From Macrostomum lignano (lineage: Eukaryota), in NCBI GenBank assembly GCA_002269645.1, contig NIVC01001634.1:62001-126000 (forward strand): a stretch of 64,000 nt of DNA, given 5' to 3'. A program made the position numbers and the translations under genes. Below are positions 1 through 64,000 of this stretch, in pieces. Every line of letters begins with the position of its first letter. The stretch's first letter is position 1. The notes below the pieces were generated by a model that searched no databases, had not been told where the DNA came from, and was given only the letters and a program-made list of their open reading frames with translations.

Positions 1-466
1 AAACCTGATATTGTTTACTGGTATGGCGCCAAACCTGATATTGTTTACCGGTATGGCGCCAAACCTGATATTGTTTACTGGTATGGTCCCAAACCTGATA
101 TTGTTTACCGGTATGGTCCCAAACCTGATATTGTTTACCGGTATGGTCCCAAACCTGATATTGTTTACTGGTATGGTCCCAAACCTGATATTGTTTACTG
201 GTATGGCGCCAAACCTGATATTGTTTACCGGTATGGTCCCAAACCTGATATTGTTTACTGGTATGGCGCCAAACCTGATATTGTTTACCGGTATGGTCCC
301 AAACCTGATATTGTTTACCGGTATGGTCCCAAACCTGATATTGTTTACTGGTATGGTCCCAAACCTGATATTGTTTACCGGTATGGTCCCAAACCTGATA
401 TTGTTTACCGGTATGGTCCCAAACCTGATATTGTTTATGGCGCCAAACCTATTATTGTTTATGGCG
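1..466. repeat. 30-bp minisatellite (AAACCTGATATTGTTTACYGGTATGGYSCC), about 14 copies, in an intron of the p75-like gene
   Basis: Direct 30-nt periodicity from base 1. Confidence 0.97.
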
Positions 467-486
467 TCACAACTTCCACAACTCAC

Positions 487-3400
487 CCAGCTCACTCGCC
501 AGCCGTCGCCACCTATCGGGATCAGCATCGTTAGCCAGAATATTCTCCAATCGTTGCATCCGCGATCCTGACAGTTCCCTCAACAGTCGCCGTCCGTCAA
601 CTAGAATATTGTCCTCGGTTGGCTCGCTGCCGCCGAATCCGCTATCGGCGCTGCGACGCTTCGGTCGACGACATCCGGAGGAGTTGGCTGCTGTTAGGGG
701 GAACTGGAACAGCACCAACTGCTCCTGATGCTCTGGCTCCTGATGCTCATGCTCAGGCTGATGCTGCTGTCGCAATGCTGACTCCACCGCAACCGCCTTC
801 TCCTCGGTTGTCGACATGCCCGCTCTTCTCAGCATCTGTTTGACAAGGATCCAGGCCACTAAACCGAGGATCAGGCAGCCGAGCAGGCCGCAGTACACGG
901 GCAGCAGGTCGGTGCCTTCGAGCAGGCTGCCAGCGCTGCTTGACGAGGCCGAAGATGACCAGCTTGGGGACAGCGGATCCGCACCTGCAGATGGAGACAT
1001 TTTGAGCTTAATAGTGAGAGCTGGAGTTGCGTGGATGATGGGAGTAGAGTGCTCCGATGTAACATGGTTGTACATGTGACTAATGAAGCGAAATAATATT
1101 TTAATTAATTAATTAGCTGAACATATGGGGATGTAGCTTAGTAGCTTAAGGAACAATTTGTGTCCTTGAGCCAGACAATTTAACTCTGAATTGCTTCAGT
1201 TGACCTAGATGTTAAATTGGTGTAATGCAGCATAGGGCAGGTGTAATCAATAATTGTTATTATTTCCATCTCCTTTACTTGTAAAATGCTGTTTAAGAAG
1301 TCCAAGCGTAAGAGAACCTTTAGAATTTTACGAGTATTTTTTTACGACACCTAATATAAATTATGTTATACAATACACACCATTTCAGCACACGCTGTAT
1401 CGGTTTTAGGCGCATAAAATCGATTTTTTCATACTTGTCCCAATATTATAGAACCAAAGCATTTTTAACGATTAATCAATTAAAGGCATCACCTCGCCAC
1501 TTTTAATTCTCGATCCAGTCGATATATATAGCTGTGGACCAATTAGTGGTGAATATATATGTACATTTGTCGACCATAAAAATTTTCTCTAAGTATCCCC
1601 TACTATAATGGAGATTTATGACTCTTCAAAACGGTTTGCATTATATTATACAACGGCCGTTTAATATTGGACAGGCGAACAATAAGATAAGAGCAATGAA
1701 ATCCGCAGATAAGCTATAACGGCAATTATCCGGCCAAAATTATTCTATTAATTATATATCGCTTTGACCATGAGTTCGGCAACTCCCTCCACTCCACGGC
1801 CCGCAAAGCCTCTGCATCCGGCCCTCGGGTCCTTTTAAACTTTACAATGGAAATCCGGCCCGCTTTAGGTTTTGTCTTTTCTCAGCTCCCTTCTCTCTGA
1901 TCTCCGCTCCTCTCTTCTCTCCTCTCTCTTCTCTCCTCTCTCTTCTCTCCTCTCTCTTCTCTCCTCTCTCTTCTCTCCTCTCTCTTCTCTCCTCTCCTCG
2001 CCTCCTGTCATGCGCTAGGTTCTCTATCTGGCCTTTGAGGTAAAAAAGTTTGCCGATCCTGCTCTGGACGATCTAATCAAAGAGACTTTAGTAGTCAAAC
2101 AAACCAGCAAACCAGACTATGGATTGGCCATTCTGGAGGGTGTCCGGAAAGTTCTGACACTTAAGCCGACGCCAAAAACAGTAGCAGCTGCAAGCACAAC
2201 TTTGGTGTCATTTTATAGCGGCACAGTCGCGCGTATTTTGGTCATTTCATTCAAAAGTTACGCGTGAAAAACCATCGCAATTCGCAATGCCACTGATAGT
2301 CTTACAGTAACAGGTGAAGTACATAACTTAGTCAGTTTTCTATGGATCTTATTGCTGGCTATGTCTATGGCCTATAGGCTATAGCCTCGGAGCAACGATA
2401 CGAGCCGTATTCAATCTATAGCTGGAGAATCGAGCTTTTGAAGACCTTTTAATTGTTTATGGCCCAAAAAGGGGGGGTCTGTGGAGCAGCCAATTTGAGA
2501 ACTTTTATTTTGATTCTCCTACTAACAAATTAAACTGTTTTGCTCCTATAGGCTCAATTGCGTTACTCCTACTAAGGATTGAAGAAAAAACAAAATATCC
2601 TCGTCAATGGGAATTCATATCTCCGCTAATCCAGACAGGGAAGGGGCTACTTAAAATTCAGCGTCAGTCGACGCCAGCCTCTTAATTAAAATACCTAATC
2701 AAGATTCAAGAGGATCGTGTCCCAAGGAGACAGTCGGACTACGAGACTATACTATTAGTAACTATTATATATATGTTATAGTATTTCGGAATTAGAATGA
2801 AGTATACATAGTACTTTTAGTAGCTTCATCTTTCATGCGTAAAGTTAATTTTTGTATGATAATATAGTTGTTCGCTTATTTGTCATAACCTAGTCATGCA
2901 GTATACATTGCTTCCATTCATCTAAATATAGGTGACCTCATATTGCACTGAAATCTACGCTAGTACCATGAAACATAAATTATATTTTAAAACCGTGATG
3001 CAGTCGTTTGGACTTAAGTGTACTGAAACAACTCTAGACTTTTTAATGCTTTCATTCTTGTAAAAAAACGTTTTCTCCCTGCGGTTGTGTCAGCAAGGAA
3101 TTCCCAATCCTATCTCTAACACGCCTACGCAGTGCATTGCAGCAGCAGTGCTAATGCTAAGCTGCGAAGATAAGGATTCAAATGTGTTTCTCTCGAAGCT
3201 TTCTTTGATTTCACCGAAAACATTTCTTCCGTTCCTCATTTCCTACAACAGTTAGATTTCATCTTCGTCTAGAACGTCCTTAAATTAATTTCCCTTTTCC
3301 ACTTATTTTCTTCGCTGACGAGTGACGTGCTGTGCGAAATTGCTAAGGAAGACTGAAAGGCAAAACTAAAATTTCCACTTTTTTCCACTATTGGTTTTAT

Positions 3401-6400
3401 GGCTTTCCCTTATGCCCAGCTATAGAATGAAGGGCATTAAAGGCAGGCGGGTCCCCTACCGGTTCAACCCATGCAAAGAAATAAAAGAGAACCAAATTAC
3501 CCTCTCCCTTGCAAAAAAGACTTTTATGACCCAACACCACAGTGCAAGAGCCAGGCCCGAAGCTATTTAGGAGCTTTGGTCTGGGCGGGCAGGGGTTAAA
3601 ATGGGGTGGGCGGTTTGAGGTTGTAAAGCCTACCACCCCTGACCGCCCAAACACCAAAACAGCGTGGTCAACCAACGGGCAAGACCAGACCCCCTAAGGA
3701 GGGATGGCCTACTAAGGCGGGGTGGTTGCTTGAGGTTGTAAAACCACAGCCCTAAAAACTATTTAGGAGAGAGTAAAGCCTGAAACTGGGGTTGACGGCT
3801 GAGGTTGTAAAATCGTACCCTTATTCCACAAACCCCGCCGCAGAATAACCGCTAACTGACTACCCCTCTCTGTCCTCCGCTTTTCTCTTCTCGGGGCTTG
3901 GGTTTGGGGAGGGTAATTTTAACATCAAAAGCCCAAAAGAAAAACCGCGAAGGCCTGCCTCTTTTAAGGGTGTATGGGGGGAGGCTAGCGGGGGCTCATT
4001 ATAAATGCTAGCGGCCCGCTGGTCACCCACCTCAGCTCCAATCAGCCTCCCCCAAAAATGCCCTCCCCCGCCAAATGGCTCCGAAAGACCCCTCAAGTTC
4101 CAAGCTTGGGAGTTGGGTTGGGACCCCCGAGCAATGATTTACTACTACTAGCGTCAGTATCGCCGGCTTATGTGATAACCGCACACTGGTTGGCCTGGCC
4201 GTCTTAGCTTAGTTTGCTGAACGCGTGCGTTTTCGCATGTGGTTGCAATTGCAAATTACAATGCTTTTAACGATTAGTAATTCTCGTACATTATCGTACA
4301 CTATCGATCCCTTTGGTTTTGAATTGGTTGGAAATTCATTTTAATCTGGGTTTGATTAAACATTAAAAAATCAATAATATTGCAATGATAATGAATACAA
4401 AAAATACACGGGTATCATAGACATAGAGAGAGAGAGGTCAGTGTTTAGTTGGCTAAAGAATCGGTAGCGGACAGACTCACGATAGCAGTTGAAACCATAT
4501 CTTATCTCCATCTCATGTCATGTGGTAGGAAAATATATAATTCGGATGTACCGTGGGGGGGGGGGGTGCATGACCCTCATCGGCCTCATGGCATGCCTAA
4601 GACCGGAAGCAAGCTGTAAAGCAGCTTCAGTTACCCTGCAGGTCCAATTAGCTCGTAAATAGCGCATCAATATATGGATGCTGTATATAGGAATTGAGAT
4701 CGGAATTAGACGGGTTGCTATTTATTGCAGTATCAATGCAGTATGCCCATTGCTAATTCACTCACAAAGGATGCTGTACACAGTAAAAAACTTTAGGCGT
4801 CTTCATGGTCAAGTAAACTCGTAAAGCTATTCAAGCTATAGCTATTGTGTTCGTATTAAGGATTGGAAGAAAAGGGAGACAAGAGACAAGTCACAACAGA
4901 GACAAGAGACAAGTCACAACAGAGACAAGAGACAAGTCACAACAGAGACAAGTCACAACAGAGACAAGAGACAAGTCACAACAGAGACAAGAGACAAGTC
5001 ACAACAGAGACAAGAGACAAGTCACAACAGAGACAAGTCACAACAGAGACAAGAGACAAGTCACAACAGAGACAAGAGACAAGTCACAACAGAGACAAGA
5101 GACAAGTCACAACAGAGACAAGAGACAAGTCACAACAGAGACAAGAGACAAGTCACAACAGAGACAAGAGACAAGTCACAACAGAGACAAGAGACAAGTC
5201 ACAACAGAGACAAGAGACAAGTCACAACAGAGACAAGAGACAAGTCACAACAGAGACAAGAGACAAGTCACAACAGAGACAAGAGACAAGTCACAAGAGA
5301 CAAGTCAAAAGAGAGAAAAGACACAAGTCACAACAAACAAGTCACAACAGACTAGTCACAACATACATGTCACAACATACATGTCACAACTCACAAGAGA
5401 CAAGTCACAAGAGACAAGTCACAAGAGACAAGTCACAAGAGACAAGTCACAAGAGACAAGTCACAAGAGACAAGTCACAAGAGACAAGTCACAACATACA
5501 TGTCACAACAAACATGTCACAAGAGAAGTCACAACAGACAAGTCACAACATACATGTCACAACATACATGTCACAAGAGACAAGTCACAACAGACAAGTC
5601 ACAACATACATGTCACAAGAGAAGTCACAACAGACAAGTCACAACATACATGTCACAACATACATGTCACAAGAGACAAGTCACAACAGACAAGTCACAA
5701 CATACATGTCACAAGAGAAGTCACAACAGACAAGTCACAACATACATGTCACAACATACATGTCACAAGAGACAAGTCACAACAGAGACAATTGAGACAA
5801 GACCACAGGCAAGTCACAAAAGAGACAAGTCACAACAGACAAGTCAGTGAGACACAACAGGCCGGGGCCTCCCTAAACCCAAAGGAAAAACAATAGCTAT
5901 CATCTGAAATTATGATAATAACAATGCATATAAAATGCAGCCCATATCGTGGGGAGCTATATTGATTCTTCTTTCCTAACTTCTTGTGCTGCAGCAAGCA
6001 AAAGAAAGCTGCACATTTGCTGCACAGCAATTTATTTGAAAAGGGTCTGACCGCCAAGCCCCCCATCCCACCGCCATTGCTAAGCATGCAGCAGCAGCGG
6101 CAGTTGTAAATTTTCAAAGCAATTTTTATTGCCACATAGCTAATAATATGCATATAATATATGAATACACTATACTACCAGGGTAAGGCATCGGATCCAT
6201 CTATAAGCTTAGCTATATATAGATATTTATTGTGGCCCCTCTGGTGCTGTCCGAAATGGAGATTTCCGTAAAGAACTGTAGGCGCTAAAGAAGCACAAAG
6301 CAAGCAAGCACTCTCCTCTCCTCCTCCCCCACTCCGCTCCGGAGCGCAAACGCGATGTTGCGTTTAGTTGCGATGCAATGTCCAAGAATGCAAAGTTTTA

Positions 6401-8772
6401 CGACTTGCTCATATAAAAGTCGTGTTTGTCTGTGACTCGATATGCGTCTGCATATTCACCATTTGCTTGGCCTAAATACAGTATAATTGCTGTTGCCTGC
6501 AGTTGACGGTGGAGCCCTTTGTGCAGCAGATGTGCTCTTGCTTAGCAACCATATTGTAGTCAAGGCGGTCAAATAAGTTTTAGGGGCGCCTATTAAAAGG
6601 GCTACCGATGAGGGGCGCCTATTGAGGGGGGGCGCCAATTGAGGGGCGCCGATAATTAAGAGGCGCCGATTGAAGGGGGGGGGGCGCCGATTGAGGGGCG
6701 CCGATTGAGGAAGGCGATTAAAAGGGGCTACCGATTGAGGGGCGCCGATTGAGGGAGGCGCCGATTGAGGGGGCGCCGATTAAAAGGGGCTACCGATTGA
6801 GGGGCGCCGATTGAGGGGGGCGCCGATTGAGGGGGGCGCCGATTGAGGGGGCGCCGAATAAGGGGAGCCAGTTAAGGGGGGCGCCGAATGAGGGGAGCCA
6901 GTTAAAGGGGGGCGCCGATTGAGGAGCGCCAATTGAGGGGGCCGCCGATTCATTGGGCGCCGAATAAAAGGGGTGCCGATTAAAAGGGGCGCCGATTAAA
7001 AGGGCGCCGATTTAGGTGGATGCTTATTTACCGAGGGGATTGGGGCGCCGATTACAGAAAGATTAATTATTTTAAATAAGCCAAAGCCTTCAAAGGGCTT
7101 TTCTATTTTTTCCGATTTCGGGGATTAATGATCATAGAAGATGAGGATGGAAAAATCTTAAAAGGAAATATGCTTGGCATAGAAAGCATGGAGTTTGATA
7201 CCAAAATTATTTTCAATATAGAAATCGCAATTTTTGATGAATTTCCAACGCTCATGATTGGGGCCTATGGGCGGCGGAGTGCTCATAATATTCCCCAACT
7301 GGGATTTTGCCATGCACTGCAGGCGACACGCGGCGGGAATTGGCCGAATTGGGGATATTTTATCCGCGGACGCACACGATGCGATGGAATTTCGATTTCC
7401 ATATTGGCGGCCTGGATATTTTATACGAGTTTTTAAGGATTTAAGCCTATAATACTGGGATTTTTATGCGGAACCATGGAAAAGACGAAAATGTGTTTTT
7501 GCGTTCTTTTTTAAGGCCAAGCATGTATAGCTTTAGTGGCATGCTTAAAATATTTATAAAATTCCTAACGCAGATCTCATAATATAATTTTGGGGCTGCT
7601 TTTTTTGCAGTAACTGTATACATGCATTTCACATTTCTAGCGATTGCTCAATTCTATTTGGTAGAATTTGCTTTAGTAGAGTTACTGCGGCATCCACCTA
7701 AGGATCTGGAGGGTCTAGCAGCACCCACTGAAGGATCTGGAGGGTCTAGCGGCACCCACTGAAGGATCTGGAGGGTGTAGCGGCACCCACTGAAGGATCT
7801 GGAGGGTGTAGCGGCACCCACTGAAGGATCTGGAGGGTCTAGCAGCACCCACTGAAGGATCTGGAGGGTCTAGCGGCACCCACTGAAGGATCTGGAGGGT
7901 GTAGCGGCACCCACTGAAGGATCTTGAGGGTCTAGCAGCACCCACTGAAGGATCTGGAGGGTCTAGCAGCACCCAATGAAGGATCTGGAGGGTCTAGCAG
8001 CACCCACTGAAGGATCTTGAGGGTCTAGCAGCACCCACTGAAGGATCTGGAGGGTCTAGCAGCACCCACTGAAGGATCTGGAGGGTGTAGCAGCACCCAC
8101 TGAAGGATCTGGAGGGTCTAGCAGCACCCAATGAAGGATCTGGAGGGTGTAGCAGCACCCATTGAAGGATCTGGAGGGTGTAGCGGCAGCTACTGAAGGA
8201 TCTGGAGGGTGTAGCGGCACTCACTGAAGGATCTGGAAGGTGTAGCAGCACCCACTGAAGGATCTGGAGGGTGTAGCGGCACCCACTGAAGATCTGGAGG
8301 GTCTAGCAGCACCCACTGAAGGATCTGGAGGGTGTAGCAGCACCCACTGAAGGATCTGGAGGGTGTAGCAGCACCCACTGAAGGATCTGGAGGGTGTAGC
8401 AGCACCCACTGAAGGATCTGGAGGGTGTAGCAGCACCCACTGAAGGATCTGGAGGGTGTAGCAGCACCCACTGAAGGATCTGGAGGGTGTAGCAGCACCC
8501 ACTGAAGGATCTGGAGGGTGTAGCAGCACCCACTGAAGGATCTGGAGGGTGTAGCAGCACCCACTGAAGGATCTGGTGAGGTTTATACACGGTTTATGAA
8601 AATAACGTACATATGCTTAAAGCACAGAGAACTGTCAATTACCTTGACTGCTAACATGAATCACTGCTGTCGAGTTTTCATTATCGTTTTGATCGCCAGA
8701 AGTCAGCGCTAGATTTCCGTTGTCAATCAACTCCTTCCAGCTTGCTGGCTGCTGTGACAGAGCAGGCGGCAT
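487..8772 (-). CDS. p75NTR/NRADD-like transmembrane death-domain protein, 3' partial. Exons 8772-8643 (putative first) and 984-487; the gene continues left of 487
   Basis: GTDLLPVYCGLLGCLILGLVAWILVKQ aligns with the p75NTR TM segment (NLIPVYCSILAAVVVGLVAYIAFKR). It is followed by the start of a death-domain-like segment (LENILANDADPDRWRRLASELG). Donor GTGAGT at 486, acceptor CAG at 987-985. Exon 8772-8643 ends CAAG|GTAATT in phase 1, matching the phase-1 acceptor. The link to that upstream exon is less certain than exon 984-487 itself. Confidence 0.7.
1128..1255 (+). mobile_element. Degenerate, internally deleted copy of the CORE-type tRNA SINE
   Basis: GAACAATTTGTGTCCTTGAGCCAGACAATTTAACTCTGAATTGCTTCAGTT matches the reverse complement of the copies at 27290-27574 and 34745-34993. 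Confidence 0.7.
1769..2061. mobile_element. Non-autonomous hAT (Charlie/MER58-like) MITE with an internal CT microsatellite
   Basis: Left end CATGAGTTCGGCAACT...ACGGCCCGC...ATCCGGCCC; right end AAAGTTTGCCGATCCTG (imperfect inverted repeats of the CAGGGGTCGGCAAACT type). The 8-bp target-site duplication is only partly matched. Confidence 0.5.
4873..5850. repeat. 23-bp minisatellite (AGAGACAAGAGACAAGTCACAAC) grading into ACAAGTCAC/ACATACATGTCAC variants
   Basis: Visible periodicity; the translations repeat every 23 aa (three units). Confidence 0.95.
6580..7052. repeat. Minisatellite of about 15-16 bp with a GGCGCC core (GAGGGGCGCCGATT)
   Basis: Many degenerate copies are visible. Confidence 0.9.
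7686..8576. repeat. 31-bp minisatellite (GCACCCACTGAAGGATCTGGAGGGTSTAGCA), about 28 copies
   Basis: Direct periodicity; it ends about 65 nt from the donor at 8642. Confidence 0.97.
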
Positions 8773-11700
8773 AATTTTAAGGAAATGGAAATTATCTCTG
8801 ACTATAATTAGAAATAATTTTGAAAGATTTGAATCGACTCCGAGAGTGAGCACCTACAAGTTCTTTTTTCACCCTAAACAGCTATTTTTCTCTGTAGAAA
8901 TTGCAGTCGGCTCCTTTGATGTTTTGCTGCCTTGACAGTCATATATTTGTAGCCCATGTACACCCCACTCCGTTATCTTATTGGCTCTTGCAGATATTAA
9001 ATACTGTTTACAATAATTTTTTCACCCACTATCCTGTCTATACTTACGGCTACTGTTAGTAGTCTGTTACGTTGCAAGTGAAATGCATTGTATTTCTTTG
9101 CAAGAATACATAAAATTAGCCTTACATACAAAAAAGCCAAAACAAAGGACAAAAGGTGAAAGTTCAAGGTCCAAAGACCAATTGAGCGAAATGGTACATG
9201 TAAGCTAGGGTCACGCGGATTCTGCGTCATGCCAGCACTGTCGCAGGAGCACTGACGTATCAGCCTATCACCTGGGCTGAGCCCCCCCCCCCATACATGT
9301 ATGGGGTATGGGCCCTGTCACTCCTCAAAAGGTGCAGTGCTTTGGTAGACAGCAGCAGCTGGCTGAGCGGGTTATGAGAAAACAGTTCATATAGGTAAGA
9401 ATTCCGCGCCATACAATTCCACCAGCTGATATAGTTTCTTTGCTATTTCAGCGAATAAACCGACAAAGCTTTGCACTGCTTTTAGCTTACATATATATAG
9501 TATACGTACATGTAGCTGTAGGCATAATGCAGGGTTCATAATCAACAAATTAACCTTAACCTGGATAGCGGATTCAAGTAGAATATTTGACCAGTTGCGT
9601 TAAAATGAGTCATATTAGTCATATTAGTGCATATATGGTATTTTGTGTATTAAGTATATCCTATTTAGTGATAACAAGTCATATTTGCGATTGCGAAATT
9701 GTCTTGTGTTTGCTTAAACTGCTTTCTAGGAATGTTGTAAAAATTCAAAATAATGAAAATCAGCGGGTTTTAACGCCCGTTTCCCGTTATAATAATAATA
9801 ATGATGATGATGATAATAGGGCCTTTTCATATTGCTTGTTGTGGTTCCAGAACCAGATCCAATTTGTAAAGTATTACTTTTTGTCTCCTACACTAGAGGG
9901 ATAGACAAGCTATAATGTTGTAATTATTGAATGGCAATGGCCAAGAACAATGTGAAAAATTGTGCAAAGTAAGGCTGCTGGCTGTTAATTAAGGCAGTTA
10001 GGCACTAGGTAGTCACTCAAACATTTAACAAAGTTACATAGATAGATAGTTATACTGCTTTTTTGGAAGATCCGAATGGATTCTGGTTCTGAAATTGGTA
10101 ATGTGAAAAGCCTCATGACATAATAGGCATTAACAAACATTGAGTAGGCCTAAGATAAATATTATTATTTTAAAAAATAAAATAAGTAGGCCTAATCCTA
10201 GGATTCCTAGACTGTGCTGTACATCATTTGTCGAGGATATTTTAATGGCTCCAGCCAAAGTCATCATATTCAAGATTGTCATATCATCCATCCATCTATA
10301 TGCAGGTTGCAAGAAAAACAACTCAAGTCTAAGTCTAAATCATCTAAATCATCAATGTCTCAGCAATGGCAACACAGTTTCTCTAGTTAGGGGGGGGGCA
10401 GGGGGCAGTAGTAGTTAGGTGGTCACCCCCCATTCTCTAAGGTAGATGGTCACCCTTCTAAGAAAGTATAAAAATATGAGTGGTCGAGTGGACAAGCGTG
10501 GTACCTGTGGTTTTAGGCTACTGGTTCAGTTTTGCTGCTATTTCTATTATCATGTACTTTTAATTTGGTAGGTTGCTGCCACCAGACTAATGTCCCTTAT
10601 AGTTAATGTTAAATTAAAATAAGTGAAACAAGAGTCAATGTTATGTAAGGTTATTAGAACACACAAAGAAGGTATTATTTAACACCAAATATGCAAAGAG
10701 TAAAGTTCACACTATTAGTTCCCTATGTTAACAATTCGGTAGACTCCGATTCTTAATTAGACTAATGGTAGACTCCCTTAGTCTTTCCCTATTTTATCTA
10801 ACTGACTATACTTAATATTCCTATTCTCGGTAGACTCCGTTTTGACTAAGTGGTAGACTCCTTCTTAGCCTCCCTATTTTACCCTGGACTTACCCTTTAA
10901 TTTCCTTTATGTTTTCAGAATTTTAGTATTTTTATCTTTCATACAAGGGGAGACTCCCTTATATTTGAGTTTGTGCTTTGAGACTTAGTCTCTGAAATAT
11001 TGTCCTAATGGACGGCCTTGCATGGGGATGCTTTAGACTGATTGTCCCGCACGGGATGCTTTTCCCGAGGACTATGACTATGACTATGATAAGTGCTTCC
11101 GGCGCCTCAGCCTAAGTAAAAAGGCTCTTACGCCACTAGAGATAAATAAGTTCCAGAATGGGAGTGTACTAATGTACACTAAAAGCCAAATTAGACTATA
11201 GAGGACTGTACAGGGCAGTATCAGAAAAACCAAACCTCCCCGGGGGACAATGACAGCAGTTCGACGAACCAGTCAGGAAGCCCGTGCCCAAAAAACCAGG
11301 TTAGAAGGCCCCCAAAGCCTATTAGAGATGGCCCGAAGGCCTAGAGCCGTGGCAACCATGCTGGGGCCGACCACCCACCACCCCCGGGTACAAATCAAAA
11401 ACCTCCCCGGGGCCAGAGGGGGTTGAGTGAACCATTCAGGGAAGCCCATGCCTACTCCTGGGTTAGTTAAGCCAATGCCAGTCATTTGACCGCTCCCCAC
11501 GGCCGTGGCAACCCGAAGGAGCCTCCCCCCCCAACTAAGCCCCGGGTACTCTTGCCAACAGACAGTCTCTTATCTTTGAAGCGGCAGGAGGGCTAATCGC
11601 CGGGACTGTTTCACCCTTTGCTTTGCCAACCCGCCATTTCTATTGTGACCGTGCCAATGGTCCCGTCCTGCTCAGACTCAGTCCTGGTTCTGGCACACTC

Positions 11701-13780
11701 TAGCTTAAATAGGGTCGCTGGCTGTACGCTCAAAGGGCGCCTGAGGGATACCGTCAGAGCACCTTGGTACAGGTATAGGCCTGCCTTCCTATACAGCTAC
11801 CCACAGCCTCTCCCGATCCACTATTACCCTCCAACCCAGCCTACTCACTCATTACAAGCTTTCAGCCAGGCAGAGACAAGTTTCACAGAAGTGACTGCGG
11901 TTAGGCGTCTCTATGCTTTTCCCGAGGCTAAACAGCCTTTTACTAATAGAGGAACCTGCTAGTACTCGAATTCCCACAACTTCAGATATTTCCCGAGGGT
12001 GAACTACTAACAGTAGCGTAAAAGCAAAACTGCTTATTCTAGAATTCATGCTAATAAAATAATTCATCCCGACGAATGGCAAACGCTTTAGCAAAACTGC
12101 TTGAAACTAAACCCCCTACTACATGAGCAAATTATGATATACTTCTTACAAAATGAATAGGCCTATACAACATGAAATTTCTTATAAAAATCCATTTTTA
12201 ATCATTGATGCAAGTTGCATAAAAAGGGGTGACTATCTGCCCTCCCTTCCTAGGGTCTTTTTGAGGGCTGTGGGGATGGTGGGCCAGTCACTCCCCTTGA
12301 AGCAGTGACTTATGGTTACCCTAGGCCTAGGGCAGCTGCCCCCTGGCCCCCCTATCCCTCCCCCTATGCTGCCACTGCTATCTTAGCATTGGACAATGCT
12401 ACATTCACTAGGCTGAGGCCTAGGCCTAAATAATCATTATGTTCCATTGGCTATACAAGGATCTTGGCTTTTATAGCTACAACATGCCAACATGACTATA
12501 TCATGTCATGAGATAGTTTGCCAACAAAAAATTTCTAACTTTAAATTATTTTCATAGGCCTAGGCATACTATTGCCTATTGGCTTAAAAGATATTCAAAT
12601 GTTAAAGTCCTGCAGGTTGGCCATGTTTTATCATCAAATGAAAATTTAGAATATGACAATTTTGAATCTTTTTTTTTGATTATACCCATTTTAATATCCT
12701 TATATAGTATTAAGTTTTCTATTATTTTGGGCAATCCTTTTGTACCCCCTATAAATTCTAAAAAGGCCTTTTCAAACTAAAATAAAATATTTTAATTTAA
12801 GTAAAGTTAGAGTAGGCCTACTGCCTACAATCTAAGCTAAGGACTAGGCCTACTCTAACTCAAGTCAAGTACTTAAGACAAATAAGTAAGCCTCTTGGCC
12901 TAATCCTTGGTACAATCTTTTACCCTAGGCCTAAAATTATATAGGCCTAAGGATCATCTAGTCTATTTCAACAAAAGCTAAACTTAAATTTCTTGTGATT
13001 TAGCAAAGATGACCTTTAGCAATTTAGTAATTGCCAATTGATTTAGGCAAGTTCTTTTATAATTAACTTGGGGTTGGATCATACATGCCTAACCTCAAAA
13101 TTTCACCCATCTGGTACAACTTAGTTTTGTCTAGGACTCTAGATTTGCAACTTAGTTTCTCCCAATTGCAACTTAGTTTCTCCCAATTGTGACTTAGTTC
13201 CTTTTGCAACTTAATTTTTAGTTTATATGACTTTTCTTGCCTTTTACTCTTCTCTTCTCTTTCTCTTTCTCTCTCCTCTTTCCCTTCTCTCTCTTCTCCC
13301 TCCTTTCTTTTCCTTTTCTCTTCCTTTCCTTTCTTTCTTCCCCCAATTTTTCATTTTTTTCATTTTTGATTTTGCAACTTATCTTGGCTAATGGCCATTT
13401 CACCTGTCCAGTTCAGACAGGTGTTGGGCATGTATGGGTTGGATGACTAGAAAAGGACAATATCACATTTTTTTATTTTCAAAACAAGACCAATTTGATT
13501 AAGATTTAAGATTAATCCTAATTAGCATTTAGTTGGCCTTTTTACACTAGGCCTAGGCCTAATTTAACTATAAATGCTAATATGGTTAGGGCTTATTTTT
13601 TAATGTGTATAGGCCTAGGCCTAAGTATAATGATAACATTACAAAGAAAAACAATAAATGAATATTTAATATTAAGCAGAATATTAATAATAATTTGGTA
13701 TGTATCATTGTCAAATTCAAATATAAATATAATAATGATAGTATCATAGACATAGTCATATTCTATAGGCCCATACATGC

Positions 13781-13927
13781 GCAACCTTGGGAATCACTTG
13801 GCCATTTCTATTAGCAACACATACATGTAAGTCACTATTGGCTGAAAGCAGTGACTACTATTCTGTCCAATAGCAACTTACATGTGTGTGTTGCCAATAG
13901 AAACGGCTGAGTGAATACCAAGGTTGC
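13781..13927. mobile_element. Fold-back element (MITE-like or hairpin RNA) with arms of about 61 bp
   Basis: 13781-13841 is the imperfect reverse complement of 13867-13927 (GCAACCTTGG...CCAAGGTTGC). Confidence 0.65.
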
Positions 13928-14780
13928 ACCCAAGCATGCATAGGCCTAGCTGCATAATTATAAATCTTGAATTTTTGAGATCTTAAATTTAAAACCAAGA
14001 TTAAAATTAAGAATATTACTAAAATCTTGATGATCAAGAATAATCATCAAAAAAGAGAGAAATAAGAGAAGTTGGTATGAAAAATAATGTTTTTTAATTA
14101 TTAGTATTACTTACTTTATTTAAAACTAAAATTTATATGCAACAATTTCAACTAGACAAAGAGTTGGTTGGGCTAAGATGGTTCTAGCTTATAAGTAGGG
14201 ACATTGGATATTGGAATATGAATGATGGGATTAGCTGAGTAGGTGACAAGGAGCAATTCCAAATGGGCTATAGATTAAGGTGTATTCCACTTGAGACTAG
14301 CCGGGGAAAGGGTGCCTAGATTCTTAAATAGCACTCTTATAAGCCAATAGGAAGAATAGGGTTACCCCAGGTAAGAAGAGAGTTTAATATGCAAAATATT
14401 ACACTCTTTTTATCCTCTCTCCTTATCTCTTCTCAACTTCTATCTCTCTTCTCTTTTTTTCTTATCTCTAATCTCTTCCTCTTCTCTATCCCCTCTTATT
14501 TCTTCTCTCATTTGGTCTGTAGCAATCAACAGATTTTTATCTGGTCCTGTAGGTAAAAAAGGTTTGAAAGGGTAAAAATGGACCAAAGATATAACTAATA
14601 AAAGTTTCACCAATAGTCTTAAAGTGTGGTTAAAAGTCTAAAAAAAGCACTGGAGCACTGATTTCTAACAGTTAGCATAAATAATACTATATGAATCCAT
14701 GTAATCCATTTATGAGTCTAGACAGATATAAGTATAGTTTTTGCTAGACTTTCTACTCATAGTAGCTAAAATTAGTCAAG

Positions 14781-17700
14781 ATGAACCAATCGGCTAGTGA
14801 GGCGCATGCTCGCAGCGTTGAGCAGCAGCTGCTGGAGCAAATTAAACGATTCTTTAAACTATTTGGTCTTGTAACCGGCGTCTGGCTTATTGGCTATCTG
14901 GGCTTCAGTGTCACCTGGCTGGTAGTTGCTGTGCTGGCTTACATCATCACCAGTTACATTAAAGAGCAAAGGAAGGTGCGAACTAAGGCTTTCCAAGCAT
15001 TGGCAAGGTAAGAAGTCTTAGAGGCTCTTGTGTACCAGATCCTCAGTTTCTGGGCCAGCCTCCCAGATCCTCAGTTTCTGGGCCAACCTCCCAGATCCTC
15101 AGTTGCTGGGCCAGCCTCTCAGATCCTCAGTTGGTGGGCCAGCCTCCCAGATCTTCAGTTGCTGGGCCAACCTCCCAGATCCTCAGTTGCTGGGCCAGCC
15201 TTTCAGATCCTCAGTTGCTGGGCCAACCTCCCAGATCCTCAGTTGCTGGGCCAGCCTCCCAGATCCTCAGTTGCTAGGCCAGCCTCCCAGATCCCCAGTT
15301 GCTGGGTCAGCCTCCCAGATCCTCAGTTGGTGGGCCAGCCTCCCAGATCTTCAGTTGCTGGGCCAACCTCCCAGATCCTCAGTTGCTGGGCCAGCCTCTC
15401 AGATCCTCAGTTGCTGGGCCAACCTCCCAGATCCTCAGTTGCTGGGCCAGCCTCTCAGATCCTCAGTTGCTGGGCCAACCTCCCAGATCCTCAGTTGCTG
15501 GGCCAACCTCCCAGATCCTCAGTTGCTGGGCCAGCCTCCCAGATCCTCAGTCGTTGGGCCAGCCTCCCAGATTCTCAGTTGCTGGGTCAGCCTCCCAGAG
15601 TGTCAGTTGCTGGGTCAGCCTCCCAGAGTGTCAGTTGCTGGGTCAGCCTCCCAGATCTTCAGTTGCTGGGCCAGCCTCCCAGATCTTCAGTTGTTGGGCC
15701 AGCCTCCCAGATCCCCAGTTGCTGGGCCACAAGCCTCCCAAAGTGTCAGTTGCTGGGCCAGCCTCCCAGAGTGGCAGTTGCTGGGCCAGCCTCCCAGATC
15801 CTCAGTTGCTTGGCCAGATCCTCAGTTGCTGGGCCAGCCTCTCAGATCCTCAGTTGCTGGGCCAGCCTCCCAGATCCCCAGTTGCTGGGCCACAAGCCTC
15901 CCAAAGTGTCAGTTGCTGGGCCAGCCTCTCAGATCCTCAGTTGCTGGGCCAGCCTCCCAGATCCCCAGTTGCTGGGCCACAAGCCTCCCAAAGTGTCAGT
16001 TGCTGGGCCAGCCTCCCAGAGTGTCAGTTGCTGGGCCAGCCTCCCAGATCCTCAGTTGCTGGGCCAGCCCCCCAGATCCTCAGTTGCTGGGCCAGCCTCC
16101 CAGAGTGTCAGTTGCTGGGCCAGCCTCCCAGATCCTCAGTTGCTGGGCCACAAGCCTCCCAAAGTGTCAGTTGCTGGGCCAGCCTCCCAGAGTGTCAGTT
16201 GCTGGGCCAGCCTCCCAGATCCTCAGTTGCTGGGCCAGCCCCTCCCAGATCCCCAGTTGCTGGGCCCCCTATCCATCACTTACGCGGGTGTTGATTTATG
16301 ATGTAAAGAGTCCTTAAATAATGTTTTGTGTTGCTTTCTTCCCTCACCCAGAGACGAGCGCCAATTCCTGGCTAACGTGGAGAACCTGCCATCCTGGGTG
16401 TTCTTCCCGGATGTGGAGCGGGCCGAATGGCTGAACTCCATTATCAAGCAGGCCTGGCCATTCGTCAAGGATTACGCAGTGTCTATCATTGAGAAACAGA
16501 TCATGCCCGGGGTTAGGGACAACCTGCCTGGGGTGATTCAGGACTTACGATTTTCTAGACTGGATCTGGGCGATATTGCGCCACGTTTTGGCGGAGTCAA
16601 GGTTAGTGTTGAATTATTTTAATAATTCATTAATAAAGTAATCCAATATTTATCATGGTTATCAAATCGTCGTCATTTTTAATCCCATATATTTTGATAC
16701 CAACCTTAAATCCTATTATTCCAAGTCTACATGTATTGGCTGCCTCAAATCCCACTATTCCCAATACATTGCTTCAAATCCCCCATTATCCCAATCCACT
16801 GCCTTAAATCTTATTATCCGTAGTCCACTGCTTCAAATCCATTATCCCTAATCCACTACCTTAAATCCCCCATTATCCTAATCCACTGCCTCAAATCCCC
16901 TATTTCCCCCAATCCACTGCCTCAAACCGCCCATTATCCTCAATCTACTGTCTCAAACCGCCCATTATCCTCAATCTACTGCCTCAAACCGCCCATTATC
17001 CTCAATCCACTGCCTCAAACCGCCCATTATCCTCAATCTACTGCCTCAAATCCCCATTATCCTCAATCTACTGCCTCAAACCGCCCATTATCCTCAATCT
17101 ACTGCCTCAAACCGCCCATTATCCTCAATCTACTGCCTCAAATCCCCCATTATCCTCAATCTACTGCCTCAAACCGCCCATTATCCTCAATCAACTGCCT
17201 CAAATCCCCCATTATCCCCAATCCACTGCCTCAAATCCCCCATTATCCTCAAGTTACTGCCTCAAATCCCCCATTATCCCCAATCCACTGCCTCAAATCC
17301 CCTATTATCCTCAATCTACTGCCTCAAATCCCCCATTATCCCCAATCCACTGCCTCAAATCCCCTATTATCCTCAATCTACTGCCTCAAATCCCCCATTA
17401 TCCCCAATCCACTGCCTCAAATCCCCCATTATCCCCAATCCACTGCCTCAAATCCCATTATCCCCAACCCACTGCCTCAAATCCCATTATCCCCAATCTA
17501 ATCCTTAGAATTTGAATATCCCGTACTCAATAATGTGCTCTAATATCCCGGTGCCGCCTCAAACACATTAACCAGGTGTACACGGGCGACAACACTCGCC
17601 GTTCGGAAATAGTGATGGACATGGACTTAATCTACTATGGCGACGCTAAAATCGAAATGAAAACAAAAGGCATCAAAGCTGGCATCAAAAGTATCGAATT

Positions 17701-20700
17701 GCGCGGCATTCTCCGTGTCGTAATCTCGCCACTGATCCCTCGGATACCTATCGCCGCCTGCGTCACAGTCACGTTTCTGTCCGTGCCGTATTTGAACTTT
17801 GACCTGACCGATCTGGGAAACATACTGGACCTGCCAGGCTTGAGGCAGATGCTTGTCAAAGTGGTTTCCGATCAAATCTCTGCTCAGTTGGTTGTGCCTA
17901 ATAGGCTGTTGGTTCCTTTGGCTGGCGATGTGGACCTGACCGCTATGAAGTGGATCCTGCCGCAGGGGGTTCTTCGGTTTAAGGTGAAATATTTCGTTTC
18001 AAATCTACCTATATGCATCTGTTTGGGGATAATTTTCCCATGGATTTTAGTGTCAGAGTTTGGGATTATTATCCCATTGGATAATCCTATGTTTAGTTTC
18101 ATTGGGATTATTATCCCATCGGATAATCCTATGTATAGTTTTATGGGGATTATTATCCCATCGGATAATCCTATGTATAGTTTCATGGGGATTATTATCC
18201 CATTGGATAATCCTATGTATAGTTTTATGGGGATTATTATCCCATTGGATAATCCTATGTATAGTTTCATGGGGATTATTATCCTATCGGTTAATACTAT
18301 GTTGTGTAGTTTCATGGGGATTATTATCCCATCAGATAATCCTATGTATAGTTTCATGGGGATTATTATCCCATCGGATAATCCTATGTATAGTTTCATG
18401 GGGATTATTATCCCATCGGTTATCCCACTCCCAGCTGGTTAATGCTCCACCACCCATATGCAATGCAGGTAGTGGAGGCTCGAGACCTCAAACGCAGCGA
18501 CGTGGGCCTGATCAGGTCCGGCAAGTCCGATCCCTACGCCATAGTAACAGTCGGCTCGCAAAAGTACACAACCAAAGCGATTGCCAACTCGCTTAATCCC
18601 GTGTGGAACGCCGCATTCGAGGCCGCAGTCGATGTGCGACAGGGTCAGCTATTGGATATTGAACTGTTCGACGAGGATGCCGGATCTAAGGACGATGAGT
18701 TGGGATCTGCTAAAGTCGATCTGGGCAGCGTTGCTAGGGAAGGCGTTCTAGATACCTGGCTGAAACTGGATGATGTGGACACTGGCTCGGTTAGGCTGCG
18801 GATGAGCTGGGCCAACCTGATGGACACGGCCTTGTTTCAGGTGGGCGCTGAGTCTGTTGAGATCGGTGTGGGAGGCTGGGATCAGGTTAAGGTGACTGGG
18901 ATGTGATGTAGGGAAGGGAGGCTGAGATGTGATGTAGAGAAGGGAGGCTGAGATGAGATGTAGAGAAGGGAGGCTGAGATGAGATGTAGAGAAGGGAGGC
19001 TGAGATGAGATGTTGGGAAGGGAGGCTGATATGAGATGTTGGGAAGGGAGGCTGATATGAGATGTTGGGAAGGGAGGCTGAGATGAGATGTAGGGAAGGG
19101 AGGCTGAGATGAGATGTAGGGAAGGGAGGCTGAGATGAGATGTTGGGAAGGGAGGCTGAGATGAGATGTAGGGAAGGGAGGCTGAGATAAGATGTAGGGA
19201 AGGGAGGCTGAGATGAGATGTAGGGAAGGGAGGCTGAGATGAGATGTTGGGAAGGGAGGCTGATATGAGATGTTGGGAAGAGAGGCTGAGATATATTGAG
19301 AGAAGACTAAGAAAAGATGTAGGGAGATCGGAACATAGAGTATAAAGAGATTAAGATCTTAAGGTCTTAAGGTTCAGTCTTGATAAATAGTCATGAACTC
19401 CTTTTAATAACCGGTTGCCAGGCGCCCAGCACACGAGGCAGCGGTGGCGGCGAGTTCAGCCGGGCCTTCCTGTACGTCGGCGTTGACTGCTGCCGCTCTC
19501 TGCCCACGGTGAAGTGCGGCCAGGAGCCTTCAGCTCTGGTAAGTACAGCTAATTCCCCTGACTGAGTCTGGCACAGGTGTGCGTGTCATCGAACCACCCC
19601 CTGTTCCTATGTACATATAAGGGAATCCCACCACTAGGCGCTCGCAATGTACACATAGTTAATCCCACCCTCAACAATGTACACATGGAGAATCCCACCC
19701 TCAACAATGTACACATGGAGAATCCCACCCTCCAAAATGTACACATGGGAATCCCACCCTCCAAAATGTACACATGGGGAATCCCAAATCCCACGCTCCA
19801 CAGTTTATACATGGGGAATCCCACTCCCCAAAATTTACACATTGGGAATCCCACCCTCCGCAATGTACACATGGGAAATCTCGCCCTCTAATGTACTGAT
19901 TGGGAATCTCACCTCCAACCTACACAAAAAAACACGTATTGTCTCGCATATTAGCAAACTATAAGTTTAATTATCAAGCCCTATTAAATACACTACGAAG
20001 GCCAGAGAGTGGACAGCCTAATTTGTTGATCCCCTAATCTATACATAATTGCTGCTAAAACCTCCAGGTGGAAATTAGCGTGACGGGCGGAGGCGGGGGC
20101 AGTGGCAGCAGCTCAACCGACGCGCAGCGCACCGCCACTTTTGAGGACTCGCCAAATCCGATATTCGAAGCGCCGTTTCATTTTTTTGTATCCGAGCCTT
20201 CTATTGCAAGCGTACAGCTGACCGTTCTGCACAGAGGTCGGCGGCGCCTTGGGCAGGTGCAAATACCGCTGCGCTTCCTGCTGCAGGAGGCCAACATGCA
20301 GCTGCATAGGGCCTGGGATCTCAATACTGACAGTGGGACGCAGTCTCAGGTGAGAAGATAGTGCTCTATCTTTAGTGCAGTTTTTTATGCCCTATTTATG
20401 CCGTTTTTTAATTTGAGTAGTGCCATTTTGTGTCTGAGTAGTGCCATTTTGTGTCTGAGTAGTGCCATTTTGTGTCTGAGTAGTGCCATTTTGTGTCTGA
20501 GTAGTGCCATTTTGTATCTGAGTAGTGCCATTTTGTGTCTGAGTAGTGCCATTTTGTGTCTGAGTAGTGCCATTTTGTGTCTGAGTAGTGCCGTTTTGTG
20601 TCTGAGTAGTGCCATTTTTATTTAAATAGTACCATTTTGAGTCTGAGTAGTGCCATTTTTATTTAAATAGTACCATTTTGAGTCTGAGTAGTGCCATTTT

Positions 20701-23206
20701 TATTTAAATAGTACCATTTTGAGTCTGAGTAGTGCCATTGTGCGACCTGAATAGTGCCATTTTTAGTCTGAGTAGTGCCATTGTGTGACCTAAATAGTGC
20801 CATTTTGAGTCTGAGTAGTGCCATTGTGTGTCCTGAATAGTGCCATTTTGAGTCTGAGTAGTGCCATTGTGTGTCCTGAATAGTGCCATTTTGAGTCTGA
20901 GTAGTGCCATTGTGTGTCCTGAATAGTGCCATTTTGAGTCTGAGTAGTGCCATTTTGTGTCTGAGTAGTGCCATTTTGTGTCTGAGGAGTGCCATTTTGT
21001 GTCTGAGTAGTGCCATTTTGTGTCTGAGTAGTGCCATTTTGTGTCTGAGTAGTGCCATTTTGTGTCTGAGTAGTGCCATTTTGTGTCTGAGTAGTGCCAT
21101 TTTGTGTCTAAGTAGTGCCATTTTGTGCCTTAGTGGTGGTTCCATTTTGTGTCTGAGTAGTGCCATTTGTATTTAAATAGTACCATTTTGAGTCTGAGTA
21201 GTGCCATTTTTATTTAAATAGTACCATTTTGAGTCTGAGTAGTGCCATTTTTATTTAAATAGTACCATTTTGAGTCTGAGTAGTGCCATTTTTATTTAAA
21301 TAGTACCATTTTGAGTCTGAGTAGTGCCATTGTGCGACCTGAATAGTGCCATTTTTAGTCTGAGTAGTGCCATTGTGTGACCTAAATAGTGCCATTTTGA
21401 GTCTGAGTAGTGCCATTGTGTGTCCTGAATAGTGCCATTTTGAGTCTGAGTAGTGCCATTTTGTGTCTGAGTAGTGCCATTTTGTGTCTGAGTAGTGCCA
21501 TTTTGTGTCTGAGTAGTGCCATTTTGTTTCTGAGTAGTGCCATTTTGTGTCTGAGTAGTGCCATTTTGTGTCTGAGTAGTGCCATTTTGTGTCTGAGTAG
21601 TGCCATTTTGGGTCTAAGTAGTGCCATTTTGTGCCTTAGTGGTGGTTCCATTTTGTGTCTGAGTAGTGCCATTTGTATTTAAATAGTACCATTTTGAGTC
21701 TGAGTAGTGCCATTTTTATTTAAATAGTACCATTTTGAGTCTGAGTAGTGCCATTTTTATTTAAATAGTACCATTTTGAGTCTGAGTAGTGCCATTGTGT
21801 GTCCTGAATAGTGCCATTTTGAGTCTGAGTAGTGCCATTGTGTGTCCTGAATAGTGCCATTTTGAGTCTGAGTAGTGCCATTGTGTGTCCTAAATAGTGC
21901 CCATTTTGAGTCTGAGTAGTGCCATTGTGTGTCCTGAATAGTGCCCATTTTGAGTCTGAGTAGTGCCATTTTGTGTCTGAGTAGTGCCATTTTGTGTCTG
22001 AGTAGTGCCATTTTGTGTCTGAGTAGTGCCATTTTGAGTCTGAGTAGTGCCATTGTGTGTCCTGAATAGTGCCATTTTGAGTCTGAGTAGTGCCATTGTG
22101 TCCTGAATAGTGCCGTTTTGTGTCTGAGTAGTGCCATTTTGAGTCTGAGTAGTGCCATTGTGTGTCCTGAATAGTGCCATTTTGAGTCTGAGTAGTGCCA
22201 TTGTGTGTCCTGAATAGTGCCATTTTGAGTCTGAGTAGTGCAATTGTGTGTCCTGAATAGTGCCATTTTGAGTCTGAGTAGTGCCATTGTGTCCTGAATA
22301 GTGCCCATTTTGAGTCTGAGTAGTGCCATTGTGAGTCTGAGTAGTGCCATTGTGTGTCCTGAATAGTGCCATTTTAAGTCTGAGTAGTGCCATTTGTATT
22401 GAAAAGTGCCATTGTCATTCTGTTTACTTCATGTCAGAATGCTTCCATTCCGAATCCTCCAGAAACGTTTTTTGCCTATGAAAATTAGCTCAGTTTTTTA
22501 TAAATCTTCATATAAAAATCACCCCCACCCCCAGATCGTCCTGTTCCTGGCCCTTCGCGCCATTGTTGAAGGCCAATACGAAGCTCCAGCCGAAATTCCC
22601 GTTAAAACGATACCTGCAGCTGAGGCAGCCGAACCAGCTCAGGCTGAAGCTCAAGATGAACCCGAGGCCGCTAATACAATTTCAACCAACTCGGACAGCG
22701 ATGGTGTCCGGCAGCGAAAAAATGCACCCGCCGCCGCACCCGCCGCCGCACCCGCCGCCGCAACCGCCGCCGCACCATCTCAGCAGGGCAGAGTGCAGCT
22801 TACCATCCGCTACAGCCAGCCGCGCCAATGCCTTGTAGTGGTGTGCCACCAAGCCGACTTGCCCATAGCAACCGTTGCTACGGACGACTCGAGCTTGGAT
22901 CCGTACGCTAAGCTCTACATCAAATCCGACAGTCGAGGCGCTGTGTCTTCAAAGAAGCAGAAGACTAAGACGATGAAAGCTACTAGGAACCCAGTTTATG
23001 ACGAGTCTTTCGAATTCTCCCTGCCAGAGTCCGACTTATCCAGCAGCTCGCTCTGCGTGGCTTTGATGAAGCAGTGCGGCAAACTGATTGGCGGCAAGAA
23101 CCATCAGATTGGCTTGGCCAGCATTGCACTGGCAGATTTGGAGCAGAATGCCGCTACTGTTTGGTACGATTTGAAGACGGCTGCTGGGATGGCTGGCGAC
23201 GAGTGA
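14781..23206 (+). CDS. ESYT2: Extended synaptotagmin (TM hairpin, SMP, C2A, C2B, C2C; E-Syt2-like), 775 aa. Exons 14781-15007, 16352-16601, 17576-17983, 18469-18840, 19422-19538, 20068-20349, 22535-23206
   Basis: SMP signature LPSWVFFPDVERAEWLNSIIKQAWP. C2A motifs GKSDPYA and IELFDED...KDDELG. C-terminal C2C with NPVYDESFEF. All six introns are GT-AG with matching phases, and the total of 2328 nt is divisible by 3. Confidence 0.93.
15033..16268. repeat. 28-bp minisatellite (CAGTTGCTGGGCCAGCCTCCCAGATCCT) filling E-Syt intron 1
   Basis: Direct periodicity between donor 15008 and acceptor 16351. Confidence 0.97.
16740..17500. repeat. 31-bp minisatellite (CCACTGCCTCAAATCCCCCATTATCCCCAAT) in E-Syt intron 2
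   Basis: Direct periodicity. Confidence 0.95.
18055..18425. repeat. 42-bp minisatellite in E-Syt intron 3
   Basis: The translation repeats GIIIPSDNPMYSFM (14 aa). Confidence 0.95.
18900..19292. repeat. 26-bp minisatellite (GATGTAGGGAAGGGAGGCTGAGATGA) in E-Syt intron 4
   Basis: Direct periodicity. Confidence 0.95.
19625..19915. repeat. AATGTACAC-core minisatellite of about 30 bp in E-Syt intron 5
   Basis: Repeated AATGTACACATGG...AATCCCACCCTC. Confidence 0.88.
20411..22395. repeat. 21-bp minisatellite (TGAGTAGTGCCATTTTGTGTC) with higher-order variants in E-Syt intron 6
   Basis: Direct periodicity over about 2 kb. Confidence 0.97.
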
Positions 23207-23299
23207 CTGATTGATTGACAAGTGGTTTCTGGACTCTCGGTATTTCACACCTTTGCTATGCAGGTGCTTTGTTTTTTTAGATTTGTTTTGTTTTCTCAT

Positions 23300-24005
23300 T
23301 GGGGTTGGGGATTTGAGCAATCTCTTATTGGGATTTGGGATTTGAGCATCTCTTATGGGGATTTGGGTTTTGAGCATCTCTTATGGGGATTTGGGATTTG
23401 AGCATCTCTTATGGAGATTTGGGATTTGAGCATCTCTTATGGAGATTTGGGATTTGAGCATCTCTTATGGGGATTTGGTATGTGAGCATCTCTTATGGGG
23501 ATTTGGGATTTGAGCATCTCTTATGGGGATTTGGGATTTGAGCATCTCTTATGGGGATTTGGGATTTGAGCATCTCTTATGGGGATTTGGGATTTGAGCA
23601 TCTCTTATGGGGATTTGGGATTTGAGCATCTCTTATGGGGATTTGGGATTTGAGCATCTCTTATGGGGATTTTGGGAATTTAAGCTATTTCTTGAGGAGA
23701 TTTTGGATGTGAGCGATCTCTTGTGGGGATTTGAGCAATCTCTTGTGAGAATTTGAGCAATCTCTTGTGAGAATTTGAGCAATCTCTTGTGAGGATTTGA
23801 GCAAGCTCTTATTGGGATTTGGAATTTGAGCAATCTGTCATGGGGATTTGGAATTTGAGCAATCTGTCATGGGGATTTGGAATTTGAGCAATCTGTCATG
23901 GGGATTTGGAATTTGATCAATCTGTCATGGGGATTTATAATTTAAGCAATCTTCCGTAGAGATTTTGGGGATTTAAGCGATCTCTTTTGGGGGATTTGAG
24001 ATTTG
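23300..24005. repeat. 28-bp minisatellite (GGGATTTGAGCATCTCTTATGGGGATTT) downstream of the E-Syt stop
   Basis: Direct periodicity. Confidence 0.95.
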
Positions 24006-24859
24006 ATCTATGTCTTTTAATCCTATTTCTATCTAAGTTTGTCTCTCTTATTTATTAAAACAGATTATTAAACATTTTGAATCAATTTCCATTAGTGTAA
24101 ATTAACCCATTATTTGCCAATTCCTATCATTTTTTATTATTGACGTTTTTATATGTTCTGTGCTTTGTTTTTCATGCTGATGACAATAGAGATTTATGTA
24201 TCTATTTCTGTCTAAACTACTGTACAAACAGCTAATATATTTTAACTATTTATTATTTTTTTTTCAAGTCGAGTTTTGTTTCGTAAAGAAGATCATCAGT
24301 GGCTTTAATTGCTGTTATTCGTAGCCAAATTTTATCTTTAAAACCAGTTTTTAAAAATTATATTCTACTTTTTGTTCCTCTTATCCATCTGCAGCTTGCC
24401 TTGCCTTGAAAGATTAATAAATGATTTTTCTATTTTATCTATCTCTGTACAATTTGATATAGTTGTGTACTCAAGTTATTTTGTTTTGGTGTGCCGAATA
24501 TTTCTATATCAATATTGCTGGCCAAATAAGTTCAATCAGACAGACTGCTCTCCAGCTGTTTCTGTTCCCTTTTTGTATCTCCTTTTTATTGTTACTTTTT
24601 CTAGTAGTCCTTTTTCTAAATTTAGACTGGCTTCTATTAGCTTCTGCTGGCACTGCTTTTTGCTGCTGTCTTTTGTGTGAAGCAATTTTACTCTCTCTCG
24701 CTAATGAGCACTGTAGTTCACTGTGAACTATTCAATTTAATTGGGTCAGCGTGTTGCCTTGGCTTTTTTATTCTATTGGCATTCGAGTACTGCTTGTTGG
24801 CTTTGTTGCTTATTGACTTTTTAGCTGGCTGGATAAGATTGAGTAAGTGGTATAGGGAT

Positions 24860-25640
<781 letters not shown>

Positions 25641-25754
25641 AGAATTCCAATGTCCTGAAGTCCAAATAGGGTATAGAATTCTCACTTGTCATCAGAATTT
25701 TATTATCTCTAGATCTACTAGTACTAAAAAAATCAGCTCTCTGATTGCTTCCAG

Positions 25755-26246
25755 GAGCAGCAAGAGCAGCAGCGGCAGCAGTCGGACCCGAGCTACGCCG
25801 AGCGCCTCGGCCGCATCGAGCTGACCCTCCGCTACAGCCCGGCCCGGCAGAGCCTGGTGCTGGCCTGCCACCGGGTGCAGCTGCTGCCGCAGCCAGCGGG
25901 CCCCACCGTAGACGCAAATCTCTGCAATCCCTACGTAAAATTCTCCATAGAAACAGCGGCATCTTCTGCTTATGCTAATCAGCAATCCAAGAAGCAGAGC
26001 AAGCGCACCGGTACAGCGCGCTCCACTCTCACGCCTGTGTTCGATGAGTCGTTTGATTTTCAAGTGAACGAAATTGAATTGTCTTATCGTTACCTGCGGG
26101 TTCGAGTGCTGCATAGGAAACCGAAGAGCAAGAGCATTCTGCCTGGCCCGGCGGCGCGTCTTAGTCGGGGCGTGTTGCTGGGCTCGGCTCGAATCTCTCT
26201 GGCTGATTTTGAGCACAACTCCACTGCTTGGTACGAGTTAGGGTGA
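25755..26246 (+). CDS. Extra exon encoding a paralogous E-Syt C2C-type domain with no in-frame Met (alternative last exon, or 3' exon of a small TM-C2 gene)
   Basis: Acceptor TTCCAG at 25754. The frame reads EQQEQQRQQSDPSYAERLGRIELTLRYSPARQSLVLACH...NPYVK...TPVFDESFDF...LGSARISLADFEHNSTAWYELG*, collinear with the exon-7 C2C (GRVQLTIRYSQPRQCLVVVCH...NPVYDESFEF...IGLASIALADLEQNAATVWYDL). AATAAA at 26305. Confidence 0.75.
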   Translation, partial: EQQEQQRQQSDPSYAERLGRIELTLRYSPARQSLVLACHRVQLLPQPAGPTVDANLCNPYVKFSIETAASSAYANQQSKKQSKRTGTARSTLTPVFDESFDFQVNEIELSYRYLRVRVLHRKPKSKSILPGPAARLSRGVLLGSARISLADFEHNSTAWYELG

Positions 26247-26365
26247 CAGCGTGTACTTTTAATTGGCTTTTGAAGTAAACGGTTTTTTAACATGATTTAA
26301 AAAAAATAAAGTTGTGCAATAAATTATGCTGCAATCAGTTCATTAATTAATCAATCAGTTACTTT

Positions 26366-26930
26366 TTGGCGCCTCCCACACCCCATATTTGGCGCCTCTC
26401 AATCCCCCTATTCGGCGCCTCTCACACCCCCATATTTGGCGCCTCTCACATCACTATTTTTGGTGCCTCTCACACCCCCTTTTTGGTGCCTCTCAATCCC
26501 TCTATTCGGCGCCTCTCACTCCCCCATATTTGGCGCCTCTCACACCCCCTATTTGGTGCCTCTCACACCGCCCTATTCGGCGCCTCTCACACTTCCTATT
26601 TGGTGTCTTTCACACCCTCTATTTGGCGGCTCTCCCATCTCCCTATTCGGCGCCTCTCATTCCCTATTTGGTGTCTTTCACACTCTCCATTTGGCGCCTC
26701 TCACACCCCTTATTTGGCGCCTCACACCCCCATATTTGGCGCCTCTCACACCCCCTATTTGGTGCCTCTCACACCCCATATTTGGCGTCTCTCACACTTC
26801 CTTTTTGGTGTCTTTCATACCCTCTATTCGGCGCCTCTCACACCCTCTATTCGGCGCCTCTCACACCCCTCTATTCGGCGCCTCTCACACCCCATATTTG
26901 GCGCCTCCCACGGCCTTTTTGGCGCTTCTC
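26366..26930. repeat. GGCGCC-core minisatellite of about 22-25 bp (TATTTGGCGCCTCTCACACCCC)
   Basis: Direct periodicity. Confidence 0.93.
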
Positions 26931-27289
26931 ACCACCTTTTTGTTGGCTCTAAAATCCATTCGATTCCCTTGTAGCGGAGTTCCTCTTCATCACTACTTCG
27001 CAAACTTCTTCAGGTGCTGTGATTTTAATAATAAATCAATTTTTTTTGTTTATTTTAGTGCGTATTTTACGGTATGTGCTGCGAAATACTAACTTTACTA
27101 GTCTGCAGAGATCTTTGTTTTGCAATATATGATCCAACGAATAAATGCTTTTGTCTTACTATTTAACAGTACTAAAGTTCGAGTTAGTTTGAGTTCTTTA
27201 AATAATTGTTTTTTTAAGTAACTCGTATGTAATTACTCAAGATTTTTGCAGAATTTTGACGCTCGTAGCTACTCATTAATAATAATTGA

Positions 27290-27574
27290 TTACGCCTGCC
27301 TCAATTAGGCAGATGTGCAACAGACAGCTCAGCCGCAGCTATTGCGCAGCGCATCTGAAGGCTGCGTACGGCTGTTCAGTCCAAGGACTGGGTGGTCGCC
27401 ACACACCCTCAATTACCCCAGCTAATGCTGGCACCCATTTTACAGCTGGGTGAACTGAAGCAATGCAGAGTTAAGTGTCTTGCTCAAGGCACAAATTGTT
27501 CCGAGTGGGTCGAGAATCGAACCCCCGACCTTTCAGTCGTGAGTCCGACACCCTAACCACTAGGCTACAGTCCC
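27290..27574 (-). mobile_element. tRNA-derived CORE-type (MIR-like) SINE
   Basis: The minus strand carries an A box (TAGCCTAGTGG) and a B box (GGTTCGATTC). The plus strand reads CCCATTTTACAGCTGGGTGAACTGAAGCAATGCAGAGTTAAGTGTCTTGCTCAAGG, resembling the MIR core CCCATTTTACAGATGAGGAAACTGAGGC...GGTTAAGTGACTTGCCCAAGG. A second copy lies at 34745-34993. Confidence 0.85.
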
Positions 27575-27742
27575 TGCTAGGCTACAACCCCTTACAACAG
27601 CTACTTAAGTAAGTAGTATATCTATCTATAAACAGCCTTCAGTTATTAAGTAAGTAGCATGATTATTATCAAGCATCTATAGTAGTATCTATATTTTAAT
27701 AAATTTTTATTAACTTAGCAGTATTTTTACTGATATTTTCGC

Positions 27743-32921
<5,179 letters not shown>

Positions 32922-33354
32922 GTTAATGATGAGTTAAAAACTGTTTTTGTCACTGGAGCTTCATTCGTCTCTTTAGTATATTGACTAGCTTTCTTTGCCC
33001 CCCTCTCGGTGTCTCCTCCAACTCTTACAGTTCTCTCTCTCTCCTTTATTGATTGTATTGTTAAAGTGCTTCCCTTTAGACAGTGACCATTGATTTGTTC
33101 AAACCTAATAAATAAATTCTTTTGGTTGCTAATTGCATGTATTTTTTATCGACATTGCACATTCCACTGTTTCTATTTTTACGTCAAATCTATTTAATGA
33201 TAAAATTTTCTATATAAATTTTCTAAATATTGATCTTAAAGTAAACTTAAACTTAAATATTTTTTTGTCAACTTGATTTAAATTTACTGGCATCCAATTA
33301 ACTTGTCTTAAATATTTGTTACTTCTAAGTTTATTCACTCATCTGATTGCATTT

Positions 33355-33670
33355 TGTAGACCTTCAAAAGTACCCGGCCATTGACCTTCAAAAATACCCA
33401 AATTGACCTTCAGAATAATTTAACCATTGAACTTCCAAAGTACTCAACCATTGACCTTCAGAAATACCCAACCATTCAACTTCAGAAGTGCTCAGCCATT
33501 CACCTTTAGAAGTATAAACAATGACCTTCAAAAGTACCCAACCATTAACCTTTAGAAGTACCTAACTAAACATGGACCCCAACCATTGACCTTCAAAAGT
33601 ACCCACCATCGACCTTCAGAAGGACTCAAAACTTGATAAACCTTAAAAATACTGAAACAATGACCTTCGG
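33355..33670. repeat. Degenerate CCATTGACCTTCAAAAGTACC repeat between MOCOS and ZNF341
   Basis: About 10 degenerate units with a TGACCTT core. Confidence 0.8.
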
Positions 33671-33708
33671 ATGTTACCTAGCAACTCGCAACTTACCGAT
33701 TTCCTAAA

Positions 33709-36700
33709 ATGCATGCGATGCAGCAAAACTCCAGCCAAGAATGCTACAACTGTCCTGCTGCCAGCATAGCAACAGATCTGTTCGTATGCGGCCTATGCTC
33801 AGTTAGCTTTCACGAGCTGGGCCAGTTTCTGGCGCACAGGAATTCCAACTGCTTGGCCGCGACCGGCAATGCCGGCTGCAACTACGCGGCCGCGTCATCG
33901 TCCACTGCTGGCAGGTTTCTGACTCACCTGCAGCAGGTTGAGCCGCCGCCTAACCATCAGTCCCCAGCCGCCTGCCTGAGCCAGGGCTACAGTGCTCCGC
34001 CAACTGCCGTTGTTGTTGCCACGGATGACTTTGTTGGCCAGCAGAGTCTGCCGTTTTTACCTGCCGATGCTGGTCCAACGGTGAGGAAGTACTTGATGTA
34101 CTGTTTTCTTTTTAGGAAGTGTTGGGAACAACTAGCAACCGATTAGAAAGTTTCATCACTTGACTCCACACCCACCAAATAATTAATTTGAATACCGCCC
34201 GGAGTCGAACCAGTCCTTCTGCTTATCAGAGCGGCGTTATTGGCCACTAATTGGACCTCCCCTAAGTTTAAATCGAATCAAATTGACAAATATATAAGCT
34301 GTTGAAGCCCGCGACTTTTGAAGTCATACTGAAACAAAAACGTGTTAATAGTTTCGATTGAAGTTTGAAAAATTTGAGTAAATTCTTGTTAAATTAGGAT
34401 TTGAGGCAAGCATTGATCTCATCGGCTGGGGTGCCGCACAGAATGAGTCTGTTTAAACCATGTGTGGGCAAACTCTGGTCTCTGCCTCTTTCTCCGTCCC
34501 GATCTGGTTCTTTGAAACTTATCTCCTCTCTCCTCTTTCCTCTCTCCTTTCTTTTCTCATCCCATGTATCATCTCCTCCTCTCTCCTCTCTTATCCCTTT
34601 TCTTTTTTATCTCATCTCTCCTGTCTTATCTCTTCTCTCTTCTCTCTTCTCTCTGCTCGCTTATCTCTACTCTCTCCTCTCTTCCCTCCCCTTTTCTCTC
34701 TTCTCTCTTCTCACTGTTACTCTCTCTTCTCGTATATATATATTTTTTATTACACCTGCCCTAATGGCCGCAGCTTTTGCTGTTCAGTCCAAGTACTGGG
34801 GGGTCGCCACACACAGCCTCAATTGCCCCAGCTAATGCTGGTGCCCATTTTACAGCTGGGTGAACTGAAGCAATGCAGAGTTAAGTGTCTTGCTCAAGGA
34901 CACAAATTGTTCCAGTCCAGTATTGGATTCAAGAATCGAACCCCCGACCTCCTTGCCAGCAGTCCGACACTCTAACCACTAGGCTACAACCCCCATTTAC
35001 ATATTGAACCATTGCCAATCATTTTAAAGGCCTATTCAAACGGCATGGCGGATCCAACTGCAAGTCACCAGCAGCAGCACCAGCCTCAGTCAACTGTCAC
35101 AGTGCCCAATTGCGGCTACTTTGATCCTGCAGCTTTGACACCTGCCAACAATCAGCACGTGCATCAGCAGGTGCCTCATCAGAACCCGATGGTTCAACAA
35201 ATGCAATCAGAGGATGAGCAGCATCAGTCAGCTTTGCCATTAACTGCTCTTCTCTCTGAGGCATCAGTGGTCATTGATAGTACAGGTGCTTCATCAGTTG
35301 CAGTACCAGACTCTGCAGCCTCCAATTGCTTTCATCATCCACCTGTCAATCAGCAGCAGCAATATGAAGATTGCACTCATCAGCAGTATTCTAACAGCTA
35401 CGCAGATCCTTATAATCTGCAGCAGCAGCAGCAGCAGAATTATGAGTTGTACGCGGCCAATACTACTTGTCAGCAGCATCAGCAGTATCAGCATGATCAG
35501 TCGCAAATGTTTGCAGAAAATCACGCGGTCAATTCTTATTATAGTTATCAGCAGCAAGCGGCAGTGGGTCATCAAGGTCATCAGGGTCATCAAGGTCATC
35601 AGGGTCATCAAGGTCATCAGGGTCATCAGGGTCATCAAGGTAATCAGGATCATCAAGGTCATCAAGGTCATCAAGGTCATCAAGGTCATCAAGGTCATCA
35701 GGGTCATCAAGGTCATCAGGGTCATCAGGGTCATCAAGGTAATCAGGATCATCAAGGTCATCAAGGTCATCAGGGTCATCAAGGTCATCAGGATCACCAG
35801 GGTCATCAAGGTCATCAGGGTCATCAGTCGTCTTTTATCCAGCAACCGCAGCCAGCACCTGCTGCAATGATGTCGGAACAAGTTTTAGCACCTTCTTCTT
35901 CGTTAGCCAGTGCTAACAGACAATCGCGAACAGGCGGCGAACAAAGAAACGATAATCAACGCTCTAAAGTGACGTTGCTACGTTCAACTGACAGGCCGCA
36001 GATGTTTCCTTGCACAGTGTGCAACTTTGTGTGCAAATATCAGAATCAGCTGACCCTGCACATGAGAAAGCATACGGGTTAGTTTTGCGGTTATACTACT
36101 ACTCGATTTTTTGTTTATAAGTAGCGTAGTATCTGGTATGAATAACATGATTTTCGATACATATCGGCCAAAGAACACTTGTAGAGAATTCTTAAGATAG
36201 TTTATTTTCCAAAAAATCCGGTATATATTTTTTATATTATTTTCGATACATATCGGGTGTTAATTTTCATTTAATAGTTTAGTTTGGTTTATGAAATTAT
36301 TTTTAGTTAAAAACATGAGATTGCTAAATTTGCTGTTCACAGTACTCGATAACTTGTCCTTGTAAGTAGTTTAGTTTGAATATATGTTTTATATATATGT
36401 ATCGAATATATGCTTTTCGATACATATCGGCTATTTATTGCTATCAACCTTTATTGTCCGCAGGCGAGAAGCCATTCCAATGCGCTATTTGCGGTCGGTC
36501 TTTCTCATTGAAGCACAACGTTCGCAAACACATGAACTCGCACAGGATCTGGCCCGCAGCGGCAGCGCCCCCGCCTGCTGCTACATCATCTTCATCTCCA
36601 GCTCCCGCTGAGGCTGCTGCACCGAATTCGACATCTGCTGGTCAGCCTTCGACTGTTGTCGACACCGCGTCTGGTGTCGAGGCAGCAACCGGTCAATCGT

Positions 36701-39190
36701 CGGTTGCTATGGCAACAGAGTCGAACTCGCCAAGTGTTCCAGCCGACGCCTTGCTAGTTCGGCCGTCCAAGTCGGTCAGCGCGGCTGTCCGGACTAAGGC
36801 GTACACCATACTGGAGTCTGACGGCCTGGGCCGGCACTCCTCGGAGCCTTTGGTAATTATAGCCTGCGGTTTTTCTTAGAAATTCAATACTGCGATAATC
36901 TAAGATTGAGGCTATTTATTAGCGTTGCCAGTTTAATGTTTAATGTCTTGAAATTAGTCTCTAATAAATAATAATCGGCTTAAAATAGTCCCTCTTTAAC
37001 AATGTACTTTAAAATCGCCTACTTAAGATCGACCCCTAAAAACGCCCTCCCTCCTTAAAATCGCCCTCCCCCTCTAAGAATCGCTTTCCCCTAAAAATCG
37101 CCCTCCCTCCTAAAAGTATTCTTCCTCTCAAAAACCGCCCTCCTAAGAATCGCCCACCCCCAAAAATTGACAATCCCTAAAAACCGCTTTCCCCATAAAA
37201 ATCGTCTTCCCCCTAAAAATCGCCCCCTAAAAATCGTCACCTAAAAATGCCTGCAAATTCCCAATCCTAAAATCGCCCCGAAACGCCCCCCCCCCTAGGT
37301 ACTCGTTGACAGCCGCCACGAGTGCCGCTTCTGCGGCCAGTGCTTCCCCAATTTCCATCAGCTTCGCAGCCACCTGCACCGGCTGCACCAACAATTAAAA
37401 GTCTACCGCTGCCTGCTGGCCTCATGCCAGTTCCAATGCGGTCCATTAGATCCGTTTCTAAAGCACCTGGAGCAGCACAGGGCCGCGGGCGAGCTGTCCT
37501 ATCCGTGTCAGAAGTGCGGTGATCAGTTCAGCACGCTGCAGCAGCTGGCTCTGCACGAAGCCGCGCACTCGCCAACTGCCGCTGACAAAGACGATGCTGA
37601 CGACAGCGTCACCGACAGCCAAGACGATTCCAACAATGAGCAGGTCCGAAGCAGGAGCACCCGGAAGAAGCCTTCTTCCTCTTCTGCTTCTGCAAAGAAG
37701 AAATCTAGATTGTCTGGTCGAAGGCGGGCAAGGTTTGTAAAATACTACTAGCAGGGATTTTAGATGATTGGGGAATACCATCCTAGTGCTGGGCCGTCTG
37801 GAGCTTGAGTACCTGGAGCTTGAGTACCTGGAGCTTGAGTACCTGGAGCTTGAGTACCTGGAGCTTGAGTACCTGGAGCTTGAGTACCTGGAGCTTGAGT
37901 ACTTGGAGCTTGAGTACCTGGAGCTTGAGTACCTGGAGCTTGAGTACCTGGAGCTTGAGTATCAGTTTGAGTACCTGGAGCTTGAGTACCTGGAGCTTGA
38001 GAAACCTGGAGCTTGAGTACCTGGAGCTTGAAAAACCTGGAGCTTGAGTACCTGGAGCTTGAGTACCTGGAGCTTGAGTGCCGGGAGCTTGAGTACCGGG
38101 AGCTTGAGTACCGGGAGCTTGAGTACCGGGAGCTTGAGTACCGGGAACTTGAGTACCGGGAGCTTGAGTACCTGGAGCTGGCACCGGGATCTGACACCGA
38201 TAGCTGAGTCACTAATGCCACTCCCCCATTATCTCAACATTAATCCCCCCCTTCAGCGCCGCGGACAACAGTTGCCGCTGCCTGGAATGCGGCGCCCAGT
38301 TCAAGAGCAGCCGGGCCGCGCTGGTGCACAAGCACCAGGCCCACCACCGGACACATTGCTGCCCAGTCTGCCGCAAGAAATTTGTCTTTTATAAGCGGCT
38401 TTGCGAGCACATGGCCAGCCACGGTGCCCTGTCGGAGCTGCCGAAGCCGGCCAGTCGAAATGTCCAACGTCGATTTGTCTGTCCGATGTGTCCGAACCGC
38501 TACCGGCTGAGGGTGCAGCTGGACTATCACCTGGTGACGGTGCATCATCAGTCAGCTAATAGGTCCATAGTTAGTGCCAACAATCAGTCCCTGGCCTGCC
38601 CGATTGAAGGCTGCCCGAGCCGCAGCGGCACTCAGGCTCACCTGAAGCTGCACCTGCTTCGCCAGCATCGCAATCGAGCTATTGACGCCTCCGTGACCCA
38701 GTTCGACTGCGACATCTGTCCCAGACGGTTGTACAACAAGCGAGCTTTCCTGAGGCACATGCGAAAGCACGAGCAAGCCGAGCGGGTTTCTGCTTCTAGG
38801 AGGCAACAGGAAACTGTGGCTTGCTGTCAGGTGTGCGGCAGAAAGTTCAAGCGATTAAACGCTTTGAAATTGCACGAGTCAACTTGCAGAAGCAGCAATA
38901 GCGGCAATAGAAGCAATAGAAGCAAGCCGGGAAACATTGATCCGACTAGTTGCGACAGTCTACGGAGGTCTGACCGGTTGCGGTCCAAGAGACAGGCTGG
39001 GAACCAGTGTAGTGAGCAGCTGAGTCTATTAGAGGACCGAACTGATCACTGTTCGGAGCTGGCGTCTTCTCAGATGTGTACGGAAGAAGATATTGGGCAA
39101 AAGCAGCAGCAGCAGCAGCAGCAGAGTTTTCTACAGTTATTGCCTGACTTTGATTCTGCTAATAACAGCTTGATTCCTATTGATTATTGA
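33709..39190 (+). CDS. ZNF341: ZNF341-like C2H2 zinc-finger transcription factor, 1058 aa. Exons 33709-34080, 35030-36077, 36464-36852, 37299-37732, 38257-39190
   Basis: N-terminal [12 protein letters not shown]...FLAHRNSNC finger. [33 protein letters not shown] resembles ZNF341 HTGEKPFQC...NVKKHMQTHKVWP. It is followed by [14 protein letters not shown] and LSYPCQKC fingers and further C-terminal fingers. Splice phases 0/1/0/2 are consistent (3177 nt). Confidence 0.88.
34194..34263 (-). pseudogene. Degenerate tRNA-like sequence or SINE head in ZNF341 intron 1
   Basis: The minus strand has an A-box-like GTCCAATTAGTGG, a CTGATAA loop and a B box GGTTCGACTCC, but the stems do not pair properly. 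Confidence 0.35.
34745..34993 (-). mobile_element. tRNA-derived CORE-type SINE, second near-full copy (ZNF341 intron 1)
   Basis: Near-identical core to 27290-27574, with the same A and B boxes on the minus strand. Confidence 0.85.
35567..35827 (+). repeat. Coding 9-bp repeat: 29 tripeptide units (GHQ, with GNQ and DHQ variants) inside ZNF341 exon 2
   Basis: 261 nt, in frame between acceptor 35029 and donor 36078. Confidence 0.92.
37005..37290. repeat. AAAATCGCCC-core degenerate repeat in ZNF341 intron 3
   Basis: Same core as MOCOS introns 2 and 4. Confidence 0.8.
37798..38180. repeat. 15-bp minisatellite (GGAGCTTGAGTACCT) in ZNF341 intron 4
   Basis: Direct periodicity. Confidence 0.96.
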
Positions 39191-39254
39191 CACTATTGAC
39201 AGTTTTAGTCTAATGACAATTGCATTTTTAAAGGTTAAATTGCTATTTATATAC

Positions 39255-40235
39255 ATGGGATAATCCTTTGATGATTAATTTGACCTGGGATAATCATGTG
39301 TTGATTAATTTCACCTGGGATAATCATTTGGTGATTAATTTCACCTGGGATAACCATTTGTTGATTAATTTCACCTGGGATAACCATTTGTTGATTAATT
39401 TCACTTGGGATAACCATTTGTTGATTTATTTCACCTGGGATAACCATTTGTTGATTAATTTCACCTGGGATAACCATTTGTTGATTAATTTCACCTGGGA
39501 TAATCATTTGATGATTAATTTCACCTGGGATAATCATTTGGTGATTAATTTCACCTGGGATAACCATTTGTTGATTAATTTTACCTGGGATAATCATGTG
39601 TTGATTAATTTCACCTGGGATAATCATTTGTTGATTAATTTCACCTGGGATAACCATTTGGTGATTAATTTCACCTGGGATAACCATTTGTTGATTAATT
39701 TTACCTGGGATAATCATGTGTTGATTAATTTCACCTGGGATAACCATTTGTTGATTAATTTCACCTGGGATAATCATTTGATGATTAATTTCACCTGGGA
39801 TAATCATTTGATGATTAATTTCACCTGGGATAATCATTTGGTGATTAATTTCACCTGGGATAACCATTTGTTGATTAATTTTACCTGGGATAATCATGTG
39901 TTGATTAATTTCACCTGGGATAATCATTTGTTGATTAATTTCACCTGGGATAACCATTTGGTGATTAATTTCACCTGGGATAACCATTTGTTGATTAATT
40001 TTACCTGGGATAATCATGTGTTGATTAATTTCACCTGGGATAACCATTTGTTGATTAATTTCACCTGGGATAATCATTTGATGATTAATTTCACCTGGGA
40101 TAATCATTTGATGATTAATTTCACCTGGGATAATCATTTGGTGATTAATTTCACCTGGGATAATCATTTGATGATTAATTTCACCTGGGATAATCATTTG
40201 ATTATTAATTTCATTTGGGATAATCATGTGTTGAT
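39255..40235. repeat. 30-bp minisatellite (TTGATTAATTTCACCTGGGATAACCATTTG), about 33 copies
   Basis: Direct periodicity starting about 65 nt after the ZNF341 stop. Confidence 0.97.
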
Positions 40236-40529
40236 AAAATTCATATTGTTCATGTGCACATGTACTGCTCCTTGAAGTTCGTCTGCAATTGTTTAATTGA
40301 CATCTCAGGTATCAACTAGGATTAGTATTAACTAGGAATCTTAGAATTGATTAATGTATTTCTTGGAATTGGTAATCGTATATCTGGAAATCAATGCAAA
40401 ATAGAAAATACAACGCAACATTCAGCCAATTTTATGGTGATGTTTTTCCGCTGTTTTAATGAATTTATCGGTTATCATTTATATGTTTTTGTTAGTTTAT
40501 AACTAATATGTCTAATTATTCATCCACTC

Positions 40530-40915
40530 TCACAAATGTACACTCGCTGCACACCAACCCTATCCCAATGTACACTCACTCCACACCCACCCCATCCCAA
40601 TGTACAGTCACCCCACAGCCATTCCGTCCCAATGTACACTCACTTCGCACCCTTCCCCCTCAATTTACACTCAATTCGCACCCTTCCCCCTCAATGTACG
40701 CTAACTTCACACCCACCCCTCCCAACGTACGCTCACTCCACACCCACCCCCTCACAATGTACACACTTGCTCCACACCCACCCCTCCCAATGTACAGTCA
40801 CTCCACACCCACCCCTCCCAATGTACACTCACTCCACACCCATCCCTCCCAATGTACACTCACTCCACACCCTTCCCCCTTAATGTACACTCACTCCGCA
40901 CCAACCCCTAATGTA
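40530..40915. repeat. AATGTACAC-core minisatellite of about 31 bp upstream of NOP10
   Basis: Repeated AATGTACACTCACTCCACACCC. Confidence 0.88.
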
Positions 40916-41012
40916 CTTCTCTTTATAATGGAACTACAAAACCACTTGCATGCTTCAAAACAGCTTCATCAATTCGATCTAGGCTCTATAAAAATCTCTC
41001 AATAAACCAAAG

Positions 41013-41207
41013 ATGCTGCTCCGCTACTACCTGAACGAGCAGGGCGAGCGAGTTTACACTCTGAAATCGGTAGACCCGGATGGCAAGCCGACCCAGTCGG
41101 CCCACCCCGCCAGGTTCTCGCCGCACGACCCCTACTCCCGGCATCGCATCACCATCAAGAAGCGTTTCGGCCTGCTGCCCACACAGCAGCCGCCTGTGGT
41201 CTATTAA
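41013..41207 (+). CDS. NOP10: H/ACA ribonucleoprotein subunit 3 (NOP10), 64 aa, intronless
   Basis: [18 protein letters not shown]...[27 protein letters not shown] is the NOP10 consensus. AATAAA at 41251. Confidence 0.97.
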
Positions 41208-41454
41208 TTTGACCTCGCTTAACCTTGACTTTTAATCGTGTACTTTTAAAAATAAAGCCTCTTTATTCGCAATGTGAAACGACAGTTTATAAATAAAAAT
41301 GTCTACCAGCCTCATTAGTGGCGAGCATTTCTACTGCGTTGCTAGCTGGGATTTCAGGAACTGAAACTGGGGTTTGAGGTTTGTTTCTTTTTGGTTAATT
41401 CTTTAATAGTTATAGTGTTATTAAATTTGCAGTTTACTCGTATTTCTTAGCTCA

Positions 41455-42337
<883 letters not shown>

Positions 42338-42419
42338 ATTTACAGTGCCTCCCCAATCTCTCAAGCAGCATCCCACAGCGGTAATTCAGTAAACCAAGTC
42401 ACCCGCTGCCAAGCACAGG

Positions 42420-42785
42420 ATGGGCAAGTCCAAGGGTGCAACAGGCGGCGGCGGTGGCGGCAAAGACAAGGACGCCAAAGAGAAAAAAGGCGGCACAGCC
42501 GTGAAAGTCCGTCACATCCTGTGCGAGAAGCAGTCTAAGTGTCTGCAAGCTCTCGAGCTATTAAAATCTGGACGAAGATTCAACGAGGTGGCGTCGGAAT
42601 TCTCCGAGGACAAGGCGCGGTCTGGCGGCGACCTCGGCTGGATGACGCGCGGCTCGATGGTTGGCGACTTTCAAGACGCCGCGTTCGCTTTGCCAATCAG
42701 CTCGCTGGACAAGCCGGTTTTCACTGACCCGCCCGTGAAAACTAAGTTTGGCTATCACATCATCATGGTGGAGGGGAAGAAGTAG
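42420..42785 (+). CDS. PIN4: Parvulin-type peptidyl-prolyl isomerase PIN4/Par14, 121 aa, intronless CDS
   Basis: Basic Gly/Lys-rich N-tail followed by [31 protein letters not shown] and [18 protein letters not shown]. Confidence 0.97.
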
Positions 42786-42879
42786 CCCTGCTGCTGTATG
42801 GCTCTGGTTCACTTTGGCCAAAGCTGCGAGGCAATCTGTTTTATGGAAGATATGCATCTGTCTGCCTCTGCCCATCTGC

Positions 42880-43670
42880 CTCCCACCGTCTCCTTCTCCC
42901 TCCCTCTCTCCTCTCTCTCACTTTCCTCTCTCCTCCCCTCTCTCCTTACATTCTCTCCTCTCTCACTCTCCCTCTTCCCTCCCCTCCTCTCTCCCTCTCG
43001 CCCTCCTTCTCCCTCTCTCTCCTCTCCCTTTCTCCCTCCTCCCTCCTCTCTCCTCCCTCCCTCTCCTCTCCCTTTCCCCCTCCTCCCTCCTCTCTCCTCT
43101 CCCTTTCCCCCTCCTCCCTCCTCTCTCCTCCCTCCCTCTCCTCTCCCTTTCCCCCTTCTCCCTCCTCTCTCCTCCCTCCCTCACCTCTCCCTTTTCCCCT
43201 CCTCCCTCCTCTCTCCTCCCTCCCTCTCCTCTCCCTTTCCCCCTTCTCCCTCCTCTCTCCTCCCTCCCTCACCTCTCTCCCTCTCGCTCTCCTTCTCCCT
43301 CTCTCTTCTCCCTCTCTCTCTCTCCCCTCTCTCCTTCTCCCTCTCTCTCCTCCCCCCTCTCCCCCCTCTCTCTCCTCTCCCTCTCCTCTCCCCCTGTCCC
43401 CCTTCTCCCTCCTCTCTCCTCCCTCCCTCACCTCTCTCCCTCTCGCCCTCCTTCTCCCTCTCTCTTCTCCCTCTCTCTCTCCCCCCTCTCTCTCCTCTCC
43501 CTCTCCTCCCCCCTCTCCCCCTCTCTCTCCTCTCCCCTCTCCCCCTCCCCCTCCTTCTCCCTCTCTCTCCTCCCCCCTCTCCCCCCTCTCTCTCCTCTCC
43601 CTCTTCTCTCCCCCTCTCCCCCTCCCCCTCCTTCTCCCTCCTCTCTCCTCCTTCCCTATCTTCTCCGTCT
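42880..43670. repeat. CT-rich low-complexity tract downstream of PIN4
   Basis: Almost purely pyrimidine on the plus strand. Confidence 0.95.
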
Positions 43671-44088
43671 CTCACACTACATCTCTGAGTATATCTTTAC
43701 TGCAGATAAGAAACAGAATTAAAAACTCTCCAGTGCAGATTTCTCTCTGTTAAATAAAGAAGTAGGCCAGTTCAATTCGCTCTGATCCTGGTGTTCGTTC
43801 GCTAGTTGGTTGCTTGTCTCGTTTAACATGATTCTTTAGACTGAGTTCGGAATGTACAAAACCTGAAATAAATTAAATGTAATTGTAGCAAACGGCATTG
43901 TTGCTACTATAAATGTGCTCAATGTTTTTGTATATCTGCACTTTTTAGTGCCTTTTTGATTTTTTGATTTCAATTGTCTATGGCACATTGAGATCATTTC
44001 CAAACAAGGCACTTCATCTTGCTAGGCAAGATGTTTTCAAAGGTTCTTCTATTTAAAAATCATATTCATCTTCGAGCCAACTAACAAA

Positions 44089-44298
44089 ATGCCTGATGCC
44101 TTGAAACGTCGGGTGCCTTCATTTCGCGAGGTGTACATGCTGAGGCCTATCGACCTGCTTTACCTGGAGCCTGGCTACATTCTCGGGCTCACTGTGTCCG
44201 TGATCCTGCTGCTATTGCTGAGCAAGATTTGGCAATACTTTGCCGAAGATGAGGATAATAAAGCCGGCGCGGACAGTTTAAAATATTCTCTCGAATAA
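44089..44298 (+). CDS. Putative 69-aa single-pass membrane micro-protein, family not recognised
   Basis: ATG start, exon-like GC-rich codons within AT-rich flanks, one hydrophobic helix (YILGLTVSVILLLLLSKIW) and acceptor-like AGs at 44025 and 44042. Confidence 0.55.
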   Translation: MPDALKRRVPSFREVYMLRPIDLLYLEPGYILGLTVSVILLLLLSKIWQYFAEDEDNKAGADSLKYSLE

Positions 44299-44544
44299 TT
44301 GCTACTTTCGATACATATCGGCTGAGATTTTTTACGTAAATTGCTTCGATGGACGGCGCAAATTTCTTTGCTTACTACTTCTCGGGTAATACTATAGTAG
44401 TATCTGGCAAGTGTGAGTGATAGCCTGAAAATTGCAAAGTTCTGTCTGTCCTTTAAAACTTTTCCATGCCATGTTACGTAGGGTTACAGTTTTGTTAGAA
44501 ATATATATATCAATGTGAACTGCTTTAAATGTTTCAATTTAATG

Positions 44545-45742
44545 TCTAATGTCATTCGTGACTAATATCATTGCTTACACACCAGTATCATTCTTGACAC
44601 ACTAATGTCGCTCCTGACACACTAATGTAGCTCCTGACACACTAATGTAGCTCCTGACACACTAATGTCATTCCTGACACACCAATGTCATTCCTGACAC
44701 ACCAATGTCATTACTGACACTAATATCATTGCTTACACACGAATATCATTCCTGAAATCAATGTCATTTTTGACACACTAATATCATTCCTGACATCAAT
44801 GTCGTTCCTGACACAGTGACACAGTGATATCATTCCTGACATCAATGTTCCTGACACAGTGACACAGTGATATCATTCCTGACACACTAATGTCATTCCT
44901 GACACACTAATGTCATTCCTGACACACCAATGTCATTCCTGACACACCAATGTCATTCCTGACACACTAATATCATTCCTGACACACTAATGTCATTCCT
45001 GACACACCAATGTCATTTCTGACACTAATGTCATTCCTGACACACCAATGTCATTCCTGACACACTGATATCATTCCTGACACACCAATGTCATTCCTGA
45101 CACACTAATGTCATTCCTGAGACACTAATGTCATTCCTGACACACTAATGTCATTCCTGACACCCTAATATCATTCCTGACACCCTAATATCATTCTTGA
45201 CACACTAATGTCATTCCTGACACACTAATGTCATTCCTGACACACTGATGTCATTCCTGACACACTAATGTCATTCCTGACATGTGTGTCATTCCTGACA
45301 CACTTTTGTCATTCCTAACACTCTTGTCATTCCTGACACACTAATATCATTCCTGACACACTAATATCATTCCTGACACAGTAATGTCATTCCTGACACC
45401 CTAATATCATTCCTGACACACTATTAATGTCATTCCTGACACACTATTGTCATTCCTGACACACTAATGGCATTCCTGACACACTAATGTCATTCCTGAC
45501 ACACTAATGGCATTCCTGACACACTATTGTCATTCCTGACACACTATTTTCATTCCTGACACACTAATGTCATTCTTGACACACTAATGTCATTCCTGAC
45601 ACACTGATGTCATTCCTGACACACTATTGTCATTCCTGACACACTGATGTCATTCCTGACACACTAATATCATTCCTGACACACTAATATCATTCCTGAC
45701 ACACTAATATCATTCCTGACACACTAATGGCATTCCTGACAC
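44545..45742. repeat. 20-bp minisatellite (CACACTAATGTCATTCCTGA)
   Basis: Direct periodicity. Confidence 0.96.
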
Positions 45743-46254
45743 TCCACAGCCTTCCCAAAACGCACACAAGAAGCAGCAGCTGTTTCTCAAAAGCGGGTTC
45801 CAATTTCAAAATTGCATGTAACTGTTGAGTCAGTCTATTGAGAACAGTCGGACTTGAAGACACAGCTCGGCCCGTGTCTGGTTTCGGTGCAGCTGCACCG
45901 CCTTAGACTCCCTGCAGAAACATGACTCCACTAGCTGCCAGCATAGACGTGTGGTTACAGCATCCAGTTTTTGCCGGCAGGTGTTTCAATATACAGGGCC
46001 CGTGAGAAAAACTTATTACGCTCGTATTAATTAAAAGAAGAATATTGCTCCTCTAGTGTCCAGTGTCTGCTTTTTTCTCGGGAACAAATGACAGGGCAGC
46101 CCCCAGACAGCAAGCAAGGGATTAGAAGCTAGTGCGAATATTTCTTTTTAGGCTTCTAATTAGAGTTCGGCTGCACTTGAAACTTTATATTCTGTTTCTA
46201 TTGTATTCAAATAGGCTCATTCATGTGAGTCGTTTTTATTAAAAAATGCGGATT

Positions 46255-46480
46255 CAAGGGCGCCTGCATCAAGGACACCATTTCACTTCATTTTGAGGGG
46301 GAGGCGCCATTTCATTTTGAGGGAGGCGCCATTTTATTTTGAGGGCGAGGCGCCATTTTATTTTGAGGTAGGCGCCATTTCATTTTGAGGGGTAGGCGCC
46401 ATTTCATTTTGAGGGGTAGGCGCCATTTTATTTTGAGGGGGAGGCGCCATTTCATTTTGAGGGAGGCGCCATTTCATTTT
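46255..46480. repeat. GGCGCC-core minisatellite of about 23 bp (GGCGCCATTTCATTTTGAGGGGA)
   Basis: About 9 units. Confidence 0.9.
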
Positions 46481-46484
46481 GATC

Positions 46485-48040
46485 TATAAAAGGAAATCCC
46501 ATTTAGGAGTAAAAATCCCAATCTACAATAGGAAATCCCATTAGGGGATAAGAATCCCAATCTACAATAGGAAATCCCATTAGGGGATAAGAATCCCAAT
46601 CTACAATAGGAGATCCCATTAGGGGATAAGAATCCCAATCTACAATAGGAGATCCCATTAGGGGATAAGAATCCCAATCTACAATAGGAGATCCCATTAG
46701 GGGTTAAGAATCCCAATCTACAATAGGAAATCCCATTTAGGAGTAAGAATCCCAATCTACAATAGGAAATCCCATTAGAAGATAAGAATCCCAATCTATA
46801 AAAGGAAATCCCATTTAGGAGTAAGAATCCCAATCTACAATAGAAAATCCCATTAGGGGATAAGAATCCCAATCTACAATAGGAAATCCCATTAGGAGAT
46901 AAGAATCCCAATCTACAATAGGAGATCCCATTAGGGGATAAGAATCCCAATCTACAATAGGAAATCCCATTAGGAGATAAGAATCCCAATCTACAATAGG
47001 AGATCCCATTAGGGGATAAGAATCCCAATCTACAATAGGAGATTCCATTAGGGGATAAGAATCCCAATCTACAATAGGAAATCCCATTAGGGGATAAGAA
47101 TCCCAATCTACAATAGGAAATCCCATTAGGGGATAAGAATCCCAATCTACAATAGGAGATTCCATTAGGGGATAAGAATCCCAATCTACAATAGGAGATC
47201 CCATTAGGGGATAAGAATCCCAATCTACAATAGGAAATCCCATTAGGGGATAAGAATCCCAATCTACAATAGGAATCCCATTAGGGGATAAGAATCCCAA
47301 TCTACAATAGGAAATCCCATTAGGGGATAAGAATCCCAATCTACAATAGGAAATCCCATTAGGGGATAAGAATCCCAATCTACAATAGGAAATCCCATTA
47401 GGGGATAAGAATCCCAATCTACAATAGGAGATTCCATTAGGGGATAAGAATCCCAATCTACAATAGGAAATCCCATTAGGGGATAAGAATCCCAATCTAC
47501 AATAGGAAATCCCATTAGGGGATAAGAATCCCAATCTACAATAGGAATCCCATTAGGGGATAAGAATCCCAATCTACAATAGGAAATCCCATTAGGGGAT
47601 AAGAATCCCAATCTACAATAGGAAATCCCATTAGGGGATAAGAATCCCAATCTACAATAGGAAATCCCATTAGGGGATAAGAATCCCAATCTACAATAGG
47701 AAATCCCATTAGGGGATAAGAATCCCAATCTACAATAGGAAATCCCATTAGGGGATAAGAATCCCAATCTACAATAGGAAATCCCATTAGGGGATAAGAA
47801 TCCCAATCTACAATAGGAGATTCCATTAGGGGATAAGAATCCCAATCTACAATAGGAGATCCCATTAGGGGATAAGAATCCCAATCTACAATAGGAAATC
47901 CCATTAGGGGATAAGAATCCCAATCTACAATAGGAGATCCCATTAGGGGATAAGAATCCCAATCTACAATAGGAAATCCCATTAGGAGATAAGAATCCCA
48001 ATCTACAATAGGAGATCCCATTAGGGGATAAGAATCCCCT
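46485..48040. repeat. 39-bp minisatellite (GAAATCCCATTAGGGGATAAGAATCCCAATCTACAATAG), about 40 copies
   Basis: The translation repeats every 13 aa. Confidence 0.97.
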
Positions 48041-48496
48041 ACAATCTTGTGTCTACTAGCCTACTAAATTCGTCTTGCTTGCAGCGATGACCCTGGAAAC
48101 ATGCGATTCTCTTCATTTTTTCCTTCTAGAATATTCGAAAATTGTAAGAAACTCCCGGAAGATAATTAGCTGATGGGGCAGGCAGGTGTGGCGCAGGAAA
48201 TTGGCTCTCACAATCATTGTTCTCTATTTCTGGTGCGGCAAAAACGCAGGTCACGTGGTTTGGCTTCTGCTTCGGGACTTAAGCTCGTCACTCGAATAGC
48301 TACTTGATAAACTCGAGAAAATCTTTAAGGTTTCCAGATTCCAAGCAGGATTTTATTGCCTTGCCTTTTTATTCTATTTTTACCATTTTCAAGAGCCGCA
48401 GGTGCCGCTCCTGCGGAGCTGCTCAAGATAATTGGCTCCAGGCACCGAGAGGCAAAGCAGAGTCACTCGAGCTGACAGACTCTTCTGACAAAAACT

Positions 48497-49135
48497 CTAG
48501 TTGTGACCATGGACTGTAGTTGTGACCATGGACTGTAGTTGTGACCATGGACTGTAGTTGTGACCATGGACTCTAGTTGTGACCATGGACTGTAGTTGTG
48601 ACCATGGACTGTAGTTGTGACCATGGACTCTAGTTGTGACCATGGACTCTAGTTGTGACCATAGATTGTAGTTGTGACCATGATTGTAGTTGTGACCATG
48701 GAGTCACTCTAGTTGTGACCATGGACTGTACGTTGTGACCATGGACTGTAGTTGTGACCATGGACTGTAGTTGTGACCATGGACTGTAGTTGTGACCATA
48801 GATTGTAGTTGTGACCATAGATTGTAGTTGTGACCATGATTGTAGTTGTGACCATAGATTGTAGTTGTGACCATGATTGTAGTTGTGACCATAGATTGTA
48901 GTTGTGACCATAGATTGATTTTGTGACCATAGATTGTAGTTGTGACCATAGATTGTAGTTGTGACCATGATTGTAGTTGTGACCATAGATTGTAGTTGTG
49001 ACCATGATTGTAGTTGTGACCATAGATTGTAGTTGTGACCATGATTGTAGTTGTGACCATAGATTGTAGTTGTGACCATAGATTGATTTTGTGACCATAG
49101 ATTGTAGTTGTGACCATAGACTCTAGTTTTAACCA
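48497..49135. repeat. 19-bp minisatellite (GTTGTGACCATGGACTGTA)
   Basis: Direct periodicity. Confidence 0.96.
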
Positions 49136-49684
49136 TAGGCCCGGGTTTGCGGGAAGTGGATAGAGAATATCACCAATCAGAACACACCAGGTCACTTTTT
49201 GTTAATAACTTTGAAGATTTTATTGAAATTTTACCAAGTCAAAAATATAAACTTGCAACAGGACACACGCGGAGTCACTAAGCGCAGATCAAGTGCATAT
49301 TTATAGTGAAATAGTCTATCATCTAGGAATTTAGATTAAGCCTAATTGTTTTGCATTGGATAAGTATGATAGTAAATATTACGCACAATACTGAATAATC
49401 GAAATGCACCCCGTGAACGGCGCAGAAAGACCAAATGACTGATGGACAGCTCTGCCCTCCCCTCTGCCCCCGCTGTCGCAGCGAAGGCAGAAATTAATTG
49501 ACTTCACGGGCAGCAAAATTGATGATGGATATGCAGGGAGGGTCAAGACGGTCGGAACCGGCCACTCTCCAGCTGAGAAAATTGACCCAGCTGTTGGACT
49601 GGACTGCACTGGATGGACCTGCCGCGTCAGGCGGGTTGCGGCGCTTTGAAGGTCACGCAATTATCACGCAATAATCACGAGTGA

Positions 49685-50400
49685 GCAATTAGGGGATCAG
49701 GTAATCAAGAATTAGAGGATTACGGTGACCGAAATTAGGGGATTAATTAACTGGGAATTAGGGGATTGATTAACTGGGAATTAGGGTATTGATTAACTGG
49801 GAATTAGGGGATTGATTAACTGGGAATTAGGGGATTGATTAACTGGGAATTAGGGGATTGATTAACTGGGAATTCGGGTATTGATTAACTGGGAATTAGG
49901 GGATTGATTAACTGGGAATTAGGGGATGAATTAACTGGGAATTAGGGGATGAATTAACTGGGAATTAGGGGATTAATTAACTGGGAATTAGGGTATTGAT
50001 TAACTGGGAATTAGGGGATTGATTAACTGGGAATTAGGGGATGAATTAGACAGAAATTAGGGGATGAATTTGACAGGAACTAGGGGATGAATTTGACAGG
50101 AACTAGGGGATGAATTTGACAGGAACTAGGGGTAGAATTAATTAGGAATTAGTGGATTTATTAACCATAAATTAGGGAATGAATTAACCAGGAATTAGGG
50201 GATGAATTAACCAGGAATTAGGGGATTGATTAACCATGAATTAGGGAATGAATTAAACAGAAATTAGGGGATGAATTAACCAGGAATTAGGGGATGAATT
50301 AACCAGGAATTAGGGGATGAATTAACCAGGAATTAGGGAATGAATTAGACAGAAATTAGGGGATTAATTAACCTGAATTAAACTGACATCAATTAGGGAT
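49685..50400. repeat. 23-bp minisatellite (GGGATTGATTAACTGGGAATTAG)
   Basis: Direct periodicity. Confidence 0.94.
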
Positions 50401-51339
50401 TAAGGAGTAAATATAATTCAGGCATTTACGTTGTGTGGAATTAGGCAATTTTGGGGCCAGAAATTAGGGTATTAAAGTTTTCTATTGGGCTGTTCAATGA
50501 AAAGCGTTAAAATTCATTTAATTCAAAGCTAAAATTCAAAAAAGGTTTTTCAAAATTTGTCAAGATTTTTTTTTGCTTCGTAGATTGATGCGTAAATATG
50601 TTCGGCATCTGAGCAGGGATTGGAGATCATATATTTAGTGAATCTTGTGGACGATCAAGGAGCCCAGAGATTAAGGATGCGAATGGCCACCACCCACGCT
50701 CTCTTTAGGGTTGGGTTGGCTCTCTCATCCCCATTCCCGTCTCCCCTCGATCTGTCTGAGATCCCGGACGCATAACTAAAAGATCTCGAAACCCAAATTT
50801 GTGTGGGAGGGTGCCCTGGCTTCCTGCTTACGTCCTACCTCGTTTATCAAACCCCGCCCCACGAGCACCGGCTCTGACTCCGTGTCATAAAACTATAAAC
50901 CCCCCTTGGCGTCATTAAGTGCAACAAGGTTTGTATGATGCTAGCAGAGGAAAGAGTACATAGTCTTTATTTGAGGTTTTATAGTAGAAAACAAATCACG
51001 TGACTCGCGATTTATTGATATCCAAGTTGGCAAGCTGCTATCTGCGCAGGACTGAACTTGCACTTTTGTGAGACTCGACTGAACAGAACGCGGCTGGATT
51101 CTGTCAGCTGATTATAGCTCTTACTGGTGACTTTAGTGCTTAGCAAATATAACTTTACCTATATTTGCTTGAACTTGTCTTTTGTCTATTGCTCTCAAAA
51201 AATTACAAGAATCGAATGAGTAAACGTTTTTACTTTAATATTGTTTCAATGCAAGCCTGCCTTTTGAATACTTTTATATTGACAAATATTTACATGAAGC
51301 AATTAAGAGCACACATTGTAGGCTTGAACAAGACGCATA

Positions 51340-51890
51340 TTGTGCTTTGGGGGCAGGGGTGTCGGGTTGTAAGTGTGGGGGTGGTTGTGTGGAGCCATTG
51401 CGCTCGGGGGGGCAGGGGGCTGGGGTGTGAAGTGTGGGTTGAGGGTTTTGTGTGGAGCTATTGTGCTTTGGGGCCAGGGGGCTGGGGTGTGAAGTGTGGG
51501 GGGAGGGGTTTGTGTGGAGCCATTGCGCTCGGGGGGGCAGGGAGCTGGGGTGTGAAGTGTGGGTTGAGGGTTTTGTGTGGAGCTATTGTGCTTTGGGGGC
51601 CAGGGGGCTGGGGTGTGAAGTGTGGGGGGAGGGGTTTGTGTGGAGCCATTGCGCTCGGGGGGGCAGGGAGCTGGGGTGTGAAGTGTGGGTTGAGGGTTTT
51701 GTGTGGAGCTATTGTGCTTTGGGGGCCAGGGTGCTGGGGTGTGAAGTGTGGGTTGAGGGTTTTGTGTGGAGCTATTGTGCTTTGGGGGCCAGGGGGCTGG
51801 GGTGTGAAGTGTGGGGGGAGGGGTTTGTGTGGAGCTATTGCGCTTTGGGGGCCAGGGTGCTGGGGTGTGAAATGTGGGGGGGGGTTTGTG
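51340..51890. repeat. G/T-rich minisatellite of about 62 bp
   Basis: GGGGTGTGAAGTGTGGG...TGTGGAGC recurs about 9 times. Confidence 0.9.
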
Positions 51891-52092
51891 CAGCTTCGGG
51901 AGCAAAGTACAAAGCTAGAATAAAACTTGACAAAGCAACAGAGCGTGGATTGATCTATGCTCGTGAATATATAGGCGATAAACTCCGTTATAAGCGAAGC
52001 ATTAGTAAACTCGGGATAATTAGAACCATTTGTGCGACAACAGCAATTCGTAACAATCAGTTTGATTTTTATGTATATACGTAGTCAGTGTT

Positions 52093-53301
52093 TTAAAAGT
52101 GAAAGTCTAAACTATCATCCGATGCCTGCCCAGAGATGGCACAGCCGCCGGTACAGCAGCAACTTTCCAGAATTTTCGAGAATTTCCGTCTCAGATAGTC
52201 CAAGCAGTTTCTGGCCCTCCGCTTGCAGAGCTGATTGCCGCACAGCACATAAGCGAACGGATCCAGCGCGCTATTAATGTGAACTAATAACTCCAGGTAG
52301 AAATTGCAGCGCCGATAGGCTGGCTCGCTAATCCGGATGAAGAGGCTCCAGTCTCCCAGGGCGGCTAGAACAGCTTGGGGCAGTCGGCATGCGATAAACA
52401 GCAGCACGAGAACCAGCAGAGTTCTCAGCGCTCTGCGATGCTGCCTGGCCAAACAGTCGCCTTTCACCTGGAGATGCATCTCGTCCGAGTTTCTCTGCCG
52501 AAGGTATCGACGATAATTAGCGTCGATAGAGTGACGCTGAAGTGAAGTCTGCTGCTGCTGCTGCTGCTGCTGCTGCACAGATAGCAGCGCCGACAGAGAA
52601 GTCTTCCGACAGTCAACCGGCACCCGACGCCCGCTAATCTTTATTCGCCGACTAACAATCAGATTGCAGGTGGCCAGGACGGTCAAGGCTAGGAGAAACT
52701 CCGACGCGATGTGCACTCGTTGAAGCAGATTCTGCAATTTGGAGCTGTTCCAGTCTGCTGGGAGCAGCAGACTCGGAGTCTGGCCCGCCAGAGCCACCAG
52801 CCACAGCACCGCGCAGGTGAGCAGCGGCGTAATCCTTGAGCTGGCGATCTTCCGCTGGCGGGCCATCGGCCTGATGACCTGTTCGGCTCGATCAACCGTC
52901 ACAGCGACCACCGCCCACACCGAGGCCGACTGTGCGCCCCTGACTGCCGCCTCTGTCCATCGGTGAGCACCCTCGGTCCACACGTACAGGTACCAGGTGC
53001 CGGGGGCGAGCAGAGCCAGGGTCAGGTCGGCCAGCGCCAAGTTGCTCAGGAAAATTTTTCGACGAGTGGACCGAGTTGACGATGTGCTGGTGGCCAGAGC
53101 CGCCAGGTTGGCCAGCGAGCCCACTAGAAAACTCAGCAGAGTCACGGATGCGAGAATTGAAGCTTCCACAGGTTGGACAGCGGAGCTTGTGAAGTTTGCC
53201 TCAGCGAAGTCTGGCATTCTGCCAATAGAGAATGATACACTCGCGCTGATAGTGAAGTGTCTTGGAAAAAGCAAGACAGAGAGAACTGCGCACTGCCCCA
53301 A
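52093..53301 (-). CDS. Orphan class A (rhodopsin-like) GPCR, intronless CDS. The true start may be Met29 at 53217
   Basis: Seven hydrophobic segments with TM1 GSLAN, TM2 FLSNLALADL, TM3 VDRA, TM4 W, TM6 FIACRLP and TM7 INSALDPFAY. N-glycosylation sequon NFT in the N-terminus. Confidence 0.9.
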   Translation of the reverse strand: MGQCAVLSVLLFPRHFTISASVSFSIGRMPDFAEANFTSSAVQPVEASILASVTLLSFLVGSLANLAALATSTSSTRSTRRKIFLSNLALADLTLALLAPGTWYLYVWTEGAHRWTEAAVRGAQSASVWAVVAVTVDRAEQVIRPMARQRKIASSRITPLLTCAVLWLVALAGQTPSLLLPADWNSSKLQNLLQRVHIASEFLLALTVLATCNLIVSRRIKISGRRVPVDCRKTSLSALLSVQQQQQQQQQTSLQRHSIDANYRRYLRQRNSDEMHLQVKGDCLARQHRRALRTLLVLVLLFIACRLPQAVLAALGDWSLFIRISEPAYRRCNFYLELLVHINSALDPFAYVLCGNQLCKRRARNCLDYLRRKFSKILESCCCTGGCAISGQASDDSLDFHF

Positions 53302-53611
53302 TGGGAGGCCTGCAGGTGGCTTTATATAGACTGAGGCAAATGGCTACCTCGGGATGAGGATAAGAAGGCTTAGAAGCCAATAGGAATCGCTTGCGGATGG
53401 CGGATACGGGCGGCCAATGTACTGAATTATTAAGCGTCCTGCAACAGATATCCTTTATCTGTATGTTAGAGGCCAAGGCATTTCCAAGGTTATATCCTCT
53501 TGGGATGAGGTCATGACTAAACTGGGATTCCAGAGGCCAGACGGATGTCACGGGTTGTCGTGAGGCGATGTAGTGGATTGAAGATCAGATCGGGTTAGAA
53601 AATCACCAGGA

Positions 53612-54125
53612 TAGGGCACTGAAGTACAGAGGAAAGGGCACTGAAGTACAGAGGAAAGGGCACTGAAGTACAGAGGAAAGGGCACTGAAGTACAGAGGAA
53701 AGGGCACTGAAGTACAGAGGAAAGGGCACTGAAGTACAGAGGAAAGGGCACTGAAGTACAGAGGAAAGGGGCACTGAAGTACAGAGGAAAGGGCACTGAA
53801 GTACAGAGGAAAGGGGCACTGAAGTACAGAGGAAAGGGGCACTGAAGTGAAGAGAAAAAGGGGCACTGAAGTGAAGAGAAAAAGGGGCACTGAAAAACAG
53901 AGGAAAGGGGCACTGAAGTACAGAGGAAAGGGGCACTGAAGTGAAGAGAAAAAGGGGCACTGAAGTGAAGAGAAAAAGGGGCACTGAAAAACAGAGGAAA
54001 GGGGCACTGAAAAACAGAGGAAAGGGGCACTGAAGTACAGAGGAAAGGGGCACTGAAGTACAGAGGAAAGGGGCACTGAAGTACAGAGAAAAGGGGCACT
54101 GAAGTGAAGAGGAAAGGGGCACTGA
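53612..54125. repeat. 22-bp minisatellite (GGGCACTGAAGTACAGAGGAAA), probably in a 5'UTR intron of the GPCR
   Basis: Direct periodicity; minus-strand donor-like AAG|GTAAAA at 54148. Confidence 0.94.
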
Positions 54126-54499
54126 TGTAAAGAACGAATGTATTTTACCTTGCACATAGCGGTTTATTTATTTGCTTTTCATTCATCTTTTCCGTTGAGA
54201 AAAGTTCCGTATATCCACCCAGAAATTTGAGGGCGCACACGTGGCTAAATATTGGAACAATTTCGCCACAATCATTGCCCCACAGCTGGTTATAAATGCT
54301 GCATATCAGCAAGCATCGGGCGCATCCGTATTCCAGTTCATCGCTAGGCATCGCAGATGTCCCCATTGAACTTTCAGGGTAGAAATTACTGGCTCTCGCG
54401 GTAATCGGGTAATGCAGCTGTGCAATTAAGGAGCTTTCAATTGCGCAACTGGTGGATACAAGGGCATGGTTAAAAGAACGTAGTTCCAGTACCAGGAGG

Positions 54500-55900
54500 G
54501 AGAGAGAGGGAGATAGGAAGACGGGAAGAGGGTGAGAGGAGGACAGGGAGAGAGTGAAAAGTGAGAGAGGGAGAGTGTGAGACAATGCGAGGGAGAGGGT
54601 GAGAGGGGGAGAGGGCGAGAGAGGAAGAGGGTGAGAGAGGAAGAGGGTGAGAGAGGGAGAGGGTGACAGAGGGAGAGGGTGAGAGAGGGAGAGGGTGAGA
54701 GAGGGAGAGGGTGAGAGAGGGAGAGGGTGGGAGAGGGAGAGGGTAGGAGAGGGAGAGGGTGAGATAGGGAGAGGGTGAGAGAGGAAGAGGGTGACAGAAG
54801 GAGAAGGTGAGAGAGGAAGAGGGTGACAGAGGGAGAAGGTGAGAGAGGAAGAGGGTGACAGAGGGAGAAGGTGAGAGAGGAAGAGGGTGACAGAGGGAGA
54901 AGGTGAGAGAGGAAGAGGGTGACAGAGGGAGAGGGTGAGAGAGGAAGAGGGTGACAGAGGGAGAGGGTGAGAGAGGAAGAGGGTGACAGAGGGAGAGGGT
55001 GAGAGAGGAAGAGGGTGACAGAAGGAGAAGGTGAGAGAGGAAGAGGGTGACAGAGGGAGAGGGTGAGAGAGGAAGAGGGTGACAGAGGGAGAGGGTGAGA
55101 GAGGAAGAGGGTGACAGAGGGAGAGGGTGAGAGAGGAAGAAGGTGACAGAGGGATAGGGTGAGAGAGGAAGAGGGTGACAGAGGGAGAGGGTGAGAGAGG
55201 AAGAGGGTGACAGAGGGAGAGGGTGAGAGAGGAAGAGGGTGACAGAGGGAGAGGGTGAGAGAGGAAGAGGGTGACAGAGGGAGAGGGTGAGAGAGGAAGA
55301 GGGTGACAGAGGGAGAGGGTGAGAGAGGAAGAGGGTGACAGAGGGAGAGGGTGAGAGAGGAAGAGGGTGACAGAGGGAGAGGGTGAGAGAGGAAGAGGGT
55401 GACAGAGGGAGAGGGTGAGAGAGGAAGAGGGTGACAGAGGGAGAGGGTGAGAGAGGAAGAGGGTGACAGAGGGAGAGGGTGAGAGAGGAAGAGGGTGACA
55501 GAGGGAGAGGGTGAGAGAGGAAGAGGGTGACAGAGGGAGAGGGTGAGAGAGGAAGAGGGTGACAGAGGGAGAAGGTGAGAGAGGAAGAGGGTGACAGAGG
55601 GAGAGGGTGAGAGAGGAAGAGGGTGACAGAGGGAGAGGGTGAGAGAGGAAGAGGGTGACAGAGGGAGAGGGTGAGAGAGGAAGAGGGTGACAGAGGGAGA
55701 GGGTGAGAGAGGAAGAGGGTGACAGAGGGAGAGGGTGAGAGAGGAAGAGGGTGACAGAGGGAGAAGGTGAGAGAGGAAGAGGGTGACAGAGGGAGAGGGT
55801 GAGAGAGGGAGATGGTGACAGAGGGAGAAGTGAGAGAGAAGGTGAGAGAGGAAGTGACAGAGGGAGAGGGTGAGAGAGGGAGAGGGCGAGAGAGGGAGAG
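54500..55900. repeat. 32-bp GA-rich minisatellite (GAGGGTGACAGAGGGAGAGGGTGAGAGAGGAA)
   Basis: Direct periodicity. Confidence 0.96.
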
Positions 55901-56175
55901 CCGTACAGCCTGGAGCTGCTCAGACAATGGCAATAGCAGTTGCCTCTTTTGAATCTAGAAATATTTCGGAGAGCCTTAGCAAAAAAACGACACAGGCAGC
56001 TAATCAGTCAGATGAAGCGCAGCGGCTCGCAGTTCCCTGGTGGTCTTTTGATCTTTTTTGCTCAGCCGAAAGCTGCTTTGTTCTGCCTCTGCCAGTCTGC
56101 ACCTGCCCTGCAAATCCTTCACTGCGGGAATTTTTTAACAGAGTCAGTTTTTTTCGCCGAAAAAGTAAAGCATTG

Positions 56176-56350
56176 CATGCCACTGCTCACAGGGGAATTG
56201 CTGAGATGCCACTGCTCACAGGGGGAATTGCTGAGATGCCACTGCTCACAGGGGAATTGCTGAGATGCCACTGCTCACAGGGGAATTGCTGAGATGCCAC
56301 TGCTCACTGCAATTCTCAGCAGTGGAATTGCTGAGATGCCACTGCTCACT
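56176..56350. repeat. 29-bp tandem repeat (ATGCCACTGCTCACAGGGGAATTGCTGAG)
   Basis: About 5-6 copies. Confidence 0.9.
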
Positions 56351-56554
56351 CAATGAAGTGCTCTCTCAATTTTGTTAAAAATGGGTAATGCAAAAAGCAA
56401 AATCAAATCTAGAAATTATGCACAAACAAAGGTCAGCAATGGTTATGTGGAATTGTCAATTGAGCTGCAAGAATTTAGCCACAAATTAAAGTTATTCTGG
56501 CAGTAAATTGCAATGGCATCAGTGCCGGAGGTTCTGGCGGCACTCCCGCAAATA

Positions 56555-56920
56555 ATGGGATGGTACACAGTGGCTAATGGGATGGTACACAGTGGCTAAT
56601 GGGACGGTACACAGTGGCTAATGGGATGGTACACAGTGGCTAATGGAGATGGTACACAGTGGCTAATGGGATAGTACACAGCACCTAATGGGATGGTACA
56701 CCGTTGCTAATGGGATGGTACACCGTTGCCAATGGAGATGGTACACAGTGGCTAATGGGATAGTACACCGTTGCTAATGGAGATGGTACACAGTGGCTAA
56801 TGGGAATAGTACACAGCAGCTAATGGGAATAGTACACAGCAGCTAATGGGAATAGTACACAGCAGCTAATTGGAATAGTACACAGCAGCTAATGTGAATA
56901 GTACACAGCAGCTGATGGGA
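56555..56920. repeat. 22-bp minisatellite (GGATGGTACACAGTGGCTAATG)
   Basis: Direct periodicity. Confidence 0.92.
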
Positions 56921-57454
56921 TTCCAGTGCCGGATCAAGAGAAGCACCGCATGCTCTTATAATTTCTGATTGCCTGGACAAATGTGAAGGTTGCAGTGTCC
57001 GACAAAACTAATGCAAGATTTCCAAGGCCGTCATTTGCCTGTTCAGTCAAGCGAAAAATAATTTTAAAAAAGTCGATTAGCTTTCACACTTAATCCTTTC
57101 GTCGCTTCTGTCATGCATGAAGTTGAAGCAGCCCTCTAACATGAAAGTCAACTGCCATCTCACCTCTTCTCAGTGTCTGGCCAGCTGAACACCTTTGTCA
57201 TTATACTGTGAAAGTCCCCGAATTTGTCTATGGCGTAACCCCATTCAGCGACTATGAGTTCTCCAGAGCACACCTGCGCTGCCTACCAGCCTTTCTAAGA
57301 AAATGAAAGAATGTCTAAGAAAATAGAGTGCAGCCCCGGCGCGGTTGGCATTGGTTTTGACACAAGTTACATTTGTCTACAGTGCCAGTTTTAACATTCT
57401 AATACTGAGTTTTAACATTGAATGACACTTTGACACGCTGCGTTGACGCTTATT

Positions 57455-58252
57455 TGACACTGCCCGACTCTCACCTGACACTCACCTGACACTCACCTGA
57501 CACTCATCGGACACTGTCCGACATTCATCTGACACTGCCCGACACTCATATGACACTCATCTGACACTGCCCGGCCGACACTCATTTGACACTGCCCGAC
57601 ATTCATATGACACTGCCCGACATTCATCTGACACTGCCCGACACTCATATGACACTGTCCGACACTCACCTGACACTCATTTGACACTGCCCGACATTCA
57701 TATGACACTGCCCGACATTCATCTGACACTGCCCGACACTCACCTGACACTCACCTGACACTGCCCGACACTCATCTGACACTGCCCGACACTTACCTGA
57801 CACTCATTTGACACTGCCCGACATTCATATGACACTGCCCGACATTCATCTGACACTGCCCGACACTCACCTGACACTCATTTGACACTGCCCGACATTC
57901 ATCTGACACTCACCTGACACTCACCTGACACTCACCTGACACTGCCCGACACTCATCTGACACTGCCCGACACTTACCTGACACTCATTTGACACTGCCC
58001 GACATTCATATGACACTGCCCGACATTCATCTGACACTGCCCGACACTCACCTGACACTCATTTGACACTGCCCGACATTCATCTGACACTCACCTGACA
58101 CTGCCCGACACTCATCTGACACTGCCCGACACTCACCTGACACTCATTTGACACTGCCTGACACTTATCTGACACTGCCTGACATTCATCTGACACTGCC
58201 CGACACTCACCTGACATTCATCTGACACTGCCCGACACTCATCTGACACTGA
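57455..58252. repeat. Compound 10-11-bp subunit minisatellite (GACACTGCCC / GACACTCATCT)
   Basis: Direct periodicity. Confidence 0.94.
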
Positions 58253-58447
58253 TCTGAGCAGCATACCAAGATCCTATAGTTGCCCATGAGCTACGCGAGA
58301 GGCAAAGCCAATTCCCATCTAACAAAATGCAGTTTTAAATACAAGTACGATTCAGCTACTAAAAGTAGCGCAGAAGAAAATATTTATATTTAGTCCAGTT
58401 TTATTAACGCGCTTGCATTTTAGCTCAATCAAGTATAGAAATTCCAG

Positions 58448-58945
58448 TCATTTATCCAGTGACCTCAGCACCCGGTCCTGATTGAACACTCTCTCCTCGT
58501 GACTCAGCACCGGATCTTTCCTACGCCTGTGCGACTGAACCGCTACGTCGTCATCTGCTGGATCTCGTTCAGCCAATCTAGTCCTGGCGTGCTCCTGGGT
58601 TGCCATGGCAACCGACCGGCGATATAGATCCGGATGCACAGATCCGCAGGCAAGCATTGGCCAGGCTAGCGAGAGGCTGAGCTCCTTGTAGCCAATCTGT
58701 CGATCAGACATCAATCGATCGCGGTTAATCGTCTCCTCAACAGACAGGTGCCGCAGGTGGGGCGCCAGCGAGTATTTGAGCTCTTTGGATTGCGCCTCAT
58801 CAACTGGACAATGCTGGTACACTTTGGGCGGATTTCGAATCCGCATTCGAGCCAGATGTTGTTCACCAGACTCTGCTGCGCCGCTCGATGGCTTCAGCTG
58901 CAGCTCGCAGCCTTCCAGAGAGACTCTCTGCTTGAAGCGACTCAT
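58448..58945 (-). CDS. Hypothetical protein, 165 aa, hydrophilic
   Basis: ATG-initiated, non-repetitive, GC-rich ORF between two minisatellites, with an acceptor-like GCACAG about 22 nt upstream of the ATG. I recognise no family. Confidence 0.6.
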   Translation of the reverse strand: MSRFKQRVSLEGCELQLKPSSGAAESGEQHLARMRIRNPPKVYQHCPVDEAQSKELKYSLAPHLRHLSVEETINRDRLMSDRQIGYKELSLSLAWPMLACGSVHPDLYRRSVAMATQEHARTRLAERDPADDDVAVQSHRRRKDPVLSHEERVFNQDRVLRSLDK

Positions 58946-59409
58946 TTCTAGTAGCTTCTTCTAGTAGCTGTGCGGCCAAGATAAGTGAAAGCAACACAGA
59001 ACTCGTTGCTGTTTGTGTTTTTTAACCAATTAATATTATACCTTGCCCAATGGGTCAGAGAGAGACAGAGACAAGAGACACATAATTAATTACGAGAAAA
59101 AATTATTTGCATAGCAACCGCATAGCAACGCCTCACTAGCGCCTTGGTTGGAGACAAGAATTAAATGCAAGGAGAGAAGTGAAGGCACTGCACAGGCCAA
59201 GCACTGACAGGAAGAACTGAAGAGATTTTCGTATTTTTATAGCAAAGGCTTTCTTTATCCATTAAAAGCAATTTACCTACAGCGTAGCTGAGGCACCTAA
59301 ACCGGCAATGTACAAACTACTTATTGGAAAATACTTTGCTCTCTAGCAAATCTAACAGTACCGACCCGAATCGAAGTGTCGGTATCTAACATCCCAAAAA
59401 TCTAACACA

Positions 59410-60005
59410 CACTATATCTAACACCTACTGCCTGATAACCTCTATATCAAACACTCACTGTCTAACACGCCCTATATATAACACCCCCTATATCTAACAA
59501 CCCCTATATCTAACAACCCCAATATCTAACACCCCCTATATCTAACAACCCCTATATCTAACACCCCCTATATCTAACAACCCCTATATCTAACACCCCC
59601 TATATCTAACAACCCCTATATCTAACACCCCCTATATCTAACGCCCCCATATCTAACACCCCCTATATATAACACCCCCTATATCTAACACCCCCTATAT
59701 CTAACACCCCCTATATCTAACACCCCTATATCTAACACCCCCTATATCTAACACCCCCTATATCTAACAACCCCTATATCTAACAACCCCTATATCTAAA
59801 ACCCCCTATATATAACACCCCCTATATCTAACAACCCCTATATCTAACACAATGTCTAACAACCCCTATATCTAAAACCTCTTACGTCTAAAACCCAATA
59901 TATCGAACGCCCCCCATATCTAACACCCCCTATATATACCACCCTCTATATCTAACAACCCCTATATCTAACACAATGTCTAACACCCCCTATATATAAC
60001 ACTCA
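59410..60005. repeat. Minisatellite of about 17 bp (TATCTAACACCCCCTA)
   Basis: Direct periodicity. Confidence 0.93.
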
Positions 60006-60599
60006 AGTGACCCAGAGTTTTGAAAACGAAACTTAAAATAAATTGAATGACTCATAACAAATAAATTACATTTGTATACATGGCAGTAGAAATAATACAT
60101 CAGAGGAAGTTACATACTAATAATAATAAACATTATTCAACAAGTTTATTTCGTATTCATTTTAATAAAAAATGCTGCAAATAAAAACAAAGAAATATGT
60201 TGGTCAACTGACACAGAGATAAAATGAATTGGATTTCAGAATTTCAACAAAAAACACACAATAAACATGTTAGCTGCCCGCATGCACAAACGATCAGGGT
60301 GCAAATTCAATTCGATATAAAACTGGGAAGTAAAACCACAAACTCATTAATATCATTATAAACAACAATTAAAGAGCTGTTTCGCTGCCACAAAATATTA
60401 AAATAAGTTCACAAAAAAAAACAATTCAGCATCTTTACATGGATGTAATGCCCAAGTTAATAAATAGCAAGGTGAATTCTAATAAAAGTATCAGGTACAA
60501 ATACAATAGCTATATACATAATTAATACTTTGTAAGCTTAAATAGATCATTTACAGCAGATGGACTAGATTGAAAGCTGTTTTCTAAATCTTGCTTAAT

Positions 60600-61085
60600 T
60601 CCAGAGAAGAGGTCAACTGATTCCGGCCTTTCTCAGTTGGGGAGGGAGGTCAACTGACCCCAGCTTATCAGTTGAGGAGGGCAGGTCAACAGACCCCAGC
60701 CTATCAGTTGGAGGGAGGTCAACTGACCCCTAGTCTATAAGTTAGTGGAGGTCAACTGACCCCGGCCTTTCTCAGTTGGGGAGGGAGGTCAACTGACCCC
60801 CAGCTTATCAGTTAAGGAGGGGAGGTCAACAGACCCCAGGCTTTCAGTTAGAGGGAGGTCAACTGACCTCCAGTCTATCAGTTAGGAAAGGGAGGTCAAC
60901 TGACCCCTCGTCTATAAGTTAGTGGAGGTCAACTGACCCTCAGCCTTTCTCAGTTGGGAGGGAGGTCAACTGACCCCAGCCTTTCAGTTGGAGGGAGGTC
61001 AACTTACCCTCAGTCTATCAGTTAGGAAAGGGAGGTCAACTGACGTCCAGCCTATCAGCTGGAGGGAGGTCAACTGACCCTCCCT
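60600..61085. repeat. Minisatellite of about 35 bp with an internal palindrome (GGAGGTCAACTGACC...TCAGTT), about 14 units, just 3' of the LMX1-like stop
   Basis: Direct periodicity. Confidence 0.92.
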
Positions 61086-61117
61086 CACTAACGACCAACC
61101 TCCCACGGATCAGCGAG

Positions 61118-63145
61118 TCAGTAAGGCGGGGACTCCATAGCCGGCACGATCATCAGTCCGCCCAGCTCCGCCTCGTCCTCTCCGCCAGCCTTGCCGCCGT
61201 CCGGTCCGTAATCCTCTTCGAACTCGCCGCCCACCCCATCGTCTGCCGGCGCCTCGCCCTCGACGCCCCGGTCCTCCTCGAAGTCGTAATCTGCCGCACC
61301 TTCTTCGTCGATGTTGTCATCGTCGTCATCGTAGTCTTCGGCGAACTCCGACGATTGCTGCGAAGTCGACACCGATTGCTGCCGGGTCGGGCGGCCTCGG
61401 CGACCGCCGCTGCGCAGCTGCCTGGGGCTGGGGGGACCGCCGTCTGAGCGCTTCTTGAGCTGGGCTCGCTGGTTCTGGAACCAGACTTGGACTACTCTGA
61501 CCTGCGGGTGGTTATTCGGGCATTAGCCTGCGGCAGCTGACAGACAGACAGACAGACAGACAGACACACAGACTGACAGACAGTCAGACAGACAGACAGA
61601 CAGACAGACAGACAGGCAGTCAGACAGACAGACAGACAGGCAGTCAGACAGACAAACAGACAGACAGACACACAGACAGACCACACAGACAGACAGACAG
61701 TCAGACAGACACACAGACAGACCACACAGACAGACAGACAGACAGACAGACCACACAGACAGACAGACAGACAGACAGACCACACAGACAGGCAGCTCAC
61801 CGCCAGCCCGGCCTCATTAGCCAGAGCCTCGCAGACCCGCCTGGCAGGCCGCGGATTCTGCTCAAAGGCCAGCCGGAAGCGCCGCCGCTGCCCGGAGGTC
61901 AGGACAGTTCGGGCCCGTCTCCGACCGCAGGAGTCGTCAACGGCGGCCCCGGCAGAAGCGGGCCCAGCCGCAGTGCCGCGCACCGGAGTCAGCTGACGCT
62001 CGTCCGGACAGAAGTTCACCACCGAGGATGAGGAGCCGCCGCTGCAGTCTCCGCCAGCGCTGCCGCCGCCTCCGCCGATGACTGACGCGGCGTCGCACAT
62101 GCAGACGGGCCGGCCGTCTGAGGGTCGCACAGCGAACTGATCGCCTTTGCGCAGTTGGGCGCCGCAGGCAGCGCAGACGAAGCAGGCCAAATGATAGGCG
62201 TAGCTGTGCGCCCACATGGCCAAGTCTTGGGTAGCGATTGGCTGGCCGCAAGATTGGCAGCGAATACCGTGGCGCCTGCGGTTGATTACGAATGCGTGTT
62301 TTTCACAATTTTATTTAGCTTTAAATATATTAATGATTGGCATGCGCTACTTCACCTACTAGTAGTAGCAAAACAAGGAAAACGTGTAAGAGTTTTTATA
62401 ATTTAAGGAGACGATAACATGGATAATGCCAAGCTGTAAATATAAGTGTTTAGTGCGTTATTGCGAGTATGAAAGTGCCAGGTCTAGGTGTCATAAAGGC
62501 GCTAAATGTAGATTTTAAATGGCGCCAAATATAGAGATGTCGGATGGTGCCAATTATGAGTCAGAAGGCGCAAATATATAGAGATGTCAGATGACTCAGA
62601 TGGCGCCAAATAAAAAGGTGTCAGAAGGCGCCAAATAAAGGTGTCAAATAATGCCAATTAAAAAAGGTGTCAGATGACACCAAATAAAGAGGCGTTAAAT
62701 GGTGCAAAATAAAAAGGTGTCGAATGGCGCCAAAAGGAGGTTTCAGATGGCGCAAAATGAAGGTATCAGATGGCGCCCAAAAATGGGTGTCAGTGTCAAA
62801 TGGCGCCAAATAAAGAGGTGTCAGATGGCTCCAAATAAAAAGGTGTCAGATGGCGCCAAAATTGTCAGCAAAAGCGCTAAACCATATATACCAATAATCA
62901 GTCTTGCCTGGCATAGTCGTGAGCACAATACAGTCGATTATCGCGCACAAAGCAGCCCTCAGTCAACTGGGAATTGCAGATGCAGCAGGTGGCGCACTGT
63001 TCGTGCCAGGCCAGAGATCTGATGCGCAATAAATATTTGTCAGTAATCCCTGTTTGACAGCCAAAGCAGGTTTCAAGAATTTCTGCCGCTGTTGAAGCAG
63101 TCTGCTGCTGCTGCTGCTGGTGTTCAGTCTCGTGGCTTATTGGAT
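61118..63145 (-). CDS. LMX1: LMX1-like LIM-homeodomain protein, 5' partial. Exons 63145-62908, 62275-61801, 61501-61118
   Basis: LIM1 ([14 protein letters not shown]...[11 protein letters not shown]...CAHDY), LIM2 (CQSC...[11 protein letters not shown]...LRKGDQF) and homeodomain [14 protein letters not shown]...[17 protein letters not shown]. One intron has a GC donor at 62907. Phases are consistent. Confidence 0.88.
61535..61792. repeat. (CAGA)n microsatellite, i.e. (TCTG)n on the sense strand, filling the homeobox intron
   Basis: Lies between donor 61800 and acceptor 61502. Confidence 0.97.
62500..62868. repeat. GGCGCC-core minisatellite (TGGCGCCAAATAAAAAGGTGTCAGA) in the GC-AG intron of the LMX1-like gene
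   Basis: Degenerate periodicity of about 25 bp. Confidence 0.85.
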
Positions 63146-64000
63146 CTGCATCAATGATAAAAATAATGGTAGACACCATTGAGATAAAAAACATTGCCAA
63201 ATTTAACAATCATACTTTATATAGCTAGTTGAATAGAATCAGAATATTGAAAAAACGCCTTCATTTAAAAGGTTAAAAAGCATCAATCATGATCAATCAC
63301 TAGATCTTGATCTAGTGATTGATTTTTGAAATTTTGACTTTTTTCTTGATTGAATCTTGATTAAAAAAAGTACCAAGAATCTGATATATATAAAACAGTA
63401 AAATAAAGAAAGAGCCTTAGGTTGAATACCAATCTTTTGAATATAGCATAGATAACCTAAAAAATCAACAAAAAATCAACTCATTATAGTGTCACCCATA
63501 TTAAGGGATTTAGGATTTAGCCATATTTGAAAAAATAATGCACCCAAAAATTTCTATGCTTTTTACAAATTAAATGTTATGATTTTTACCAAAAGTGCAC
63601 AAAGTATACATTTATTATAATATATAAAATTAGTTTTTTTTAGAAAACTGCTTTTTTAGTTCTTAGCTGTCTAATCTGAATAAATATCTCGAAATCTTGA
63701 TCAAATCTCTTATTGTATCATATGTTTATCATATGTTTATCATATACATGTATCATATATATTGTATTGTTAAAATCAATCAATGACCCTATCATTGAAC
63801 AAATAAGGTATAAATTTTGCCTTCAGATATAACTAACTAGATCATAGTTAAAAGTACTATATAGTATAAAAAAATAGTTAATATACTAGTCTTTATTTTG
63901 GCAATGGCTACGGATCCGGCAGTGCCATTATAATATAGATGGAACATTATATTTTTCTTTCTTCAGGTGGCCGATATTGAGATTTTATTCTAGATTAAAA

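Follow-up and report, generated by a model that had tools for sequence, protein, structure and literature searches.

A head-to-tail cluster of six genes in Macrostomum lignano, a probable spliced-leader operon

Six coding units lie head to tail on the + strand between 14781 and 44298 of the window, the 64,000-nt stretch of DNA analysed here, which matches contig NIVC01001634.1 of the Macrostomum lignano assembly Mlig_3_7 at 100% (NIVC is an M. lignano assembly, PMC5730564). In order, they are E-Syt, MOCOS, a C2H2 zinc-finger gene (ZNF), NOP10, PIN4 and a 69-aa micro-ORF. The cluster is a plausible example of the spliced-leader (SL) operon kind known from this species, because M. lignano packs ~15% of its genes into SL operons with repeat-bloated spacers. 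We infer co-transcription, and think it somewhat better than an even bet that at least part of the cluster gives rise to a polycistronic precursor. ZNF followed by NOP10 is the strongest candidate for such a precursor, which probably continues through PIN4 and the micro-ORF, although the extent of the unit may differ. Cleavage and polyadenylation at the 3' end of the upstream gene would release the individual mRNAs, and the single 35-nt SL would be trans-spliced onto an acceptor just 5' of the next coding region. The long spacers would then be short intercistronic regions expanded by minisatellite arrays, as published for M. lignano.

Gene content and strand layout

The coding features are as follows.

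E-Syt gene, 14781..26246, + strand: Pfam SMP_LBD and C2, with exons from a junction search
E-Syt exon 1, 14781-15007, and exon 2, 16352-16601, + strand: the SMP and C2 exons then follow
E-Syt exon-6 donor, 20350, + strand: from the junction search
E-Syt exon e7, ending at 23206, + strand: terminal C2 exon with its own stop
E-Syt exon e8, 25755-26246, + strand: terminal C2 exon with its own stop and no ATG, acceptor TTCCAG at 25754
MOCOS, 27743..32921, + strand: seven exons, Pfam Aminotran_5, MOSC_N and MOSC
MOCOS exons 27743-27901, 28361-28960, 29914-30246 and 30489-31010, + strand
MOCOS exons 31584-31835, 31970-32220 and 32735-32921, + strand
C2H2 zinc-finger gene, 33709..39190, + strand: call on record 33718-39190, 1055 aa
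In-frame (GGTCATCAA)n coding repeat inside the zinc-finger gene, 35567-35826, + strand
NOP10, 41013..41207, + strand: single exon, 64 aa, Pfam Nop10p
PIN4 (parvulin), 42420..42785, + strand: single exon, 121 aa, Pfam Rotamase
Micro-ORF, 44089..44298, + strand: 69 aa with one hydrophobic helix, a gene call in all three paralogous contigs

E-Syt, MOCOS, NOP10 and PIN4 contain the characteristic Pfam domain sets of these proteins, and the spliced MOCOS model (767 aa) is equal in size to the gene call on record. The zinc-finger gene, labelled ZNF341-like in the initial annotation, is identified by its C2H2 fingers alone, and a homology search with the N-terminus of its protein gave no matches. Among the 120 best matches listed for PIN4 there is no second one from Macrostomum; after the M. 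lignano call itself, the next-best matches come from insects and other animals. Word-index and full HMMER searches with the micro-ORF gave no homologue outside M. lignano, and it matches no Pfam family; by its sequence it appears to be a lineage-specific ORF.

According to the ORFs and Pfam matches, all six genes have the same orientation and form an uninterrupted run, with no convincing - strand coding ORF between them (14781-44298); this bears out the same-strand layout over ~30 kb claimed in the initial annotation. Genes on the - strand flank the cluster, at 470-1108 on one side and from 52 kb on the other, separated from it by gene-poor gaps of ~13.7 and ~7.8 kb. Rfam and tRNA scans of the window gave no matches. 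Neither the 35-nt SL nor any of its 12-mers occurs in the window, which therefore contains no SL RNA gene; an operon requires none. Cluster look-ups yielded no locus tags tying the genes to one transcriptional unit.

Spacers, candidate acceptors and 3' ends

The elements between the coding regions are listed here in order; a slash marks the candidate splice site.

Candidate acceptor AG before E-Syt, 14761..14762, + strand: ctactcaTAG/TAGC, not YTNCAG
Two AATAAA hexamers (26305, 26318), 26305..26323, + strand: 60-75 nt past the e8 stop
E-Syt to MOCOS spacer, 26365..26932, + strand: 23-nt minisatellite, ~25 copies
E-Syt to MOCOS spacer, 27371-27569: dispersed repeat copy
Candidate acceptor AG before MOCOS, 27720..27721, + strand: aacttagCAG/TAT, 21 nt 5' of the ATG
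AATAAATAAA 3' of MOCOS, 33107..33116, + strand: the MOCOS stop codon ends at 32921
Candidate acceptor AG before the zinc-finger gene, 33680..33681, + strand: ttaccTAG/CAA
ZNF 3' UTR and spacer, 39256..40908, + strand: 30-mer x33 at 39256-40243 and 31-mer x12 at 40535-40908
AATAAA (41001-41006), then an AG (41011-41012) abutting the NOP10 ATG, 41001..41012, + strand
Poly(A) signals after NOP10, 41251..41425, + strand: AATAAA at 41251 and 41292, ATTAAA at 41420
NOP10 to PIN4 spacer, 41455..42335, + strand: (TGTC)n array, ~220 copies, nearly the whole spacer
Candidate acceptor AG before PIN4, 42344..42345, + strand: gtatTTACAG/TGCC, YTNCAG, right after the (TGTC)n array
PIN4 3' UTR, 42879..43665, + strand: CT-rich degenerate repeat, then AATAAA at 43753
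Two candidate acceptor AGs before the micro-ORF, 44024..44042, + strand: cttgcTAG/G ending at 44025 and ttcaaAG/G ending at 44042, neither YTNCAG

From stop codon to ATG, the five spacers measure 1496, 787, 1822, 1212 and 1303 nt in gene order, with tandem-repeat fractions of 0.40, 0.26, 0.78, 0.73 and 0.60; the two minisatellite arrays behind the zinc-finger gene occupy most of its 3' UTR and spacer. After subtraction of repeats the spacers shrink to 596, 343, 407, 186 and 250 nt. This adjustment used TRF and repeats dispersed within the window, with poly(A) sites inferred from hexamers. The rule by which M. lignano operons were defined asks for genes on the same strand, a repeat-adjusted spacer of <1 kb and an SL-spliced downstream gene (Ustyantsev & Berezikov 2021, PMC8629364), and all five spacers (186-596 nt) lie below that threshold. 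Operon spacers in this species are inflated by repeats and have a repeat-adjusted mode of ~100 bp (PMC8629364); the E-Syt to MOCOS spacer, at ~600 nt, is far from this mode, which counts against an operon junction at this point.

The signals themselves discriminate poorly. Tandem repeats account for 41% of the window as a whole and for 46-92% of the E-Syt and MOCOS introns, so that repeat-filled spacers characterise this genome rather than its operons. In the 150 nt 5' of each start codon there are 3-15 AGs (the one at 14762 is one of 15 before E-Syt), and a nearby upstream AG is therefore expected anyway. The trans-acceptor motif published for M. lignano, [T/C]TNCAG, is matched by the AG at 42345 (TTACAG) alone, the remaining sites being TAG, GCAG or AAG. 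An SL AUG joined at 33681 would be in frame with the zinc-finger ORF, but nearly all AGs near starts are compatible with SL-AUG frame or a short uORF, which makes this test uninformative. The initial annotation had drawn on acceptor AGs at 14762, 27721, 33681, 41012, 42345, 44025 and 44042, on AATAAA at 26305, 33107, 41251 and 43753, and on repeat-rich spacers. The coordinates are correct, as are the spacer lengths (787-1822 nt), and the repeat fractions are 0.26-0.78, but the AGs lose their significance, it is commonplace for a gene to be followed by a poly(A) signal, and the repeats are not specific to operons.

Relation to known operons and evidence at NOP10

M. lignano has a single 35-nt SL, which is spliced to 30% of its genes, with 15% of genes in operons; the SL-spliced share is 45% among conserved genes and 85% among neoblast genes (PMC8629364). 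Multi-gene precursors account for ~7% of assembled transcripts (PMC5730564). The window, being identical to an M. lignano contig, thus comes from an organism with 35-nt SL trans-splicing, and the appeal of the initial annotation to flatworm SL-operon biology is sound for this species, for which both trans-splicing and repeat-inflated operons are published (PMC8629364, PMC5730564). The cluster shares with these operons the species and assembly, a common strand and mostly conserved housekeeping genes, and its spacers are likewise repeat-swollen and collapse to a few hundred nucleotides. It differs in that SL status is known for one of its five downstream genes, and in that six genes would make an unusually long operon. 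The literature found on M. lignano SL operons does not describe the locus individually, and the supplements searched contain no entries for PIN4, MOCOS or ESYT.

The gene of known SL status is NOP10, which carries the TRANSSPLICED flag in the published v3 annotation table (Mlig022085.g3/.g1, length 444) and is listed as neoblast-enriched. With 41013 as its first nucleotide, a 444-nt mRNA would extend to ~41456, 31 nt past the ATTAAA, so the listed length fits the AG at 41012 together with the ATTAAA at 41420. The AATAAA at 41001 is the sole one from the ZNF stop to NOP10, and the AG follows 4 nt later. With NOP10 flagged TRANSSPLICED and the spacer below threshold, the ZNF to NOP10 pair qualifies under the operon rule. 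The flag alone is no proof of co-transcription, because 60% of SL-spliced genes lie outside operons. A de novo NOP10 transcript from 2016 (496 nt, type 5UTR_CDS_3UTR) is without the flag and must reach 5' of 41012, which counts against the operon reading. Neither of two predicted SL-fused NOP10 products, M+NOP10 and SYCEDSIYCM+NOP10, occurs in a 15-billion-protein collection, one without the M. lignano transcript contigs of the locus.

Tunicate operons (Ciona, Oikopleura) can be devoid of intercistronic regions, the poly(A) signal lying next to the acceptor. The ZNF to NOP10 junction resembles this arrangement, with its sole AATAAA 4 nt 5' of the AG bordering the NOP10 ATG. At the remaining four junctions the spacers are clear, and we treat the resemblance as no more than a lead. 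With the operons of C. elegans the cluster would have in common a polycistronic precursor, 3' end formation coupled to SL trans-splicing and an enrichment in housekeeping genes. C. elegans intercistronic distances are typically ~100 nt; the raw spacers here are 0.8-1.8 kb owing to minisatellites. In C. elegans the downstream genes receive a specialised leader, SL2, but M. lignano is reported to have a single SL (PMC8629364); the lack of a specialised downstream SL follows from the M. lignano literature rather than from the window. Operons of parasitic flatworms (Schistosoma, cestodes) likewise consist of same-strand pairs in which an SL acceptor precedes the second gene, but they were defined by a raw intergenic distance of 300 bp, which none of the five spacers passes unless repeats are subtracted (PMC12582326).

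For the genes after NOP10, SL splicing is something we infer, as it is for MOCOS and ZNF, and the AG used may differ from those listed. The PIN4 call on record starts at 42411, which is neither an ATG nor the position after the AG at 42345, and the micro-ORF call starts at 44071 in two of the three copies and 12 nt further 5' in the third. Both calls are 5'-open ORFs, with an in-frame TAA at 42390 excluded. The operon put forward in the initial annotation therefore keeps its strand, its spacers of 186-596 nt and the NOP10 flag, but loses the match between the listed AGs and the starts of PIN4 and the micro-ORF. As a side observation, SL reads mapped with mismatches could account for the non-ATG start of the PIN4 call (acceptor 42413), but not for the micro-ORF or NOP10. 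The public model UniRef A0A1I8JP35 fuses ZNF, NOP10, PIN4 and the micro-ORF; chimeric gene models are regarded as indicators of polycistronic precursors in parasitic flatworms (PMC12582326).

Other readings of the cluster and of the ATG-less C2 exon

The six genes may instead be independent, with their own promoters in the spacers, NOP10 and perhaps others being SL-spliced as monocistronic transcripts; common strand and close spacing would then reflect coincidence or ancient linkage. We consider this a serious possibility, though less likely than the partial precursor. It draws on the 60% of SL-spliced genes found outside operons (PMC8629364), on a chance probability of ~3% for a six-gene same-strand run, which is not negligible genome-wide, and on the non-AG starts of the PIN4 and micro-ORF calls. 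The unique spacer segments of 186-596 nt leave room for compact promoters, and ≤2 kb upstream of the TSS sufficed for correct reporter expression of the M. lignano genes tested (PMC5730564). Separate promoters are possible because TATA-like strings precede NOP10 (40921, 40987) and the micro-ORF (44050). However, the flanking gaps of 13.7 and 7.8 kb greatly exceed the spacers in length, and M. lignano operons are recognised by pairs of trans-spliced genes that lie close together once repeats are subtracted (PMC8629364). Since the AATAAA at 41001 is 4 nt from the NOP10 acceptor, NOP10 follows the ZNF 3' end with no space in between. With a NOP10 poly(A) site at ~41456, as deduced from the 444-nt length, the NOP10 to PIN4 spacer has almost no unique sequence besides (TGTC)n. 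We retain the partial polycistronic precursor as our preferred reading.

At the other extreme, a single promoter at ~14.7 kb would drive a ~30-kb precursor of all six genes, resolved exactly at the listed AGs. All five spacers satisfy the repeat-adjusted rule, no - strand gene interrupts the cluster, M. lignano operons reach nine genes (PMC8629364) and the AG at 41012 agrees with the 444-nt NOP10 mRNA. Nevertheless, we judge this complete version improbable. M. lignano operons consist of two genes in 75% of cases, three in 18% and four or more in only ~7% (PMC8629364). Transcription would also need to read through the internal alternative terminal exons of E-Syt, each equipped with poly(A) signals. 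The calls on record do not begin at the AGs at 42345 and 44025/44042, and YTNCAG is absent from five of the six listed sites.

The initial annotation counted six or seven units. Six stand; the seventh, the C2 unit at 25755-26246, is best read from its sequence as an alternative last exon of E-Syt (e8). This is the simplest interpretation because splicing of the exon-6 donor at 20350 to the acceptor at 25754 would preserve the reading frame. A separate SL-trans-spliced cistron, initiated at the 3'-terminal AUG of the SL, would be the other interpretation, and a decidedly improbable one. In its favour, the acceptor (TTCCAG) is a perfect YTNCAG, and the unit is an ORF without ATG that has its own stop and AATAAA. 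The single M. lignano SL ends in AUG, which would be in frame since the exon begins in phase 0. The SL AUG has been described as an initiator codon in flatworms. Against it, the acceptor also matches the E-Syt donor in phase, e8 duplicates the terminal C2 exon before it (e7) at 39% identity, a relation typical of alternative last exons, and no gene call of its own was seen.

Slightly less probable still is the combination of one ~30-kb six-gene operon having near-pure minisatellite intercistronic regions with an SL-AUG-translated C2 cistron at 25755-26246. If true, it would be among the longest flatworm operons, with essentially only (TGTC)~220 between the NOP10 poly(A) site and the PIN4 acceptor, and a test case for how polymerase and the 3'-end and trans-splicing machinery deal with cistrons that are separated by repeat arrays of kilobase length.

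The preferred reading, a precursor covering at least part of the cluster, would if confirmed make the locus an unusually long addition to the roughly ten thousand M. lignano genes already placed in SL operons, and would show that minisatellite arrays can grow in intercistronic regions while the unit stays intact. The locus raises no new question, because SL, RAMPAGE and T-fill tracks for Mlig_3_7 are already public (gb.macgenome.org). It does have value for annotation, since its public models are chimeric, with four genes fused in A0A1I8JP35.

Gene content and flanks of the cluster

Six genes lie in a row on the + strand between 14781 and 44298, in the order E-Syt, MOCOS, a C2H2 zinc-finger gene (ZNF), NOP10, PIN4 and a 69-amino-acid micro-ORF, which bears out the run of coding units on one strand described in the initial annotation. 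Pfam searches confirmed the identity of four: E-Syt (SMP_LBD and three C2 domains, with an extra C2 ORF at 25.7-26.2 kb), MOCOS (Aminotran_5, MOSC_N and MOSC), NOP10 and PIN4 (Rotamase). A MOCOS model with seven exons and consensus GT-AG at all junctions yields 767 amino acids, as many as the recorded gene call. The third gene, initially labelled ZNF341-like, encodes several C2H2 fingers; its exon 2 carries an in-frame (GGTCATCAA)n coding repeat (35567-35826), and the resulting (GHQ)n tract is the source of a spurious Pfam Collagen match. The micro-ORF has a gene call in all three paralogous contigs, and family and homology searches placed it in no Pfam family and matched it to nothing outside M. 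lignano.

A junction search placed the exon-6 donor of E-Syt (20350) in phase with two acceptors, each opening a terminal exon:

22403-23206, + strand: first E-Syt terminal C2 exon, acceptor in phase with donor 20350, own stop
25755-26246, + strand: second E-Syt terminal C2 exon, strong acceptor at 25754 in phase with donor 20350, own stop

The two exons are paralogous (39% identical). Given this identity and the shared donor phase, 25755-26246, which had been put forward as a possible seventh coding unit, is better read as an alternative last exon of E-Syt. The pair suggests isoforms that would differ in their membrane-binding C2 end.

The coding regions nearest to the cluster are on the opposite strand, one upstream and three downstream:

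470-1108, - strand: ORF with a weak TNFR16 transmembrane-like match
52096-53343, - strand: rhodopsin-family GPCR, apparently single exon
58451-58960, - strand: ORF
61121-63209, - strand: LIM-homeobox gene

The informative features of the cluster are its six consecutive same-strand genes and their spacers of 0.8-1.8 kb, as against gene-poor flanks of 13.7 kb upstream and 7.8 kb downstream. These spacer lengths agree with the initial annotation. Tandem repeats account for 26-78% of the stop-to-ATG distances. Repeat-filled spacers carry little diagnostic weight, since tandem repeats (minisatellites) also occupy 46-92% of the E-Syt and MOCOS introns and 41% of the window overall. The acceptor-like AGs listed upstream of the starts (14762, 27721, 33681, 41012, 42345 and 44025/44042) and the AATAAA hexamers (26305, 33107, 41251 and 43753) are all present. 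The AGs have small diagnostic weight: each start codon has 3-15 AGs within 150 nt upstream, and only 42345 (TTACAG) fits the trans-acceptor motif [T/C]TNCAG, a motif that just 44% of the mapped sites in M. lignano carry (PMC8629364). Real as they are, the AG, AATAAA and repeat signals are not in themselves evidence for an operon.

Adjusted spacers and the ZNF-NOP10 junction

M. lignano has a single 35-nt spliced leader (SL) with an ATG at its end, and its operon spacers are inflated by repeats; repeat-subtracted distances between trans-spliced genes peak at about 100 bp (PMC8629364). The same study defines an operon pair as same-strand neighbours with an adjusted distance below 1 kb and an SL-spliced downstream gene. 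We estimated poly(A) sites from AATAAA and subtracted TRF arrays and repeats recurring elsewhere in the window. The five adjusted spacers, in cluster order, are 596, 343, 407, 186 and 250 nt, all below 1 kb.

41013-41207, + strand: NOP10 ORF

In the v3 annotation table (PMC5816591), NOP10 (Mlig022085.g3 and.g1) carries the mark TRANSSPLICED, a length of 444 and the class 'Neoblast, stringent'. A search of the public collection found the NOP10 ORF on exactly three contigs, each belonging to GCA_002269645.1, and the upstream 130 nt of the three copies differ by a single 1-nt indel; the TRANSSPLICED flag therefore refers either to the present locus or to a nearly identical one. ZNF and NOP10 are an operon pair under the published operational definition, by adjusted spacer and SL flag, whereas the other four pairs agree with it in geometry only. 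The single operon initially proposed is supported in part.

The 470 nt upstream of the NOP10 ATG contain only four AGs (40797, 40963, 40982 and 41012), from which a 444-nt mRNA would end at 41241, 41407, 41426 and 41456, respectively. Only the last of these ends falls at a normal distance after a poly(A) hexamer, 31 nt past ATTAAA at 41420. Judged by this one number (444 nt), the initially listed AG at 41012 is the best-fitting candidate for the NOP10 acceptor. If so, the SL AUG would be in frame directly before the NOP10 AUG, and (TGTC)n (41455-42335) would account for nearly all of the sequence between the NOP10 3' end and 42345, the candidate PIN4 acceptor. Between the ZNF stop and NOP10 there is a single AATAAA, at 41001; 4 nt separate it from AG 41012, which adjoins the NOP10 ATG. 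The ZNF 3' signal and the NOP10 acceptor would nearly overlap (41001-41012), leaving no intercistronic room, which argues for ZNF and NOP10 coming from one precursor.

A 717-residue public M. lignano model named PIN4 (UniRef A0A1I8JP35) is a chimera of the ZNF C-terminus, NOP10, PIN4 and the micro-ORF. Chimeric models were taken as signs of polycistronic precursors in a flatworm study (PMC12582326), and this one lends the polycistronic reading weak support; an ab initio predictor could produce such a fusion without RNA support.

Shared or independent transcription

The operon interpretation agrees with a mechanism that earlier work described in M. lignano, where multi-gene precursors account for about 7% of the assembled transcripts (PMC5730564), and the cluster is a candidate further example. 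We lean towards at least part of it being a true SL-resolved polycistronic unit. A single six-gene unit with the listed AGs as its processing sites is improbable; published operons have two genes in 75% of cases, three in 18% and nine at most (PMC8629364).

Independent transcription of each gene is a serious, if less probable, alternative. Of the SL-spliced M. lignano genes, 60% lie outside operons (PMC8629364), and there are TATA-like strings ahead of both NOP10 and the micro-ORF. A NOP10 transcript from the 2016 de novo assembly (496 nt, type 5UTR_CDS_3UTR) has no SL flag, a weak negative given that only 6,167 transcripts were flagged in that assembly versus 28,273 later (PMC5730564). This transcript has to include the in-frame TAA at 40989 at the least, which puts part of the NOP10 RNA upstream of 41012; the transcript could equally be a precursor or use AG 40963. 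The PIN4 call on record starts at a non-ATG codon at 42411 (product beginning KHRM), and its transcript excludes the TAA at 42390 and thus a start at 42346. The micro-ORF call (non-ATG, FEPTNKM...) starts at 44071 in two of three copies; in the remaining copy its start lies 12 nt farther upstream. Both calls are ORFs open to the 5' end, and their starts weigh against the listed AGs but do not refute them. Call starts differ between near-identical paralogues (42411 and 44071 in the window; position 13178 in L004, another M. lignano contig). For MOCOS, ZNF, PIN4 and the micro-ORF, published supplementary tables yielded nothing on SL status. The decisive data are the SL, RAMPAGE and T-fill tracks of the M. 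lignano genome browser, which cover this very assembly (PMC5730564).

Paralogous copies and repeats

NIVC01001634.1:100013-106207 is 100% identical to window positions 38013-44207, so that by offset, if the orientation is the same, the window spans about 62,001-126,000 of this contig. NIVC01 is the M. lignano assembly Mlig_3_7 (PMC5730564), and a UniRef entry from the protein cluster that holds the NOP10 ORF also gives M. lignano as the species. The two further contigs with the NOP10 ORF are paralogues (~90-98% identical) that retain the order ZNF, NOP10, PIN4, micro-ORF, as expected given the recent duplication described in the M. lignano line (PMC8629364). In one of them, NIVC01001811.1, PIN4 is intact (98% identity) and has no gene call; its 3' UTR or spacer contains a GC-rich insertion of ~5 kb (11862-16911), probably a transposable element, with one ~150-nt sequence at both start and end.

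Nearly every E-Syt and MOCOS intron is dominated by one private minisatellite array with a repeat unit of its own; in the 13.7-kb gene-poor stretch before the cluster, tandem repeats reach just 19%. No RNA families, tRNAs or SL RNA gene were found in the 64-kb window. A dispersed ~200-nt repeat (copies 86-87% identical) occurs in the E-Syt-MOCOS spacer (27371-27569), in a ZNF intron (34779-34988) and at 1150-1222 (- strand); it has a tRNA-like T-arm string at one end, and ARAGORN called no tRNA. The AT-rich region ~0.9 kb before the E-Syt start contains a possible MITE-like element, an inverted repeat at 13781-13927 (61-nt arms, 85% complementary, 25-nt loop).
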